Source: Polaromonas sp. (lineage in GTDB: Bacteria; Pseudomonadota; Gammaproteobacteria; Burkholderiales; Burkholderiaceae_C). Taken from it: 62,176 nucleotides of DNA. The position numbers and the translations under genes were made by a program. The notes beneath the pieces are model-generated. The model did no database searches. It was not told the DNA's origin and worked only from the letters and a program-made list of their open reading frames with translations. The stretch spans positions 1-62,176 of the forward strand of contig JAYWFR010000112.1 of the NCBI GenBank assembly GCA_043778695.1, given 5' to 3'. Below are positions 1 to 62,176 of the stretch, piece by piece. Positions within the stretch are counted from its first letter, which is position 1, and each line of letters starts with the position of its first letter.

Positions 1-713
1 GAAATGCCTTGTGACTCGGCGGTTCCGTCTTCGTCTTGTTGTGAATTGCCTTTGAGGATGTGATCAACCAAGTCCCCTACATCCTGGCGAATCTCATCAT
101 CACTTCTGGGCTCGATGAGGAGTCCGTAGTCGGGACCAGTTCGCAGATGTACTTCGCAAACAGTGATGCCGCCACCGCCAACCTCAAGTACAGGGACTTG
201 AGTTCCATCGTCCTTCGGTACTTCCAGTCCCGTCATACGGCAAATCGCTGTAGATTTCCCCACGCCGATACTGCCAATGAATGCCACTTGGTGATCGCGT
301 TTAAGGAGGAGGCCCGCGCAACGTTTCAATTCTTCAATGTATTCCGTAAGCCTGCTCTCGAAGGCGTGGGGTGTATCGGGCTTGTCCCGAAGTGCAACCA
401 ACTCTGCTGCAACTTGCTCAGCCGCCCAGAGCGTCTCTTGATCTGGATGATCCAATGGCGGGCGAGGTAGAACGGTCCAAGTTCTTGTTAGTGCGTTCGC
501 GAGCGCAGTTGCTTCTGAGGTGTCGATCTGAGCCAAGATGTCCTGTGCTTCTGCCAGCGTTATGGTGCGCTCTCCACTTTCGATTCGGGAGAGAACCGCT
601 GGGCTTAGCGACACTCGCTTAGCCAATTCACCTTGTTTTAGCCCGGCTCGGTCACGCACTTGCATCAAATGCCTGCCAATTTCTGTGGATGCAGCAGCTT
701 CGTTGTCACTCAT
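1..713 (-). CDS. Partial (runs off left edge) XRE-type HTH protein fused to a P-loop NTPase, dynamin-like GTPase candidate
   Basis: Not in the ORF track. Manual translation from ATG 713 (SD AAAGGA) gives MSDNEAAASTEIGRHLMQVRDRAGLKQGELAKRVSLSPAVLSRIESGER (XRE HTH) ... VAFIGSIGVGKSTAI (Walker A/G1) ... GGGGITVCEV, open to position 1. Confidence 0.8.
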   Translation of the reverse strand, partial: MSDNEAAASTEIGRHLMQVRDRAGLKQGELAKRVSLSPAVLSRIESGERTITLAEAQDILAQIDTSEATALANALTRTWTVLPRPPLDHPDQETLWAAEQVAAELVALRDKPDTPHAFESRLTEYIEELKRCAGLLLKRDHQVAFIGSIGVGKSTAICRMTGLEVPKDDGTQVPVLEVGGGGITVCEVHLRTGPDYGLLIEPRSDDEIRQDVGDLVDHILKGNSQQDEDGTAESQGI

Positions 714-741
714 GATGATTCCTTTGAAAGATTTCATATGA

Positions 742-769
742 ACTGTAGCATCGTTTCGTTTTAATGCAA
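742..769 (-). promoter_or_regulatory. Putative sigma70 promoter of the HTH-NTPase gene
   Basis: Minus strand TTGCAT-16 nt-TACAGT with extended TGn; overlaps a GCAAC...GTTGC inverted repeat (766-788) that could be an autoregulatory operator. Confidence 0.4.
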
Positions 770-1143
770 CATATTTGTGAAACGTTGCTGATTTAAGCGG
801 TGCCGGTGTTTTCGAGACGGTGTGACAGCCACGGGTTGAGCAAAATCCATAGGACGAGGGCGCTCCAAGGGCAACGCGAAGTTCAGCCTTCTGCCTGTCC
901 GTTCCAACAGTGATGGTTCACCTGAACCGCCGCGCCGACTGGTGCCTTTATCGGCGCGCCCAGTCACTTAGTTTTTGACAGCTTGATGCACAACGACCAT
1001 CACCCGCAGGCATCATTTTCAAACGCGAATGCGCTCACCGATCTGGTTTCGCATGACAGCGTTTTACAGCTATGCGTCGTGTGGGGCGTCTTTGACACCG
1101 TTGCTCGGCCTGTTGGCAAGTGGCGTGCGCAGGTGAGTCAGCA

Positions 1144-1875
1144 TTAGATGCATTTCACGCGGGGTACGTAGATATAGCCGTCCACCGCATCGCCAAATAC
1201 TTGATCACCGGTGCCAATCGCATACAGGCCAGCAACGTAGAGGCAGACTATTGCGTCAAGTATGTCTTCGTTCTGCTTCAATGCCACGCCGCTAAGACTA
1301 TCAATGTGACTATGCCCCAGCGGTTGTGAAAGCACATCTGGGATGGATAACCCTAGTACAGGTGATTCAGCCAGGCGCAAAAGAAACTCGGCAAGTTCGC
1401 ACTTACCGCGCCGCTTCGCACTTACTGAGCCCTTCTTGTATTGGTGGCGTACTTTGAGATTGAACAACTCAATCAGTGCAGGGTGCGGATAGCACTCAAG
1501 TTGCCAACGTCCAGTAGCGGCACCAAGGTGTTGGAAGCCTTGTGATACGAGGGTTCGTGAAAGCCGCACGCTGTCGGCCTTCGGAAACAGTTTCAGGTTA
1601 GATGTATGACACGACGCATGTCTTGAGCCGTACTCTTGCCCAATCAATGTTTCGCATTTCCGTTGACCCGAAGAATTTCTAATGATCAAGGGGCCATCAA
1701 TTGCGATACCGGAAAGGTCTGGCAGATTGTTCAGATATGTGACGATGGGTTCAACGCCGAACAAGTCTTTTGCAATTGCCGTTAACTCCAATTCACGGTC
1801 CTTCAAAGAACCAATTGCAAGTGCAGTAGGGTTCTTGTTGCTTCGCCATGCCAAGTCAATGCCAGCTAGTTGCAT
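1144..1875 (-). CDS. DUF429 family protein (predicted RNase H-like nuclease)
   Basis: GIDLAW N-terminus, IAIDGPL, ECYPHPA and EDILDA motifs typical of DUF429. Confidence 0.8.
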   Translation of the reverse strand: MQLAGIDLAWRSNKNPTALAIGSLKDRELELTAIAKDLFGVEPIVTYLNNLPDLSGIAIDGPLIIRNSSGQRKCETLIGQEYGSRHASCHTSNLKLFPKADSVRLSRTLVSQGFQHLGAATGRWQLECYPHPALIELFNLKVRHQYKKGSVSAKRRGKCELAEFLLRLAESPVLGLSIPDVLSQPLGHSHIDSLSGVALKQNEDILDAIVCLYVAGLYAIGTGDQVFGDAVDGYIYVPRVKCI

Positions 1876-1882
1876 ACTGCCC

Positions 1883-2305
1883 TCATCTGGCGATGCCTCT
1901 CAGTCGGCACCATTGGGCTTGGACAAGTCCGAAGAACTCCAAAGCGGTGCCGTGAAAGTACCAGACCAGGCCGCACATCCAGTAAAGCGATAGCGATGCA
2001 GGTGCATTCGCATCCCGCATCATTTCCAGAGCAACCGGGTCTTGCCAGCGCCAGTAAAGCCAGTAACAACCGTCAACCGAAAACCATGTAACAACAAGCA
2101 TTGACGGCCAATTTTTCCACTGGCGTTCTACCATTACGTGCATCGACCACGATGCCGTCGCATAGGCCACCAACGCCATGATCAAACTGATCGGTACATC
2201 CCAATCTGGCGCTTTGTAGTAGAACCGTCCGGCAATAAGCAAGGCGATGCCTATGGCTAACGAAGCCAGCTTCCAAGGCCGCAACAGTTCGCTCAGTGGC
2301 TCCAT
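1883..2305 (-). CDS. Hypothetical membrane protein
   Basis: Trp-rich with several hydrophobic segments; co-oriented between integrase and DUF429; ATG at 2305 chosen. Confidence 0.65.
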   Translation of the reverse strand: MEPLSELLRPWKLASLAIGIALLIAGRFYYKAPDWDVPISLIMALVAYATASWSMHVMVERQWKNWPSMLVVTWFSVDGCYWLYWRWQDPVALEMMRDANAPASLSLYWMCGLVWYFHGTALEFFGLVQAQWCRLRGIAR

Positions 2306-2318
2306 GAAAGATTCCAAT

Positions 2319-3662
2319 TCATTTTTCGCGCTTTGTCTTCTGACTTTTGCCTTTGGCCTTTGGCTCTTCCGGCTTTTGCACCAACTCTGCCCCCTCTTTT
2401 GACTTGATGTAGTCAGCCCAGTCCTGCATCAATTGATGCCGCTTCTCCACCATATCTGATCGCTGGTAGGACTGCACCGTTTTGTCACCTACAACGTGCG
2501 CAATAGCAAACTCCAACATTTCATGTTCATAGGTCGTGAGGGCTGCACCCCATGTGCGGAAACTAGCTCGAAACCCGTGCATTGTGTGATCAACCTTCAT
2601 GCGCCGAAGTATCTGGGTGAATGTCATATCACTGAGTGCTCCACCATTAATGTTGGGGAAAATCAGGCCAGTGGGCTTTCCTTTCGCTGTGAACAACTCA
2701 GGGCGCAACTCCTTGGCACGCACAAGCACAGACATGGCAGCTTCTGACAACGGAACCGTGTGCACACGGTCTGCTTTCATCCGCTCTTTTGGAATCGTCC
2801 ACATTCGCTCTTCCAAGTCAATTTCTTCCCACACTGCGAAGCGCACTTCACCCGAGCGTGCAGCGGTCAAAACAATGAATGCAAACGCCAGCTTCACGGC
2901 GTCTGAGGAAGTGCCGTGCATGACTTTGTGAAGTACCGCACCAACTTGACCGTGGGGACACGATGGGTGATTTTCTCCGGCCAACTGCTTGCTGTTCTTG
3001 GGTAGGGTCTCTTTCAATTGAACCCATTGTTCACTGTCAAGACCATTGCAATAGCCCATTGCCGCACCGTAATTAATGGTGGTGCGGATGCGCTGCAACA
3101 CACGTGAAGCAGTTTCCGCTTTGGATTTCCAAATGGGTAGCAGGGCTTGGCGAATCTGGTCGCGGGTCAATTGGCTCATGGGGACTTTTCCGAAGACTGG
3201 AAAAGCGTAAGTGGTCAGGGTGTTAATCCACTGGTCTTTGTGCTTGGTGTTTTTCCAATCGTCTGCATTGGCATCGTGGTACTCCTTTGCACATTCGGCA
3301 AACGTGCGCCGCAGTCGCGATGCTTCTGTTTCTTGGGCAGTCCTATGCAAGCGTTCTTGTTCGCGGAAGGTCTGAGGGTCTATTCCATCGGTTAGCAATT
3401 GACGGTACTTGTGGGCACGTTCTCGGGCCTCGGCCAAAGTCCAGTCGGCGGCAGAACCTAAGCCCATGTATCGGACAGATTTATCCAAGGTGTATCGCAG
3501 CACCCAAGATTTTGTTTTGGTGGGGCTGACTTGCAAATAGAGCCCTCCGCCATCGTGGTGGTAACCCACCTCGTTGAGATTACGCACTGCAACCGCCGTA
3601 AACCTATTACGGGCGCGGCTTTTCGGGGTTTTTGATTTATTGTTTTTGGCTGCATCGTCCAT
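2319..3662 (-). CDS. P4-like tyrosine integrase with N-terminal arm-binding domain
   Basis: DGGGLYLQV arm domain; catalytic residues in ARSGEVR, KERMK, HGFR, AHVVG and SYQRS. Confidence 0.93.
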   Translation of the reverse strand: MDDAAKNNKSKTPKSRARNRFTAVAVRNLNEVGYHHDGGGLYLQVSPTKTKSWVLRYTLDKSVRYMGLGSAADWTLAEARERAHKYRQLLTDGIDPQTFREQERLHRTAQETEASRLRRTFAECAKEYHDANADDWKNTKHKDQWINTLTTYAFPVFGKVPMSQLTRDQIRQALLPIWKSKAETASRVLQRIRTTINYGAAMGYCNGLDSEQWVQLKETLPKNSKQLAGENHPSCPHGQVGAVLHKVMHGTSSDAVKLAFAFIVLTAARSGEVRFAVWEEIDLEERMWTIPKERMKADRVHTVPLSEAAMSVLVRAKELRPELFTAKGKPTGLIFPNINGGALSDMTFTQILRRMKVDHTMHGFRASFRTWGAALTTYEHEMLEFAIAHVVGDKTVQSYQRSDMVEKRHQLMQDWADYIKSKEGAELVQKPEEPKAKGKSQKTKREK

Positions 3663-3839
3663 CAAAGGCTCTCAGTTCTATCAACATTTCAATCCACATT
3701 CAAAATTGAAATAGAACTGTAGCAGGCTAGATGAGATGAGGCAAACTTGGAGCGAATGGCGGACATTTTCTCCAATGCCGATAAGCACTTGCGATAAACT
3801 GAGAGTAATTGCGAGATTCTGCGATTGCACTTTCTGCGG

Positions 3840-3854
3840 TCACAGCTTCCGCCA
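3840..3854 (+). other. att site: displaced 3' end of a tRNA gene (tRNA-Ser-like)
   Basis: TCACAGCTTCCGCCA resembles the tRNA-Ser 3' end (...CTCACCGCTTCCGCCA) but has no upstream tRNA body; it is followed by a terminator and lies 180 bp from the integrase start. Confidence 0.7.
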
Positions 3855-3863
3855 GAAATTTTC

Positions 3864-3891
3864 AAAAGGCTTCGCAGGGAGCCTTTTTTTT
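3864..3891 (+). terminator. Rho-independent terminator
   Basis: AAAAGGCTTC-GCAG-GGAGCC followed by T8. Confidence 0.8.
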
Positions 3892-3984
3892 GGCGTTCAT
3901 CTTCCATTTTTTGATTTGAACGCAGATTAATTTTTACTTAATTCCTTGTATTTTGATAGTCTGCTTATTAAAATACAAAGAATT

Positions 3985-5157
3985 ATGCTTCAGCGTCAAC
4001 TGTACCCAACCCTGCTTGAAAGCCTGCAAACATTCCCCGTTGTTGGCTTGATCGGGCCACGCCAGGTCGGTAAAACCAGCCTTTGCCGGCAGTTGGCAAC
4101 AGAAATGGCGCAGGCAGGCAAACCGGTTTTGATGTTGGACCTGGAGCGCCCTTCGGAGCTTGCCAAACTGGCGGATGCCGAACTTTTTCTGGCGCCACTG
4201 GCTGAACAGCTGGTCATACTTGACGAGGTGCAGCTGCGACCTGACCTATTCAGTGTTATCAGGCCTTTGGTGGACGCACACCGCAGGCCGGGTCGCTTTC
4301 TGGTGCTGGGGTCGGCAGCGCCAGCATTGATCCGGCAATCTTCAGAAACGCTGGCTGGCCGGATTGAGTTTTTAGAACTCGCGCCGCTGTCTCTCCTCGA
4401 AATAGGTTCTGGGCCAACGCTTGAAATGACCACCGCGCTCTGGAACCGTGGTGGGTTTCCGGACAGTTACCTCGCCAAAAGTGGCGCGCAGTCTATGCGC
4501 TGGCGTGAGGCTTTTATCCGCACGTATCTGGAGCGCGACATTGCCCAGCTTGGCATACGCGTACCGGCTGCAACCCTGCGCCGCTTTTGGCTGATGCTGG
4601 CGCACTACCACGGGCAACTGTGGAACGCGTCTACCATCGCTGGCTCGCTAGGTGTCACCGCGCCCAGCGTGCGGCATTACTTGGACATCCTTGAAGGCAC
4701 ATTTATGGTGCGCGTGTTGCCACCCTACAGCGCTAATTTAGGCAAGCGGCTGGTCAAGTCGCCCAAGGTTTATCTTCGCGACAGCGGCCTTTTGCATGCC
4801 TTGCTGAATTTGCCTGACCACCACGCGTTGATGGGCCATCCGGTGCTGGGCGCTTCCTGGGAAGGCTGGGTGATTGAGCAGATTTTGAGTCAGGCGCCCG
4901 CTGGCAGTCGGCCGAGTTTTTTTCGCACGGCCAGCGGCAACGAAATTGATTTGTTGCTTGAACTGCCCGGCGGTCATCTGCGCGCCATTGAAATCAAACA
5001 CTCAAAATCGCCCAAAGTGGGCAAGGGCTTTGCCGAGGCGCTGGACGCACTGGGCATTGACAGTGGCTTTGTCATCGCGCCAGTCGATTCAGCCTACCCC
5101 ATGTCGGCACGCGCCAAAGTGCTGCCGCTCTCGCAACTTGAGGAAATTTGGCGATAA
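3985..5157 (+). CDS. AAA+ ATPase with DUF4143 domain
   Basis: GPRQVGKT Walker A, ILDEVQ Walker B, GGFP, KSPKVYLRDSGL, EIDL...IEIK nuclease-like tail. Confidence 0.88.
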   Translation: MLQRQLYPTLLESLQTFPVVGLIGPRQVGKTSLCRQLATEMAQAGKPVLMLDLERPSELAKLADAELFLAPLAEQLVILDEVQLRPDLFSVIRPLVDAHRRPGRFLVLGSAAPALIRQSSETLAGRIEFLELAPLSLLEIGSGPTLEMTTALWNRGGFPDSYLAKSGAQSMRWREAFIRTYLERDIAQLGIRVPAATLRRFWLMLAHYHGQLWNASTIAGSLGVTAPSVRHYLDILEGTFMVRVLPPYSANLGKRLVKSPKVYLRDSGLLHALLNLPDHHALMGHPVLGASWEGWVIEQILSQAPAGSRPSFFRTASGNEIDLLLELPGGHLRAIEIKHSKSPKVGKGFAEALDALGIDSGFVIAPVDSAYPMSARAKVLPLSQLEEIWR

Positions 5158-5230
5158 CAATAAATGAGCGCTGAAGCACTCAATGATGACGGAACTTTCA
5201 AGCATTTGAGCGCTGCGGTATAAACAAAAC

Positions 5231-6217
5231 ATGACACAGCACATGACAAAAGAGCAAACGACCCCCACCCACCTGCGCACCCACACCTACCACGGCCTGT
5301 CGTCCGGCCCGGCGCTTCTTGTGCTGGGCGCGGTGCATGGCAATGAGGTGTGCGGCGCGCTTGCGATTGGGCAACTGCTGCAGGACTTTGACAATGGCTT
5401 GATAACCATCGAACGCGGCTCAGTCACGTTTGTGCCGATTACCAACCCGCTGGCGCACCAGCTCAAGCGTCGTTTTGGTGACCGCAATTTAAACCGCAAC
5501 ATGGCGCCCAGTGCCATTCCGCAAGACTTTGAAGACCGCATTGCCAATGTGTTGTGCCCGCTGCTGGATACGCATGACGTGCTGCTGGATTTGCATTCGT
5601 TTCATACCGGTGGTGCGCCGTTTGTGATGATTGGGCCGCAGAACAACACGGGCACGCTGGAGCCGTTTGCGCTGGCTAATGAAGAGATGCAGCTGGCCCT
5701 GCACACCGGCGCGCCGCGCATTGTGGAAGGCTGGCTGGACACCTATGCACGAGGCGTGCAGCGGCGTGCGGCAAATGTTGAAGCTGGCAACACCCGCTCG
5801 CAAACGCTGGTCACCAACCCCAACTACGGCGTGGGCACCACCGAATACATGCGCTCGCGCGGCGGCTATGCCGTCACGCTGGAATGCGGCCAGCATGATG
5901 ACCCGGCAGGCGTTGGCGTGGCGCGCCATGCGATTTTGCAAACCCTTAGCTTGCTGGGCATCACGTCGACCCGACCCGCACCGGTGACGGCGCAGCCTGA
6001 AATCTTGCGGCTCATCGACGTAACCGACAAGGCGCATGAGGGCGACGCCTTTTCCCGTGAATGGCGCAGCTTTGATGCGGTCAAGTCAGGCGATGTGATT
6101 GGCACACGGCACACGGGTGTTGAAGTGGCTGCGCAAGGCGATGGTTTTGTGGTGTTCCCTAACCCGCGCGGTGAAGTCGGGCAGGAATGGTTTTACTTTG
6201 CGCAGAAGCGGGTTTAA
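5231..6217 (+). CDS. Succinylglutamate desuccinylase/aspartoacylase family protein
   Basis: GAVHGNE, NLNR, DLHS and TLECG motifs. Confidence 0.85.
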   Translation: MTQHMTKEQTTPTHLRTHTYHGLSSGPALLVLGAVHGNEVCGALAIGQLLQDFDNGLITIERGSVTFVPITNPLAHQLKRRFGDRNLNRNMAPSAIPQDFEDRIANVLCPLLDTHDVLLDLHSFHTGGAPFVMIGPQNNTGTLEPFALANEEMQLALHTGAPRIVEGWLDTYARGVQRRAANVEAGNTRSQTLVTNPNYGVGTTEYMRSRGGYAVTLECGQHDDPAGVGVARHAILQTLSLLGITSTRPAPVTAQPEILRLIDVTDKAHEGDAFSREWRSFDAVKSGDVIGTRHTGVEVAAQGDGFVVFPNPRGEVGQEWFYFAQKRV

Positions 6218-6269
6218 AACACACTTCAGACTTCAAAATCGTAGCTTGTCGGTGAATACAAAGCGGCTG

Positions 6270-6312
6270 TAGCCCAATAGAGATATGCGCAAGCTGCTAT
6301 TAAAATCATATC
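6270..6312 (-). repeat. Element A copy (43-bp double palindrome)
   Basis: TAGCCC-N11-GCGCAA-N3-GCTAT-N7-ATATC. Confidence 0.8.
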
Positions 6313-6398
6313 GCACTAACGCAAGTCAGCAGTTGACAGCTCAATGTTGCATGACCAGACGATAACGAGCCCTGATAGCGATTGCGGTCTCTTCGTAC

Positions 6399-6689
6399 TC
6401 AAACACCTTCAATGATCCGAATGTCTCGATCCGCGCCATCACCCAGCGCGGCTAATGCTGCTTGGTAGCCGGGACTGTCGTGTGCTGCGGTGGCTTGCTC
6501 GACGCTGTCAAACTCGATGAGGACTGTGCGCTCTTCCAACCCGAGTTCATACACCATTGACGGCGCACCGCGCGCCAAAAATCGACCGCCTGCTGCGGTA
6601 AGTGCAGGCCCCGCTAGCACAGCGTAGGCGGCGACTTTTTCAGCGTTTTTCACTGCGCGGTAAGTGCTGACCCAATAGGTTTTCGACAT
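6399..6689 (-). CDS. DUF1330 family protein
   Basis: AGGRFLARG...VLIEFDS...A.HDSPGYQ pattern; start at MSKTY with SD AAGGA. Confidence 0.85.
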   Translation of the reverse strand: MSKTYWVSTYRAVKNAEKVAAYAVLAGPALTAAGGRFLARGAPSMVYELGLEERTVLIEFDSVEQATAAHDSPGYQAALAALGDGADRDIRIIEGV

Positions 6690-6838
6690 TTTTTTCCTTG
6701 TTGATATGGGCTCAATTTTGACTGCTTTCTGGCGTTTTACACATACAAGCATCATGAAAACTGTCGCGAAAGTCGGTTTTCAGACGGCTGTGATCGAAAA
6801 TACTGTTTTTAACAATTTTCAAAGGTTAATTTGGCCTA

Positions 6839-6881
6839 CAAGCCAATAAATACCAGGGCGAGCAGCTGCTAAAAAAATAGC
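6839..6881 (-). repeat. Element A copy
   Basis: CAAGCC-N11-GGGCGA-GCA-GCTGC-N7-ATAGC. Confidence 0.7.
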
Positions 6882-7117
6882 ATTAACCCCCCGACAAAGG
6901 CGCAAAAGCTCTGCGGCGCTTCGTCAGCATGGTCATGAACTCACATATTGCGCCTATGTCAGCTATTACAGCTTTTACAGCTGTTTTGAGTATTTACCGA
7001 GTGCTTTGGAGGAGCAACAAACACGTTTGAACAAATCATGACGCCTATAACGGCTCAAATAGTATGACACTTCAGCCTAGCTCTTTCAGTAACAGTTCTA
7101 AAGTAAGAATCAGCCTC

Positions 7118-7160
7118 TAGCCCACGTAAATACGGGGTAAGCAGCTCCTGAAAATATAGC
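7118..7160 (-). repeat. Element A copy
   Basis: TAGCCC-N11-GGGTAA-GCA-GCTCC-N7-ATAGC. Confidence 0.8.
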
Positions 7161-7184
7161 GCTTTGCATCGCTGCTTGACTGGT

Positions 7185-8015
7185 TTACAGCACGATGCAC
7201 GTCTTCGGCTTGAAAAACAATTGCTCATTTTTGCGCGCATAGCCCAATGGGTTGGCCACCACCCGACAACCGCCAGCCGTGTAGTCCACCGCGCAGTGCA
7301 AATGCCCGTGCAGCCATAGCTGCGCTTGGGAAAATAAATCGTCCAGCGCATTGCAAAACCCGGCTGTGCCGGGGTTGACGCCGTAGCGCGGGTCTGCGCT
7401 CAGCAGGCTGGGGGCAAAGTGGGTCACAACCACGGTTTTTTCGACCGTTTTGCGGTCAAGTGTTGTTGCTAGCACTTGCCGCAGCCAGGCCTGGCTGCTC
7501 AGACCCAGCTCGCGTATCTCCTCAGCCATCATGGGCTGGCCTGCTAGCAACGCATGGTGGCGTTTTAAGGAATGGTTCGCCGCGCGAAACGCTTTCTCAC
7601 GTGCCACGAGCTGCTGGCCGACGGTCACTGGGTTGGCCATAGCCCGCGTCGATGTTGGCGAGTCAAAGTCTGTCCAGAGTGTGCAGCCAACAAAGCGCAC
7701 GCCTTCAATCATGGCCACTTCTTGCTCTAGCCAAATAAAGCCCAGCCGGGCGCAAACCTCTTGCAGCCGCGCACGGGTCGCAGCATAGTCCTGTCCATCG
7801 TATTCATGGTTGCCGGGTACAAACACCACCGGGCACGGCCAATTGGCAAAGCGCTGCAAACCAAAGTCGGCAATGCTTAGGCGGGTCAGCGACGACTCGT
7901 TTTGGTACGACCCAATGTCTCCCGCCAGCACCAGCACATCAGCACCTGGCGCGGGCTCGGGCACAAAGTGCGGATGAGACTCCAAATGCAGGTCAGAAAG
8001 TAGCTGAATGTTCAC
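7185..8015 (-). CDS. Metallophosphoesterase (calcineurin-like)
   Basis: SDLH, AGDI, PGNHE, THFAP and HGHLH motifs. Confidence 0.88.
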   Translation of the reverse strand: MNIQLLSDLHLESHPHFVPEPAPGADVLVLAGDIGSYQNESSLTRLSIADFGLQRFANWPCPVVFVPGNHEYDGQDYAATRARLQEVCARLGFIWLEQEVAMIEGVRFVGCTLWTDFDSPTSTRAMANPVTVGQQLVAREKAFRAANHSLKRHHALLAGQPMMAEEIRELGLSSQAWLRQVLATTLDRKTVEKTVVVTHFAPSLLSADPRYGVNPGTAGFCNALDDLFSQAQLWLHGHLHCAVDYTAGGCRVVANPLGYARKNEQLFFKPKTCIVL

Positions 8016-8169
8016 GAGGACGATTGTCGCCGACGTTCGTCAGTCGATTAGGTTATGCGTTTATTGCATCGAATCCGGGCACTTCCGGGCTTGTGAATCT
8101 AGGGAAAACCCGTATATTTCATTCACCGCAACTTTTAGCGCCTCTTTAACTTTTTAAAGGCGCAGCACC

Positions 8170-8346
8170 ATGACTGAATTACTCAAGCAAATCGCCGAGT
8201 TCATCAAGCCCGACGACGCTTTACAGGAAGCCCCTGGCGTAGCACAACACCTGATGGAACGCGCCGAAGCGGACGCTGGCCGCAACCCGGTTGAAGCTGA
8301 AGAGCTGCGCACTGCTGCTCGGGCATTTTTAAGCGTGGTTCGCTAA
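8170..8346 (+). CDS. Small hypothetical protein (58 aa)
   Basis: Below the ORF-track cutoff; SD AAAGG, host-like codons, MTELLKQIAEFIKPDDALQEAPGVAQHLMERAEADAGRNPVEAEELRTAARAFLSVVR. Confidence 0.65.
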   Translation: MTELLKQIAEFIKPDDALQEAPGVAQHLMERAEADAGRNPVEAEELRTAARAFLSVVR

Positions 8347-8411
8347 ACACCCATACGCAACATAAGCGTTGCGCTATTGGCGCAGACGATCGGCCGCTAC
8401 ACAATTGGTTT

Positions 8412-9386
8412 ATGGCACAACGCTCACAGCCGCTGCGCATGCAGCTCAACACTTTTTATTCCGGCCCGCAGGCCTGGTTTTTCTTGGCCGAAGAGCGCGG
8501 GTATCTGCGTGATGAGGGGCTGGAGATTGAATTTACCGAAGGCGATACCGCCGCCAACACCGTCCCCAAAATGGCAGCTGGTGGTTTTGATGTCGGCTAT
8601 GGCGACATCAATGCGCTGATAGCGCATGCGGCTAACGGCAATGCCAACGCGCCCCTGGCCGTATTCGCCAGCTACAACGCCTCGCCGTACGCCATTGCCG
8701 TGCCATTCAACAGCAGCATTCGCACACCGCAAGACCTGACAGGCAAGCTGCTGGCTGCGCATCCGCAAGACGCGGCAATGCTCCTGTTCCCTGAGTTTTG
8801 CAAGCGCACAGGGCTTGACGCAACTACCGTACGCACCGTGATTGACGCCGCGCCGCACAGCACCATGGTGCCCGAGCTGCTGGCAAACAACTGGGACGGG
8901 ATGTTCGGCTTTGTCAACACCCTGATTGCCGCGTCGATTGATGCAGGCATTGACCCGAAAGCGCTGCGCTACATCGAGTACCACGATCATGTGTCAGAGC
9001 TGTACGGCATGGCGCTGATGGTTACCCGCTCGCTCGCTGCAACAGAGCCAGACACCGTGTACAGATTGCTGCGTGCTTTCAATCGCGGCCTGGTTGACAC
9101 CATCGCCGACCCGGCTGCAGCCATTGGAGCCCTGGCCAAACGCAACCCAGCCATCAACCGCGAGTCAAACCTGCGCCGTTTGATGGGCACGCTGCAACTG
9201 GAGATGGGCCGCGCTGAAGGCGGCGTGCTGGGCATTGGCGATGTGGACGACGCCCGCTTTGCGCAGGGCATTGAGCTGCTGGTAACCACCAAAAATCTGC
9301 CGCATCACCCCAAGGCCGGGGAGTTGTTTGACAGGCGTTTTTTACCGCCTCTAGCGGATCGAGTGCGCAACTTGGTCAGGGCCTAA
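8412..9386 (+). CDS. NMT1/THI5-like substrate-binding-fold protein
   Basis: A.ERGYLRDEGLEIEF, FDVGYGD and LYGMALMV patterns; no evident signal peptide. Confidence 0.8.
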   Translation: MAQRSQPLRMQLNTFYSGPQAWFFLAEERGYLRDEGLEIEFTEGDTAANTVPKMAAGGFDVGYGDINALIAHAANGNANAPLAVFASYNASPYAIAVPFNSSIRTPQDLTGKLLAAHPQDAAMLLFPEFCKRTGLDATTVRTVIDAAPHSTMVPELLANNWDGMFGFVNTLIAASIDAGIDPKALRYIEYHDHVSELYGMALMVTRSLAATEPDTVYRLLRAFNRGLVDTIADPAAAIGALAKRNPAINRESNLRRLMGTLQLEMGRAEGGVLGIGDVDDARFAQGIELLVTTKNLPHHPKAGELFDRRFLPPLADRVRNLVRA

Positions 9387-9402
9387 AAGGGTTTGAAATT
9401 TA

Positions 9403-9502
9403 CCCCGTCTTCCGCTGGGGGGCGCTAGGCTGGCGGCATCCACGGAACCAACACGAGTTCAGCATTCGCCTCCAGCCTAACCCTCCCCAAGTGGGGCGGG
9501 AA
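9403..9502. repeat. Degenerate BoxC-like (family C) palindromic repeat
   Basis: CCCCGTCTTCCGCTGGGGGG...CCTAACCCTCCCCAAGTGGGGCGGGA between convergent genes; resembles 34058-34178. Confidence 0.5.
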
Positions 9503-9517
9503 ATAAGAGCACTGCCC

Positions 9518-10519
9518 TCAGAGCTTCACCCCAGCTCCTTTAACCACCGGCCCCAACACGGCGACCTGGTCTTTCACAAAACTGTTGAAGCCCGCCACAT
9601 TGGTCGGCACAGCGATGATGCCCAAGTCATTAAACTTGGCTTTGATCTCGGGCATAGCCAGCACCTCGTTGCACACCGCATTGAGCCGGGCCACCATCTC
9701 AAGCGGCAACTTGGCTGGGCCTGACAGGCCGAAAAAATTCTCCAGCACCAGCTTGGGTTGCTTCAGTTCGACCACGGTGGGCACGTCGGGCATCAGCGGC
9801 GACCGGATGCTGGACGTCACCGCCAGTGGCAGCAACTGGCCACTTTTGAAAAACGGGACGTACGATGTGATCACGTCGATACCAACGGGAATCACCCCGG
9901 CAATCAAGTCTGTGGTCATGGGTGCGCCGCCACGATAAGGCACGTGCTGCAGGTTGATCATCATTTGCTTTTTCATCAGTTCGCCATGAATGTGGCCAAC
10001 GGAGCCCGGCCCACCCGAACCAAAATCAAGCCGCCCGGTTTTGCGGGCTGCTGCTTCCAGGTCAGCCATGCTGCTGATGCCAGCTTTCGGGTTGGCCATG
10101 ATGACAAGCGGCGCAGAGCCCAGATAACTGACGTGGGTGAAGGCTTCAATCGGGTCATACGGCAGCTTGTCCAGCGTGAAGGGGCCGAGCGCAATCGGTG
10201 ATGTGTTTGCCAGCATGAAGGTGTAGCCGTCAGGCGCGCTTTGAGCGACAAACGCTCCGCCAATCGTGCCGCCAGCGCCGGGTTTGTTGTCCACCACCAC
10301 CGGCTGCCCCAGCTTTTTGGTCAGCTGCTCAGCCATCAGCCGCGCCACCACATCGCTGGCACCACCTGGCGGGAAGGTCACCACAATTTTGATGGCTTTG
10401 TCTGGCCAGGCAGCGCGGGCTGGCAGGGCGAACGCAGCAGCGCCCACAGCGGCCCATCGCAGGGCCGCGCGACGGGAAGGGCCCAAAGGGCGTTGCGCAT
10501 GGGTTGCAGTGTTTTTCAT
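9518..10519 (-). CDS. Bug/TctC tripartite tricarboxylate transporter substrate-binding protein
   Basis: WPDKAIKIVVTFPPGGASD, DNKPGAGG, APDGYT, HVPYRGG; Tat-like SRR signal. Confidence 0.92.
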   Translation of the reverse strand: MKNTATHAQRPLGPSRRAALRWAAVGAAAFALPARAAWPDKAIKIVVTFPPGGASDVVARLMAEQLTKKLGQPVVVDNKPGAGGTIGGAFVAQSAPDGYTFMLANTSPIALGPFTLDKLPYDPIEAFTHVSYLGSAPLVIMANPKAGISSMADLEAAARKTGRLDFGSGGPGSVGHIHGELMKKQMMINLQHVPYRGGAPMTTDLIAGVIPVGIDVITSYVPFFKSGQLLPLAVTSSIRSPLMPDVPTVVELKQPKLVLENFFGLSGPAKLPLEMVARLNAVCNEVLAMPEIKAKFNDLGIIAVPTNVAGFNSFVKDQVAVLGPVVKGAGVKL

Positions 10520-10675
10520 GGGGGTTTCCAGATAAATAGTGAAATATTGCAATGTACGGCGCGCTGGCTGGCATGCCAATCGCTTGCAGCTTATACCGGC
10601 CATAAGCCAACCACCAGATATTAAACTGAGCAGCACCATTTCCGCTGAACAGCACCATTACCGTGCATACAAAAC

Positions 10676-11668
10676 ATGACCCGAACTGCAGACCCCTTTG
10701 ATACCTACTTGCTGCGCGTCTTCAGCATGCTGATGGCTGAGCGCAGTGTGTCGCGTGCGGCAGCCAAATTAGACCAGTCGCAGCCCGCCGTGTCTGCTGC
10801 GCTTAAACGTTTGCGGGACATTTTGGGTGATCCGTTGCTGGTCAAAGACAAGCAGCGCATGGTGCCAACCGAGCGTGCCTTGCAGCTTGAAGCGTCGGTG
10901 CGAATTGTGCTGGGCGAGATTGAAAGCCTGCTGGCTCCCGCTGCCGAGTTTGACCCCGCCACCACCAAACTGACCTTTCGCATTGGCACGCCCGACTATT
11001 TAGCCCCACCGCTGATGGCCAGTTTGGTCAGCTACCTGCGCATGACGGCGCCCAAAGCCAGGCTGATCTTGGTTCCCCTGGGCAACGACTTTGACTACGA
11101 GGCGGCGCTAGCCAATGGCGAGCTTGACATCGTGATTGGCAACTGGCCGCAGCCACCCGAGCACCTGCGCATGACTATTCTTTTAGAAGACGCGGTAGTT
11201 TGTCTGGTCAGCCGTGATCACCCTTGCGCCGGTAAGTCGGACTCGCAACTAACGGTGGCAGATTATTTGAACGGCGCACACATCGTGCCGCTGACTTACA
11301 GCGTGATGCAGCGCGGCGTGGTGGAGTCGCATTTGGCTGCGCTGCGGTTGCACCGCGAGGCAACAGTCACTGTGCCCTACTTCAGCATGGCGCCCAGTTT
11401 GCTGCCCGGTACAGATTTGATTTTTACCACCAGCCGCCACTTTGCCGAGCACCACGCCCGCCAGCTGCCGCTTGCCATCCTAAAGCCGCCGATTGACTTC
11501 CCGACCATGCGCTTTTACCAGCTGTGGCACAACCGAAGTCAGCAGTCCCAAAGCAACGCGTGGCTGCGCTCGCTGCTGTCAGCTGTGGCGCGGACGGCCG
11601 ATGCGGCGCAAGGTTTGCGGCAGCCAGGCGGGAGCCGAGTCAAACCGAACTTACTACTAAAATCGTAG
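10676..11668 (+). CDS. LysR family transcriptional regulator
   Basis: SVSRAAAKLDQSQPAVSAALKRLR HTH; divergent from the Bug gene. Confidence 0.92.
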   Translation: MTRTADPFDTYLLRVFSMLMAERSVSRAAAKLDQSQPAVSAALKRLRDILGDPLLVKDKQRMVPTERALQLEASVRIVLGEIESLLAPAAEFDPATTKLTFRIGTPDYLAPPLMASLVSYLRMTAPKARLILVPLGNDFDYEAALANGELDIVIGNWPQPPEHLRMTILLEDAVVCLVSRDHPCAGKSDSQLTVADYLNGAHIVPLTYSVMQRGVVESHLAALRLHREATVTVPYFSMAPSLLPGTDLIFTTSRHFAEHHARQLPLAILKPPIDFPTMRFYQLWHNRSQQSQSNAWLRSLLSAVARTADAAQGLRQPGGSRVKPNLLLKS

Positions 11669-11695
11669 CTGCTCGCCCCCGTATTTGTCGGGCTA
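11653..11695 (+). repeat. Element A copy overlapping the LysR stop codon
   Basis: ACTAC-N7-GTAGC-TGC-TCGCCC-N11-GGGCTA. Confidence 0.8.
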
Positions 11696-11819
11696 GCGAC
11701 GTATTTTCTTGTTAAAAACCTTATCTGGTAGCCAAGCCATCTTGGGTTGACAAACACCTAAGCAGACGCGTGGTATCCGCTTCAGTGTTTAATCAGCGCT
11801 GCAGAATATAAAGCGTTTT

Positions 11820-12215
11820 ATGTTGACCCAAATAAGCAATCTCATCACAGCCGGCAACGTTGGCATCATGTTGTTTTTTTCAGTAGCAGTGGCTCCCACT
11901 ATCTTCATGGTGCTGCCGCCTGAGTGGTCGGCAGCATATGTGCGCAAGTTCTTCCCCAAGTATTTTTTGTTCTTGGGCATCACCAGCGCAATAGCCGCGG
12001 TACTGCACAACTTACCGCTGGTGCAAATCAGTCTGGGCCTGTGCGCTGCGGTTTTCTTTTTCAGCGTTTTCTGGCTGACGCCGCGCATCAACTTAGCGCG
12101 GGACAACAAGCAGATGAAGAAATTCAATGTGCTGCACTACACCAGCGTGGGCCTAAATCTCGCGCAGTTGGCAGTGTTTATTTGGGTACTGGTTAAAAGT
12201 GTATGGGTATCGTGA
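11820..12215 (+). CDS. DUF4149 family membrane protein
   Basis: Four hydrophobic helices, APTIF, TPRIN.ARD, F..LH..SV.LN. Confidence 0.75.
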   Translation: MLTQISNLITAGNVGIMLFFSVAVAPTIFMVLPPEWSAAYVRKFFPKYFLFLGITSAIAAVLHNLPLVQISLGLCAAVFFFSVFWLTPRINLARDNKQMKKFNVLHYTSVGLNLAQLAVFIWVLVKSVWVS

Positions 12216-12261
12216 TTTTGGTCGACATAGCCAAACGCGGGCAGCTCCTAAACAAAGAGCA

Positions 12262-12801
12262 TCAATCCTTCACCCGCGACGCAAACGTCTTGCGAAACTT
12301 CGCCACTTTCGGCCCCGCCACCGCCACGCAATAACCCTGGTTCGGGTTCTTGGCAAAGAAGTCCTGGTGGTACTCTTCAGCCGGCCAATAGTTCGCTAGC
12401 GGCACGACTTCGGTCACGATGGGGCTGTCAAATACTTTGTCTTGGCTCATTTTGCGAATCATATTGTCGGCAACTTGCTTTTGCTCCGCGCTTGAGTAGT
12501 AAATGCCACTGCGGTACTGGGTGCCGCTGTCGTTGCCCTGGCGGTTGAGGGTAGTGGCGTCGTGCACAACAAAAAAGATTTCAAGAATCTCGCCCAGCGT
12601 TATTTGTTCGGGGTCGTAGTCAAGTTTGACCACCTCGTTGCTGCCGGTGCGGCCGGTGCACACGTCTTCGTAGCTGGGGCGATTCACTTGTCCATTGCTA
12701 TAGCCTGATTCCACGTCAGTGATGCCGCGAACTTTGACGAACACCGCCTCGGTGCACCAAAAGCACCCGCCGCCCAGGGTGATGGTTTGAACTTGAGTCA
12801 T
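12262..12801 (-). CDS. msrA: Peptide methionine sulfoxide reductase A
   Basis: GGGCFWC, NRQGND.GTQYRS, AEEYHQ. Confidence 0.96.
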   Translation of the reverse strand: MTQVQTITLGGGCFWCTEAVFVKVRGITDVESGYSNGQVNRPSYEDVCTGRTGSNEVVKLDYDPEQITLGEILEIFFVVHDATTLNRQGNDSGTQYRSGIYYSSAEQKQVADNMIRKMSQDKVFDSPIVTEVVPLANYWPAEEYHQDFFAKNPNQGYCVAVAGPKVAKFRKTFASRVKD

Positions 12802-12913
12802 AAACTTTTTTCCTAATGTGTTGTATGGTTGCGGGTGCAGCGCATCAAGCGCATTGCTCGGTACACTTTAAGCCCAAAGCGTTTAGACAGACCACCCAAA
12901 GGACACATTCTTC

Positions 12914-14134
12914 ATGAAAACCAACGTCAAACCGCGCTTCGTCTGGGAAGACCCTTTTATGCTGCAAGACCAGCTAAGCGACGACGAGCGCGCCATTCAA
13001 GAGGCGGCGCACCAGTTTTGCCAGGACAAGCTGCAAACCCGCGTGTTGATGGCCGCGCGGCACGAAAAATTTGACCGCGAGATCATGAATGAAGCCGGTG
13101 CGATGGGGTTTTTAGGCTCGACGATTGAAGGCTACGGCTGCGCTGGCCTGAGCTATGTTGATTACGGGCTGATCGCGCGTGAAGTCGAGCGGGTAGACAG
13201 CGGCTACCGCAGCGCCATCAGCGTGCAGTCGTCACTCGTCATGCACCCCATCAACGCCTACGGCAGCGAGGCGCAAAAACAAAAGTATCTGCCAAAGCTG
13301 GCCACTGGCGAATGGGTGGGCTGTTTTGGTTTGACCGAACCCAACCACGGCTCTGACCCGGCCAGCATGCTGAGCCGCGCCAAGCCAATTACGGTTGACG
13401 GGGTGAGCGGCTTCGTCATGAATGGTGCCAAGATGTGGATCACCAATTCACCAATTGCCGATGTGTTTGTGGTGTGGGCCAAACTAACGGACCCAGATGG
13501 CAACACCGGTGGGCAAGAGTCGATTCGCGGCTTTATCCTTGAGAAGGGTATGAAAGGCCTCACCGCTCCCAAGATTGAAGGCAAGATGAGCTTGCGCGCC
13601 TCGATCACAGGAGAGATCGTGATGGACGGCGTGTTTGTGCCCGAGGGCAACATGCTGCCAAAGGTAAGCGGCCTGAAAGGCCCATTTGGCTGCCTGAACA
13701 AAGCCCGTTACGGCATTGCTTGGGGGGCTCTAGGTGCGGCTGAAGACTGCTGGTTTCGTGCCCGCCAGTACACGATGGACAGGGTGCAGTTTGGCCGCCC
13801 GCTGGCGCAAAACCAGCTCATCCAGAAAAAGCTAGCCGACATGCAAACCGAAATCGCCCTCGGCCTGCAAGCCTGCCTGCGGGTAGGCCGCCTGATGGAT
13901 GAAGGCAAGGACGTGCCAGAGATGATTTCGATCATCAAGCGCAACAGCTGCGGCAAGGCACTCGACATTGCCCGCATGGCGCGCGACATGCACGGCGGTA
14001 ATGGTATTCATGATGAATACCACGTGATTCGCCACATGATCAATTTAGAGACCGTCAACACCTACGAAGGCACGCACGATGTGCACGCGCTGATATTGGG
14101 TCGGGCGCAAACGGGCTTGCAAGCGTTTTATTGA
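12914..14134 (+). CDS. gcdH: Glutaryl-CoA dehydrogenase (acyl-CoA dehydrogenase)
   Basis: [32 protein letters not shown]. Confidence 0.9.
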
Positions 14135-14177
14135 TTTTGGGCCGTTTCTAATCATTTTCAAGCATCGTTTAACGCCT

Positions 14178-14220
14178 TAGCCCCATGAATATCTGGGCGT
14201 GCAGCTCCTGTTTTAATAGC
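14178..14220 (-). repeat. Element A copy
   Basis: TAGCCC-N11-GGGCGT-GCA-GCTCC-N7-ATAGC. Confidence 0.8.
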
Positions 14221-14225
14221 AACTG

Positions 14226-14996
14226 ATGGAACCGGGCGCGCTCAAACTCATCCTGTCAGCTTTGGTTATGCCCCTCGCCAGCCTGGTACTGGTAGCAGTG
14301 GCTGGGTTGGTGGGAGCAGCGCGGCACAAGCGCACTGGTTTACTGCTCAGCGCCGCCGCCTCTATCGGCTTGTGGCTGTTGTCATGCCAGGCCGTTTCTG
14401 TATGGCTGGCCCGCAATGCACAGCCGCAATACCCGGTCGTCACCGCAGCGCAACTGAAAACCAGTCAAGTACAGGCCATTGTGGTGCTGGGCGGCGGCAT
14501 CTACCCCCAAGCACCTGAGTACGGTCAAGCACAGCTAAGCCCCACCACGGCTGCCCGCTTGCGCTATGGCGTTTGGCTGGCGCGGCAAACTGGTTTGCCA
14601 GTGGCTTTTTCAGGCGGTGTCGGCTGGGCAGGCGCAGACGATGGCGTTAACTCTGAGGCCAGCGTGGCAAGCCGCACGGCGCAGCAAGACTACAACTTCA
14701 GCTTGAAATGGCTAGAGAACAAATCGCGCAATACCGCTGAAAATGCGCAGTTGCTAGCCACTTTGCTCAAAAAAGACGGTACTACCCGAATTGCTTTGGT
14801 GACCACTGCGTCGCACATGCCCAGATCAATTTTGCAACTTGAGCGGCAAGGCTTTGCCATCACACCGGCACCCACCGGATTTGTACTGCCTGATCAGCCG
14901 CCATGGCTACAGTGGCTGCCGTCGACAGATGGCATCAAGGAATCAACCCGCGTGCTACATGAAGTTTTAGGGCTGGCCGTTGCGAAATTGCAATAA
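14226..14996 (+). CDS. YdcF/DUF218 family protein
   Basis: IVVLGGG, SGG, SRNTAENA, LVT.ASHMPR, LHE. Confidence 0.88.
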   Translation: MEPGALKLILSALVMPLASLVLVAVAGLVGAARHKRTGLLLSAAASIGLWLLSCQAVSVWLARNAQPQYPVVTAAQLKTSQVQAIVVLGGGIYPQAPEYGQAQLSPTTAARLRYGVWLARQTGLPVAFSGGVGWAGADDGVNSEASVASRTAQQDYNFSLKWLENKSRNTAENAQLLATLLKKDGTTRIALVTTASHMPRSILQLERQGFAITPAPTGFVLPDQPPWLQWLPSTDGIKESTRVLHEVLGLAVAKLQ

Positions 14997-15014
14997 ATCA
15001 GCAACCCGTTTGGG

Positions 15015-15064
15015 TTGACGTATCGCTCCCAAAAAGCTATATTACTAACCAGCCAGTCAGTAAT
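15015..15064 (+). promoter_or_regulatory. Sigma70 promoter with overlapping TetR-type operator
   Basis: TTGACG(15015)-17 nt-TATATT(15038); inverted repeat ATTACTAACC-AGCC-AGTCAGTAAT (15041-15064). Confidence 0.7.
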
Positions 15065-15065
15065 T

Positions 15066-15764
15066 ATGCCGTTCACTCCGCCAAACTTAACCCTAGCCGA
15101 TTGCCCCATTAAAAAAGTGCTCCACGCCAAACGCGAGCGGCGTAAAGACGCACGCCCGGGCGAGTTGCTGGACGCAGCGCTTGATTTGTTTGTTGAAAAA
15201 GGCTTTGCAGCTACCCGGGCTGAGGAAGTCGCCGCCCGCGCCGGCGTGTCAAAAGGCACGCTTTTTTTGTACTTTCAAAGCAAGGAAGACCTCTTCAAAG
15301 CCGTGGTACGCGAGAACATTTCTGGGCACTTCAAAGAGTGGAACGAGACTTTTGACAACTTCAAAGGCACCAGTGCTGAGATGGTGACGTTGTGCATGAG
15401 CGAGTGGTGGCGGCGGGTGGGCGCAACCAAAGCATCAGGTATTGAAAAGTTGATGATGAGCGAGGCGAGTAATTTCCCGGAGATTGCCGCTTTTTATCGG
15501 CACGAGGTAGTTGAGCCTGGCCAAGCCCTGATTCGCCGGATTTTGCAACGGGGAATTGATCGCCAAGAGTTCAAAAAAATGGATCTGGACTATGCTTCAT
15601 TTGCGATCATTGCGCCTATGATTTTTTTGATATTGGCCAAGCACTCTGCCTCTGTATGCGTCAGCACGGCGGCCGACCTGGACCCCGAGAAATACATCAT
15701 GTCGCAACTACACATCGTTTTGTACGGCATGAGCGCCCCCCCCATTGATCATTTATCCCCCTAG
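15066..15764 (+). CDS. TetR/AcrR family regulator
   Basis: LFVEKGFAAT...VAARAGVSKGTLFLYF HTH. Confidence 0.92.
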   Translation: MPFTPPNLTLADCPIKKVLHAKRERRKDARPGELLDAALDLFVEKGFAATRAEEVAARAGVSKGTLFLYFQSKEDLFKAVVRENISGHFKEWNETFDNFKGTSAEMVTLCMSEWWRRVGATKASGIEKLMMSEASNFPEIAAFYRHEVVEPGQALIRRILQRGIDRQEFKKMDLDYASFAIIAPMIFLILAKHSASVCVSTAADLDPEKYIMSQLHIVLYGMSAPPIDHLSP

Positions 15765-15781
15765 ACACAGGACAACTCCGC

Positions 15782-16999
15782 ATGAGTTTGAACAAAAAAA
15801 GCGCGCTGAAATGGGCGGTTGCTCTGCTGGTGTTGGCTTTATTGGCAGTCGGCGTGCTGCGCGTGTTGTCGCAGCGCAAAGCCCAGCAACAGGCCCTAAG
15901 CGCCGCCAGCGCAGCTAAAGAAGCACTGCCCATCGAGTTGGCAGCCAGCGACGTGACGCAGGTCAAGCTTTTGAATATCAACCAAGGCTTGGCGGTTTCT
16001 GGCTCGCTGAAGGCGGTTAACTCAGCTGTTGTCAAAGCCCGCGTGGCTGGCGAATTACGGGGGCTGACGGTGCGTGAAGGTGACTTTGTCACAGCCGGTC
16101 AAGTGATTGCACGCATCGACGCCAGCGACTTGCAGTCCCGTGTACGGCAGGCGCGTGAACAAGCTGAATCAGCCAAGGCGCAGATCGAGGTGGTGCAGCG
16201 TCAGTATGACAACAACAAAGCGCTGGTAGACCAAGGCTTTATTTCAAAAACAGCTTTGGATGCGTCCCTGGCCAATTTAAACGCTGCGCAAGCGACCTAC
16301 AAAGCGGCGCTTGCCGCCACCGACGTAGCGACCAAATCGGTTGACGACACGGTGCTCAAAGCGCCAATTTCTGGCCAGGTATCCCAGCGATTGGCGCAAC
16401 CCGGTGAGCGCGTGGGTGTTGACGCGCGAATTGTTGAAATCGTGGACCTGACCCGCGTGGAGCTTGAAGCCACGCTGAGCGCCGCTGATTCGAGCCAAAT
16501 ACAGGTCGGGCAAAGTGCCCAGCTGCAAATTGAAGGCAACCCCAAAACCGTGGTCGCCAAAGTGGTGCGCATCAACCCCAGCGCCCAGGCGGGCAGCCGC
16601 AGCGTGCTGGCCTATTTGAGCCTGGACAATACCAAGGCAGACGCCGCCCCCTTGCGACAAGGCTTGTTTGCTCAAGGCACGCTGGGCACGGCGCGCGCGG
16701 CACTGCTGGCAGTACCGCTGGACAGCGTGCGTACTGACCGACCAGCACCCTATGTGCAGGCCATTGAAAACGGCAAGGTGGTGTACCGCATGGTCGAGCT
16801 GGGCACCCGCGGCAGCACTGACAGCGCAGACGTTGTAGCCGTCAAAGGGTTGGCAGACAGCACGGTGGTGATTTTGGGAAACGTGGGCATTTTGCGAGAA
16901 GGCACTGCAGTGAAGTTCACCCAAATCGGCCTGGCATCTGCCACATCAGCATCTACCGCATCTTCGGCCTCGGCGGTCAGCGCCAAAACAGCCCCGTAA
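15782..16999 (+). CDS. RND efflux membrane fusion protein
   Basis: N-terminal anchor, lipoyl halves VKARVAG/VREGD.V and APISG. Confidence 0.9.
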   Translation: MSLNKKSALKWAVALLVLALLAVGVLRVLSQRKAQQQALSAASAAKEALPIELAASDVTQVKLLNINQGLAVSGSLKAVNSAVVKARVAGELRGLTVREGDFVTAGQVIARIDASDLQSRVRQAREQAESAKAQIEVVQRQYDNNKALVDQGFISKTALDASLANLNAAQATYKAALAATDVATKSVDDTVLKAPISGQVSQRLAQPGERVGVDARIVEIVDLTRVELEATLSAADSSQIQVGQSAQLQIEGNPKTVVAKVVRINPSAQAGSRSVLAYLSLDNTKADAAPLRQGLFAQGTLGTARAALLAVPLDSVRTDRPAPYVQAIENGKVVYRMVELGTRGSTDSADVVAVKGLADSTVVILGNVGILREGTAVKFTQIGLASATSASTASSASAVSAKTAP

Positions 17000-17030
17000 A
17001 GCATCGATAAGCGCATCAAATAAAGCATCT

Positions 17031-20000
17031 ATGTGGTTTACCCAAGTCAGTCTTAAAAATCCGGTGTTTGCCACCATGGTGATGCTGGCCATCGTCGTGC
17101 TGGGTCTGTTCTCATACCAGCGCATGCAAGTTGACCAGTTTCCGAACATTGACTTGCCAGTCGTTGTTGTGACGGCCGATTACCCCGGCGCGTCGCCTGA
17201 AATTATTGAAAGTGAAGTCACCAAGAAAATTGAAGAAGGCGTTAACTCGATTGCCGGCGTCAGCGCACTGACGTCGCGCAGCTACGAAGGCCAGTCGGTC
17301 GTCATCATTGAGTTCCAGCTGTATGTTGACGGGCGCAAAGCCGCCGAAAGCGTTCGTGAAAAAATATCGGCTATTCGCCCAACTTTTCGCACCGAAGTCA
17401 AAGAGCCGCGCGTTTTGCGCTTTGACCCATCCAGTCGCGCAGTGTGGTCCGTGGCCGTGCTGCCAGTTTCAGGTGCAGGTGCAGGCGCAGGTGCAGGTGC
17501 AGCAAAAATGTCGGCGGTTGAGCTGACCAACTGGGCTGATCAGGTTTTAAAAAAGCGGCTGGAGAACGTGCGCGGTGCAGGCTCAGTGGTTATCGTCGGC
17601 GGCACCAAGCGCGAAATCAATGTGTACTTGAACCCACAGGCCATGGAGTCATTGGGTATCACGGCTGATCAAGTGGTCAACGCAGTAAAAAGTGAAAACC
17701 AGGACTTACCGGTTGGCAGCATTCGCTCGCTCGCGCAAGAACGTGTCGTCAAAATTGACGCTCGGATGAAGCGGCCTGAAGACTTTGGCAAGCTGATCGT
17801 GGCGCGCAAAAACAATGCCGCCGTCACCGTTGACCAAGTCGCCCGAGTTGCCGACGGCGCGCAAGAAGTCGACAGCCTGGCGCTATACAACGGCCAGCGC
17901 ACCCTGGTTCTGCAAGTGCAAAAAGCGCAAGACGAAAACACCATTCAAGTCGTCGACGGGCTGAACAAGGCGATTGCGGAGATGAAAGACAGTTTGCCGC
18001 CTGGCTTGAAGCTGGAGTTGGTCTCTGACAGCTCGCGCTCGATTCGGGTCGCGGTTGAAAACGTGCGCCGCACGTTGATTGAAGGCGCACTGCTCACAGT
18101 GCTGATCGTGTTTTTGTTTTTAAACTCATGGCGCTCCACCGTCATCACCGGGCTGACGCTGCCGATCTCCATCATCGGTACGTTTTTGTTCATGAACCTG
18201 TTTGGTTTTACCATCAACAACATCACGCTGATGGCGCTGTCGTTGTGTGTGGGCCTCTTGATTGACGACGCGATTGTGGTGCGCGAAAACATCGTGCGGC
18301 ACGTGCTGATGGGCAAAACGCCCTATGCAGCCTCAATGGATGGCACCAAAGAAATTGGCTTGGCGGTGCTGGCCACTACTTTTTCTATCGTCGCTGTGTT
18401 TTTGCCGGTGGGTTTTATGGGCGGCATCATTGGCAAGTTTTTTCATGAGTTCGGCATCACCATCGTTGCGGCAGTGCTGATCTCGATGTTTGTGAGTTTT
18501 ACGCTGGACCCAATGCTGTCCAGCATTTGGCACGACCCATCGATTGAGGCGCATGGCAAGCATGCCAAGCCTGTCACGCTGTATGACAAAACCATTGGCC
18601 GCGTGACCGGCTGGTTTGACCGCGCCACCGAGTCTTTGAGCGAAGGCTACCAAGGCATTTTGCGTTGGGCGCTGGTGCACAAAATTAAAACGCTTCTGGT
18701 GGCACTGGCGGTGTTTGTAACCAGCATCTTCATGGTGCCACTGCTGGGCACAGAGTTTGTGCCCAAGGCTGATTTTTCAGAAACCTCGCTTAATTTTTAC
18801 ACCCCAGTGGGGTCATCGCTTGAAGCAACCGAGGCCAAGGCCAGCCAGGTTGAAGCCATCGTGCGCGAATTCCCTGAAGTGCGGTACACGCTGGCCACCA
18901 TCAACACGGGCAATGCGCAGGGCAAAATTTACTCAAATGTTTACATCCGGCTGGTTGACCGCAACGCGCGCAGTCGCAGTGTCGACGAAATCTCGGGCGT
19001 GCTGCGTGAACGGCTTAAGCAAGTGCCCGGCATCACCGTGACCCACGTGGGTTTGCTTGACTCGGTAGGCGGTAACAAGCAGGTTGAGTTTTCGCTGCAA
19101 GGCCCGGACTTGAAAGAGCTCGAGCGCTTGAGCCGCCTGGTGCAGGGCAACATTCGCGGCATCCCAGGGCTGGTTGATTTGGACTCCAGCGTTAAGGCAG
19201 ACAAACCAGTGATTCAAGTCGATGTGCGCCGTGATGCGGCCAGTGACTTGGGCCTGTCTGTCTCGGGCATCGCCGCTGCCCTGCGCACGCTGGTGGCCGG
19301 GCAAACTGTCGGCAACTGGCGCGCACCTGACGACCAAACCTACGACGTGAATGTGCGCCTAAGCCCTGATGCACGCAACGCCCCGGCTGACCTGGAGCGT
19401 TTGCCATTTACCAGCACGGCCATGGGCGCGAACGCCGATGGCTCAAGCCGCATCGTCCGATTAAGCCAAGTCGCCAGCATCAAAGAAGTCACCGGGCCGA
19501 ACCAGATCAACCGGCGCGATTTGATACGCGAGGTGGCAGTCAACGCCAATGTGTACAACCGCTCGGCCGGTGAGGTGTCTAACGACATCAAAGCCGCGCT
19601 GGAAAAAACACCCTTCCCGCCGGGCTACAAATACCAGTTCAGCGGCTCAACCAAAAATATGGCCGAATCTTTTGGCTACGCCATCTCAGCCCTGATCATG
19701 GCGATTTTGTTCATCTACATGATTTTGGCCAGCCAGTTCAAAAGCTTTTTGCAGCCATTGGCGCTGATGACATCACTGCCGCTGACGCTGATTGGTGTGG
19801 TGCTGGCGCTGCTCGCGTTCCGCTCGACGCTGTCGATGTTTTCTGTCATTGGCGTTGTCATGCTCATGGGGTTGGTAACCAAAAACGCGATTTTGTTGGT
19901 CGACTTTGCCATCAGAATGCGCGAACCAACAACGAACGCGGACGGCCGCCTCATCCCCGGCATGGAGCGCGGCGAGGCACTCCTGATGGCTGCAAAAGTA

Positions 20001-20249
20001 CGCCTGAGACCAATTTTAATGACCACATTGGCCATGATTTTTGGCATGATTCCACTGGCCTTTGCCCTCAGTGAAGGCTCAGAGCAGCGCGCGCCAATGG
20101 GTCAAGCGGTGATTGGCGGCGTGATCACGTCGTCTTTGCTGACACTGGTGGTGGTGCCCGTGACGTATTGTTTCATGGACGACTTGGCCCAGTGGTTTAA
20201 ACGCAAGCTGGGGCCGCGCAAAGCAAGGCTGCAAAAAGTCGCCAACTAA
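17031..20249 (+). CDS. RND efflux permease (AcrB-like)
   Basis: [17 protein letters not shown] and RLRPILMTT proton-relay motifs; 1072 aa. Confidence 0.95.
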
Positions 20250-20308
20250 AATTCACCAAAACTCGCCTTCTACGCAGCAACAAGCTAACTCTGACAACCA
20301 CAACCGAT

Positions 20309-21004
20309 ATGAACTACGAACAAGCCCGATTCAACATGATTGAGCAGCAAATCCGTCCTTGGGAAGTGCTCGACAGCCAGGTACTGGCCCTGCTGGCCGT
20401 CATCAAGCGTGAAGATTTTGTGCCCACCGCCTACCGCTCGCTGGCCTTTACCGACATGGAAATTCCACTGTCGTCGCATTCCCAGAAACAACCCGGTCAG
20501 TGCATGTTGTCGCCTAAAGTTGAAGCCCGCATTTTGCAGGACCTGTCGGTCCAAAAGCATGAAAAAGTGCTGGAAATTGGCACTGGCTCGGGCTACATGG
20601 CGGCGCTGCTGGGCCACCGCGGCCAGCAGGTCGTATCGCTGGAAATTGATGGTGACATTGCAGAAACCGCCAGAAGCAATTTGCAGCGCGCCGGCATTTA
20701 CAACGCCGAGGTGCGCACCGGCGATGGTGCGGCCAACTTCACCAGATCCGTGTCGAAAAGCGACCCACTGCAAGGCCCGTTTGACGTGATCGTCTTGAGC
20801 GGCTCGGTGGCTGATGTGCCCGCATCACTGCTGGCTTTGCTCAAAATTGGTGGCCGTTTAAGCGCCATCACAGGCGATGAGCCGGTCATGCGTGCCACGC
20901 TGATCACCCGGGTGGGTGAAGCCGCTTGGCGCACCACACAGGCGTGGGACACGGTGGCGCCGCGGCTGCTGCATTTCCCTGAGCCGTCCAAGTTCAGCTT
21001 TTAA
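20309..21004 (+). CDS. pcm: Protein-L-isoaspartate O-methyltransferase family
   Basis: ARFNMIEQQIRPW, VLEIGTGSGY. Confidence 0.88.
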   Translation: MNYEQARFNMIEQQIRPWEVLDSQVLALLAVIKREDFVPTAYRSLAFTDMEIPLSSHSQKQPGQCMLSPKVEARILQDLSVQKHEKVLEIGTGSGYMAALLGHRGQQVVSLEIDGDIAETARSNLQRAGIYNAEVRTGDGAANFTRSVSKSDPLQGPFDVIVLSGSVADVPASLLALLKIGGRLSAITGDEPVMRATLITRVGEAAWRTTQAWDTVAPRLLHFPEPSKFSF

Positions 21005-21015
21005 ATAAGCGCGGC

Positions 21016-21366
21016 ATGATTGACCAACTCAGCCCCACCGATTTTGCCGAATGGCGCGACGCCGCAGCACCCAAGACCGCGGTTGTTTTAGACGTGCGTG
21101 AGCCATGGGAAGTGCGCACCGCGTCAGTCAAGGCGATTGGTTTTACGCTGCTACACGTCCCGATGCAAAGTATTCCGGCGCGCATGGCCGAGCTTAAGCA
21201 GCAGCACGGCGCAGACCAGCCGATGGCGTGCCTGTGCCACCACGGCATACGCAGCATGCACGTAGCCAACTATTTGGCGCAAAACGGTTTCACGGCGGTG
21301 GTCAATCTGCAAGGCGGCATCCAAGCTTGGGCCGAGCAGGTTGACCCCAGCATGGCCCAGTATTGA
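21016..21366 (+). CDS. Rhodanese-like protein
   Basis: LDVREPWE, CHHGIRS, NLQGGI.AW. Confidence 0.9.
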   Translation: MIDQLSPTDFAEWRDAAAPKTAVVLDVREPWEVRTASVKAIGFTLLHVPMQSIPARMAELKQQHGADQPMACLCHHGIRSMHVANYLAQNGFTAVVNLQGGIQAWAEQVDPSMAQY

Positions 21367-21415
21367 CCCGCTAGCGACCTTGCTGATCTGACCCGATCAT
21401 ATTTTTAGGACCTGT

Positions 21416-22753
21416 ATGACACGACACACATTTTTAAAACCGCACGCTTGCTCGCTTGCCGCAGCTTTTGCGTGGGTATCGATAGGTGCGCAAGCTCAAA
21501 GCCTGGTCGAGTTGTACGACTCGGCCCGCGCTTTTGACGCCACCTATCAGTCAGCCAAGCTGCAATACGATGCCAATCTAGCCAAAGCCGACCAGGCCAT
21601 TGCCGGCATCTACCCCACTGCGGGTTTGACGTCTGGTGTGTCGCGCAGCCAGTTTCAAAATACCAGCCCACAAACGGACCGCACCTTCAGCACCCAAAAC
21701 ATCGCGGTCACGGCCAGCCAGCCGCTGTACCGACCGGCCAACGTGGCCGCTTATCAGCAAGGCCTGCGGCAGGTTGATTTGGCCAAAGCCACGCTTGACA
21801 CGGCCGAGCAAGACCTGATTGTGCGCATGAGCCAAGGCTATTTTGATGTGCTGGCCGCGCAGGACACGCTGGCGTTTGTCGGCGCGCAAAAGGCCGCTGT
21901 GGCCGAGCAGTTGGCCTCGGCCAAGCGCAACTTTGAAGTCGGCACGTCCACAATTACTGACACCCGAGAAGCGCAGGCCCGATTCGACTTGGTGGTGGCG
22001 CAGGAAATCGCCGCTGAAAACGATGTGCGGGTTAAAAAGCTCGCGCTGGACACGCTGGCGGGCATGACAGCCGCGCAGCCCAAAAGCCTACTTATGCCCG
22101 TCAAACTGCCCAGCGTGATGCCGTTAGATGTCAACGCTTGGGTGCAGCAGTCTGAAAGTGTTCACCCCAACATTCGCTTGGCCCAAAGCAACCTAGACAT
22201 CGCCGAGCTGGAAATTAAAAAAGCTGAGGCTGGCCACAAGCCCACACTGGACGCGACCGCAAGCTACAGCGTGCAGCGCAACCCAAACGGCACCATCACC
22301 TCGCTGCCCAACACCTTTAGAACCAACGTCACCAACATCGGCCTGAGTTTTAACTTGCCGCTGTTTGCTGGCTTTGCCACGCAAAACCGCATCAAGGAAA
22401 CGCTGTCGCTCAAAGACAAGGCACAAAGCGACCTGGAGGGCGCACGCCGCAGCGTCGCACTGGCTACCCGCACCGCCTACTTTGGCGTGCAGTCGGGCCA
22501 AGGTCAGGTCAAGGCGCTGGAGGCCGCCGAGCTGTCCAGCCAAAGCGCACTAGACGCCAACAAGCTGGGATACCAGGTGGGGGTGCGAATCAACATTGAT
22601 GTGCTGAACGCACAAAGCCAGCTGTTTCAGACCAAGCGCGATTTGGCTCAGGCGCGCTACAACGTGCTGCTGGGCGGACTGCGGCTGCGCCAGGCCAATG
22701 GCACACTAACGTCCGATGATTTGCTGCTGATCAGCACGCTGTTCGTCAAATAA
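21416..22753 (+). CDS. tolC: TolC family outer membrane protein
   Basis: Signal peptide, AGHKPTLD, GYQVGVR.NIDVLNAQ. Confidence 0.9.
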   Translation: MTRHTFLKPHACSLAAAFAWVSIGAQAQSLVELYDSARAFDATYQSAKLQYDANLAKADQAIAGIYPTAGLTSGVSRSQFQNTSPQTDRTFSTQNIAVTASQPLYRPANVAAYQQGLRQVDLAKATLDTAEQDLIVRMSQGYFDVLAAQDTLAFVGAQKAAVAEQLASAKRNFEVGTSTITDTREAQARFDLVVAQEIAAENDVRVKKLALDTLAGMTAAQPKSLLMPVKLPSVMPLDVNAWVQQSESVHPNIRLAQSNLDIAELEIKKAEAGHKPTLDATASYSVQRNPNGTITSLPNTFRTNVTNIGLSFNLPLFAGFATQNRIKETLSLKDKAQSDLEGARRSVALATRTAYFGVQSGQGQVKALEAAELSSQSALDANKLGYQVGVRINIDVLNAQSQLFQTKRDLAQARYNVLLGGLRLRQANGTLTSDDLLLISTLFVK

Positions 22754-22855
22754 AGCAGCTCACCGCCTGTCGCGCTTTTGCCAGTTGCCAACGTGGCCGT
22801 TAGGCGCGCCTGGGACGGTACCACGAGCGCACTAAAATAGTGCTGTGCGCGTTTA

Positions 22856-22890
22856 CATCCACATCCACATCTACATCTCCATCTCCATCA
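22856..22890 (+). repeat. Hexanucleotide tandem repeat (CATCCA/CATCTA/CATCTC)
   Basis: catccacatccacatctacatctccatctccatca upstream of the PstS-like gene. Confidence 0.75.
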
Positions 22891-22916
22891 GCACCAAACG
22901 AAAACTGGTGACCATC

Positions 22917-23921
22917 ATGACAAAAAAACTCTCACCACTGCGCTTGGCATTTGTGGCCCCAATCGTGGCCTTCTTGAGCCTGGCATGCACTGGCGCGTGC
23001 CAAGCGCAAGTCACGGGCGCAGGCTCTAGCCTGGTGCGCGAGCTGATGACCGGCTGGTCCATCCAGTATGGGCCAGCGTCAGGCGGTGTTGCGTATGAAG
23101 CGTCAGGCTCATCAGCCGGTGTAGCCCGGGCAACTGAGCAAAGTGTTGATTTCGGTGTGACTGATGTGCCCCTGACCGCCGCTGCGCTGCGCCAAGCGGG
23201 CTTGCGCCAGGTACCGCTGGCAGGCGCTGCAGTTGCCGTTGTGGTTAATTTGCCAGAACTGGGCGGCAAAGCAGTCAAGCTAAATGGCGACATATTGGCG
23301 GACATTTTTCAAGGCAACATCACGACCTGGAACCACTCGCAAATCACCAGCTTTAACCCTGGCTTGCCGTTACCTGGTCGGCCTATTGTGCCGATCTGGC
23401 GCGCTGATGGCTCGGGGCAGTCGTATGTATTTTCAAGCTATTTGTCGCGTGGCAACCCCAAGTGGCGGCGCGTGGTGGGCACCACCAACACCCTGAATTT
23501 GACGGCAGGCAAAAGTGTCAAGGGCGGCCAGGGCGTCTTGGACGCCGTCAAAGCCACACCGGGCGCGGTGGGCTATGACGCGCTGGGCGCGGCGCAAAAG
23601 TCGGGCTTGGGCATTGCGGAGTTGCTCAACGGTTCAGGCAAAGTCGTCGCGCCGAATGCTGCATCAATTGGCGAGGCGCTGGACAAAGCCCAGTGGTCTA
23701 AAGACGCCAATGCCGCTGACCTGGACGGCTCCGCCGGGCCGGGCACCTACCCGATGGTGGCAGTGCCGTATGCGTTGGTGCCGGTCGCCATCAAAAAGGG
23801 CCGCAACAGCGCGTTGCCGTTTGTTCAAGCCGCCGTGGCACAGGGGGACGCCCTGGTCAAACAAGTTGGCTTTTTGCCGTTGCCAGCATTTGCCAAAGGG
23901 CTAACGGCAACAGTTCGCTGA
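22917..23921 (+). CDS. PstS-like phosphate-binding-fold protein (orphan)
   Basis: Signal peptide, TGAGS, VDFGVTD, WRADGSG, YPMV. Confidence 0.8.
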   Translation: MTKKLSPLRLAFVAPIVAFLSLACTGACQAQVTGAGSSLVRELMTGWSIQYGPASGGVAYEASGSSAGVARATEQSVDFGVTDVPLTAAALRQAGLRQVPLAGAAVAVVVNLPELGGKAVKLNGDILADIFQGNITTWNHSQITSFNPGLPLPGRPIVPIWRADGSGQSYVFSSYLSRGNPKWRRVVGTTNTLNLTAGKSVKGGQGVLDAVKATPGAVGYDALGAAQKSGLGIAELLNGSGKVVAPNAASIGEALDKAQWSKDANAADLDGSAGPGTYPMVAVPYALVPVAIKKGRNSALPFVQAAVAQGDALVKQVGFLPLPAFAKGLTATVR

Positions 23922-23926
23922 GTCTT

Positions 23927-25234
23927 TCACAAATAGCGCTCAAGCGCCTGCACTGTTTTGTCTGCCGCGCCTTGATGCGCCGCTGCAAACGCCAGCGCAG
24001 CGTTTGAGCTTTCTGTCTGCAGGCGGTCATCACACGCGAGCTTGCAGGCTTGCTGAAAGCCTTCTGGCATATCGGCCACACGCCGTGCAGCGCCTGCGGC
24101 CTCCGCCAGTTCGGCAGCATCAGCGAAATTAAAGGTGTACGGCCCCATCACCACCGGGCAGGCACACGCTGCCGCTTCAATCAGGTTTTGACCGCCGAGC
24201 TTTTCAAAGCTGCCGCCCAACAGGGCGACGCTGCTTAATGCGTAGTACAAAGGCATCTCGCCAAGCGTGTCGCCCAGCCAAATGTCGGCGTGCATCGCTT
24301 CTTCGTTGTCAAACGGGCTGCCGTGCCAGCCGGAGCGGCGCGACACGCTCAAGCCGTGCTGCACCACCAGCGCTGCCACATCGTCAAAGCGCTGCGGGTG
24401 GCGCGGCACAATTAAAAACTTGATTGCTACTGAATCGGGAGCTGCACGCGCGCTATTTACCTGGGCTACAGCCTTAATTTGACTTAAAAACAGGTCTTCT
24501 TCACCTTCCCGAGAACTGGCAAACATCACCACCGGTTGGCGCAGTGATTTGCGCCATTGCTTGCCAATTGCTTGCTGCGCAGCAGACGGCGCAGCATCAA
24601 ACTTGAGGTTGCCAAAGATGCCTGCCACGTCTACGCCGAGCTGGCGGTAACGCTTGGCATCATTGGCGGTTTGCGCATACACCGCCGTCAGCGCGGCATA
24701 GGCTGGGTAGGCCAGCGGCGACATGCTTAACGCCTGCTCTAAAGTCTTGTCAGACAAGCGGCCATTGACCAGCACCAGGGGCATGCCGTGTGCCTTGGCG
24801 GCATCAACCATGCAGGGCCACACTTCGGTTTCCATCAGCAAACCCAGGCGCGGCTTGAAGTGCTCAAAAAACCGCTCAACCACCACGCGGGTGTCCCACG
24901 GCTGCCAAGCCTGAATGTCACCCGGCATAAGCAGCGCCTTGCCCTCAGCGCGCCCCGTGGCTGTGCCGTGCGTTAGCAGCAGCCGAAGCCCTGGATGCTT
25001 GGCCCGCAGGGCTTTGAGCAAGATGGCCGCGGTGCGTGTCTCGCCCAGCGACACGGCATGCAGCCAGACCAGCTCTGATGCCATCTCAATAGGCAAGGTG
25101 TACCGGCCAAAGCGCTCGTCAACAGCCTCGCCATAACCGGGTTCCTGCACAGCGCGCTTAGCCATTTTGCGGCGCAGCAGCGGCTGGGCCGCGCGCATCA
25201 AGCCGGAATACAAAGACAACATCAGGCGGCTCAC
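23927..25234 (-). CDS. waaA: 3-deoxy-D-manno-octulosonic acid transferase
   Basis: WLHAVSLGE, ETEVWP, GNLKFD, PRHPQRF, GGQNLIEAA. Confidence 0.94.
   Translation of the reverse strand: MSRLMLSLYSGLMRAAQPLLRRKMAKRAVQEPGYGEAVDERFGRYTLPIEMASELVWLHAVSLGETRTAAILLKALRAKHPGLRLLLTHGTATGRAEGKALLMPGDIQAWQPWDTRVVVERFFEHFKPRLGLLMETEVWPCMVDAAKAHGMPLVLVNGRLSDKTLEQALSMSPLAYPAYAALTAVYAQTANDAKRYRQLGVDVAGIFGNLKFDAAPSAAQQAIGKQWRKSLRQPVVMFASSREGEEDLFLSQIKAVAQVNSARAAPDSVAIKFLIVPRHPQRFDDVAALVVQHGLSVSRRSGWHGSPFDNEEAMHADIWLGDTLGEMPLYYALSSVALLGGSFEKLGGQNLIEAAACACPVVMGPYTFNFADAAELAEAAGAARRVADMPEGFQQACKLACDDRLQTESSNAALAFAAAHQGAADKTVQALERYL
24426..24468 (+). repeat. Element A copy inside waaA
   Basis: GCTAC-N7-GGAGC-TGC-ACGCGC-N11-GGGCTA. 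Confidence 0.8.
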
Positions 25235-26226
25235 GCTAGTGCATCTTCACAAGCCTGCCACGCCTGCCAGACGGCGTCTACGCTGGGTGCAGGTCGGCCT
25301 AACACGCTGACTTGGCGAGCGCAGCCCAACGGCCCAGTGCGCCACGCGGTGTCAAAGTTATAAATTTGCACATGCGGCAAACCCAGCGCCACGGCGATAT
25401 GGCTAACGCCGCTGTCCACACCAATTGCCCCCGCGCACGAGGCGAGCTCGTTGGCTAACGCGTCAAGCGACAGCAAAGGCAAAACGGTGGCGCTACTGCC
25501 CATTTGTGCTGCTACGCTTTGGCTGGTAGCTAGCTCTTGGGCGCTGCCGTGCACCAGCATGATGTGGTTACCGCTGGCGGCCAAGCGCTGGCCCAGCGCT
25601 ACCCAGTTTTGCAGCGGCCAGCTTTTGTCTTGGCGTGACGTACCATGAATAAACGCTATAGTTTTAGGAGCTGCTAGCGCAACAAATGATTGGGCTACAG
25701 GCACTTTTAACCCATAAACTGGTGATTTTATAGCGACATCCGTGCTGTACCCCAAAGCCTTGGCAGCCAGCAGCCTGCCGCGCGCTACCGCATGAACGTG
25801 AGGCTCAAGCGAAATCGCCACATCAGCTGCCCAGCGGGTCGGCGCTTCGTACCCTGAGCCATCGGTTTGGTTGGCCATGGCGTAGCGTTTGCCTGTCGGC
25901 GTTAGCTTGGCCAGACGCGCGACAACAGCTGATTTCGTCAAGCCTTGCAGGTCAATGACCGCGTCGTATCTGTCCGTTTGCAAATCCGCTTTAAAGGCAC
26001 GCCACGCTTGCCGCGTTTGCGCTGCCCAAAACGATTTACGCCAGCGGCGCAGCTCGCAGGGGATGACGCGTCTCAAACCATCTACCTGGGTGAGCAGCGG
26101 GGCAAAAGCGTTTTCGACCACCCAATCAATTTGCGCGTTGGGCATGGCCGTCAGAATGTCTTGCACCACAGGCAACGTGTGCACCACATCGCCCAATGAC
26201 GAGAGTTTGACCATCAGAATCCGCAT
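25231..26226 (-). CDS. waaC: LPS heptosyltransferase I
   Basis: VKLSSLGDVVH, DLQGL.KSA, GVDSG..H. Confidence 0.93.
   Translation of the reverse strand: MRILMVKLSSLGDVVHTLPVVQDILTAMPNAQIDWVVENAFAPLLTQVDGLRRVIPCELRRWRKSFWAAQTRQAWRAFKADLQTDRYDAVIDLQGLTKSAVVARLAKLTPTGKRYAMANQTDGSGYEAPTRWAADVAISLEPHVHAVARGRLLAAKALGYSTDVAIKSPVYGLKVPVAQSFVALAAPKTIAFIHGTSRQDKSWPLQNWVALGQRLAASGNHIMLVHGSAQELATSQSVAAQMGSSATVLPLLSLDALANELASCAGAIGVDSGVSHIAVALGLPHVQIYNFDTAWRTGPLGCARQVSVLGRPAPSVDAVWQAWQACEDALA
25655..25697 (+). repeat. Element A copy inside waaC
   Basis: GCTAT-N7-GGAGC-TGC-TAGCGC-N11-GGGCTA. Confidence 0.85.
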
Positions 26227-26241
26227 CAGCGCGCGATTCAG

Positions 26242-27780
26242 TCAGTGTGCAGCAACGGCAAAACTGGCATCCGGTTTCACACTGCGCAGCAGCGCCAGCA
26301 TGTCAGCTTCAATGCGGTGTAGCGCGGCTTCGGTGTGCCCTTCAAAGCGCAGCACCAGCACCGGCGTGGTGTTGGACGCGCGAATCAAACCAAACCCATC
26401 CGGCCAGTCAACGCGTACGCCGTCGATGACGTTCAGAACTGCCACCCCCACGCTTATCGCTTCGCGTATGGCGCTGCCCCCCGAGGGGGCTGTGCTTGCT
26501 AGGGGCGGCCCGTCGCGGCGCTCGCCAGCTGGCGGCGCGAAGTTAACGGACTTGATCAGTGCCTCTACAACAGTATGCGGCTCACCCTCTTTGCAGGGCA
26601 CATTTAATTCAGGCGTGCTGAAACTCGTCGGTAGCGCATTGAGCACCGCGCTGGCATCCGCAGAGCGGCTGACGATCTCTAGCAGGCGCGCACCGGCATA
26701 GGTGCCGTCGTCAAAACCATACCAGCGCTCTTTGAAAAAAATATGCCCACTCATCTCGCCACCCAGCGGCGAGTTGATCTCTTTCATCTTGGCTTTGATC
26801 AGTGAGTGCCCAGTTTTGTACATCAGCGGCACCCCGCCAGCGGCCACAATGTCAGGGGCCAGGCGTTGTGAGCATTTCACGTCAAACACAATCGAGCCGC
26901 CTGGCACGCGGCTTAAAACATCGCGGGCAAACAGCATCATCTGGCGGTCAGGGTAAATGTTTTGGCCGTCTTTGGTGATCAACCCCAGGCGGTCACCATC
27001 GCCGTCAAACGCCAGGCCCAGTTCCGCGTCGGTAGCTTTTAAGGCGTTGATCAAGTCACGCAGGTTCTCAGGCTTGCTCGGGTCCGGGTGGTGGTTGGGG
27101 AAGTTGCCATCAACCTCACTGAACAGCTCAATCACCTCGCAGCCCAGCGCCCTAAAAACGGCGGGGGCCGAAGCACCCGCAATGCCGTTGCCAGAGTCGA
27201 TCACGATTTTCATCGGGCGAGCCAGCTTGATGCCCTGAACAATGCGATCACGGTATGCGCTAGATATATCGACCTTCTTGACGCTGCCGGGCGCTGCAGT
27301 ATTGGTGTCGGTGTCGGTGTTGGTGTTGGTGTTGGTGTCGGCGTCGATGTTGGTGTTGGTGTCGGTGTCGGTGTCGGTGTTGGCCTCTATCACGTGGCGC
27401 AGGTCTTGTATCTCATCGCCATAAATTGCCCTGCCGGCCAGCACCATCTTGAAGCCGTTGTAGTCCTTCGGGTTATGGCTGCCGGTGACCTGAATGCCTG
27501 ACGTGCACAACGTGCTGGCCGCAAAGTACAGCATGGGCGTGGTGACCATGCCAACGTCAATCACATCGACACCGCTGGCCGCTAGCCCGCGAATCAACGC
27601 AGCCGCCAAGGCCGGGCCGCTCAAACGGCCATCACGGCCGACTGCAACGGTTTTTTCTTTGGCCGCTAGCGCCGCCGCGCCAAACGCCTTGCCCAGCGCA
27701 AAAGCCACGTCGTCATTGATGGTGGTGGGCGTGACACCGCGGATGTCGTAGGCCTTGAAGATTGATGCATTGAGTTGCAT
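26242..27780 (-). CDS. algC: Phosphomannomutase/phosphoglucomutase with two inserted segments
   Basis: FKAYDIRG, TGSHNP, DGDGDR, GEMSGH, RASNT. Confidence 0.93.
   Translation of the reverse strand: MQLNASIFKAYDIRGVTPTTINDDVAFALGKAFGAAALAAKEKTVAVGRDGRLSGPALAAALIRGLAASGVDVIDVGMVTTPMLYFAASTLCTSGIQVTGSHNPKDYNGFKMVLAGRAIYGDEIQDLRHVIEANTDTDTDTNTNIDADTNTNTNTDTDTNTAAPGSVKKVDISSAYRDRIVQGIKLARPMKIVIDSGNGIAGASAPAVFRALGCEVIELFSEVDGNFPNHHPDPSKPENLRDLINALKATDAELGLAFDGDGDRLGLITKDGQNIYPDRQMMLFARDVLSRVPGGSIVFDVKCSQRLAPDIVAAGGVPLMYKTGHSLIKAKMKEINSPLGGEMSGHIFFKERWYGFDDGTYAGARLLEIVSRSADASAVLNALPTSFSTPELNVPCKEGEPHTVVEALIKSVNFAPPAGERRDGPPLASTAPSGGSAIREAISVGVAVLNVIDGVRVDWPDGFGLIRASNTTPVLVLRFEGHTEAALHRIEADMLALLRSVKPDASFAVAAH
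26444..26520 (+). repeat. Family B palindromic repeat, in frame in algC
   Basis: CCCCCACGCTTATCGCTTCGCGTATGGCGCTGCCCCCCGAGGGGGCTGTG...GGCGGCCCGTCGC. Confidence 0.8.
27301..27383. repeat. Coding hexamer tandem repeat (GGTGTY)n in algC
   Basis: Encodes NTDTDTDTNTNIDADTNTNTNTDTDTNT. Confidence 0.9.
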
Positions 27781-27800
27781 GGGGCGCGTCTCGTGTGGCT

Positions 27801-27885
27801 GTCATCCCGAACTCGATCCGGGATCCATCCCCGAATCGGATGTCGTCCTATAGGGGTGTGGATGGCGGATCAAGTCCGCCGTGAC
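27801..27885. repeat. REP/RPE-like paired-palindrome element (family D)
   Basis: GTCATCCCGAACTCGATCCGGGATCCA...TGGATGGCGGATCAAGTCCGCCGTGAC. Confidence 0.7.
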
Positions 27886-27981
27886 AAGTTAAAAAAACAC
27901 TTTGATTGTAGGTTGCCAGTGTGTTGGTGGCATGTCCGAAAACGGCCAGCCAAAGCCGACAGCACAGGTAAGATAAATGCT

Positions 27982-29592
27982 ATGAAAGCCCATGATCCGA
28001 GCAACGACATCAGCGCATCGGCAGATGCCTGCTACGCCGCCATGAAAGCGCGTGACGCCCGGTTTGACGGCTGCTTTTTTACAGCCGTCACATCCACCGG
28101 CATTTACTGCCGCCCGGTGTGCAGTGTGAAAGCGCCAAAGCGTGAGAATTGCCGTTTTTTTAGCCATGCCGCGCAAGCTGAAAGCGCCGGCTTTCGGCCC
28201 TGCCTGCGCTGCCGCCCTGAGCTGGCACCGCATTCAGTGGTGTGGTCGATTCAAGATGCGTCTTTCATCTTGGCGCACCAAGCGGCTAGATTGTTAGACG
28301 AACCAGAAGGCTGGACAAGTGATGCTGCCCCCACGCTTTTCGCTACGCGTCATGCGCTGCCCCCCAAGGGGGCTGTGCCGCCTAGCGGCAGCCCGTCGCC
28401 GCACACCCCTTCCGTAAAAAAGCTGGCTTTAAAACTTGGCATCAGTGACCGTCACTTGCGCCGTATATTTGAAGCGCAATTTGGTGTGTCGCCGCTGCAA
28501 TACCTGCAAACCCGCAGGCTGCTAACCGCCAAGCAGTTGCTGGCCGATACGCAACTGCCCATCACACACATCGCGCTGATGAGCGGCTTTGCCAGCTTGC
28601 GCCGTTTTAACGCCGCGTTTGTAGCCCACTACCGACTGAGCCCAACGCAGCTCAGGCGCGCTGCGCCCAAGGCTGACGCAGCGCACGGCATCACCATCAA
28701 GCTCGGCTACAGGCCACCGTATGACGCGCAAGCCATGCTGGCTTTCATGGAAACTCGGCGCATCAAAAGTATTGAATCGATCACTATCGAATCAATAGCT
28801 GCTAGCGCACATAAATACTGCGCTAGACGCACATTTGGCACTGAAATAGCCGGTAAAAAGCATGTCGGCTGGTTGCAAATGCGCTTTGACGAGCCGCGTC
28901 ATCAGTTGCTGCTAACCGTCAGCGACTCACTGCATGGCGTGCTGCCGCTGGTGATACGCCGGGTGCGCGCCGCGTTTGATTTGGACGCTGACCCCCAAGC
29001 CATCAACGCGGTGCTGCACAACGACTTTCCCACGGGCGACGGCCTGCGCGTGCCGGGTGCACTAGATGGTTTTGAATTGGCGGTGCGGGCGGTGCTGGGC
29101 CAGCAAATCACCGTGGCAGCGGCGCGCACGCTGGCGCAGCGCCTGGTTGACAAGTTTGGCGAGCCAATTGCCACGCCGTGGCCCGAGCTAACACGGCTCT
29201 TTCCTTCGCCATCTGTTTTAGCCTCAGCAACGGGTGATGAATTAGGTCAATTGGGTATTGTCAAGCAACGGCAAGCTGCCATTGTTGGCCTGGCCAAGGC
29301 GGTTGCTGGCGGCTTGCAGTTGCATGGCGGCGCGGATGTGCACGCGACCATTGAAGCACTTATTGCCCTGCCAGGCATTGGCGACTGGACAGCGCAGTAC
29401 ATTGCCATGCGGGCGCTGCGCTGGCCTGATGCCTTCCCTGCGGGGGATGTAGCGCTGCACAAAATATTGGGCGTTCAGGGGCAACAAGGCCCGGCGCGGC
29501 TGGCTGAGGCGGCATCGCTGCCCTGGAAGCCGTGGCGTAGTTATGCGGTGATACGGACCTGGTCTGGCGCATGGCGTGGGCGAGCAACTTGA
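27982..29592 (+). CDS. alkA: Ada-AraC-AlkA fusion (DNA-3-methyladenine glycosylase II)
   Basis: Ada Zn site GIYCRPVC...FRPCLRC, AraC HTH, VLGQQITV, LPGIGDWTA, DAFPAGD. Confidence 0.9.
   Translation: MKAHDPSNDISASADACYAAMKARDARFDGCFFTAVTSTGIYCRPVCSVKAPKRENCRFFSHAAQAESAGFRPCLRCRPELAPHSVVWSIQDASFILAHQAARLLDEPEGWTSDAAPTLFATRHALPPKGAVPPSGSPSPHTPSVKKLALKLGISDRHLRRIFEAQFGVSPLQYLQTRRLLTAKQLLADTQLPITHIALMSGFASLRRFNAAFVAHYRLSPTQLRRAAPKADAAHGITIKLGYRPPYDAQAMLAFMETRRIKSIESITIESIAASAHKYCARRTFGTEIAGKKHVGWLQMRFDEPRHQLLLTVSDSLHGVLPLVIRRVRAAFDLDADPQAINAVLHNDFPTGDGLRVPGALDGFELAVRAVLGQQITVAAARTLAQRLVDKFGEPIATPWPELTRLFPSPSVLASATGDELGQLGIVKQRQAAIVGLAKAVAGGLQLHGGADVHATIEALIALPGIGDWTAQYIAMRALRWPDAFPAGDVALHKILGVQGQQGPARLAEAASLPWKPWRSYAVIRTWSGAWRGRAT
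28327..28403 (+). repeat. Family B palindromic repeat, in frame in alkA
   Basis: GCCCCCACGCTTTTCGCTACGCGTCATGCGCTGCCCCCCAAGGGGGCTGTG...GGCAGCCCGTCGC. Confidence 0.8.
28783..28825 (+). repeat. Element A copy inside alkA
   Basis: ACTAT-N7-ATAGC-TGC-TAGCGC-N11-GCGCTA. Confidence 0.88.
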
Positions 29593-29594
29593 TT

Positions 29595-29637
29595 GCTATT
29601 AATACAGGAGCTGCATGCGCAGTCAAAACAAAGGCGT
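29595..29637 (+). repeat. Element A copy
   Basis: GCTAT-N7-GGAGC-TGC-ATGCGC-N11-AGGCGT. Confidence 0.72.
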
Positions 29638-29681
29638 CAGGCCTAAATGATGCTAAATGACACTAGAAAGGCAAAAACACC

Positions 29682-30203
29682 ATGAAATTCAACCCTTCCA
29701 TTGTTCAAACTTCCTTTCAAAGCCCGCTGGGGCCAATGACACTGGCTGCAACGCATACGGGGCTGGCTGGCGTGTGGTTTGACGACCAGCGGCACCTGCC
29801 TGCCGAGCTGGCAGCACCGTCAAGCTGGCCCGTCAACGCAGCCCATCCGGTGTTGAAAAAAACAACCCAGCAACTGACCGAATACTTTGCAGGCCAGCGC
29901 ACCGACTTTGCCTTAAAACTTGATCTGTCTAGCGGTACAGCCTTTCAGCAAGCGGTGTGGCAGGCATTGCTGGCCATCCAGCCCGGCCAGACCAGCAGCT
30001 ACGGCAGCATCAGCCACAGCATAGGCAATGCAGCAGCCGTGCGGGCGGTGGGCGCGGCGATTGGCCGCAACCCCATTAGCATCATCGTGCCCTGCCATCG
30101 GGTGCTGGGCGCTGATGGCTCGCTCACGGGCTATGCTGGCGGGCTTGACCGTAAAACCGCGCTGCTCCGGCTTGAGAGCGCATTTATAGAAGACATGTTT
30201 TGA
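29682..30203 (+). CDS. ogt: Methylated-DNA--protein-cysteine methyltransferase
   Basis: GTAFQ, RAVG.AIGRNP, PCHRV. Confidence 0.93.
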   Translation: MKFNPSIVQTSFQSPLGPMTLAATHTGLAGVWFDDQRHLPAELAAPSSWPVNAAHPVLKKTTQQLTEYFAGQRTDFALKLDLSSGTAFQQAVWQALLAIQPGQTSSYGSISHSIGNAAAVRAVGAAIGRNPISIIVPCHRVLGADGSLTGYAGGLDRKTALLRLESAFIEDMF

Positions 30204-31105
30204 CCACTGCTAAAAAACCCTGGCTGACTGATTACCTGGCGCTGGGCGCGCTGTGGGGTTCGTCGTTTTTGTTCATGCGTTTTAGCGCGTTAGAGTTTGG
30301 CGCCATGGCCACCGCGGCTGTGCGGGTTGGCATCGCTGCCGCGTTTTTGCTGCCAATTGTGCTCATCAAAGGCCTGCTGCCAGAGCTGCAAAAACATTGG
30401 AAGAAAATTTGTCTCATGGGCATTTTTAACTCCGCCATCCCGTTTGCCTGCTTTGGGTTTGCATTGCTGTCAATCAGCACCGGCCTGTCAGCGATTTTGA
30501 ATGCCACCGTGCCGATGTTTGGCGCATTGGTGGCTTGGGTCTGGCTCAAAGACAAGCCTGCACTAAGTCGTATCGTGGGCATTGCGATTGGTTTTACCGG
30601 CATTGCCATGCTGGCCTGGGGCAAAGCCAGCTTCAAACCTGACGCAACAGGCGCTGTCACTGGTTGGGCGGTGCTGGCGTGCTTGGTGGCGTGCCTGTGC
30701 TACGGCATATCGGCCAGCTATGCCAAAAAATACATGAGCGGCATTCACCCGATGGTGACAGCCGCAGGCAGCCAGATCGGCGCAACGCTGGGCTTGGCGC
30801 TGCCCGCCATTTGGTTTTGGCCAGACAGCACACCCAGCACCACGGCTTGGGCGTCCCTGCTGGTACTTGGCATCGCGTGTACCGGTATCGCCTACATTTT
30901 GTACTTTAGGCTGATTGAAAAAGCTGGCCCGCAGCGCACGTTGACGGTGACGTTTTTAATCCCTGTGTTTGCGGTGTTTTACGGCGCGGTGTTTTTGAGC
31001 GAAGTCATCACGCCGTGGATGCTGCTGTGCGCAGCGGTGATTGTGTGCGGTACTGCGCTGGCAACGGGACTGGTTAAATTCAAAGCAAGCCCGCGACCAC
31101 GTTGA
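30200..31105 (+). CDS. EamA/DMT family transporter
   Basis: LWGSSFLF, about 10 TM segments, duplicated EamA architecture. Confidence 0.9.
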   Translation: MTTAKKPWLTDYLALGALWGSSFLFMRFSALEFGAMATAAVRVGIAAAFLLPIVLIKGLLPELQKHWKKICLMGIFNSAIPFACFGFALLSISTGLSAILNATVPMFGALVAWVWLKDKPALSRIVGIAIGFTGIAMLAWGKASFKPDATGAVTGWAVLACLVACLCYGISASYAKKYMSGIHPMVTAAGSQIGATLGLALPAIWFWPDSTPSTTAWASLLVLGIACTGIAYILYFRLIEKAGPQRTLTVTFLIPVFAVFYGAVFLSEVITPWMLLCAAVIVCGTALATGLVKFKASPRPR

Positions 31106-31739
31106 TGCTCAGCGCCAGTATCAGCATGTTAAAACCGAACGACAACACCCCATGCACCATCGTTAGGCGGCGCATTTCACGCGATGTAACTTCAACATCA
31201 GACACCTGCGACGTCATGCCAACAACAAACGCGTAGTATAAAAAATCAAAGTAGTCCGGATCCAGCCCACCCGGGAATCGCAAGCCCGCGCCATCAGGCT
31301 CGCCCTGCTTTTCTTCAAAGTAATAGCGATGCGCATAGCGAAAGGTAAAGATCGTCTGGATAAAAAGCCACGACGACGCCAGTGCCAGCACCGACAAACC
31401 AATGTGCAGGCCGCGCTGTAGGCCTGACAGATCACGGCTTTGGTGCATCAACAGCGTGATGGCTGCCACGCAAGCCGCGGTGGCCAGCAACAACACCAAA
31501 AAAAGCACCACACTTGGCTCGTCTTGCGCCTGGGCGCGCTGGCGCGTGCGCTTGGCGTCAAAGCCTACACACAGCCACCAAGCCAGCGCCAGGTAAACCG
31601 CCAGCCCGGTGCACCAGGCCAGCAAGCCGCGAAACTCCCACCCCGTCGGCAGCGGCAGCGCGGCCACCGCCAATCCGGCGACCAAGCCGTACATCAGGCG
31701 CTGTGGGCCGGTGGTTTCAGAAAGGTGTTTTTTCATCAT
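31080..31739 (-). CDS. DUF1345 family membrane protein
   Basis: FPGG..PDYFDFLY, GMTSQVSD, FN..ILAL.INV. Confidence 0.88.
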   Translation of the reverse strand: MMKKHLSETTGPQRLMYGLVAGLAVAALPLPTGWEFRGLLAWCTGLAVYLALAWWLCVGFDAKRTRQRAQAQDEPSVVLFLVLLLATAACVAAITLLMHQSRDLSGLQRGLHIGLSVLALASSWLFIQTIFTFRYAHRYYFEEKQGEPDGAGLRFPGGLDPDYFDFLYYAFVVGMTSQVSDVEVTSREMRRLTMVHGVLSFGFNMLILALSINVVAGLL

Positions 31740-31818
31740 GGTGATTGTGCTGCCTGGCCGCGGCAGCGCAAACTTTTGAGGCAAATCATCAAACCGATCG
31801 GTACAAACCCGCGTTTCA

Positions 31819-32059
31819 TGGTATGCTCACGGGCTTGGCTGGATCTAGAGACTGCTATTTGTACATCTACCTCACACTTGTCGGTTCTGTTGATTGAGCC
31901 ACCGCTTCAGGCAAATTTTTTGACCTGATTCGCATATTCGTTTGATGGTTGATGTTTTATTAACCATGAACGAAGCGGCACGCAACAGCGAGCCGTGCAA
32001 GTTCTTCTGCGCCATGCTTTTATTGACAGCAGCGGCGCGGATGAAAGTTGAGAAAAACC
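31819..32059 (+). promoter_or_regulatory. Extended -10 promoter and long structured 5' leader of the helicase gene
   Basis: TGG-TATGCT at 31819-31827; hairpins such as TCGTTTGATGGTTGAT/ATTAACCATGAACGA (31938-31973). Confidence 0.5.
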
Positions 32060-34048
32060 ATGACTGATTCCTTTGAAATTCGTGACGAGTCGTTTGCAGA
32101 CGCAAGCTTTGACACTGAAAAACCGAGCGCGTCTGATGTTTTAGAAACATCGCTAGAAGCCACTTCGCTAGACAAGATTTCGCCTGAGCCGAACGGCTTT
32201 GTAAAGCTGGGCCTGGCCAAAGAGCTGCTGCAAGCGGTGGCTGACATGGGGTTTACCCAGCCTACTCCAGTGCAGTTGGCGACCATCCCCAAGGCCATGC
32301 AGGCGCTGGACGATGCGAACGTCGACAAAAAAGCCAAATTTACTGACCTGCTGGTGTCCAGCCAAACCGGTAGCGGCAAGACCGCTGCGTTCTTGCTGCC
32401 CGTGTTGCACACGCTGCTCAAGCAGCAGGAAGAAGCCGAACGCTTTGAGCGCGCCGAGTTTGAGCGCTTGTCTGCTGAAGCTGCTGCCCGCGGCGAAGCC
32501 CCTGCCAAAAAGCCGAAGCGCAAAGACCCGACCAACATGCGCAATTTCAAGGCCGCCACGCCAGGCGCGCTGATTTTGTGCCCGACCCGCGAGCTGGCCC
32601 AGCAAGTTTGCGCTGACGCCATTGACCTGGTTCGCCATTGCCGCGGCTTGAGGATTGCCAATGTGGTCGGCGGCATTCCTTACCAATTACAAATTGCCAA
32701 GTTGCAAAACGCCAACCTGGTCGTTGCTACGCCAGGCCGTTTGCTTGACTTGCAGCGCAGTATGCAAATCAAACTTGACCAGGTGCAATTCCTGGTCGTG
32801 GACGAAGCTGACCGCATGCTCGACCTCGGCTTTGCCGATGACCTGACCGAAGTCAACCAGCTCACCATTGAGCGCAAGCAAACCATGATGTTCAGCGCCA
32901 CGTTTGCGCCACGCATCATGCAACTGGCGACGCGGGTGATGCGCCAGCCGCAACGCGTTGAGATTGACTCGCCGCATGAAAAGCACGCGTCTATTACCCA
33001 GTCACTGCACTGGGCTGACAACATGACGCACAAGCGCAAGTTGCTCGACCACTTACTGCGCGACACCACCATCAACCAAGCCATTGTGTTTGCCTGCACG
33101 CAGGTTGAATGCGACGGCCTGGCCAATGATTTGGTGCAAGACGGCTTTAGCGCTGTGGCGCTGCACGGTGCGTTGGGCCAGGGCCTGCGCAACCGCCGTT
33201 TGATGGCTTTCCGCGATGGCCGCGTACAAGTGCTGGTGGCTACCGATGTCGCTGCTCGTGGTTTGGACGTGCCAACAATCACCCACGTTATCAACTACGG
33301 CTTGCCGATGAAGGCTGAAGACTATGTGCACCGCATTGGCCGCACGGGCCGTGCGGGCCGCGCTGGCAATGCCATCACCATTGCCGAGTTTCGTGACCGC
33401 CGCAAGATTCAGGACATTGAGCACTACTCGCAGCAAAACCTCAAAGCCAGCGTGATTGCTGGCCTGGAGCCACAGCAGCGCTTTGCACCGACGTCTGACC
33501 GCCCACGCGGCAACTTTGGTGGGCGTGACGATCGCAGTGCCCCACGCGGTAATTTTGGCGGCGGTGATCGCGGCGGCTTCAGCGGCGGCGGCTATGCTGG
33601 CCGCAAGCCTGCTGGTGGCGGTTTTAATGCTGGTGGTGGCGAGCGTAATTTTGGCGGCGGTGATCGCGGCGGCTTCAGCGGTGATCGCGGCGGCTTCGCC
33701 GGTGACCGTGGTAGTTTTGGCGGTGACCGTGGCGGCAACTTCCAGGGTCGCCCTGCACCGCAAGGTGGCTACGCTGACCGCAGCGGTTTTAATGACCGCG
33801 GCCCGCGCCGTGATGAAGGTTTTGCTCCTCGCGAAGAACGTAGCTTTGCGCCCCGTGAAGACCGCAATTTTGCACCGCGCCAAGAGCGTTCTTTCACGCC
33901 ACGTGGTGATTCATTTGCGCCCCGTAGCGAGGGCTTTGCGCCTAAGCCAGCTTTCGCAAAACCAGCATTCGCCAAGCCAGCAGGCAAGGTGTTTGTGCCG
34001 CGCGATGCTGCCAAGAAAGCTGCCAAGTTTTCAAAAGCGCGTGACTGA
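32060..34048 (+). CDS. DEAD-box RNA helicase with RGG-rich tail
   Basis: Q motif, SQTGSGKT, PTRELA, TPGR, DEAD, SAT, ARGLD, HRIGRTGR. Confidence 0.95.
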   Translation: MTDSFEIRDESFADASFDTEKPSASDVLETSLEATSLDKISPEPNGFVKLGLAKELLQAVADMGFTQPTPVQLATIPKAMQALDDANVDKKAKFTDLLVSSQTGSGKTAAFLLPVLHTLLKQQEEAERFERAEFERLSAEAAARGEAPAKKPKRKDPTNMRNFKAATPGALILCPTRELAQQVCADAIDLVRHCRGLRIANVVGGIPYQLQIAKLQNANLVVATPGRLLDLQRSMQIKLDQVQFLVVDEADRMLDLGFADDLTEVNQLTIERKQTMMFSATFAPRIMQLATRVMRQPQRVEIDSPHEKHASITQSLHWADNMTHKRKLLDHLLRDTTINQAIVFACTQVECDGLANDLVQDGFSAVALHGALGQGLRNRRLMAFRDGRVQVLVATDVAARGLDVPTITHVINYGLPMKAEDYVHRIGRTGRAGRAGNAITIAEFRDRRKIQDIEHYSQQNLKASVIAGLEPQQRFAPTSDRPRGNFGGRDDRSAPRGNFGGGDRGGFSGGGYAGRKPAGGGFNAGGGERNFGGGDRGGFSGDRGGFAGDRGSFGGDRGGNFQGRPAPQGGYADRSGFNDRGPRRDEGFAPREERSFAPREDRNFAPRQERSFTPRGDSFAPRSEGFAPKPAFAKPAFAKPAGKVFVPRDAAKKAAKFSKARD

Positions 34049-34057
34049 TCTCTCTTA

Positions 34058-34178
34058 CTCCCTCTCCCTCTGGGAGAGGGCAGGGGTGAGGGCTGGCGGT
34101 GCTTAAAATCGTGTAAGTTGTTAATGGCAAACGGGGAGCCCTCACCCTCACCCTAACCCTCTCCCAAAGGGAGAGGGA
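34058..34178. repeat. BoxC-like (family C) palindromic repeat
   Basis: CCCTCTCCCTCTGGGAGAGGGCAGGGGTGAGGG...CCCTCACCCTAACCCTCTCCCAAAGGGAGAGGG between convergent genes. Confidence 0.85.
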
Positions 34179-34200
34179 ACTAGGAGGGAATGTTCGCTCG

Positions 34201-35883
34201 TCAAGAGGCGAATTCAGTCAATAGTTGGCCAGCCAGCGGCGGCTTTGCTAGCAACCCTTGGCTGTCCGCCACTTGCTGGCCATTCACCCACACGCCGTGT
34301 ACTCCGACCGCGTCGGTCGTCAGCCGAGCTGCGCCGCCTGGCAAGTCAAACACGCGCCGCTTGGGGCCACGGCCTACGGTAGCTGGGTCAAACAACAACA
34401 GGTCTGCGGCCATGCCTTCTTTGATGGTGCCGCGATCCGTCATGCCAAAGACGCGGGCGGGCTGGGACGTCAGGCGGCGTATGGCGTCAGTCAGGCTCAT
34501 GGCTTTCAGGTCGCGCACCCAGTGGCCGAGCAGGTGCAGGCCAAAACCTGCGTCGTTGAAAAAGGTCAAATGCGCACCTGCGTCGCTGAGCGAGATGATG
34601 CTGTGCGGGTGGTTCAACATGCGGCTCACTGCGTCAGCGTCGCTGTTCAAAAGCTGAGCCGTGAAGACTGTTTGCAAGTTTTCAGCCAAGGCCAAGTCAA
34701 GCATCACGTCCAGCGGGTCGCACGCCCGCTCTTTTGCAATGTCGGCCACGGTGCGCTGCTCCAGCGCTGCGTTGCTTGGTAGTGCGCATTCGACCACGTG
34801 CACCTTGTCCCACTCGCCGTTAAACAGGCGAAAGGTTGTCGGCGCTGAAATCTCTGCGCGTACCGATTGACGAAAGGCGTTGTCGCTTAAGACTGCCTTC
34901 AACGCATCGCCTTGCAGGCCGAGTGCAGGCTTCCAGCTGAGCAAACCTTCAACGGGGTAAGCCGACGCCAGGGTGAAGTCCATAGTCAACGGGCAGCACG
35001 ACACCTGGCCAATCAAGCGGTGGCCGCGCGCGTTGGCGCTGGCGATTTGCTCTAAATCGTTGAACACTGCGTCGGGGTTGGTGCTGTTGTGCAGCAGCGC
35101 GGCAACCATGACGGGACGACCTGATTGTTTGGCCATGCTTTCTAAAAACGGCACCGGCATTTGCCCGCCCTTGGTCACCATGTACACGCCCTTACCTCGT
35201 TCCCCCATGGCGGTGATCAGCGCCATCATTTCAGTATCGCTGGCCAGGCGCGACGGCATGGGTAAGCCGCCTTCGCCGTTGTGCGCCGGGCTGGTACTGC
35301 TGGCAAAGCCAACGGCGCCTGCTGCCATGGCGTCACGCACGACGGTTTGCATCTCCCTGATCTCATGCGCTGTAGCTTGCCTTTTTGAAGCGTCCGCCCC
35401 CATTACCCAGGTGCGTACCGATGAGTGGCCAATGTAGGCGGCGATATTGACCACACAGCCTTTGCCGCGCAGCATCGCCAGGTACTCGGCGAAAGTCTCG
35501 AAGCCCCAGTCAATGCTGCTTTTCAGCACATCAAGCGACATGCCTTCAACCTGCGTCAGGTTGCGCATCGTCATGTCCCGGTCAGCGGGTTTGCACGGCG
35601 CAATGGTAAAGCCGCAGTTGCCCATCACAGCGGTTGTCACGCCCAACGCGGGGGACGGTTTGAGCGTTGCGTCCCATGTGATTTGCGCATCAAAATGGGT
35701 GTGGCTGTCGATGATGCCAGGCATCAGTGCCAAGCCAGTACCATCAATGACTTGATGCGCACTTTCAGGCAAGTTTGTGCCTATAGCCCGTATTTTACCT
35801 GCGCTAACAGCTACGTCTTTGATAGCAGGCTGCGCACCCGTTCCGTCATACACCAACGCGCCTTTGATCAGCAAATCGTCCAT
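34201..35883 (-). CDS. N-acyl-D-amino-acid deacylase family amidohydrolase
   Basis: PGIIDSHTHFD, GVTTAVMGNCG, SDAGAH, ADLLLFDP. Confidence 0.88.
   Translation of the reverse strand: MDDLLIKGALVYDGTGAQPAIKDVAVSAGKIRAIGTNLPESAHQVIDGTGLALMPGIIDSHTHFDAQITWDATLKPSPALGVTTAVMGNCGFTIAPCKPADRDMTMRNLTQVEGMSLDVLKSSIDWGFETFAEYLAMLRGKGCVVNIAAYIGHSSVRTWVMGADASKRQATAHEIREMQTVVRDAMAAGAVGFASSTSPAHNGEGGLPMPSRLASDTEMMALITAMGERGKGVYMVTKGGQMPVPFLESMAKQSGRPVMVAALLHNSTNPDAVFNDLEQIASANARGHRLIGQVSCCPLTMDFTLASAYPVEGLLSWKPALGLQGDALKAVLSDNAFRQSVRAEISAPTTFRLFNGEWDKVHVVECALPSNAALEQRTVADIAKERACDPLDVMLDLALAENLQTVFTAQLLNSDADAVSRMLNHPHSIISLSDAGAHLTFFNDAGFGLHLLGHWVRDLKAMSLTDAIRRLTSQPARVFGMTDRGTIKEGMAADLLLFDPATVGRGPKRRVFDLPGGAARLTTDAVGVHGVWVNGQQVADSQGLLAKPPLAGQLLTEFAS
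35784..35826 (-). repeat. Element A copy inside the amidohydrolase gene
   Basis: TAGCCC-N11-GCGCTA-ACA-GCTAC-N7-ATAGC. Confidence 0.85.
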
Positions 35884-35892
35884 ACCGTCTCC

Positions 35893-36762
35893 TCAATCCA
35901 TGCCGTTGCGACTCGCCAGTTCCACAAATAGACCTGAATGGTCCAGATCGCTCAGGCCGTGCTCAATACCGTCAGCGTAAAGCCTTTCAAACAGCTTTGT
36001 GATGGGCGCTTCAAAACCAATTTCTTCAGCGGTTGCCAACGCATTGCGCATGTCTTTGAGCTGAATGCTCATGCGCGCACGCGGCGCAAAGTCGCGCTCC
36101 ACCATGCGCTGGCCGTGCACTTGCAAAATACGGCTGTCGGCAAATCCGCCAGTAATCGCTTCTTTCACCTTGGCCATGTCCGCACCGCCGGCTTTGGTAA
36201 ACAGCAGCGCCTCAGCCACGGCACCAATGGTGATGCCGACGATCATTTGATTAGCAAGCTTGGCAAGTTGGCCGCTGCCATGCGAGCCCACATGCGTGGC
36301 GCGGCCAAAGTGCGCAAACACACCTTGTGCCCGTTCAAAATCAGCCGTCTTGCCGCCGACCATGATGACCAGCTTGCCGTTAACAGCGCCCACCACGCCG
36401 CCCGACACCGGCGCATCCAGATGCGCGATACCGAGCGCACCCAGCCGCGCCGCATGGTCGCGCGCTTCACGCGGTTTGATGGACGCCATATCAATCAGCA
36501 GTGCGCCACGTTTCATGTCGCCAGCAACACCTTGATTGAATAAAACGTCTTCGACCACCGGGCCGCTTTCCAGCATGCTGACCACCACGTCAGCGTCTTC
36601 CACAGCACTTGATGCGTGCGTGTGAATAGCCGCGCCCAATGCCGCCAAACTGTCTGCTTTGCCGCGTGTGCGGTTCCACACGCTGACGGTACAGCCTGCA
36701 GCGCAAAGCCGCTGCGCCATGGGCAACCCCATCGCGCCTAAACCCAACACGGTGATCTTCAT
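35893..36762 (-). CDS. NAD(P)-dependent beta-hydroxyacid dehydrogenase family
   Basis: GLGAMG, DAPVSGG, GQLAKLANQ, KD. Confidence 0.9.
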   Translation of the reverse strand: MKITVLGLGAMGLPMAQRLCAAGCTVSVWNRTRGKADSLAALGAAIHTHASSAVEDADVVVSMLESGPVVEDVLFNQGVAGDMKRGALLIDMASIKPREARDHAARLGALGIAHLDAPVSGGVVGAVNGKLVIMVGGKTADFERAQGVFAHFGRATHVGSHGSGQLAKLANQMIVGITIGAVAEALLFTKAGGADMAKVKEAITGGFADSRILQVHGQRMVERDFAPRARMSIQLKDMRNALATAEEIGFEAPITKLFERLYADGIEHGLSDLDHSGLFVELASRNGMD

Positions 36763-38117
36763 GCGGCTTTCTGCAATGGCGTAGCAAACATGCTTTCCAT
36801 CTGTCGCCGCAGCTTGTAGGCCTCTAGGGACGTGTCCATCGCCACATCAGCCCAGCTTAGGTTTTGGCCTTTTTTAACCGGGCGCAATACCTTCACGTTG
36901 TGTGCGAGGCCGAGTGGCAAACCGCCCATGCGCATTGATGTGTCAGCCGGCAGCAACTTGCCCCACACCGTGTAGCCGCCTTCGCCGTCCAATATGTCAC
37001 CGGGCATCAAATCACGTTTGGCGGTGGCCACCACATCCGCATTCCAGCAGGTAGCCACGCCCGTTGGTTCGCCGCGCAGCGCCACGCTGGCCACTGACAC
37101 GCCAACTTCCAGCCCAATCAAATGCCAGCGTTTGTACAGCGTGAAGTAACGCCCGCTCGGGTCGGTGTGGGCGTTGTACTCTTCAAAGCAGTTTTTGATG
37201 TAGTCAGTTTCGGCCTCGACCGTGACCCACACGCCCATTCGAATGTCATAGGGAATTTTTCGGCCATCAGTTTCAAGCGATGAAATCACCTCGACCATGC
37301 CCTTGCGTTCCAGCACGCCGCCCTCAGAAATAGGCCGGGTGACAAACGGAATGTCTTCAACGCTGGCCGGCGGGTACAGCAGCCCGTTGCTGGGCACCGT
37401 CAAGCCCGTAGCGTTGGCCACAGCGGTGCACTCAATTGACGGTTTGGAGCCATCTAAAAAGCTGTTGAACATCTTGGGGTTCAGCCCGCCGCGCGCAGCT
37501 TGTTCAGGCGTCAAGCCGTAGTTGCCCCACACCGTGTCGGGTGTACTTTCAGAAAAATGCGGCAACCATTTGTGGCCCCGGCCCGCAGCGACGACTGGGA
37601 AACCGCAGGTGCGTGCCCAGTCCACCAAATCGCAAATCAGTGCCGGTTGGTCGCCAAACGCCAGCGAATAAACCACACCCGCATCCGCTGCTTTGCGCGC
37701 CAGCAGTGGCCCGCAAAACGCATCGGCCTCTACCGTCACATTCACCACATGCTTGCCGTGCGCAAAAGCCGCCAGGCAATGTTCAACCGCTGCCACGGGG
37801 TTGCCAGTGCATTCCACAATGATATCGATCTGCGGATGTGTGACCACCGCGCGCCAATCATCGGTAATCCATGTCGCTCCTGTTTTAATAGCTGCTTGCG
37901 CACTATTTGCTTGGGCTAGTAGTGGATTCCACCCCACACGGGCAAGATTGGTCCGTGCTGCGTCGGGTGACAAGTCAGCAATCGCCACCAAGTGCACACC
38001 TGGCGTCTTGGGGATTTGCGCCAAATACATAGAGCCGAATTTGCCTGCGCCGATCAGGCCGATGCGGATGGGGTTGTTTTGAGCTGCGCGCTGCTGCAGT
38101 TTTGTGTAGAGGCTCAT
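36759..38117 (-). CDS. NAD(P)-binding oxidoreductase with C-terminal SAF domain (homoserine dehydrogenase-like)
   Basis: GAGKFG, GKHVV, GDQP, DGSK, AKRDL.PG..LDGEGG SAF domain. Confidence 0.85.
   Translation of the reverse strand: MSLYTKLQQRAAQNNPIRIGLIGAGKFGSMYLAQIPKTPGVHLVAIADLSPDAARTNLARVGWNPLLAQANSAQAAIKTGATWITDDWRAVVTHPQIDIIVECTGNPVAAVEHCLAAFAHGKHVVNVTVEADAFCGPLLARKAADAGVVYSLAFGDQPALICDLVDWARTCGFPVVAAGRGHKWLPHFSESTPDTVWGNYGLTPEQAARGGLNPKMFNSFLDGSKPSIECTAVANATGLTVPSNGLLYPPASVEDIPFVTRPISEGGVLERKGMVEVISSLETDGRKIPYDIRMGVWVTVEAETDYIKNCFEEYNAHTDPSGRYFTLYKRWHLIGLEVGVSVASVALRGEPTGVATCWNADVVATAKRDLMPGDILDGEGGYTVWGKLLPADTSMRMGGLPLGLAHNVKVLRPVKKGQNLSWADVAMDTSLEAYKLRRQMESMFATPLQKAA
37876..37918 (+). 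repeat. Element A copy inside the SAF oxidoreductase gene
   Basis: GCTCC-N7-ATAGC-TGC-TTGCGC-N11-GGGCTA. Confidence 0.85.
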
Positions 38118-38123
38118 AACCTA

Positions 38124-39026
38124 TCACGCGGCCAATTTGAATTCATCCAGCGTCGTTTGCAACGCACTCGCAGGCAGGCCGTCTTTCCACGGCAAATCTA
38201 CCGGATAGTCCCTCACCAAACAATCGTCTGGCAGGCAGTCAATGGGCGTGAAGTCTCGGTGCGCAATGTATTCAGGCCGTTTGTGACGGCGAATGTGGTT
38301 GCTTACCGCACACAGGCTCAGGTACACACTGACACGGTCAAACGGCGACAGGTTGCTGCCAGAGGCATGCACCAGGCAAGAGTGAAACAAAATCATCGAC
38401 CCCGCTGGGCCTTTGGGGCTGACGATGCCGCCCGGAATGTGACGACCGGCAGCGTCAAAGCTGCCTTTGCCACCTGCACGTTGCACCAGTTGGCGAATCA
38501 AATTGTTATCGACCGTCCACAGAGGGTAGCTGGTGGTGGTGAGGTCATGTTTGGCGTCCACCACACCTTTTTTGTGGCTGCCGGGGATCAACATCAAGGG
38601 GCCGTTGTGCTCAGTCACATCGTCCAAGAAAATCGCGATGTTCATCGCGCGCTCGGTCGGCATGTGGTCGTCGTTCAGCCAGGTGCCGTAGTCTTGATGC
38701 CACTGCCACACGTCGCCTTCAAAGGCCATCTTGCCGTTGATTTTGAACTGATGCATGTACAGCTTTTCACCCAACAGGCTTTCTACTGGTTCAATCATGC
38801 GCGGGTGCCTAGCCAGCTTGGCAAACGGCTTGCTGTACAGGTGAGCGCCAAAGTTGGTGCGCACTGCGTCTTTGCCTTTTTCACGAATGTTGTAGTCCTC
38901 GCGGCGCGCGTAAATCTCCGGCACGGCGTCGGTCAGGTTTTGCGTTTCTTCAGGGGTAAAGTGGCTGGGGAAAAACAAATAGCCGTCACGGTCAAATTGT
39001 TCGAGTTGCACTGGGTTCAATTTCAT
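38124..39026 (-). CDS. PhyH-family Fe(II)/2-oxoglutarate dioxygenase
   Basis: WHQD facial triad with distal VHAS..N...R; IPGSHK. Confidence 0.88.
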   Translation of the reverse strand: MKLNPVQLEQFDRDGYLFFPSHFTPEETQNLTDAVPEIYARREDYNIREKGKDAVRTNFGAHLYSKPFAKLARHPRMIEPVESLLGEKLYMHQFKINGKMAFEGDVWQWHQDYGTWLNDDHMPTERAMNIAIFLDDVTEHNGPLMLIPGSHKKGVVDAKHDLTTTSYPLWTVDNNLIRQLVQRAGGKGSFDAAGRHIPGGIVSPKGPAGSMILFHSCLVHASGSNLSPFDRVSVYLSLCAVSNHIRRHKRPEYIAHRDFTPIDCLPDDCLVRDYPVDLPWKDGLPASALQTTLDEFKLAA

Positions 39027-39071
39027 AGGGTCTCCTTAAGGGTTGGATTAACAGCTCGGGCTAACGGGTGG

Positions 39072-39743
39072 CTAAGAATTTTTAAACAAGGCTTGGGTCA
39101 GCAACGCGGCCAGGTTGCGGCCCGCGTCTTCACCATGCTGGCGAATCAGGGTTTCGGCCTGGGCCTCGTCACCTAAAGCAATCGCTTTGGCAATCGCCTC
39201 ATGCTCATCCCAAATCGATTCACGCATGGTCGACACCTGCAGCACCGCGCCCATCGCGCGGCGAATATGGTGCCAGTGCGTTTGCGCGGTTTGGGCAATC
39301 AATGGGTTGCCTGATGCCGCATATATAGCACTGTGAAAAGCAGCATCAGCTGTCATCATGGCTTTGATATCTGTGCCGCGCGCGGCCTTTCTGCCATTGG
39401 AGATAAGCCGCGCGTCAATCAACACATGCGCCTGCGCTGCTAGCCGTGCAGCCAGTGAATCCAGCGAGCTGCGCACTTGGTAAATCTGCACCAGCGCAGC
39501 GACGTCCAGCGGCGCTACCAGCACCCCACGCCCAGGCGCGTTTAACACAAAACCGTCTTTGCGCAGCAAACCCAGCGCCTGCAGCACCGGCTGGCGCGAC
39601 ACGGCCAACTGCTCAGCAATGTCTTCCTGCATGATGCGCGCGCCAGGCGGCAAAGATCCATCACTTATCGCGTCGAGCAAGCTGACGTAGACCTGTTCGA
39701 CGAGGTCTGGGGTGGATTCGATTTTGATCAGCGTCATTGTCAT
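39072..39743 (-). CDS. GntR (FCD) family regulator
   Basis: LAVSRQPV HTH; D..FH..I..ASGN, EH..I. Confidence 0.9.
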   Translation of the reverse strand: MTMTLIKIESTPDLVEQVYVSLLDAISDGSLPPGARIMQEDIAEQLAVSRQPVLQALGLLRKDGFVLNAPGRGVLVAPLDVAALVQIYQVRSSLDSLAARLAAQAHVLIDARLISNGRKAARGTDIKAMMTADAAFHSAIYAASGNPLIAQTAQTHWHHIRRAMGAVLQVSTMRESIWDEHEAIAKAIALGDEAQAETLIRQHGEDAGRNLAALLTQALFKNS

Positions 39744-39751
39744 TTTAAAAC

Positions 39752-39763
39752 TCTGTATACAGA
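39752..39763. promoter_or_regulatory. Putative GntR operator
   Basis: Perfect 12-bp palindrome TCTGTATACAGA just upstream of the GntR start. Confidence 0.55.
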
Positions 39764-39977
39764 ATACATTGCATGTCGCCGCTGCGGCATAGGGTTTACC
39801 AGCGTCCGGTAAATGTTCTTTGCATCAGCGGGCAGCTTTCATAAGCGGTAGTTTTTGCTGTTAAGTCGGCCACTGCTGAACCATAAAAGTATGTGGTCAG
39901 CCAAACGCATGACAAAAGGTAAGCGTGCCGCGACGAGCGGCTTGGCGCATCAGACCGCAGCTTCTTACAATTTGTGC

Positions 39978-40637
39978 ATGTGCAAAACACCCCAAAAACA
40001 AAAGCGTCAAATCAGGCAAACTGGTTTTTCTCTGCTCGAGGTTCTGATTTCCATCGTTATTTTGTCGTTTGGCTTGTTGGGCATGGTCGGCCTGCAAGCG
40101 GCGGCCCTGCAGGGCAACCGCGATGCGCGTTTGCAATCCACTGCCATTTCTTTGGCGCGTGAGTTGGCTGAAATGATGCGCGGCAACAAGGATGTAGCGC
40201 TGCTGACGCTTAACAATCCCTACTTTGGCGACTTCGCGTCGTTTCCACTTGCACCAGCAATTCCGTCGTATTGCCTGAATGTCGGCTCGTTGCCAACCGC
40301 TTGTGGTGCTTCCGCAGCCATTGCAGCGCCTGCTATCGCGACAGCGCAAATGACCGAATGGCTAGCACGCGTCAGCAACGAATTACCGGGCGCACATGTC
40401 GTGGTTTGCGTAGACGCCAAACCCTACAACACCAGCACCGGAACGCCGGTTTGGACCTGTACGCCGCCCGCAGCGGGTGCTGCTGCCACCAGCGTGATCA
40501 AAATCGGCTGGAGTCGCCCGTCTACCAAGCGGGCTAACGCCAACGACAAAAGCAACGTAGTTAGCGACGTGGATGCCGCCGACCGGGCCACCTACCCCTC
40601 GCTCGTCTTTCCGATTATTCCTGGCAACGTTTTATGA
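39978..40637 (+). CDS. pilV: Type IV minor pilin PilV
   Basis: G/FSLLEVL prepilin motif, GLLG..GLQ; start chosen at ATG 39978. Confidence 0.88.
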   Translation: MCKTPQKQKRQIRQTGFSLLEVLISIVILSFGLLGMVGLQAAALQGNRDARLQSTAISLARELAEMMRGNKDVALLTLNNPYFGDFASFPLAPAIPSYCLNVGSLPTACGASAAIAAPAIATAQMTEWLARVSNELPGAHVVVCVDAKPYNTSTGTPVWTCTPPAAGAAATSVIKIGWSRPSTKRANANDKSNVVSDVDAADRATYPSLVFPIIPGNVL

Positions 40638-41668
40638 AACACCCCCAATTCAAGCGCCCCGCAGCGCAACGCGGCCTGACACTGATTGAGCTGTTGGTTG
40701 CGTTGGTGATCAGTTCGGTCATCATCATTGCGGCAATATCGGCTCTGATCGTCAGTCGGCAAGGCTTTAGCACGGTGGATGCAGCGTCTCAGCTGCGCGA
40801 CAACGCTCGCTTTGCAACTCAGCAAATTCAGCGCTTTGCTGTGCAGGCCGGGTTCAATGATTTTGAAGACGCGACCACAACCTGGACCAAGGACAAAACC
40901 ACTGGAATACCTGTCAGCAGCTCGGGTGGTGACACGCTACCCAGCGTGTTTGGTTTTAACAATGCAACGGCAAGCGCTAGTGACCCAACCAATGTAGGGG
41001 TGGCTCGTGTAGGAACAACATCCCTGGGCTACGGCAGCGATGTATTGATTTTGAAATACCAAGTGCCAGAAACCTATCCGAGCTCTACCAAAGCAGACAA
41101 GTCGATGATCGACTGCTTTGGTGCCCCGCCAGTAGATTCTGATATCCGGCAGTACCCGGGAGATCGACGTACCAACGTGTTGCATATCGCGGTGAGCACC
41201 ATCACTGGCGAGCCTGAACTTAATTGCAGTACCGACAAAAAAGTCCAGCGTCAGCCCATCCTTGCCGGCGTTGAAAATTTTCAGGTGTTGTACGGCGTTG
41301 ATGGCGTCACCGCCAACGTTGCAACCGCAACAACTGTGACGCCAACCTTTATCGCCACCAACTATTTGCGCGCCGACCAAATGGCCGTGGTGCCCGACCC
41401 CACAGGTGACGCCACCAATGCCAACTGGCGTCGGGTGCGCAGCATCAAAATCGGTATGGTAATCAGAGGGCCGCTTGGCTCCGCGCAGCAAGCTTTGTCG
41501 CAAACTTACTACCCTTTTGGCAAGGCCACCAGTGCTGCGGGCGGCTCTACAGGCTCAGCCATGTCGTCCGTTAACGACCCGGGCACCGCCTACACACCAC
41601 CTGCCGACACGCGCCTGCGGCAAGTGGTGACCTTTACCGTTCACCTGCGCAATGAGCAAGGGCTTTGA
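40634..41668 (+). CDS. pilW: Type IV minor pilin PilW
   Basis: G/LTLIELL, GVENFQVLYGVD, LRN terminus. Confidence 0.9.
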   Translation: MKHPQFKRPAAQRGLTLIELLVALVISSVIIIAAISALIVSRQGFSTVDAASQLRDNARFATQQIQRFAVQAGFNDFEDATTTWTKDKTTGIPVSSSGGDTLPSVFGFNNATASASDPTNVGVARVGTTSLGYGSDVLILKYQVPETYPSSTKADKSMIDCFGAPPVDSDIRQYPGDRRTNVLHIAVSTITGEPELNCSTDKKVQRQPILAGVENFQVLYGVDGVTANVATATTVTPTFIATNYLRADQMAVVPDPTGDATNANWRRVRSIKIGMVIRGPLGSAQQALSQTYYPFGKATSAAGGSTGSAMSSVNDPGTAYTPPADTRLRQVVTFTVHLRNEQGL

Positions 41669-41669
41669 C

Positions 41670-42317
41670 ATGAATTTAATAGGCCACCGCCGCTCTAAAG
41701 CGGCTAAAAGTTTTGCGATGTTGCCAAAGCAACGTGGCGCATCATTGATCATGGTGATGATCATCCTAACCATCGTTTCGATGATTGGTATCGCTGGCAT
41801 ACAAATTTCCACCATGGGTGAGCGCGGTGCTAGAAACGACCGCGATTACCAGCTCGCCTGGCAGTCGGCAGAGGCGGGGCTGATGGACGCGGAAAGCGAT
41901 ATTTTTGGGCCGGGAGCATCAACCCGTCGAAGCGTATTTATGCCAACGGGCATCGAGCGCATTGACTTGAGCAAGTTTGTGCCAGGCTGTGGAGCGGCCG
42001 GCAACAGCAGGGGGCTGTGCGGCATGCCTGGCCCAGGCAAGCCGCAATGGATTTCCGCCGACTTTGAGGTGCAGGACAGCACCGCCCAAACCACCAAATA
42101 CGGCGAGTTTACTGGCAACGCTTTTGCAGCAGGTGCCGGTGCGGGGCCGGCGCGCGCACCCCGCTATTTGATTGAGCTCATGCGCGACAGCGCAGGGGTT
42201 GGCTCTGAATGTCGCGACGAAACAGCGGAACCTTGTTATGTCTACCGCGTCACGGCCATGGGATTTGGCCCGCGCCAGGACATTCAGGCGGTGCTACAGA
42301 TGATTTACCGCAAGTGA
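41670..42317 (+). CDS. pilX: Type IV minor pilin PilX
   Basis: QRG/ASLI without E5, AWQSAEAGL, YRVTAMG.G. Confidence 0.88.
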   Translation: MNLIGHRRSKAAKSFAMLPKQRGASLIMVMIILTIVSMIGIAGIQISTMGERGARNDRDYQLAWQSAEAGLMDAESDIFGPGASTRRSVFMPTGIERIDLSKFVPGCGAAGNSRGLCGMPGPGKPQWISADFEVQDSTAQTTKYGEFTGNAFAAGAGAGPARAPRYLIELMRDSAGVGSECRDETAEPCYVYRVTAMGFGPRQDIQAVLQMIYRK

Positions 42318-42333
42318 TGAGCGGGTGGGCAAT

Positions 42334-45300
42334 ATGGAAAAAACAATGAAAACGCTGAAATTACTTTCAAATCTGCGCGGCAAGCGTACCAACAGCAGTG
42401 CGTTGCTGCAACCGTCGCGCTTTATCAACGCAGCACTCAAGCCCTGGGTTGTGGTTACGGGGGCCTTGCTGGCCGGCACCGCCGCATTTTTGGTCATCGG
42501 GGCCACCACACCGCCTGCCATCAAGGCACTTAGTTTGTCGAGTGAGCCGTTGTTTGCGTCCGCTACGGTGGACAAACCGGTGCTGGCACTGGCTATTTCA
42601 GCCGAGTTCCCGACTGTGGGCGCGCAGTATCGGGACACGGTTTATAGCCCTGTGAACGAATTTCTGGGCTACTACGACGCTGAAAGTTGCTACAGCTATG
42701 TCAACGCCCCCACCGAAGTCGGCTACGCCGCTGTTAACTACTCTGACTACAAGCGCTTCGACAGAATAGGACCGGCCGTGGCCAGAAAATGCACCGGCAC
42801 TGTCGATGGTTTTAGTGGTAACTTTTTAAATTTTGCATCTAGCTCGTCGATTGACATGCTGCGCCTGGCTTTGTCCGGTGGTGACCGCGTGGTTGACACA
42901 GGCAGCGCCAGCGCCAGTTTGACTATTTTGCAGCGAGCCGTGTTACCCGATGGCGACCCTTCGTGTTTTTGGAACAGCAGCAGTAACTTTCCCGCCAAGA
43001 GTATCCCCAAGGACTCGGGCGATTACCTGGGTGCCGTGCCAAAAGCAATGCGGACCGAAGCTACCGGCTCAGTTGCCACTGGCGCAGACATTCTTGTTGC
43101 CAACACGCTGAACCGAATCTACTTTGGCGTTAGCACCAGCGCAACCAGTGTGGTGCTGCCGGTCAGCGGCTGTGGCAGTACCACCAAATACACCCTGGGC
43201 GGCACGCCTGCATCGGCTACCGGCCCCGTTACTAAGGGCGTGGTCCAAACATTGCCAGGCGACGCTTCTGCGGCTTGCGCTGCCGAATACGGCACTTGCA
43301 CTTTTTCCGACGTCAAAGAGGTCTGGTATGGCGCTGGCACCAGCTGGGCAGTTGCGCCAGGCTACAACAGTGTGTCATGTTCTAACGGTGTTTTTGGTGA
43401 CCCTATCGGCGGCACACCAAAGAATTGCTACACACGGCCCTACACGGGGACGTGGAAGCCGTCCGGTGGCGGAACAATGAACAGCGATGGCTTTTTTTAT
43501 GCGCGCGTTCAAGTCTGCAACGTGAACGCTTCAAAAGTTTTGCAGGACAACCGCGACTACGGTTTGTGCACCCAGCAGCCCAACGGCTTTTACAAGCCAA
43601 CCGGCACAATTCAAAAATACAGCAACCAAGTGCGGCTGGCGGCTTTCGGTTACTTGATGGACCAAACAGCCAGCTGGGACACGCCAACGCCAGGCCGCTA
43701 CGGCGGTGTGTTGCGCGCCCCGATGAAATATGTGGGCTCTAAAACTTTTGACAATGCCGGCATTGACAACACCCCCAACAGCGGTAACCCGAATGCCGAG
43801 TGGGACGCCAACACCGGCGTGTTTGCCGCCAACCCTGATGTCGACACCACACAAACAACGCCCATCAGCGGCGTGATTAACTACTTGAACAAGTTCGGCC
43901 GCACTGGCCCGGTACCAGGCCGCTACAAAAAATACGATCCTATCAGCGAGATGTACGGCGAGGTGTTGCGATACCTGCAGGGCCTGCCCCCCACACCCGA
44001 GGCAGTGTCAGGTCTGGCAGACACAAAAGGAGCGTTTTATGACGGCTTTCCCGTAGCCACCACATGGGCAGACCCTTACGGAGGTGGGCGTACCAATACC
44101 ACCGACTATTCATGTGTGAAGGGCAATATCGCTGTGGTCGGAGACATCAACACGCATGATGGCGACCGACTGCTAAAGCGCACTGCGGACTTGAGCAACA
44201 ACCTGCCGGACTTTTCTTACGGGATAGGCGGATGGAACTACATCGTCAGCGCGTTTGAGTCGGGCACAGCCGCCACGTACACTGACGGCCAAGGCGCTTC
44301 CCGCAGCACCAGCAACCCAAATACAAAGAACACCCAAAGTCCTTCGGTCTCTCAAGGCTCACCCGCGTCCATCATGGGTCAAGCATATTGGGCACACACC
44401 CATGACATTCGCGGTAAAAACTGGACCGCCAACCCAGCGCTGCAAAGGCCGGGCTTGCGGGTCAAGTCGTTCTTTTTTGACGTGAATGAAGGCGGCTCTG
44501 GTAGCGACACCAGCAACCGGCAAAACCGAAATCAGTTTTTTACCGCCTCAAAATATGGGGGTTTCAACACCGAAGCGGACAAGATCACGTTGTCCAAGCC
44601 TTTTAATACTTCCGGTAATCCTTTCACCAGTCAGTCTGGCACCACTGACAACAATGTTTGGCAAGACGAAGCCAACCCCGGTGAGGCACAAAGCTACTAT
44701 TTGTCCAGCAGCGCGCGCAGCACGCTGGCTGCATTTGACAAGATTTTTAACACTGCGGCGGTTGCCGCCAACAGCATCGCCAAAAGCGCCGTTTCAAACA
44801 AAAATCTAACGACCGCTGGCAGTTCAATCTACCAAGGAGCTTTCAACACGTCCGACTGGAGTGGTGAGATATCGTCGGTGCCGTTGTCATTGACAGGAAC
44901 CAGCACCATTTCGCTGGGCAGCCCAACTTGGACTGCCGCCGCTGCACTAGCGGCCAGGTCGGCAGCCTCCAGGAACATCGTTATCGGCCGCGAAGGCAGT
45001 GCCGCCAACCCGACTGCCACGCCGTTTTTATGGGCTTCGATAGATTCCACCATGAAAACCAACCTCAACAAGGTTGCACCAACCAACGCAGCCGACGCCC
45101 TGGGTTCGGACCGGCTCGATTACCTGCGTGGTGACAGGACCAAAGAGGGCGCGCCGTTTAGAACCCGCAGCACGCCGCTCGGTGATGTGGTTAACGCGGG
45201 TATTGTTTATTCAGGCGCGCTGACGACCAACATCATCCCCTACACCGACGAGTACAAGACGTTTTTTACCAGCAACAGCGGCAGAACGCCAGCCTTGTTT

Positions 45301-46830
45301 GTCGGTGCCAACGACGGCATGCTGCATTCGTTCAATGCCCTGACAGGTGCGGAGCTTTTTGGTTATATCCCAAGCTGGATGGGACCCAAGCTGGCGGCGC
45401 TGACTGTCAACACCTACACCGCTAACCACCAAGCTTATGTTGACGCCACACCGGCGGTGGCAGAGGCGCAAGTGGGCAGCGCAGGCTCCGCTTCAGACTG
45501 GAAAACCGTGCTGGTAGGCGGCACTGGCGCGGGGGGGCCTGGCGTTTACGCGCTTGACGTCACCGACCCAACGGCATTCAGTGCGTCCAAGGTGATGTGG
45601 GAGTTCACCAAAGCGGACGACGCAGACATGGGCTACGTGGTGGGCCAGCCACAAATTTTAAAGCTGCGCACCAGTGCATCTACCGTTAAGCCGGCCACTT
45701 ATCGCTGGTTTGCACTGGTGGCCAGTGGCGTGAACAATTACCTTCCGTTCCCAGACACCTCTGGTACGTACAGCACCACTGGCAACCCGGCGTTGTTCTT
45801 ATTGGCGCTTGACAAGCCCGCTGGCACAGCGTGGTCAGCCACTGGCAGCAGCCCCAACTACTACAAACTGTCTGTGCCTGTAGATCCTTTGTTGAACGCG
45901 ACCAACGCTACTGGTTTGATCAATTTCGCGACCACGCTTGGGCCTCTGCGCGAGCTGTCACAGGTCTACATGGGCGACCTGCACGGCAAGGTCTGGCGGC
46001 TGGACTTTAGTGAGCGCGGTGCCGCCGATTGGGTTTTTGAAAAGTTGTCTTTCTACAAAGTTACTGCTACCGACCCATACCCCTTGTATGCGGCTAAAAC
46101 TGCTGCTGGGTTAGTTCAACCTATCAGCATGGCCCCTGCTGTCGTAGCTGCGGGTACTTTGAAAGGATTGAAAAGGAACTACGTCGCGTTTGCAACCGGC
46201 AAGTATCTTGAAAACGCAGACAAAACCTCTACTGCGCAAAATTCGTTTTACGCCATTTTGGAAGACGGCACGGCCTCAGCAACAGCGGGCGGTGCGTCAG
46301 TACCCGGTCGTGGCAGGCTGCAAGCTGGCACCATTGATGCGACTACCTTGGCTGTCACTGTGCCGCCATTTAAATGGGGACGCGCCACCAAAGACAGCGA
46401 CGCGCAACGTTCAGGTTGGTATGTCGACTATGTAGCGTCGGGCGAGAAAAGTATTTCCTCCCCGTTAGTTGTTGGAGACGTCGTTAACTTCGTAACGGTC
46501 ATTCCTTTAGCGGCGGGAACTTCGGGCTCTTGCACCGCAAACGGCGGTGGCGGCGGCGTTTACGCTATCAACGTTGACACTGGCGTTGGAATATCCTCGC
46601 GAATCCCAGACATTCCTGGGCCGCAGCTGTACTTTGACACGCCATCAACAACTTACACCATCAGCACATCGACTGGACGCAGGGTAAAGACGATCAACCC
46701 TCTCGTGGTTCTCCCGACGTCGGGTGCGCTCAAGGTGGCACCGCCCAACCCGATTACCATCGTTTCTGGCCGCTTGAGCTGGCGCCAGATCAACAACTAC
46801 CAAGACTTGAAAAACGATACCTACCCATGA
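42334..46830 (+). CDS. pilY1: Type IV pilus adhesin PilY1/PilC
   Basis: About 1500 aa; VGANDGMLHSF, G.YALDVT, GDLHGKVWRLD, GWY, RLSWRQI; start uncertain (42325-42346). Confidence 0.9.
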   Translation: MEKTMKTLKLLSNLRGKRTNSSALLQPSRFINAALKPWVVVTGALLAGTAAFLVIGATTPPAIKALSLSSEPLFASATVDKPVLALAISAEFPTVGAQYRDTVYSPVNEFLGYYDAESCYSYVNAPTEVGYAAVNYSDYKRFDRIGPAVARKCTGTVDGFSGNFLNFASSSSIDMLRLALSGGDRVVDTGSASASLTILQRAVLPDGDPSCFWNSSSNFPAKSIPKDSGDYLGAVPKAMRTEATGSVATGADILVANTLNRIYFGVSTSATSVVLPVSGCGSTTKYTLGGTPASATGPVTKGVVQTLPGDASAACAAEYGTCTFSDVKEVWYGAGTSWAVAPGYNSVSCSNGVFGDPIGGTPKNCYTRPYTGTWKPSGGGTMNSDGFFYARVQVCNVNASKVLQDNRDYGLCTQQPNGFYKPTGTIQKYSNQVRLAAFGYLMDQTASWDTPTPGRYGGVLRAPMKYVGSKTFDNAGIDNTPNSGNPNAEWDANTGVFAANPDVDTTQTTPISGVINYLNKFGRTGPVPGRYKKYDPISEMYGEVLRYLQGLPPTPEAVSGLADTKGAFYDGFPVATTWADPYGGGRTNTTDYSCVKGNIAVVGDINTHDGDRLLKRTADLSNNLPDFSYGIGGWNYIVSAFESGTAATYTDGQGASRSTSNPNTKNTQSPSVSQGSPASIMGQAYWAHTHDIRGKNWTANPALQRPGLRVKSFFFDVNEGGSGSDTSNRQNRNQFFTASKYGGFNTEADKITLSKPFNTSGNPFTSQSGTTDNNVWQDEANPGEAQSYYLSSSARSTLAAFDKIFNTAAVAANSIAKSAVSNKNLTTAGSSIYQGAFNTSDWSGEISSVPLSLTGTSTISLGSPTWTAAAALAARSAASRNIVIGREGSAANPTATPFLWASIDSTMKTNLNKVAPTNAADALGSDRLDYLRGDRTKEGAPFRTRSTPLGDVVNAGIVYSGALTTNIIPYTDEYKTFFTSNSGRTPALFVGANDGMLHSFNALTGAELFGYIPSWMGPKLAALTVNTYTANHQAYVDATPAVAEAQVGSAGSASDWKTVLVGGTGAGGPGVYALDVTDPTAFSASKVMWEFTKADDADMGYVVGQPQILKLRTSASTVKPATYRWFALVASGVNNYLPFPDTSGTYSTTGNPALFLLALDKPAGTAWSATGSSPNYYKLSVPVDPLLNATNATGLINFATTLGPLRELSQVYMGDLHGKVWRLDFSERGAADWVFEKLSFYKVTATDPYPLYAAKTAAGLVQPISMAPAVVAAGTLKGLKRNYVAFATGKYLENADKTSTAQNSFYAILEDGTASATAGGASVPGRGRLQAGTIDATTLAVTVPPFKWGRATKDSDAQRSGWYVDYVASGEKSISSPLVVGDVVNFVTVIPLAAGTSGSCTANGGGGGVYAINVDTGVGISSRIPDIPGPQLYFDTPSTTYTISTSTGRRVKTINPLVVLPTSGALKVAPPNPITIVSGRLSWRQINNYQDLKNDTYP

Positions 46831-47345
46831 CCCACAAACGCCAAACTGGTTTTACCCTGATCGAGCTGATGATTGTGGTGGCAGTGGTAGGCATTCTTGC
46901 CGCCATTGCTTACCCGTCATACAGCGAGTCAGTTCTCAAGGGCAAACGTGCGCAGGGGCGGACCGCTCTGGCCGAGCTGATGCAACAACAAGAGCGTTAC
47001 ATGACGCAAATGAACTGCTACCTAGCCTTCACGACCGCATTTAGCGGTGGCGTCGCAACGGCCACGGCTGTGGCTGGCGTGGCTCCGTGCGGCGCAGCAC
47101 CAAACTCAGTGCCATTTAAAGTCGCCTCCGGTGACAATGCCGCACCCGCCTACTACCTGAGTGCGGGTTCGTGCCCGGCTGCGAGCGGCGTCGTGTTAGC
47201 GTTGACCGAGTGCGTGCAACTCACGGCGACGCCGGTGGGGACTGACGGCCGGGTGGGCACGCTGAGCATCACCTCCGCGGGCAGCAAAACCTGCACCGCG
47301 CCATCCGGTGGTACGCAGCCGCCACAGGCAGTCTGCTGGCCATGA
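46827..47345 (+). CDS. pilE: Type IV minor pilin PilE
   Basis: G/FTLIELMIVVAVVGILAAIAYPSY, QER, CW terminus. Confidence 0.9.
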   Translation: MTHKRQTGFTLIELMIVVAVVGILAAIAYPSYSESVLKGKRAQGRTALAELMQQQERYMTQMNCYLAFTTAFSGGVATATAVAGVAPCGAAPNSVPFKVASGDNAAPAYYLSAGSCPAASGVVLALTECVQLTATPVGTDGRVGTLSITSAGSKTCTAPSGGTQPPQAVCWP

Positions 47346-47926
47346 CACAGGTTCAAGGCCGCCACAAGGGCTTCACACTTATCGAGCTGATGGTGACCAT
47401 CAGCATCGCGGCAGTTTTGATGATGATTGCCGTGCCAGATCTCACGTCGTTTAGAAGAAACGCCGAGCTAACGTCAGTAGCCAACAAATTCATCAATGCA
47501 GTCAACGCAGCCAGGGGCGAAGCCATGAAACGCGGCATGAACGCCATGGTGACACCACTGGACAACGGAGCAAGTTGGGGCGTTGGCTGGGCTGCATTCG
47601 TAGACAAAACTAGATTGCAAAGCTACAACTTAAGCCCCGACAGCGCAGTTGCCATCCAGGAAATGGTGCCGAGCGGCATCACAGTGACTGGCAACAGCAA
47701 CGCGGGCGGCGCAACGCCTTACATCATGTTTGACGCCTCAGGGTTTTCCAAGGCAAAAGCGGGTAATCCAGCAGCGCTTGCCGTGGAAATCAAAAGAAAT
47801 GATGTCAGCATTGCAGACCAGCCCAGTCAAACGCGCTACGTGATCATTTCAGTGACGGGCCGCGTTAGGGTGTGCAAGCCTGCCATGGCAAACGACCCCA
47901 CATGCAACATGACTTCGAACGACTGA
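47342..47926 (+). CDS. fimT: GspH/FimT family minor pilin
   Basis: G/FTLIELMV, AR.EAMKR, W..GW, GRVR. Confidence 0.85.
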   Translation: MTQVQGRHKGFTLIELMVTISIAAVLMMIAVPDLTSFRRNAELTSVANKFINAVNAARGEAMKRGMNAMVTPLDNGASWGVGWAAFVDKTRLQSYNLSPDSAVAIQEMVPSGITVTGNSNAGGATPYIMFDASGFSKAKAGNPAALAVEIKRNDVSIADQPSQTRYVIISVTGRVRVCKPAMANDPTCNMTSND

Positions 47927-47946
47927 CAACAGGTGCTTTGGGCGGT

Positions 47947-49050
47947 ATGTTGGTTACACAAACCATGGCCCAGGCAGTCCAACTGGCCAGTAGAGCGCGG
48001 GGAACATCGTGCCCCAACCCAGCGGTAGCTTGCTTATTGTTTGGGACCGACGGCACGGTTTTAGGCCAAGGCCACACCCAAGCTGCGGGCGGCCCGCACG
48101 CTGAAATCATGGCGCTGCGCGATGCAGCAGCCAGGGGGCATTCGGTCAGGGGCGCAACCGTTTACGTCACGCTGGAGCCCTGCAGTCACCACGGCCGCAC
48201 GCCGCCTTGTTGTGACGCGCTGATTGCCGCTGGCGTTAAAAAAGTGGTGGCGTCAATTGCTGACCCGAATCCGCTGGTGTCCGGCCGGGGCTTTGCGCGT
48301 TTGCGGGCTGCAGGTATTGAAGTAGAAGTGGGGCCCGGCGCGGCTGAATCGCGAGAGTTGAACATTGGCTTTTTCAGCCGCATGGTTCGCAAAATGCCTT
48401 GGGTGCGGATGAAGGTCGCGGCATCGCTTGACGGACAAACGGCGCTACTCAATGGCCAAAGCCAGTGGATCACCGGCGAGGCGGCGCGGGCTGATGGCCA
48501 TGGGTGGCGGGCGCGCAGTTGTGCCGTGCTGACAGGCATTGGCACGGTGCTGGCTGACAACCCGCGGCTGAATGTTCGATTGGTTGAAACCACCCGTCAG
48601 CCCCACATTGTGATTGTTGACAGCAAGCTTGAAACACCGCTAGACGCTCATATTTTAGGAGCTGGTCGCGCACGTTTCATATACGCTTCAGGCCGCAATG
48701 ATACTAAAAAAGCAGCTTTAGAAGCACTGGGAGTCACCGTCATTTACCTACCGGGCCAAAACGGCAAAGTTGACCTTCGCGCCATGCTGCACGACCTCGC
48801 GCGGCGTGAAGTCAATGAGCTGCACGTTGAGGCGGGGCATAAGCTCAATGGCTCGTTTATTCGAGAAGGTTTGGTTGACGAGCTGCTGGTGTACTTGGCG
48901 CCGAAGCTTTTGGGCATGGGGCAAGGTGTGGCTAGCTTTGGGCCGCTACAAAGTTTGCTTGATGCAACCGAATTGAAGTTTATGTCGACCGAAATGGTTG
49001 GCAGCGACTTGCGCATACGCGCACGCGTGAGCGGGCACGACCAGTTTTAA
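47947..49050 (+). CDS. ribD: Riboflavin biosynthesis deaminase/reductase
   Basis: PNP.V, HAE, TLEPCSHHGRTPPC, SLDG, SQWIT. Confidence 0.94.
   Translation: MLVTQTMAQAVQLASRARGTSCPNPAVACLLFGTDGTVLGQGHTQAAGGPHAEIMALRDAAARGHSVRGATVYVTLEPCSHHGRTPPCCDALIAAGVKKVVASIADPNPLVSGRGFARLRAAGIEVEVGPGAAESRELNIGFFSRMVRKMPWVRMKVAASLDGQTALLNGQSQWITGEAARADGHGWRARSCAVLTGIGTVLADNPRLNVRLVETTRQPHIVIVDSKLETPLDAHILGAGRARFIYASGRNDTKKAALEALGVTVIYLPGQNGKVDLRAMLHDLARREVNELHVEAGHKLNGSFIREGLVDELLVYLAPKLLGMGQGVASFGPLQSLLDATELKFMSTEMVGSDLRIRARVSGHDQF
48646..48688 (+). repeat. Element A copy inside ribD
   Basis: GCTCA-N7-GGAGC-TGG-TCGCGC-N11-ACGCTT plus A/T tail. Confidence 0.7.
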
Positions 49051-49127
49051 AGACAATAAAACCGTTGTGATCGGCTGTTAATTGAGCCTTAGACCGAATC
49101 GGCTCGAATCCCTGCGAAAATATCGAC

Positions 49128-49772
49128 ATGTTTACCGGAATCATCACCGGCGTGGGGCGCATCGTCGCCGTTCACAGCCTGGGCAACACTTCACACCACG
49201 GCAAGCGGCTCACCATTGAGACGCCCCCGGCTTACCTCAACGACGTCGGTTTGGGCGACAGCATTGCCATCAACGGCGCCTGCATGACGGCCGTCAGCAT
49301 TGATGCAGCGCTTAACCAGTTTGCGATTGATATATCGGCTGAGTCGCTTGACAAGACCGGCGGCTTGGCAGAGCTTGGCACCGTCAATTTAGAAAAAGCC
49401 CTTCGCGCCAACGACAGGTTAGGTGGGCACATCGTGTCGGGCCACGTTGACGGGATTGGGCACGTGGCTTACTTTGCTGAGGTGGGCGAGAGCTGGGAGT
49501 TGCGTATCAAAGCACCCCAAACACTGGCCAAATACATGGCGTACAAAGGCTCCATCACAGTCAACGGCGTGAGCTTGACGGTGAACAAGGTACGCGATCT
49601 GGCTGATGGCGCGGACTGCGAAATCAGCATCAACATCATTCCTCACACCATTGACAAGACCGCGCTTGGCAGCTTGAAAGCTGGCAGCGCCGTTAACCTG
49701 GAAATTGACACAGTCGCGCGCTACGTAGAGCGTATGCTGTCGCTTGAAAGCATAAAAAATGACCGTTCTTGA
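49128..49772 (+). CDS. ribE: Riboflavin synthase (alpha chain)
   Basis: MFTGII, GDSIAINGAC, GGHIVSGHVDG. Confidence 0.94.
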   Translation: MFTGIITGVGRIVAVHSLGNTSHHGKRLTIETPPAYLNDVGLGDSIAINGACMTAVSIDAALNQFAIDISAESLDKTGGLAELGTVNLEKALRANDRLGGHIVSGHVDGIGHVAYFAEVGESWELRIKAPQTLAKYMAYKGSITVNGVSLTVNKVRDLADGADCEISINIIPHTIDKTALGSLKAGSAVNLEIDTVARYVERMLSLESIKNDRS

Positions 49773-50874
49773 GACCGTTTCAATTTCTCCCGTCGAGGAC
49801 ATCGTGGCCGACATGCGCGCGGGGAAAATAGTCGTTTTGATTGACGAAGAGGACCGTGAAAACGAGGGCGATCTGGTCTTGGCAGCTGACCACGTGACGG
49901 CTGAAGCGATTAACTTCATGGCCCGCTTTGGCCGCGGTTTGATCTGTCTGACGCTGACCCGCGAGCGTTGTGAGCGCCTTGAGTTGCCGCCGATGGTGAC
50001 GCGCAACGGCGGCAAGTATTCCACTGCGTTTACAGTGTCAATTGAAGCAGCCGAGGGTGTCACTACCGGCATATCAGCCGCAGACCGCGCCCGCACTGTG
50101 CAAGCAGCGGTTGCTAAGAACGCAGCCGCCAGTGACCTGGTGCAACCCGGCCACATCTTCCCGCTGCAAGCTGTTGACGGTGGTGTTCTGATGCGGGCTG
50201 GCCACACCGAAGCCGGTTGCGATTTAGCGGCGATGGCCGGTTGCTCGCCAGCGTCGGTGATCTGCGAGATCATGAACGACGACGGCACAATGGCGCGGCT
50301 GCCTGACTTGCTGCTGTTTGCAGCTGTTCACGGCTTGAAGATTGGCACGATTGCCGCGCTGATTGAACACCGCAGTCGCAACGAGTCGTTGATTGAAAAA
50401 ATCGGCAGCCGTACCCTGAATACAGCCTTTGGTGAATTCACAGCCCACGCCTTCAAAGACAAACCCAGCCAGGGCCTGCACCTGGCACTTAGCAAAGGCC
50501 AATGGGAAGCCAGCGAGGCCGTGGCGGCGCGAGTGCATGAACCGCTGTCGGTGCTCGATGCATTGGAAGCTGGCCGCGGCATGCATTCTTGGAACCTGGA
50601 CGAGAGCCTGAAATACGTGGCAAACGCTGGCAAGGGGGTTGTCGTGCTGCTCAATTGCGGTGAAAGCGCCGCTCAATTGCTGGCCCAGTTTGAAGGCACA
50701 GCACGCGCTAGCCAAGCACCAGAGCGTGGCCGCATGGACTTGCGAACTTATGGCATTGGGGCGCAAATTTTGCGCGCTTGTGGCGTGCAAAAAATGAACC
50801 TGCTCGGCAACCCCAGGCGTATGCCCAGCATGATGGGATACGGCCTGGAAACCGCTAGCTACATCACCAAATAA
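49759..50874 (+). CDS. ribB: DHBP synthase with degenerate GTP cyclohydrolase II domain (RibBX-like)
   Basis: DRENEGD, TTGISAADR, RAGHTEA; C-terminal domain reads RVHEP and lacks the Zn cysteines. Confidence 0.88.
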   Translation: MTVLETVSISPVEDIVADMRAGKIVVLIDEEDRENEGDLVLAADHVTAEAINFMARFGRGLICLTLTRERCERLELPPMVTRNGGKYSTAFTVSIEAAEGVTTGISAADRARTVQAAVAKNAAASDLVQPGHIFPLQAVDGGVLMRAGHTEAGCDLAAMAGCSPASVICEIMNDDGTMARLPDLLLFAAVHGLKIGTIAALIEHRSRNESLIEKIGSRTLNTAFGEFTAHAFKDKPSQGLHLALSKGQWEASEAVAARVHEPLSVLDALEAGRGMHSWNLDESLKYVANAGKGVVVLLNCGESAAQLLAQFEGTARASQAPERGRMDLRTYGIGAQILRACGVQKMNLLGNPRRMPSMMGYGLETASYITK

Positions 50875-50907
50875 CTCAATAAAAAAACGACGCAAGGGGA
50901 AAACAAC

Positions 50908-51372
50908 ATGTTCGGTGCAGACAAGGGAACAGCCAACAAGCTAGACGGCAAAAAATTGGTTATTGGCATTGTGCAGGCACGCTTCAACGAAGGCGTGACC
51001 AATGCCCTGGCCAGCGCCTGCTTGAACGAGCTTGCTGCATTGGGTGTGGAAAGCAAGCACATCACCCACGTCAAAGTACCGGGCGCTTTGGAAGTGGCCA
51101 GTGCCTTGCAAGCCATGGCTGAAAGCAATCGCTACGACGCGTTGATTGCACTGGGCTGCATCATTCGCGGTGAGACCTATCACTTTGAGCTGGTTGCCAA
51201 CGAAAGCGGCGCAGCCGTGACGCGCGTGGCGTTGGACTACCAATTGCCAATAGCCAACGCAATTTTGACGCTTGAGACCGCCGCCCAAGCCCAAACGCGG
51301 CAAACTGAAAAAGGCCTTGATGCCGCGCGCGTTGCGGTTGAAATGGCTAATTTGCTGGATGAGCTGGCTTGA
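50908..51372 (+). CDS. ribH: 6,7-dimethyl-8-ribityllumazine synthase
   Basis: [19 protein letters not shown]. Confidence 0.95.
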
Positions 51373-51385
51373 ACCTGCCAACACC

Positions 51386-51928
51386 ATGACCGATATAAAA
51401 ACCACAAAACCACCGCTGACAGCCAAGTCCAGGCGTCCGCCACAAACTCGAACCGGACTGACCGATACCGGCGTTAAAAAAGCCGCTGACAAATCAGCCC
51501 GCACAAGAGCCCGTGAATTTGCCATGCAGGCGCTGTATCAGCACTTTGTGGGCCGCAATGCAGCAGATTCGATCGACATGTTCACCCGTGACTTGGTGGG
51601 CTTTCACAAAGCCGATTCAGCCCACTACGACGCGCTGCTGCACGGCTGTATTGAACAAGCCCCGCAACTTGATGCCGCCATTACCCCGCTGCTTGACCGG
51701 CCGTTGGCCGAGATATCGCCGGTCGAGCATTCGGTGCTGTGGATAGGCGCTTATGAGCTGAAGAACTGCCTGGACGTACCGTGGCGCGTGGTGCTCAATG
51801 AATGCATTGAACTGGCCAAAGCTTTTGGCGGCACTGATGGACACAAGTATGTCAACGGGGTGCTGAACAAATTGGCACCCAGCCTGCGTGCCAACGAAGT
51901 CGCTAACGATGCAGCCAAACAGCGCTAA
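51386..51928 (+). CDS. nusB: Transcription antitermination factor
   Basis: [33 protein letters not shown]. Confidence 0.94.
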
Positions 51929-51946
51929 GCCCGTCACTATGAGGCC

Positions 51947-53170
51947 ATGACCCTGCGAATAAGCCAGCGCGCCCAGCGCATTGAACCGTTTTACGTGTTG
52001 GAAGTGGCCAAGGCGGCGGCCACCCTGGCCAAAGAATTTGCGCACACTGACAAGCCAATGATTTTTTTAAACATTGGTGAGCCAGACTTTACCGCGCCAC
52101 CCCTCGTGCAAGCCGCCGCTAGTAAAGCAATAGCGAACGGCGCAACCCAGTACACCCAAGCCACAGGTTTGCCAGAGCTGCGCGAAAAAATCAGCGCTTG
52201 GTATGCGTCACGTTTCAATGTCAACATTGCACCCAGCCGCATTGTGCTGACAGCCGGCGCATCGGCAGCGCTGCAATTGGCCTGCTTGGCGTTGATTGAA
52301 GCAGGCGACGAGATGCTGATGCCCGACCCCAGCTACCCCTGCAACCGGCATTTTGTTGGCGCTGCTGAAGGCAAGGCGGTGCTGATACCCACGACGGCTG
52401 ATGAGCGCTTTCAATTAACCCGCACCCAGGTTGAAACCGCTTGGGGCGAGCGCACGCGCGGGGTTTTACTCGCGTCACCGTCTAATCCCACAGGCACATC
52501 AATTGCGCCAGACGAATTGCAACGCATCGCGGAGTTTGTTCATTCGCGTGGCGGCATCACCATGATTGATGAGATTTACCTCGGACTGAGTTACGAAGAA
52601 CGATTTGGCCGCACCGCTTTAGCCATGCCGGGCGGAAATGACAAAACACCTAACGGCGTGGACCAAACCATCATCAGCATCAACAGCTTTAGCAAATACT
52701 TCAACATGACTGGCTGGCGGCTAGGCTGGCTGGTGGTGCCCGAGGCGCTGGTGCCGGTGATTGAACGCATCGCGCAAAACCTGTTCATTTGCCCCAGCAC
52801 GATAGCCCAGCACGCAGCGCTGGCTTGTTTTGAGCCGGACAGCCTGGCCGAATACGAGCGCCGCCGCAGCGAATTTAAAGCTCGGCGTGACTACTTTATT
52901 CCTGAACTCAATCGCTTGGGTTTGACGGTACCGGTGCTGCCTGACGGCGCTTTTTATGCATATGCGGATTGCTCAAAACTCGCAGCGAAGTGGGGCTTGG
53001 CAGGCAGCTGGGAATTTGCGTTTGAACTGATGAAGCGTGCGCACCTGGCTGTGACGCCGGGACGAGACTTTGGCAGCAGCGCGCCTGAGCAATACGTGCG
53101 CTTTGCAACCGCCAGCTCGATGGCGCATTTGCAAGAAGCCATTGCCCGGCTGGAGTCAGTTTTTGCGTAG
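51947..53170 (+). CDS. PLP-dependent aminotransferase class I/II
   Basis: IGEPDF, SPSNPTG, DEIY, SFSKYFNMTGWRLG. Confidence 0.92.
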   Translation: MTLRISQRAQRIEPFYVLEVAKAAATLAKEFAHTDKPMIFLNIGEPDFTAPPLVQAAASKAIANGATQYTQATGLPELREKISAWYASRFNVNIAPSRIVLTAGASAALQLACLALIEAGDEMLMPDPSYPCNRHFVGAAEGKAVLIPTTADERFQLTRTQVETAWGERTRGVLLASPSNPTGTSIAPDELQRIAEFVHSRGGITMIDEIYLGLSYEERFGRTALAMPGGNDKTPNGVDQTIISINSFSKYFNMTGWRLGWLVVPEALVPVIERIAQNLFICPSTIAQHAALACFEPDSLAEYERRRSEFKARRDYFIPELNRLGLTVPVLPDGAFYAYADCSKLAAKWGLAGSWEFAFELMKRAHLAVTPGRDFGSSAPEQYVRFATASSMAHLQEAIARLESVFA

Positions 53171-53195
53171 CCAAAAACTAAGCAATGGAAGTGCG

Positions 53196-53693
53196 TTGAC
53201 CAAGCAGGGGCCGCGGGACTGGCTTGGCCAGACCGCAGGCGCAGCGGCCCCCTCGGGGGGCAGAGCAGTACACGCAGTGACAAACGTGGGGGCAATATTC
53301 CATTGGCCAATCCGTGTGTATTGGGAAGACACCGACGCAGGCGGCATTGTTTTTTACGCGAATTACTTGAAATTTTTTGAACGCGCGCGCACTGAATGGC
53401 TCAGGTCACTGGGTGTCGAACAACAGCAGCTTAAAGACGCAACCGGCGGCATGTTTGTGGTGGCCGAAACCAGCATTCGCTACCTGCGCCCTGCCCGGCT
53501 GGACGATGAACTCATTGTTACGGCAAGCCTTAGTGAAAGTGGCCGTGCGTCCATGACAATCTGGCAACAAGTGCTGTTAAGAGAATCGCTAATTTGCGAA
53601 GGCAAAATCCGCATCGGTTGGGTAAATACCGACACCATGCAAGCCGCACGAATCCCGCAAAACATCATCGAAAGATTAAGAGTCAAGCCATGA
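53196..53693 (+). CDS. ybgC: Tol-pal-associated acyl-CoA thioesterase
   Basis: RVYWEDTDAGGIVFYANYLKFFERART; start uncertain (TTG 53196, GTG 53277 or GTG 53286) because a repeat occupies the 5' end. Confidence 0.88.
   Translation: MTKQGPRDWLGQTAGAAAPSGGRAVHAVTNVGAIFHWPIRVYWEDTDAGGIVFYANYLKFFERARTEWLRSLGVEQQQLKDATGGMFVVAETSIRYLRPARLDDELIVTASLSESGRASMTIWQQVLLRESLICEGKIRIGWVNTDTMQAARIPQNIIERLRVKP
53205..53295 (-). repeat. Family B palindromic repeat at the ybgC 5' end
   Basis: Minus strand GCCCCCACGTTTGTCACTGCGTGTACTGCTCTGCCCCCCGAGGGGGCCGC... Confidence 0.78.
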
Positions 53694-54382
53694 ACCAAGA
53701 CCTGTCGATTGTTAACCTGATTCTTCACGCCAGTTGGGTGGTGCAAGGTGTGGTGGCGCTGCTAGTCGGCGTGTCGATCGCCAGTTGGGCAGCCATCATT
53801 CGCAAAATTACAGCACTTAAAAAAGTACAACGCCTTAATGACGCGTTTGACCGTGAGTTTTGGTCAGGCACCAGCTTGAACGACCTGAACGCCAGCGCCG
53901 CACAAAATGCCAAACACTCAGGCTCGATGGAACGCATTTTTGCCAGCGGTATGCGGGAGTTTCAAAAACTCCGCGAGCGCCGCATCACTGACGCTGGCAC
54001 GCTGATGGACGGCGCACGCCGCGCCATGCGTGCCAGTTACCAGCGCGAGGTAGATGCGATTGAAACCAACTTGTCGTTTTTAGCCACCGTTGGCTCGGTG
54101 TCGCCCTACGTCGGCTTGTTTGGCACCGTGTGGGGCATCATGCATGCCTTTACCGGCCTGGCGGCGCTGGAACAAGTCACGCTGGCCAGCGTAGCGCCAG
54201 GTATTGCTGAGGCGCTGGTGGCCACCGCCATCGGCCTTTTCGCCGCCATTCCGGCAGTGGTGGCGTATAACCGCTTTGCGCACGACATTGACCGCATCGC
54301 CAACAAGCTGGAAACTTTTATTGAAGAGTTTTCTAATATTTTGCAGCGCAACCTCGGTGCACAGTCACCTTCTGGACACTAG
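53690..54382 (+). CDS. tolQ: TolQ
   Basis: SPYVGLFGTVWGIM, VAPGIAEALVATA.GL.AAIPA. Confidence 0.95.
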   Translation: MNQDLSIVNLILHASWVVQGVVALLVGVSIASWAAIIRKITALKKVQRLNDAFDREFWSGTSLNDLNASAAQNAKHSGSMERIFASGMREFQKLRERRITDAGTLMDGARRAMRASYQREVDAIETNLSFLATVGSVSPYVGLFGTVWGIMHAFTGLAALEQVTLASVAPGIAEALVATAIGLFAAIPAVVAYNRFAHDIDRIANKLETFIEEFSNILQRNLGAQSPSGH

Positions 54383-54384
54383 CC

Positions 54385-54819
54385 ATGCCGGCCATCAATT
54401 CGCGAGGTCACGGCCGCCGCACCATCAGTGAAATCAACATGGTGCCCTTCATTGACGTGATGCTGGTGCTGCTGATTATTTTTATGGTGACAGCGCCGCT
54501 CATCACGCCCAGCATGATTGCCCTGCCAAAAGTCGGCAAGGCGGCTGCGCAGCCCGCCAGCCCGGTACAAATCGTGATCGGCAAGGACGAGGCGATTCAG
54601 ATCAAAGTCAAGAATGATTCGCGGCCTAGCAATGTCGCGACCGTAGCAGCAGACATTGTGAAGCTGGAGCCCAAGGTAAAAATGGCCGCTCTTGAGGCAG
54701 TTCCTGTCGTCATCAGCGCTGACAAGTCCATCAAATACGAAACCGTGGTCAAGGTGATGGACACGCTGCAAAAAGCCGGTGTGTCGCGCGTTGGGTTGTC
54801 GGTGCAAACGGGTAAGTAA
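54385..54819 (+). CDS. tolR: TolR
   Basis: EINMVPFIDVMLVLLIIFMVTAP, ADK. Confidence 0.93.
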   Translation: MPAINSRGHGRRTISEINMVPFIDVMLVLLIIFMVTAPLITPSMIALPKVGKAAAQPASPVQIVIGKDEAIQIKVKNDSRPSNVATVAADIVKLEPKVKMAALEAVPVVISADKSIKYETVVKVMDTLQKAGVSRVGLSVQTGK

Positions 54820-54822
54820 ATT

Positions 54823-55680
54823 TTGCCCAGTGCCTTAGATCGCAGTGACTTTGGCCCGCCGCGTGATGCCGGAGCGATCCGCTCGTTCGGTTTGGCGCTA
54901 CTGGTGCATGCAGCACTGATTGCTGCATTGACCTGGGGCGTGAATTGGAAGCGAAGCGATCCGTCAGTTGCGTTTGAAGCCGAGCTGTGGTCTAACGTAC
55001 AGCAAGAAGCAGCGCCCAAGTTGATTGAAGTGTCACCTGCGCCGCCGCCGCCAGCAGAACCAGCACCAAAAGCACAACCAGTAGCGCCACCAGAACCGCA
55101 AGTTGACATTGCGCTAAGCCAAGAAAAAAAGCGCAAACTGCAAGAGCAACAAAAACTGCGGGATGCCGCTGAAGCCAAGGCTGATGCACTTGCTGAAAAA
55201 GAGCGCAAGCTCAAGCAAGAACAGGCAAAAATAAAAGCTGCCGAAGACATCAAAAAAGCGGAAATTAAAAAGCAGGCAGTCAAAGAGCAAGCAACAGCGG
55301 CGGCATCACAAGAGCAGCGCAAGCAAAACATTGCACGCAGCATGGGCCTGGCGGGCGCGACGGGCGGCGAGGCGGCAAAGGGCTCAGCGCTGACGTCCAG
55401 CGGACCATCAGCCAGCTACAAAAGCAAGCTGGCAGCGCTGTTTAAACGCAACATCACCTTTTCAAACGTCGACAGCATTCAGGGCAACCCGCGCGCCATT
55501 GTGCAAGTCAAAGTCTCCTCGTCTGGGCTCATCATGAGTTCACGACTGACCAAGTCAAGCGGCATTCCCGCTTGGGATGAAGCGGTGCTGCGTGCCGTTG
55601 AAAAAGCAGAGCGCATCCCTACAGATGAGAATGGGAAAGTCGTGACAGACTTTCCGGTTGAGTTTGGCCCAAAAGATTGA
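54823..55680 (+). CDS. tolA: TolA
   Basis: TM helix with H, Pro-rich and K/E/A-rich stalk, SSG...WDEAV C-terminal domain; follows tolQR. Confidence 0.88.
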   Translation: MPSALDRSDFGPPRDAGAIRSFGLALLVHAALIAALTWGVNWKRSDPSVAFEAELWSNVQQEAAPKLIEVSPAPPPPAEPAPKAQPVAPPEPQVDIALSQEKKRKLQEQQKLRDAAEAKADALAEKERKLKQEQAKIKAAEDIKKAEIKKQAVKEQATAAASQEQRKQNIARSMGLAGATGGEAAKGSALTSSGPSASYKSKLAALFKRNITFSNVDSIQGNPRAIVQVKVSSSGLIMSSRLTKSSGIPAWDEAVLRAVEKAERIPTDENGKVVTDFPVEFGPKD

Positions 55681-55681
55681 T

Positions 55682-55724
55682 GCTATTCATTCAATAGCTG
55701 CTAGCGCTCTAATTACCTGGGCTG
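55682..55724 (+). repeat. Element A copy
   Basis: GCTAT-N7-ATAGC-TGC-TAGCGC-N11-GGGCTG. Confidence 0.88.
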
Positions 55725-55784
55725 CAACGCAATATTGATACCAAATAAAATTTTGGTCGCTGCCAGCCATCGCTACAGCGAAAG

Positions 55785-56969
55785 CTACTGCGCCCGAGCA
55801 AGGCGCCTGACACCCTCAGCAATCTTCTCCAAGTCTGCCGTTGCAAAGCTCAACCGGAAGGTTGCCCTGTCCACATTGGTTGCAAAAAACGGCGCACCGG
55901 GTACAAACGCCACGCCCTGCTCAATCGCTCGTTTTGCAAACTCGCTAGAGTCCGCATTCGGCGCGTTCAAGCGTGACCAGAAAAACATCCCGCCTTGCGG
56001 CTGGTCAAAGCTTGCGGCATCGCCCAATTCACTTTTCAAGCAACGGGCCATCGTCTGCGCGCGTTCGGCGTAGGTCTTGCGCACCACGTCAAGGGCGGCA
56101 TCCATGCGGTTTAAGCCCAGGTATTGCGCGGCGATGGCTTGGGTCAAGTTACTGGTGTGTGCATCGCTGAATTGCTTGCACATCACAGCGTTGGCCAGCA
56201 GCTGCGGCTGGGCCACCATCCAGCCGACACGCAGGCCGGGCGACAACACCTTGCTGAAGGACCCGCAGTACGCCAAATACTCACGCGAGCCGGGCACGCT
56301 GCTGCTGAGTGCCAACATGCTGGGCGGCGGCGGCGCGCCAAAGTACAGCTCACCATACGGGTCGTCTTCAACTACCAGCACGCGGTACTGGGCGGCCAGC
56401 TCTAAAATGCGCTTGCGGCGCTCTAGGCTCAGCATCGCGCCACTGGGATTGCCGAAGGTCGGTATCAAATACACCAGCTTGGGCTTGTGTTCAATGATCA
56501 ACCGCTCCAGCTCGTCGACCTTCACGCCGTCGGCATCAATCTGCGCGCTCACAATGTCAGCACCATAAAGCCGAAAGCACTGGATGGTGGCCAAGAAGGT
56601 CGGCCCTTCCACAATCACTTTGTCACCCGGGTTGATCATGGTTTTGCCAATCAAGTCCAGGCCCTGCTGACTACCCGTGGTGGTGATGATTTGCTCTGGC
56701 GCAGCCTCAATCCCCTTGAGCGCCAGGTAGCCACTGAGCGCTTGCCGCAGGGCAGGCCAGCCCTCAGTGGCGCCGTACTGCAACACGGCACCAGGGTGGC
56801 CAGCCAGCACCTGTTCAGATGCTGTGCGGACCCCCTCCACATCAAACAGCGCTGGGTCTGGAAAGCCGCCCGCAAAGCTAATGATGCCGGGCTTGCCGAG
56901 TAACTTGAACAGCTCGCGGATGGCAGAGGTTTCGACGTTGTTTAGCCGGGACGCAAATTGAAGAGACAT
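55785..56969 (-). CDS. PLP-dependent aminotransferase (LysN/Aro8-like)
   Basis: SAIREL, ISFAGGFP, NPSG, EDDPY, SFSKVLSPGLR. Confidence 0.9.
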   Translation of the reverse strand: MSLQFASRLNNVETSAIRELFKLLGKPGIISFAGGFPDPALFDVEGVRTASEQVLAGHPGAVLQYGATEGWPALRQALSGYLALKGIEAAPEQIITTTGSQQGLDLIGKTMINPGDKVIVEGPTFLATIQCFRLYGADIVSAQIDADGVKVDELERLIIEHKPKLVYLIPTFGNPSGAMLSLERRKRILELAAQYRVLVVEDDPYGELYFGAPPPPSMLALSSSVPGSREYLAYCGSFSKVLSPGLRVGWMVAQPQLLANAVMCKQFSDAHTSNLTQAIAAQYLGLNRMDAALDVVRKTYAERAQTMARCLKSELGDAASFDQPQGGMFFWSRLNAPNADSSEFAKRAIEQGVAFVPGAPFFATNVDRATFRLSFATADLEKIAEGVRRLARAQ

Positions 56970-56983
56970 GTGAAAATAGCTCA

Positions 56984-57622
56984 ATGAAAAAAGAAAACAT
57001 AGTGCCGTTTTTTGCTACTTTAAAAGCAGCAAACCCGCAGCCGGTAACAGAACTTGAATATACCAGCGTGTTTGAATTACTGACCGCTGTACTGCTGTCT
57101 GCTCAAGCCACCGACGTGAGTGTCAACAAAGCCACGCGCAAGCTGTTTGCAGTGGCCAACACCCCACAAGCGATTTTAGATTTGGGTTTAAAAAAGCTTG
57201 AGCAGCACATTAAAACCATTGGCCTGTTCCACAGCAAAGCCAAGCACCTGCTGCAAACCTGCCAGATGCTGGTAGAGCTGCACAGCGGCATTGTGCCGCG
57301 CACCCGTGAGGCGCTTGAAGCGCTGCCAGGCGTGGGCCGCAAAACAGCCAATGTGGTGCTTAACTCAGCCTTTGGCGAAGCCACCATGGCGGTGGACACG
57401 CATATCTTTCGCATGGGTAACCGCACGGGCTTGGCACCGGGCAAAACGCCGCTTGACGTAGAACTAAAACTGCTCAGGCGCATACCCGCTGAATACTTGG
57501 TAGACGCCCACCATTGGCTGATACTGCATGGCCGCTATGTGTGCATGGCTAGGTCACCGCATTGTTGGCAATGCGCTGTTAGCAGCTACTGTAGTTTTAA
57601 GCCAAAAGCTGTGATTGATTAG
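56984..57622 (+). CDS. nth: Endonuclease III
   Basis: LLSAQATD, LPGVGRKTANVV, VDTH, C-X6-C-X2-C-X5-C. Confidence 0.96.
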   Translation: MKKENIVPFFATLKAANPQPVTELEYTSVFELLTAVLLSAQATDVSVNKATRKLFAVANTPQAILDLGLKKLEQHIKTIGLFHSKAKHLLQTCQMLVELHSGIVPRTREALEALPGVGRKTANVVLNSAFGEATMAVDTHIFRMGNRTGLAPGKTPLDVELKLLRRIPAEYLVDAHHWLILHGRYVCMARSPHCWQCAVSSYCSFKPKAVID

Positions 57623-57627
57623 TAAAT

Positions 57628-57670
57628 GCTATTAAATAAATAGCAGATAGCGCTTATATTAATTGGGCTA
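57628..57670 (+). repeat. Element A copy
   Basis: GCTAT-N7-ATAGC-AGA-TAGCGC-N11-GGGCTA. Confidence 0.88.
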
Positions 57671-57678
57671 TAGGCTTA

Positions 57679-59133
57679 TTAAGTAATATTTTGAGCGATG
57701 TACGCTTTTATTTGAGCCACGTCGGGCGGCATCAGCTTGACCCGCTTGGGCAGCGCCTCAATGCCTTCAAACCGCGCTGGCCTTGGCGGTAATCTGCCCA
57801 GCGCCTCTTCGATCGTCTCAGCAAATTTGATCGGCAGCGCGGTCTCCAGCACGATCATTGGCACACCCGGTTGCATGTGCTCGCGCGCAACTTTCACACC
57901 ATCAGCTGTGTGGGTGTCAATGATGTCGTTGAACTGCGCGTACACGTTTTGAATGGTGGCCAAGCGGTTGGCGTGGGTGCTTTTACCACTCAAAAAACCA
58001 TAGGTTTTAGCCGCAGATTTAAACGCTTGCTTAGAACTCAGATCAAAAAAACCTTTGGCATTGACCTGGTCATAAAACAGCGCCTTGGTTTGCGGACCGT
58101 CGCGATCCAACAAGTCGAACACAAAGCGCTCAAAGTTTGACGCTTTTGAAATGTCCATCGACGGACTGGAGGTTTCATGCGTGTCTTGGCTGGTCCGAAC
58201 ACGGTAAATACCAGTGCGGAAAAACTCATCTAGCACATCGTTCTCATTAGTTGCCACGACCAAGTGCGCGATTGGCAACCCCATCATGCGGGCGACGTGG
58301 CCAGCACAAACATTGCCGAAATTACCTGAAGGGACTGTGAAGCTGACTTTCCTGATTCCGTCCCCTTCCGGGGGAGGGCTAGGGAGGGGGCTGCCCCCGA
58401 TTTGGGTTGCCTGAAAATACCCCGCAAAGTAGTAAACCACCTGCGCCATTAACCTAGCCCAGTTGATCGAATTCACCGTCCCAATCTTGTACTGACGCTT
58501 GAACTCCAAATCATTGGACACCGCTTTGACAATGTCTTGGCAATCGTCAAACACGCCCGCAATTGCAATGTTGTGAATGTTCGCGTCTTGCAGGCTGAAC
58601 ATTTGCGCCTGTTGAAACGGGCTCATCCGCCCTTGTGGCGACGTCATGAACACCCGCACCCCACGCTTGCCGCGCATGGCGTATTCAGCCGCGCTGCCCG
58701 TATCACCACTGGTCGCACCAAAGATGTTCAGCTCTTCTTTGCGCCGTGCCAATTCATATTCAAACAAATTGCCCAACAGTTGCATCGCCATGTCTTTAAA
58801 AGCCAGCGTTGGGCCATTCGACAGCGCCTGCACATGCAAGCCGGGCTCTAGCGGGCGCAGCGGCACGATGGCAGCCGTGCCAAATACTTCTTGCGTATAG
58901 GTTTTGCGGCAAATGACTTTTAAGTCGGCTGCCGGAATGTCGTCTACATACAGCGACAACACTTCAAAAGCCAGGTCAGCGTAGGGCAAGTTGCGCCAGG
59001 CATCGAGCATGGCAGGCGTGACTTGCGGGTAATGCTCTGGCAAATACAACCCGCCGTCGGGTGCGAGACCTTCAAGCAAGATGTCGCAGAATTTGCGTGG
59101 TGTTTTGTCGCCACGGGTGGAGAGGTAATTCAT
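57679..59133 (-). CDS. thrC: Threonine synthase
   Basis: YLSTRG, GLAPDGGL, GPTLAFKD, ATSGDTG, NSINWAR, VPSGNFGN. Confidence 0.96.
   Translation of the reverse strand: MNYLSTRGDKTPRKFCDILLEGLAPDGGLYLPEHYPQVTPAMLDAWRNLPYADLAFEVLSLYVDDIPAADLKVICRKTYTQEVFGTAAIVPLRPLEPGLHVQALSNGPTLAFKDMAMQLLGNLFEYELARRKEELNIFGATSGDTGSAAEYAMRGKRGVRVFMTSPQGRMSPFQQAQMFSLQDANIHNIAIAGVFDDCQDIVKAVSNDLEFKRQYKIGTVNSINWARLMAQVVYYFAGYFQATQIGGSPLPSPPPEGDGIRKVSFTVPSGNFGNVCAGHVARMMGLPIAHLVVATNENDVLDEFFRTGIYRVRTSQDTHETSSPSMDISKASNFERFVFDLLDRDGPQTKALFYDQVNAKGFFDLSSKQAFKSAAKTYGFLSGKSTHANRLATIQNVYAQFNDIIDTHTADGVKVAREHMQPGVPMIVLETALPIKFAETIEEALGRLPPRPARFEGIEALPKRVKLMPPDVAQIKAYIAQNIT
58356..58398. repeat. Family C half-repeat, in frame in thrC
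   Basis: CCGTCCCCTTCCGGGGGAGGGCTAGGGAGGGGG, encoding GGSPLPSPPPEGDG. Confidence 0.75.
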
Positions 59134-59344
59134 TTAAGTGGGAATCAATTCAATATAAGTGGGACTGATGAAAAAAAACGAGCGGCCTGAAAATTCCCAC
59201 ATCGAGTCTTCTCCGCGCGTTTCGCACACGATTTCTGCTGCTGGTCGCTTGCGATTTCCGATGCTCCCCCCATTGGGCGAAAAGGGTCATCACTGAATTG
59301 CTGATTTGCCACAGTTACTGCTTTGACGGTAAAGGTCACGCTAG

Positions 59345-60223
59345 CTATCGCGCTAGCAGCACTTCAGCTTTAGGAAAGACAGTCCAATAAGAGTTGTTCG
59401 TTGATTCACCGTTTTCGCAGGTTTGTGTCAGCACTTCGGGCGTTCCGTCCCCATTCAAATCTCTAAAACCGCCTTTGATGCATCCGTCAAAACGCGCCGT
59501 TTCAACCAACGAATCGCCCACCTTTGCATAGACCACGTTGACGATGTTCCAACCCATCAAATCACAAGAATCTAATCCAATCGAGGATATGTATAAGAAA
59601 CCGTTAGGGCTCGGAATCTTGAACTTCTTGCCATGAAATTTTTTGTATTGAGCGGAGGATTGGATATCACGCACGTATTTTTCGTGATCTTGCTTGTAAG
59701 TTGTTGTGCGTTGCGTAATAGGTCTTCCAAGTCGTCGATCAATTTTCGCGCTGTTCTCGTCAACCTCGCTGTACCGACTTTGATAACAAACAAAGGCGTT
59801 TTTCTCAGGTTCTAAGAAACGCCGTTCCCCGATTTTTAACAGCTCTAACTCTTCGGAGGAAAAATCGAACAAACTCAACCTTGGCGGTATCGGTTTTTTG
59901 GATAAAACGCTCAACTCAGATAGTTTGAAAGACTCCTTCGTCGTCAGCAAAATTTGGAAAAATTCTCCCCGGATGTCTGGATCACCCAGTTGACATTTCA
60001 CGGGCGCTAATGCGCCAGACACGTAAACTAAACCACCCTTGGTGCAATGTCTAAGAGACTCTCTAATTTCACCGGCGAGCAACCCGACGTAGTGGCCATT
60101 CTCACCAGCACTAAGCGATGTGAGTTCGACCCCCGAAATTTTAGATGCCATACCTGCCCAGGTATCTGCAGCCGCGTGAACTGGTGCGAGAAGGCGTGCA
60201 ATTGTTACTTTGTTCCATCTCAT
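59345..60223 (-). CDS. Hypothetical protein with a DLNGDG (FG-GAP/Ca-loop-like) motif
   Basis: 292-aa ORF, visibly AT-richer than the flanks; FRDLNGDGTPEV. Confidence 0.65.
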   Translation of the reverse strand: MRWNKVTIARLLAPVHAAADTWAGMASKISGVELTSLSAGENGHYVGLLAGEIRESLRHCTKGGLVYVSGALAPVKCQLGDPDIRGEFFQILLTTKESFKLSELSVLSKKPIPPRLSLFDFSSEELELLKIGERRFLEPEKNAFVCYQSRYSEVDENSAKIDRRLGRPITQRTTTYKQDHEKYVRDIQSSAQYKKFHGKKFKIPSPNGFLYISSIGLDSCDLMGWNIVNVVYAKVGDSLVETARFDGCIKGGFRDLNGDGTPEVLTQTCENGESTNNSYWTVFPKAEVLLAR

Positions 60224-60381
60224 TTTTTAATGCTCTAACGGCGAATTGATAAGAAAAAGTAACGAGGCCACGTGGGTCAGTTCTTTCATTGCAAAATTTA
60301 GCTATCGATAAATTACTCGCGGCCTTGCGCTTAACCAGGGCATGACGCCTTCGCAATTCAAGTCAAACGCTACCAAAGCCG

Positions 60382-60621
60382 TCAAGCAAGCTCAAGCCGT
60401 CTTTCGATTCTGTCTAAACGTTCAGACAGCCTGTCCATACGCACCGCGCCGCTGGCATCAATCTCGTCACCGTGTGCAATATCACGGCGCAAACCTGCAA
60501 GAGACACTTCAAGATGGCCTATTCGGCTGACTGTTTCTTCCTGTTTCCGTTCGACACGATCCAATGTCGCCTGGAATCGCTTCAGGTGCTCCAGCATTAA
60601 ACTTTCAGTTTGGTCGGTCAT
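60382..60621 (-). CDS. Small coiled-coil hypothetical protein
   Basis: SD AGGA; LMLEHLKR...RLDRIERRLEL heptad pattern. Confidence 0.75.
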   Translation of the reverse strand: MTDQTESLMLEHLKRFQATLDRVERKQEETVSRIGHLEVSLAGLRRDIAHGDEIDASGAVRMDRLSERLDRIERRLELA

Positions 60622-60728
60622 GATTTCCTAAGCCTCTTGAATGATATTCTTGGTGGATGTTACCTAAACTGTCGGTGAATTTAAAAGCAATTTTGGTAGA
60701 TGACGAGTATTGGGAGTCCTCAGTTTGT

Positions 60729-62051
60729 TCAAACCAACTCCTCCTTACGAATTCGCACAATCGGCGCCAGCACCGTCTTCAGTGCCTGCATCTGCGCCAG
60801 TGCCTCATTCATCTTGGCCTCAACACAGTCATGGGTCAAGATAATCAGGTCAGTTTGCGTGGCACCCTCGCCGCCTACCTCGTCAGCTTCTCGCTGCAAC
60901 ACCGCATCAATACTGATACCCGCTTTGGCCAGAATGCTGGTGACGTTGGCCAGCACGCCGGCTTCGTCGGCTACCTTTAAGCGCAGGTAGTAGCTGGTCA
61001 CCACTTCACCCATGGGCAGCACAGGCGTGTTGCTCATTGCATCAGGCTGAAACGCCAGGTGCGGTACGCGCTGGGCTGCGTCGGCGCTGTGCAAGCGAGC
61101 GATGTCGATGAGGTCGGCAATCACGGCACTCGCCGTAGGCTCGCTGCCTGCACCTTTGCCGTAGTAGAGCGTGGTGCCAACAGCATCGCCGTGCACCATC
61201 ACCGCGTTCATTGCGCCTTCAACGTTGGCAATCAGCCGCTTGATGGGTACCAGCGTGGGGTGAACGCGCAGCTCGATGCCCTTGTCCGTTTTTTTAGTCA
61301 AGCCCAGCAGCTTGATGCGGTAACCCAATTGCTCGGCGTATTTGATGTCAGTTGCACCCAGCTTGGTGATGCCTTCAATGTAGGCTTTGTCAAACTGCAC
61401 TGGCACGCCAAAGGCCATGGCCGACATGAGTGCGGCTTTGTGCGCCGCGTCAACGCCTTCAATGTCAAAGGTCGGATCGGCTTCTGCATAGCCCAATGCT
61501 TGCGCTTGTTTTAGCACCGCGTCAAAGTCCAGGCCTTTGTCGCGCATCTCGCTCAAGATGAAATTGGTCGTGCCGTTGATGATGCCGGCAATCCACTGAA
61601 TCCGGTTGGCGCTCAGGCCTTCACGCAATGACTTGATGATGGGTATGCCGCCAGCCACGGCGGCTTCAAACATCACCATCACGCCTTTGCGGCTGGCAGC
61701 GGCAAAAATCTCGGTGCCGTGTACGGCCAGCAGTGCCTTGTTCGCTGTCACCACATGCTTACCTGCTTCAATGGCTTCCAGCACCAGTTGTTTGGCTATG
61801 CCATAGCCGCCAATCAGCTCAATGACAACGTCGATGTCGGGGTTGGCAATAACAGCGCGCGCGTCGCTGACCACTTTGACATTGGGCCCGACTGCGGCTT
61901 GAGCGCGTGCGGTGTCCAGGTCAGCCACCATGGCAATCTCAATACCCCGTCCGGCGCGGCGAACGATCTCGCTTTGATTACGCTGCAACACAGTAAACAC
62001 GCCGCTGCCGACAGTGCCAATGCCCAGAAGGCCTACTTGAATCGATTTCAT
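60729..62051 (-). CDS. hom: Homoserine dehydrogenase with ACT domain
   Basis: GIGTVG, VVTANK, EAAVAGGIP, NGTTNFIL, GYAEADP, G.GAG..PTASAV. Confidence 0.96.
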   Translation of the reverse strand: MKSIQVGLLGIGTVGSGVFTVLQRNQSEIVRRAGRGIEIAMVADLDTARAQAAVGPNVKVVSDARAVIANPDIDVVIELIGGYGIAKQLVLEAIEAGKHVVTANKALLAVHGTEIFAAASRKGVMVMFEAAVAGGIPIIKSLREGLSANRIQWIAGIINGTTNFILSEMRDKGLDFDAVLKQAQALGYAEADPTFDIEGVDAAHKAALMSAMAFGVPVQFDKAYIEGITKLGATDIKYAEQLGYRIKLLGLTKKTDKGIELRVHPTLVPIKRLIANVEGAMNAVMVHGDAVGTTLYYGKGAGSEPTASAVIADLIDIARLHSADAAQRVPHLAFQPDAMSNTPVLPMGEVVTSYYLRLKVADEAGVLANVTSILAKAGISIDAVLQREADEVGGEGATQTDLIILTHDCVEAKMNEALAQMQALKTVLAPIVRIRKEELV

Positions 62052-62078
62052 ATGCTTTTTCACTAACAAAACGGGCTA

Positions 62079-62121
62079 TAGCCCTTGTAAATCATGAGCG
62101 AGCAGATACCAATTTGATAGC
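62079..62121 (-). repeat. Element A copy overlapping the stop of the upstream gene
   Basis: TAGCCC-N11-GAGCGA-GCA-GATAC-N7-ATAGC. Confidence 0.78.
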
Positions 62122-62176
62122 GCTTGCTTTCACCTGTGGTTTGCCTTCGCGGTTGCGGTAGCCTTCCAAAAACTTG
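62092..62176 (-). CDS. 3' end of the upstream gene (probably AlaA-like aminotransferase)
   Basis: KFLEGYRNREGKPQVKASAIKLVSARS*; identity inferred from the usual alaA-hom synteny. Confidence 0.5.
   Translation of the reverse strand, partial: KFLEGYRNREGKPQVKASAIKLVSARS

Follow-up and report, generated by a model that had tools for sequence, protein, structure and literature searches.

The Polaromonas genome (Comamonadaceae) that includes the window (the whole stretch of DNA analyzed here, 62,176 nt) contains a double-stranded DNA signal of about 69 bp with fixed geometry; neither an RNA hairpin nor a fresh REP/MITE repeat is supported. A matrix scan identified 703 copies scoring at least 20 bits in the 3.17-Mb genome, compared with 0 in locally shuffled DNA, in line with the hundreds of sites per genome predicted in the first-pass annotation. 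The copies are spaced more evenly than expected by chance, at the kilobase scale, and many of those located within genes, as judged from the aligned sequences, overwrite native codons, several having arisen by substitution without a change in protein length. In its behavior, the element is closer to a recognition tag than to a mobile repeat. Most likely, although we put the probability somewhat short of even, it acts like the DNA uptake sequences (DUS/USS), marking DNA for preferred transfer between kin.

Element geometry and the copies in the window

The element spans approximately positions -3 to +65, that is, considerably more than the 43 bp originally assigned to it, and includes the A/T tail that had been noticed beyond many copies. 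Box 1 is a 17-bp dyad, in which C-T and A-G-C are invariant, and has four interchangeable half-site variants; a second pseudo-dyad is centered 23 bp from the first. The T-N11-A rule recognized earlier in the first palindrome is invariant (T3 and A15 in 0.99-1.00 of the 703 copies). The A/T tracts, including a third and a fourth, repeat with an 11-bp period (10.7-11.0 bp in three genomes). The first-pass annotation had missed these two additional tracts, the in-gene copies built by substitution and the even spacing. Spacer lengths are fixed, as had been claimed: the native spacing is found at 505, 505, 527, and 451 loci, and any given shift of 1-4 bp at no more than 6. The spacer sequence, considered free, is constrained: each position of the central A/T tracts contributes about 1 bit, and the consensus of the second spacer differs by species, with species-wide shifts. 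The information content of the element is 55 bits, compared with the 13 bits needed to locate the sites, and copy scores peak at 40-55 bits, with few sites of intermediate score.

All 15 copies reported in the window, in both orientations, are real and lie where they had been placed (9 on the plus strand and 6 on the minus strand; 32.7-53.6 bits), although the statement that they all fit one consensus holds only loosely, with 0-7 mismatches and a single exact fit among the 15, and 14 exact fits among the 703 genome-wide (median, 4 mismatches). There is no further match of 14 bits or more in the window and, in agreement with the initial observation, none in the island (1-3854) or the pilin cluster.

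Intergenic copies on the minus strand are located at 6248-6316 (core 6270-6312; 43.1 bits), with convergent genes on either side; at 6817-6885 (core 6839-6881; 40.0 bits), with 7 mismatches to the original consensus; at 7096-7164 (core 7118-7160; 46.3 bits), just beyond the 3' end of a metallophosphoesterase gene; at 14156-14224 (core 14178-14220; 45.0 bits), between acyl-CoA dehydrogenase and ElyC-like genes; and at 62057-62125 (core 62079-62121; 38.3 bits), upstream of the homoserine dehydrogenase gene. Those on the plus strand lie at 29591-29659 (core 29595-29637), between alkA-like and ogt-like genes, a site occupied also in one congener and another genus; at 55678-55746 (core 55682-55724; 52.0 bits), between convergent tolA-like and aminotransferase genes; and at 57624-57692 (core 57628-57670), between convergent nth and thrC, this copy being the exact fit. 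One plus-strand copy, at 11649-11717 (core 11653-11695; 42.6 bits), overlaps the 3' end of a LysR-family gene.

The remaining six copies are wholly within genes. Three are antisense to the gene and on the plus strand: at 24422-24490 in waaA (Kdo transferase), with a copy at the corresponding site in three congeners and in one further genus; at 25651-25719 in waaC (heptosyltransferase I), common to three congeners; and at 37872-37940 in a DRL-family oxidoreductase gene, the protein being of equal length in four genomes. The other three are in frame: at 28779-28847 (plus strand) in an ada/alkA-like DNA repair gene, common to congeners; at 35762-35830 (minus strand) in the N-terminal coding region of an amidohydrolase; and at 48642-48710 (plus strand) in ribD, where seven element-poor or element-free genomes have the same number of codons. 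At window positions 44000-62176, scans for promoters and terminators yielded matches at the level of shuffled sequence, and no clean presence/absence of a copy was found among the matches listed between sequencing-run contigs and window positions 5800-25790. BRE are present separately in the window, with a sequence unrelated to the element.

Placement of the copies along the genome

Genome-wide, only 23 neighboring copies are less than 500 bp apart, compared with 47±6 expected (per-contig chi2/df, 0.70); the avoidance is strongest below 0.6 kb and weak beyond approximately 2 kb. It extends to the copies within genes, 7, 23, and 54 of which have an intergenic copy within 0.5, 1, and 2 kb, respectively, against the expected 28.5, 57, and 98. 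No pairs or arrays of copies were found in this genome. The two strands are balanced, with 62 copies on the plus strand and 69 on the minus strand within one replichore of a genome of the comparison set (G048), so that over-representation on both strands with an even spread, a hallmark of DUS/USS, is observed here as well. The relation of orientation to replichore, a check proposed in the first-pass annotation, turned out to be weak and inconsistent in strict-pattern scans: co-orientation by hand counts is about 63%, 68%, and 47% in three closed genomes, which thus disagree, and a GC-skew proxy detects no replichore polarity in this draft genome. Copies are also present around the inferred terminus in the three closed genomes. 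With no strong polarity and an occupied terminus region, a polar or domain-limited motif of the KOPS, Chi, matS, or SlmA type was rejected.

Intergenic copies cluster at gene 3' ends and occupy 57-65% of the convergent gaps of 80-200 bp, compared with 21-22% of the co-directional and 1-8% of the divergent ones; there is also a slight tendency toward upstream genes of higher expression (p 0.005-0.007). Enrichment at 3' ends and between convergent genes is what a transcribed hairpin, either a terminator or a transcript stabilizer, would produce. However, no base-pair covariation, and hence no compensatory pairing, was detected in three genomes; folding is no better than that of shuffles (median z, -0.5 and -0.3; 12% of the copies with z below -2); the element occurs in either orientation relative to the transcript (106 same, 129 opposite); terminator-like hairpins are equally common in convergent gaps with and without it (64 of 131 and 51 of 104, respectively); there is no Rfam match; and 239 copies are within genes. 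On the sequence evidence, a structured RNA is refuted, and we consider it highly improbable.

The element occurs in only part of one family and has been lost repeatedly: at least four lineages, interleaved with rich ones within one genus, have lost it entirely or nearly so. Sites are common to species in 19 of 25 cases within the genus and in 13 of 34 across genera, and are conserved across genera while the spacers are near substitution saturation. The suggested depletion in islands and plasmids is borne out: copy gaps of 36 kb and 24 kb coincide with regions that lack orthologs, and plasmids contain 3 matches in 971 kb (a BLASTN search of plasmids with one copy, an insensitive method, gave four chance matches). 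Thus, the element is scarce on horizontally acquired DNA, although some phage contigs carry it: two virulent phages (314 kb) have 0 matches, whereas 71 viral-contig loci contain the full element, some in the portal, terminase, and primase regions, and five viral records, chosen for having a match, contain 2-3 pattern matches per 37-59 kb.

Origin of the copies within genes

Predicted genes hold 239 of the 703 copies, 197 of these in two reading frames, and the in-gene copies are rich in rare codons (GC3 of 0.31 vs 0.67). At 9 of the 19 alignable in-gene sites, the protein is within 2 amino acids of the length in an element-free genome, whereas a full-size length gain is seen at only 1; four sites that are occupied in one genome and empty in this one show zero length change, with the homologous codons kept. 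Substitution is not the sole route to in-gene copies because 4 of the 19 sites gained 8-21 amino acids. Thus, origin by mutation in place and a frame bias within genes are both observed, with a minority of sites also gaining codons. In these proteomes, the element accounts for about 7% of the ATA codons and for odd peptide patches.

These observations bear on the possibility that the element is a REP/MITE-like repeat that was spread by a domesticated HUH transposase and later decayed or was converted. Several facts are compatible with this scenario: most of the genomes tested have, upstream of the gene for glutamate synthase, a Y1 transposase gene that is single-copy and has terminal repeats, a partial element adjoins its inner repeat in 7 rich genomes, RTAG precedes the hairpin-like second box, and the 8-21-amino-acid gains at some sites and the species-wide shifts of the spacer consensus would fit as well. 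Yet there are no near-identical copies in this genome (nearest-neighbor identity, median 0.70 and maximum 0.83; n=703), the zero-length gains with ancestral codons kept, the lack of covariation, pairs, and arrays, and the conservation of sites across genera despite near-saturated spacers all argue against it, and the Y1 transposase is encoded also in element-free genomes. REP, BIME, MITEs, and Rickettsia palindromic elements are likewise abundant, dispersed, biased to gene ends, and tolerated in frame within genes; the present element differs from them in mostly showing no clean insertion, in lacking near-identical copies, and in lacking covariation. Whole-element insertion relative to empty sites, the hallmark of MITEs and Rickettsia palindromic elements, was not the pattern observed, and neither were the REP/RAYT hallmarks, namely, high-identity, often paired hairpin copies with a flanking transposase. 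This scenario is therefore largely refuted and, in our assessment, quite unlikely. The poor fit to an RNA hairpin or a recent repeat had been perceived from the window alone, and the original interpretation is supported in part, namely, as regards a double-stranded DNA signal with fixed geometry.

Possible roles and comparison with known systems

If the element is an uptake-like signal, related cells would preferentially take up and recombine fragments bearing it, and this bias would drive its accumulation in the genome, where it would be built by point substitution and maintained in place. A protein would read the element, gripping the dyad and bending the phased arm, and the unit of benefit would be a DNA fragment of at least roughly 1-2 kb, so that in-gene copies would arise where no intergenic copy is near. 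The excess of 55 over 13 bits would be expected from a drive toward the optimum, and the substitution-built in-gene copies, the extra A/T tracts, and the even spacing point to uptake-type drive over ordinary regulator sites. The reader might be a component of the type IV pilus uptake machinery, and the sites would decay once the reader lost its specificity; the genome encodes pilA-D, pilM-Q, pilT/U, minor pilins, comEC, comF, comM, and dprA. ComEC was found in 78 of 80 genomes, ComP/PilE-like pilins (PF16732, a family model too broad to single out a receptor) in 60 of 60, and DprA in 44 of 44, element-rich and element-free alike; and a short ComEA-like frame occurs in just 4 of 30 genomes, this one not included, in a patchy pattern unrelated to the element count. 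No tested protein, the Y1 transposase included, tracks the element. The length of the element, its dyad core, the occurrence of ComEC, the pilins, and DprA regardless of the element, the mostly undetected ComEA, the codon gains at 4 of the 19 in-gene sites, and the paucity of intermediate-score sites count against uptake.

We regard as a close rival, with a lower but substantial probability, a site for an intracellular DNA-bending or wrapping protein, either a LysR-like tetramer on the two boxes or a topology factor, with selection favoring one site per few kilobases, chiefly downstream of genes, where supercoiling accumulates. LysR-type sites, such as the OxyR and BenM boxes, have a T-N11-A dyad with 4-5-bp half-sites, a 7-bp A/T spacer, and a second box about two helical turns off, the recognition and activation sites likewise forming two boxes. 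The invariant dyad with its interchangeable half-sites, the 23-bp distance between the boxes, the helical A/T period, the preference for convergent gaps, the slight link to upstream expression, and the phage contigs carrying the element all agree with such a protein; the 3'-end bias and the expression lean of intergenic copies suit an intracellular role equally. Unlike LysR-type sites, the element avoids divergent promoter gaps, which are the least occupied, prefers 3' ends and coding DNA, exists in 700 copies, and has a second box that is not T-N11-A; no regulator is linked to it. Furthermore, its information content far exceeds that required for site-finding, the repeated losses within one genus are unlike a core chromosome system, and a single site of 700 would have to be worth the amino-acid changes that come with it in repair and LPS genes. 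Gyrase was rejected as the reader, with no GyrA column separating rich from poor genomes (best difference, 0.50; 28 usable rows of 29), and so were IHF and HU, which look unchanged in five genomes, the IHF core word being present in only 68 of the 703 boxes. Two box-only sites coincide with the position at which tRNA-linked att sites usually carry an IHF site.

Drive by another route, with the element tagging DNA for packaging or protection in transducing particles or vesicles, or as a self-mark for a defense system, would account just as well for the even spacing, the strand symmetry, and the rarity on foreign DNA, and the viral-contig loci are in its favor. The avoidance range is, however, short for headful packaging, the two virulent phages lack the element, and no such gene system is linked to it; we consider this route improbable.

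Returning to the uptake-like signal, the accessible text of PMC4212676 describes pilus-dependent transformation in a member of the Comamonadaceae, lowered only ~10-fold by a 1500-fold excess of salmon DNA, and the element provides for a direct test of this reported, unexplained selectivity; it could also serve to make widely used environmental strains more transformable. With an intracellular reader, the element would represent a binding system that extends over the whole chromosome, has not been described, and is powerful enough to change the sequences of proteins.

In the literature within reach, to which most subscription papers and bioRxiv supplements did not belong, fragments of the element are described only in the survey of Tong, Schliekelman and Mrazek (2017; PMC5217627), the accessible part of which reports spaced motif pairs, left unexplained, with a bias to convergent gene gaps. 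Compared by eye, the pairs of Polaromonas naphthalenivorans and Acidovorax ebreus correspond to boxes 1 and 2 and very likely are the same element; the survey, in that part, lists pentamer pairs separately for each genome and gives no full element, cross-genus link, in-gene origin, or function. It lists 106 pairs in P. naphthalenivorans and 140 in Rhodoferax ferrireducens, and for Verminephrobacter eiseniae, a single unrelated pair with no sign of the element. V. eiseniae is the one family member with evidence of selective uptake, and this result counts against the uptake reading. BRE, in the accessible text of PMC3110155, are also abundant, dispersed, biased to gene ends, and tolerated in frame within genes, but are GC-rich and unrelated in sequence, and were rejected as the identity of the element; no link to it was found in the accessible text on SCOOP-like peptides (PMC8448819).

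The profile of the element matches the DUS/USS hallmarks given in the accessible text of PMC2817400. Like the USS of Pasteurellaceae and the DUS of Neisseriaceae, as described in the available parts of PMC2817400 and PMC3458573, it occurs in hundreds of copies on both strands, more evenly than random, arises by mutation in place, is frame-biased in genes and scarce on foreign DNA, and has clade-specific variants; it shares helically phased T-tracts with USS (PMC3458573). It differs in being twice as long as USS (up to 32 nt) and five times as long as DUS, in having a 17-bp dyad core plus a second pseudo-dyad in place of a non-palindromic core of 9-13 bp (PMC2817400), in its density of 1 per 3-7 kb compared with ~1 per 1.2 kb (PMC2817400, PMC3458573), and in the lack of inverted terminator pairs. 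In the accessible text of these sources, only two bacterial families are described as taking up DNA in a sequence-specific manner (PMC4212676, PMC2817400); if the uptake reading is correct, this would be the third, and its motif, longer by a factor of two to five, would change ideas of how DNA is read at the cell surface. We tentatively propose, with less than even confidence, that the element represents a third class of DNA self-recognition signal, much longer than the other two and of independent evolutionary origin. This tag of 69 bp, with two boxes and a phased bend and read by a putative protein, would rewrite essential-gene codons every few kilobases across many Comamonadaceae genera and could be the missing basis of selective uptake in this family.

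Structure of the dispersed element

In the first-pass annotation, element A was described as a 43-bp double palindrome, and the matrix scan recovers all 15 of its copies in the window, starting at 6270, 6839, 7118, 11653, 14178, 24426, 25655, 28783, 29595, 35784, 37876, 48646, 55682, 57628 and 62079 (9 plus-strand and 6 minus-strand copies), with no further match of at least 14 bits. After iteration of the matrix, seeded on these copies, over the draft genome (315 contigs, 3.17 Mb, 87% complete), a cutoff of 20 bits yields 703 copies vs none in locally shuffled DNA. The copies are thus real, but the consensus originally proposed is fitted exactly by just 1 of the 15 window copies and 14 of the 703 genome copies. 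The claim of invariant spacer lengths stands: native spacing is found at 451-527 loci and any shift of 1-4 bp at no more than 6.

The conserved span extends from about -3 to +65 and comprises box 1, a dyad at positions 1-17 with C2, T3, A15, G16 and C17 fixed at 98-100%; box 2, a weaker dyad at positions 21-43 centred 23 bp from the centre of box 1; and A/T tracts at 7-10, 30-33, 51-54 and 62-65, whose best-fitting period is 11.0 bp in the source genome, 10.7 bp in a second genome and 10.9 bp in a third. The arm is one-sided (two arms in 1 of 703 copies), and the consensus form of the second spacer differs by species. The element holds 55 bits in total, where 13 bits would be enough for locating sites. 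At one locus of the source genome (G000:C277:11210-11290), several tandem box-1 copies, perhaps a local duplication, precede one full element.

As anticipated from the weak pairing, complementarity of the paired positions in three genomes is no higher than base frequencies predict, and mutual information links neighbouring bases only. Given this chance-level pairing, folding no better than that of shuffled sequence and the lack of an Rfam match, we infer that it is the double-stranded DNA form of the signal that is read.

The accessible part of the survey of Tong et al. (PMC5217627) lists pentamer pairs for P. naphthalenivorans, A. ebreus and R. ferrireducens and leaves them unexplained; those of the first two species map to boxes 1 and 2. 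Beyond these pairs, we found no description of the element in the open literature. Identity with the BRE (PMC3110155) was rejected, the latter being a different repeat. Other repeats in the window, distinct from element A, are GC-rich and dispersed (26445-26525, 28327-28402 and ~53200-53295), with many 80-93% identical congener copies, the first two resembling the published BRE by eye; a third, REP-like type at 34056-34178 has long inverted arms (CCCTCTCCC/GGGAGAGGG) and matches in congeners.

Placement, origin and maintenance of copies

Under our own simple gene calls on the draft genome (3175 genes), 239 of the 703 copies lie in genes, 154 in convergent, 235 in co-directional and 48 in divergent gaps, and 27 at contig edges. 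Among gaps of 80-200 bp, 57-65% of the convergent, 21-22% of the co-directional and 1-8% of the divergent ones are occupied, and intergenic copies lie a median of 16-23 bp downstream of the stop codon of the upstream gene. Most in-gene copies (197 of 239) fall in two frames; intergenic copies, too, are stop-free most often in two of six frames. GC3 is 0.31 within copies vs 0.67 elsewhere, and copies holding 0.7% of codons account for 6.8% of all ATA codons. Host genes in the window include waaA, waaC, an ada/alkA-like gene and ribD. In the source genome, copies also lie within comEC and dprA and directly adjoin comM and comF (contigs C278, C253, C91 and C261 of G000), small numbers noticed post hoc. 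A complete minor-pilin operon, pilV-W-X-Y1-E-fimT, occupies 39855-47926; its DNA is poorly conserved in five congeners, and its FimT carries what we take to be a GRxR-like motif.

Across 30 genomes compared at ribD (three rows uninformative), the source genome has the same codon count in this stretch as seven element-poor or element-free genomes, and three others carry loop insertions that include a box. A homologue in 800 kb of an element-free genome was available for 40 of 223 in-gene sites, and identity and anchor filters left 19 of these: 5 show no length difference, 9 are within 2 aa, 4 are at least 8 aa longer and 1 is longer by a full element, compared with control windows in which 72% were unchanged and none was 8 aa longer. 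Conversely, two other genomes have in-gene sites at which the source genome lacks the element; at 4 of 10 of these, length is unchanged and homologous codons are retained. Hosts without length change include, presumably, recN and an rsmB-like methylase. Near-identical copies are absent from the source genome, where nearest-neighbour identity has a median of 0.70 and a maximum of 0.83 (0.68 and 0.76 after column permutation), and were seen elsewhere only within duplicated Rhs cassettes. By these comparisons, substitution is a proven route of copy origin; partial insertions occur at some loop sites.

In alignable intervals, a site is common to a congener in 19 of 25 cases and to another genus in 13 of 34. 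At shared sites, orientation is the same in every case, fixed positions are identical and spacers are near saturation (0.44 vs 0.35 and 0.42 vs 0.31 for random pairs). Copies are spaced more evenly than chance, and in-gene copies with an intergenic copy within 0.5, 1 and 2 kb number 7, 23 and 54 vs 28.5, 57 and 98 expected; we therefore read the unit that would benefit from the element as a stretch of DNA rather than a gene. Our verdict is that this DNA signal is real, old and actively maintained; no function has been described for it.

Distribution among genomes and in foreign DNA

Among 18 congeners, a 26-bp pattern has 70-424 matches in 9 and at most 9 in 6, although it may overlook variant forms, given that a good ribD site is present in one genome with 5 matches. 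Within the family, 40 of 250 genomes have at least 70 matches by hand count, up to 834, vs fewer than 10 for reversed-pattern controls. Outside the family, 196 genomes were scanned with the box-1 pattern; none came near these counts, a few reaching 38-62 vs 18-34 in controls. Strict-pattern matches occur in Polaromonas, Rhodoferax, Giesbergeria, Simplicispira, Hylemonella and further Burkholderiales. In the GyrA tree, rich and poor congeners are interleaved, and two rich genomes have as their sister an element-free one (0 matches in 117 kb), which implies that the element was lost repeatedly.

The suspected depletion in islands was borne out: orthologue-free stretches of 36 and 24 kb have no copies in a genome that averages one per 3.1 kb, and the island of the window (1144-3665, an integrase and a DUF429 gene) is element-free. 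Three plasmids contain 3 matches in 971 kb, plasmid pVEIS01 none, and two phages, which we assume to be virulent, none in 314 kb. Viral contigs carry the motif at 71 loci, which include portal, terminase and primase regions; the arm is mostly intact. Orientation relative to replichore, also raised at first pass, shows weak and inconsistent polarity (92:55, 32:15 and 80:89, hand counts of the strict-pattern matches listed); the matrix strand count within one replichore is 62:69.

Candidate explanations and known uptake signals

A site for an intracellular bending or wrapping protein is a serious, if rather doubtful, possibility, in keeping with the dyad, the 11-bp period, the presence of two boxes and the bias to 3' ends; however, the excess information and frequent loss are not easily accommodated, and GyrA, IHF and HU gave no lead. 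Two box-1-only sites (G000:C81:2624 and C268:9422) supply the loop and inner stem of inverted repeats located 17-19 bp downstream of tRNA genes and adjoin direct repeats resembling integrase arm sites, a position where an IHF site is usual.

A single-copy Y1 transposase gene with terminal repeats (RAYT-like, TIRYT-type; G000:C65:94-801, loci L313-L332), resembling subclass 2.1 as outlined in PMC6006769, has a fixed place family-wide, upstream of the glutamate synthase gene, and likely encodes a domesticated nuclease. In 7 rich genomes, a partial element adjoins the gene's terminal repeat; a tie to the element was rejected because the gene also occurs in genomes without it.

We rank first, if tentatively, an uptake-type drive, under which the element would spread by mutation plus biased uptake, the mode available accounts give for the DUS of Neisseriaceae and the USS of Pasteurellaceae (PMC2817400, PMC3458573). 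This ranking draws on a trait set matching that described there, on the full pilus and transformation gene set of the source genome (except ComEA), and on Verminephrobacter eiseniae, where transformation is pilus-dependent and barely blocked by excess foreign DNA, with no signal identified in the accessible part of that report (PMC4212676). Several observations count against such a drive: the element's length and dyad; none of the competence genes tested follows the element in its distribution; a ComEA-like short stand-alone frame was found in only 4 of 30 Comamonadaceae genomes, ComEC, DprA and pili being near universal; and V. eiseniae has only one, unrelated motif pair in the accessible part of the 2017 survey (PMC5217627). 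Unlike DUS and USS, the element is long and dyadic and lacks a short core; for this reason, and because the likeness is one of genomic behaviour, we do not class it as either. In that behaviour, the element nevertheless works like an uptake sequence.

What the first reader, a model, noticed from the sequence alone, without database searches (positions are those of the whole stretch)
24426..48688. Element A is overprinted on coding sequence of six genes, apparently often without adding length
Seen: copies lie within intact ORFs of waaA (VAQVNSARAAPDSVA), waaC (VAQSFVALAAPKTIA), alkA (TIESIAASAHKYCAR), the amidohydrolase (AIKDVAVSAGKIRAI), the SAF oxidoreductase (LAQANSAQAAIKTGA) and ribD (AHILGAGRARFIYAS), read on either strand. 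In the amidohydrolase the element encodes the family's conserved N-terminal strand pattern DVAV..GKI.AIG, which cannot be a simple loop insertion. Inference: the site either evolved in place through codon and amino-acid changes or replaced native sequence by conversion. Either would mean selection or drive for the DNA site itself, analogous to DNA uptake sequences shaping proteins in Neisseria and Pasteurellaceae, but with a much longer motif. The nearby IESI-T-IESI duplication in alkA hints at insertion for that one copy.
Basis: partly seen in the sequence, partly recalled or inferred. Interest (0 to 1): 0.8.

Follow-up and report, generated by a model that had tools for sequence, protein, structure and literature searches.

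The report
DNA signal written over bacterial genes
A roughly 50-base DNA motif, present about 750 times in this freshwater bacterium, is written over working genes in place rather than inserted into them and is conserved at the DNA level, so it is likely a long, unstudied recognition signal, possibly for choosing which DNA the cell takes up.

Summary
Confirmed and extended. All six copies lie in intact genes. Three (amidohydrolase, SAF oxidoreductase, ribD) add 0-1 residues against site-free orthologues. Three (waaA, waaC, alkA) add a median 3.5-6 residues, well short of the 16-codon core. The alkA IESI duplication is absent from 4 of 5 congeners that match the site, so it is later slippage, not an insertion scar. 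Genome-wide there are about 760 fixed-length copies, 36% inside genes. Of 44 testable genic sites absent from a distant relative, 25 add no length and 5 add 10 or more residues. Silent motif positions are strongly constrained (10 of 71 differ, 43 expected) while amino acids there diverge twice as fast. Orthologous copies shift together to species-specific dialects. There is no hairpin covariation, target duplication or near-identical pair. The motif is confined to part of Comamonadaceae, occurs in temperate-type phage genes and is missing from two large plasmids. It works like Pasteurellaceae/Neisseria uptake sequences but is longer, has a dyad core and sometimes adds length. No receptor was found; an uptake role is inferred (about 0.45). 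Fragments were listed, uncharacterised, in 2017.

The parts
24425..24473 (+). Element A core, antisense inside waaA (23927-25234, -); variable loop; the site is shared by many element-bearing genera
   Evidence: 49 bits
25654..25702 (+). Element A core, antisense inside waaC (25231-26226, -); loop, median +3.5 aa
   Evidence: 57 bits
28782..28830 (+). Element A core, sense inside ada/alkA (27982-29592, +)
   Evidence: 48 bits
28771..28797 (+). IESI-T-IESI 5-codon duplication; later than the element
   Evidence: absent in G029, G015, G021, G036; present in G025
35779..35827 (-). Element A core, sense, overprinted on the N-terminal D-aminoacylase-type segment of the amidohydrolase (34201-35883, -)
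   Evidence: 42 bits
37875..37923 (+). Element A core, antisense, overprinted in the SAF/DRL oxidoreductase (36759-38117, -) with no length change
   Evidence: 50 bits
48645..48693 (+). Element A core, sense, overprinted in ribD (47872-49050, +); graded partial sites in other genera
   Evidence: 40 bits
6265..6313 (-). Intergenic copy
   Evidence: 49 bits
6834..6882 (-). Intergenic copy
   Evidence: 46 bits
7113..7161 (-). Intergenic copy
   Evidence: 52 bits
11652..11700 (+). Copy overlapping a gene end
   Evidence: 45 bits
14173..14221 (-). Intergenic copy
   Evidence: 44 bits
29594..29642 (+). Intergenic copy between alkA and ogt; gap about 60 bp longer in site-bearing genomes
   Evidence: 40 bits
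55681..55729 (+). Intergenic copy, convergent gap
   Evidence: 55 bits
57627..57675 (+). Intergenic copy, convergent gap
   Evidence: 59 bits
62074..62122 (-). Intergenic copy
   Evidence: 43 bits

Best explanation
Element A is a fixed-length double-stranded DNA site that is built and kept in place inside genes by base substitutions, and it is likely held there by a sequence-specific protein, most likely the DNA-uptake machinery, which would make it a third family of uptake sequence. Shown: (1) anatomy: a 17-bp dyad core GCTAY-N7-R(T/G)AGC, a GC-rich second block, and A/T tracts phased at about 10.7 bp on one side only; (2) most genic copies replace native codons without adding length, at positions whose native peptide already half-fits; (3) silent motif positions are conserved while the protein changes faster; (4) dozens of orthologous copies shift in the same direction in each species; (5) copies are evenly spaced, show no clear replication polarity and are thin in low-GC3 DNA. 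Inferred: a trans-acting reader with graded affinity lets partial sites improve stepwise. Inferred and weaker: where spacing is free (gene ends, linkers), copies can also arrive as short inserted or templated patches.
For: Length: 25 of 44 anchored sites absent from G343 have exactly zero length change and 30 are within 3 aa; 5 add 10 or more. In-place origin: at the 25 zero-change sites aa identity to the site-free orthologue is 0.48, against 0.17 for swapped peptides; motif score median -52 against -84 for random coding DNA. Graded partial sites occur across genera at ribD, SAF and amidohydrolase. Constraint: 10 of 71 four-fold sites at informative positions differ from congener G029, 42.8 expected base-matched; aa change 80/271 inside against 923/6162 outside. 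Dialects at 46 orthologous pairs: position 27 A>C 23 vs C>A 1; position 22 A>T 16 vs 0; position 29 to G 26 vs 0; position 40 G>T 12 vs 0. The C27/A27 split follows the congener tree. Spacing: 4 neighbour distances under 200 bp against 28 expected (of 473); for genic copies 0 against 17 (of 238). Polarity 111 vs 100. Frame bias: 223 of 275 genic copies in two frames. Zero core matches in plasmids of 353 and 257 kb from motif-bearing hosts, yet 63 viral loci including terminase, anti-repressor and primase genes. These match properties reported for USS/DUS (PMC2817400, PMC2397512, PMC3458573 passages; PMC3630211 abstract). Acidovorax temperans, A. facilis and Verminephrobacter are naturally transformable, the last via type IV pili with apparent sequence selectivity (PMC4212676 passages).
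Against: No receptor was identified. ComEC is found in 58 of 61 family genomes regardless of motif count; it was not found in motif-bearing G391 and is in pieces in G342. The window's FimT does not track the motif. V. eiseniae, the one Comamonadaceae with evidence of selective uptake, is listed in Tong et al.'s table with only one, unrelated motif pair. The core carries 47 bits, is near-palindromic and does not form inverted pairs, unlike USS/DUS. Length gains of 10 or more are enriched over control windows (5/44 vs 83/6664, p=0.0003), and site-bearing intergenic gaps are longer in 23 of 28 cases; USS/DUS are said not to spread by insertion. One 11-mer central haplotype occurs 21 times against 2.8 expected, which hints at some templating. 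G343 itself carries the motif, so raised scores at its empty sites may be decay rather than pre-adaptation.
Confidence: 0.45

Rival explanations
1. The sites are bound inside the cell by a clade-specific nucleoid, topology or chromosome-organising protein that wraps about 90 bp. Ordinary selection for one site every few kb, especially at convergent gene ends, writes them into genes.
For: Dyad core with a 7-bp A/T spacer and no pairing covariation, as for a dimeric protein site. 10.7-bp A/T phasing. 165 of 263 convergent gaps hold a copy. Even spacing. Motif kept where ComEC was not found. The core resembles a LysR T-N11-A box (recalled).
Against: Zero core matches on two large plasmids that would also need such a protein, though they may be recent arrivals. 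No ori/ter or replichore pattern in 80 sampled 20-kb stretches of G343. Element-free stretches of 14-18 kb include the atp and dcw operons (gene names recognised from recall). Fast species-level dialects are unusual for a housekeeping nucleoid protein (inference). No candidate protein was found.
Confidence: 0.3
2. A templated overwriting process, such as microhomology-guided short single-strand patches (SPDIR-like) or an unknown conversion or reverse-transcription system, copies the motif onto half-matching sequence. It gives equal-length replacements in structured protein regions and insertions elsewhere, with little benefit to the cell.
For: Both insertions and overprints are seen. Multi-base switches occur in positions 27-36 at orthologous sites. 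Excess of one 11-mer haplotype. SPDIR is described in Acinetobacter (search listing only).
Against: No near-identical copies (best 57 of 67; mean nearest neighbour 48.0 against 46.2 for shuffled columns). Core spacers keep orthologous states. Strong silent-site conservation needs continuing per-site selection or drive. Native residues are retained within the element. The genome's single Y1_Tnp gene has no copy nearby.
Confidence: 0.2
3. An RPE/MITE-type mobile repeat that simply inserts in-frame into surface loops.
For: 5 of 44 genic sites add 10 or more aa; intergenic gaps are longer with a copy.
Against: 25 of 44 add nothing; no target-site duplication, hairpin covariation or young copies. 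A different repeat in the same window does insert cleanly (+27 and +29 aa), which shows the method detects true insertions.
Confidence: 0.05

Closest known systems
Pasteurellaceae uptake signal sequence (USS) and Neisseriaceae DNA uptake sequence (DUS)
   Same: Hundreds of dispersed, evenly spaced copies in both orientations; about a third in genes with reading-frame bias; arise in permissive parts of core genes; thin in foreign DNA; a core plus helically phased A/T tracts (as USS); lineage dialects (PMC2817400, PMC2397512, PMC3458573 passages; PMC3630211 abstract).
   Different: 49-bp core of 47 bits plus tail instead of a 9-12-bp core; near-palindromic core; no inverted terminator pairs; a minority of copies add length; no uptake test and no receptor known.
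Spaced motif pairs GCTAT(N7)ATAGC, GCTTAT(N5)AAGCG and ATAGCT(N22)CAAAAG listed by Tong et al. 2017 (PMC5217627)
   Same: Fragments of the same element in Acidovorax ebreus, Rhodoferax ferrireducens, Polaromonas naphthalenivorans and, sparsely, Variovorax paradoxus; bias to convergent gaps.
   Different: Section 13 gives them as separate 'potential novel motifs' with no full structure, no overprinting analysis and no mechanism.
Rickettsia palindromic elements (RPE) and MITE/REP repeats (recalled)
   Same: Dispersed repeat found within intact ORFs, encoding recurrent peptides.
   Different: Mostly no added length, no target duplication, no hairpin covariation, no near-identical young copies, no link to the genome's Y1_Tnp gene.

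Membership tests
USS/DUS uptake sequences | Hundreds of copies, far above chance, dispersed more evenly than random, both orientations | tested here: met
USS/DUS uptake sequences | Arise in place by substitution and recombination, not by copy and insertion | tested here: inconclusive
   Met for most genic sites (25 of 44 zero change), but 5 of 44 genic and 23 of 28 intergenic contrasts show added length
USS/DUS uptake sequences | DNA-level conservation in coding sequence with frame bias | tested here: met
USS/DUS uptake sequences | Depleted in foreign and plasmid DNA | tested here: met
   0.66 vs 1.59 per 5 kb across GC3 octiles; 0 core matches in 611 kb of plasmid
USS/DUS uptake sequences | Lineage-specific dialects | tested here: met
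USS/DUS uptake sequences | Inverted pairs forming terminators | tested here: not met
   shortest neighbour distance 111 bp; close pairs are depleted
USS/DUS uptake sequences | Promotes DNA uptake by competent cells | not testable with these tools
   needs an uptake assay
USS/DUS uptake sequences | Dedicated receptor co-occurring with the motif | tested here: inconclusive
   ComEC near-universal, FimT patchy; the PilE hit to PF16732 is not specific
RPE/MITE/REP mobile repeats | Full-length in-frame insertion relative to orthologues | tested here: not met
RPE/MITE/REP mobile repeats | Target-site duplication or near-identical young copies | tested here: not met
RPE/MITE/REP mobile repeats | Conserved hairpin with compensatory changes | tested here: not met
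   paired counts at or below expectation in G000 and G029; only a slight excess in G343; no Rfam family
Replication-polar motifs (Chi, KOPS) | Strand bias switching at ori/ter | tested here: not met
   111 leading vs 100 lagging in 1.6 Mb sampled from 0-3.06 Mb of G343

The most novel reading that the evidence does not exclude
Comamonadaceae carry a third, independently evolved self-DNA recognition system. A 50-90-bp wrapped site, read by an unknown receptor, is driven through the chromosome hard enough to rewrite 16-20 consecutive codons in hundreds of core proteins, including a conserved glycine of the amidohydrolase N-terminal segment and phage enzymes. It switches dialect across hundreds of loci between species of one genus and so acts as a species barrier.
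Probability: 0.4. Interest if true: 0.9.

Novelty: new variant of a known kind. Interest (0 to 1): 0.74.

Why it matters
Only two families are known to have uptake sequences that reshape their proteomes. This motif is several times longer, touches about 8% of genes here (263 of about 3,200 called), doubles local amino-acid divergence and spans about 30% of sampled genomes of a family that is abundant in fresh water and treatment plants. It gives a concrete, synthesisable candidate for sequence-selective transformation in Comamonadaceae, and a natural experiment on how far a DNA-level force can override protein constraint. It also explains recurrent odd peptides such as AQAAI and IAASA in these proteomes. 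Whatever the reader protein is, it has not been identified.

Tried and rejected
Rfam: nothing relevant. Hairpin/RNA model: no covariation. Target-site duplications: none above background. Y1_Tnp link: one gene, no copy in its 2-kb locus. Replication polarity: none. Receptor by co-occurrence: ComEC and FimT uninformative. blastn of one copy against plasmids gave only E 2-7 hits. My gene caller failed on the 68% GC comparator (315 hits), so tblastn was used. A single-sequence AlphaFold model of the SAF protein was unusable (pLDDT 34), so no structural position is claimed from it. Sequencing runs: no RNA holder listed. DNA contigs confirm the waaA stretch and show a second strain, but the difference table was truncated (40 of 580 rows) and was not used for rates. 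Literature: searches returned nothing; others returned listings with nothing on this element by title; 38 led to Tong et al. About 1.7 million further PMC articles and most subscription papers are not searched, and bioRxiv supplements were closed. The last 0.78 Mb of G343 and most of G029 were not examined. 12 of 84 G343 sites could not be anchored and were dropped before the counts; these may be richer in insertions.
Full report
Observation. The six peptides translate from the stated places in unbroken ORFs with the expected domains. An iterated ungapped matrix found about 720 copies at 18 bits or more in the 3.17-Mb assembly and none at 8 bits in the reversed genome; 15 lie in the window. 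The consensus is TGCTAY-N7-R(T/G)AGC-TGCT(A/T)GCGC-N10-TGGGCTA(C/G)AG(G/C)C, followed by A/T tracts. Length is fixed: the 7-bp spacer occurs 436 times against 2-5 for other lengths, and 522 of 526 detectable right halves are in exact register. A/T dinucleotides are phased at 10.7-10.8 bp on the 3' side only. RibD neighbours place the organism in Comamonadaceae near Polaromonas and Rhodoferax.

The six sites. Against orthologues that lack the site, SAF adds 0 residues in 10 of 11 (78-88% identical proteins), ribD 0 in 14 of 23 with a maximum of +1, and the amidohydrolase +1 in 12 of 13, with the gap at the 3' edge of the core. The amidohydrolase segment aligns without a gap to D-aminoacylase 1V4Y. 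In four of five close congeners that carry the full site, the glycine found in outgroups is replaced by His, Arg or Tyr while the motif is kept. waaA, waaC and alkA lie in variable loops, with median gains of 5.5, 3.5 and 6 residues and never 14 or more. The alkA duplication is missing from 4 of 5 congeners that match the site, one of them only weakly, so it is later than the element. A second, GC-rich repeat gives an internal control: it inserts cleanly, +27 aa in the same alkA and +29 aa in pgm.

Genome-wide. With my own gene caller (approximate), 761 sites at 10 bits or more divide into 420 intergenic, 275 genic and 66 overlapping; 165 of 263 convergent gaps hold one, and 223 of 275 genic copies use two frames. 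I compared them with 1.6 of 3.8 Mb of a distant relative, G343. Of 84 sites, 72 could be anchored and 44 lacked the site there: 25 had zero length change, 6 were shorter, 8 added 1-9 and 5 added 10 or more. The last class exceeds control windows (83 of 6664). At the 25 zero-change sites identity to the site-free peptide is 0.48 against 0.17 for swapped peptides, so native residues survive inside the element. Intergenic copies differ: the site-bearing gap is the longer one in 23 of 28 contrasts, and the alkA-ogt gap is about 60 bp longer where a copy is present. Polarity of these changes was not established.

Constraint and dialects. Against 0.4 of 3.6 Mb of congener G029, four-fold sites at informative motif positions differ in 10 of 71 cases, with 42.8 expected from base-matched genome rates; sites were chosen in G000 only. 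Amino acids diverge at 30% inside and 15% outside (16 sites present in both). Of 73 G029 copies, 55 could be mapped and 46 pair with a G000 copy (one G000 copy paired twice). Their differences are directional: position 27 A>C 23 vs 1, position 22 A>T 16 vs 0, position 29 to G 26 vs 0, position 40 G>T 12 vs 0. Other congeners (14-18 copies each) have their own states, and the C27/A27 split follows the tree. G343 has a further dialect.

Not a young mobile element or RNA. There are no target duplications, the best pair of copies shares 57 of 67 bases, and dyad positions do not covary. Rfam has no match. Copies avoid each other, show no replichore bias and are thin in low-GC3 DNA. One central 11-mer is over-represented, 21 against 2.8, which leaves room for some templated change.

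Distribution. A strict pattern matched 3 of 301 genomes of the order draw, with more than one match only in two genomes of the family. In 250 family genomes, 74 had 100 or more forward matches to the core (counted by hand) and most others 6-60. Named genomes: Rhodoferax 262 and Polaromonas 334 forward matches; Variovorax 42; Xenophilus 18; Ramlibacter, Pseudacidovorax, Malikia and Hydrogenophaga 0-2; two conjugative plasmids 0. 63 viral loci match, with almost no host-like genes. Of 35 ORFs scanned, 18 hit phage families such as terminase, anti-repressor and primase, and one copy overprints a methyltransferase without an indel.

Mechanism. In-place, graded, evenly spaced, dialect-switching sites need a trans-acting reader (inference). 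The only established process with this signature is uptake-sequence drive (PMC2817400, PMC2397512, PMC3458573: passages; PMC3630211: abstract). Comamonadaceae can be transformed through type IV pili with apparent selectivity (PMC4212676: abstract and passages). Against this: no receptor emerged, V. eiseniae is not listed with the motif, the site is long and dyadic, there are no inverted pairs, and some copies add length. I give uptake 0.45, an intracellular binding site 0.30, templated overwriting 0.20 and plain insertion 0.05.

Novelty. Tong et al. 2017 (PMC5217627: section 13 and supplement rows) list fragments of this element as unexplained motif pairs. My searches found no description of the whole element or of overprinting, within the limits of the library. 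Two earlier AI notes from other genomes reach a similar reading; I treat them as agreement, not evidence. RPE, LysR boxes and the operon names are recalled. Verdict: real, ordinary explanations excluded, mechanism inferred; interest 0.74.

Noticed in passing
window 26440-26526, 28323-28409, 53237-53294: A second, GC-rich repeat of about 85 bp (about 30 blastn hits in the genome) makes recent clean in-frame insertions of +29 aa in pgm and +27 aa in alkA, absent from congeners. It may be the Betaproteobacteria BRE repeat of PMC3110155; the supplement search did not settle this.
   Followed up: partly
window 27290-27395: A hexamer microsatellite encodes a (D/N)T repeat loop in pgm, longer than in relatives.
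   Followed up: partly
window 39855-47926: Type IV minor pilin operon pilV-pilW-pilX-pilY1-pilE-fimT next to ribD. It holds no element copy. PilE hits PF16732. The FimT is close (46-49%) to only 3 of 60 family genomes, which suggests operon exchange.
   Followed up: partly
L452 4151 region; L433, L446, L419, L425, L427: Element A lies inside phage genes (DNA methyltransferase, terminase large subunit, primase, anti-repressor), with the same site shared among related phages.
   Followed up: partly
L334 1894-1942 (G000:C278): A 56-bit copy lies within the comEC locus; genome-wide this ORF is about 30 aa longer there than its G343 orthologue, which also has a site.
   Followed up: no
window 24464-24465: A strain from a second study differs by two adjacent bases inside the waaA copy, changing one codon.
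   Followed up: no
window 34059-34178: A third short inverted repeat downstream of the DEAD-box helicase gene, with many loose read ends in metagenomes.
   Followed up: no
G342, G391: Motif-bearing genomes in which ComEC is in three pieces or was not found; useful for testing decay of the motif after loss of competence.
   Followed up: no
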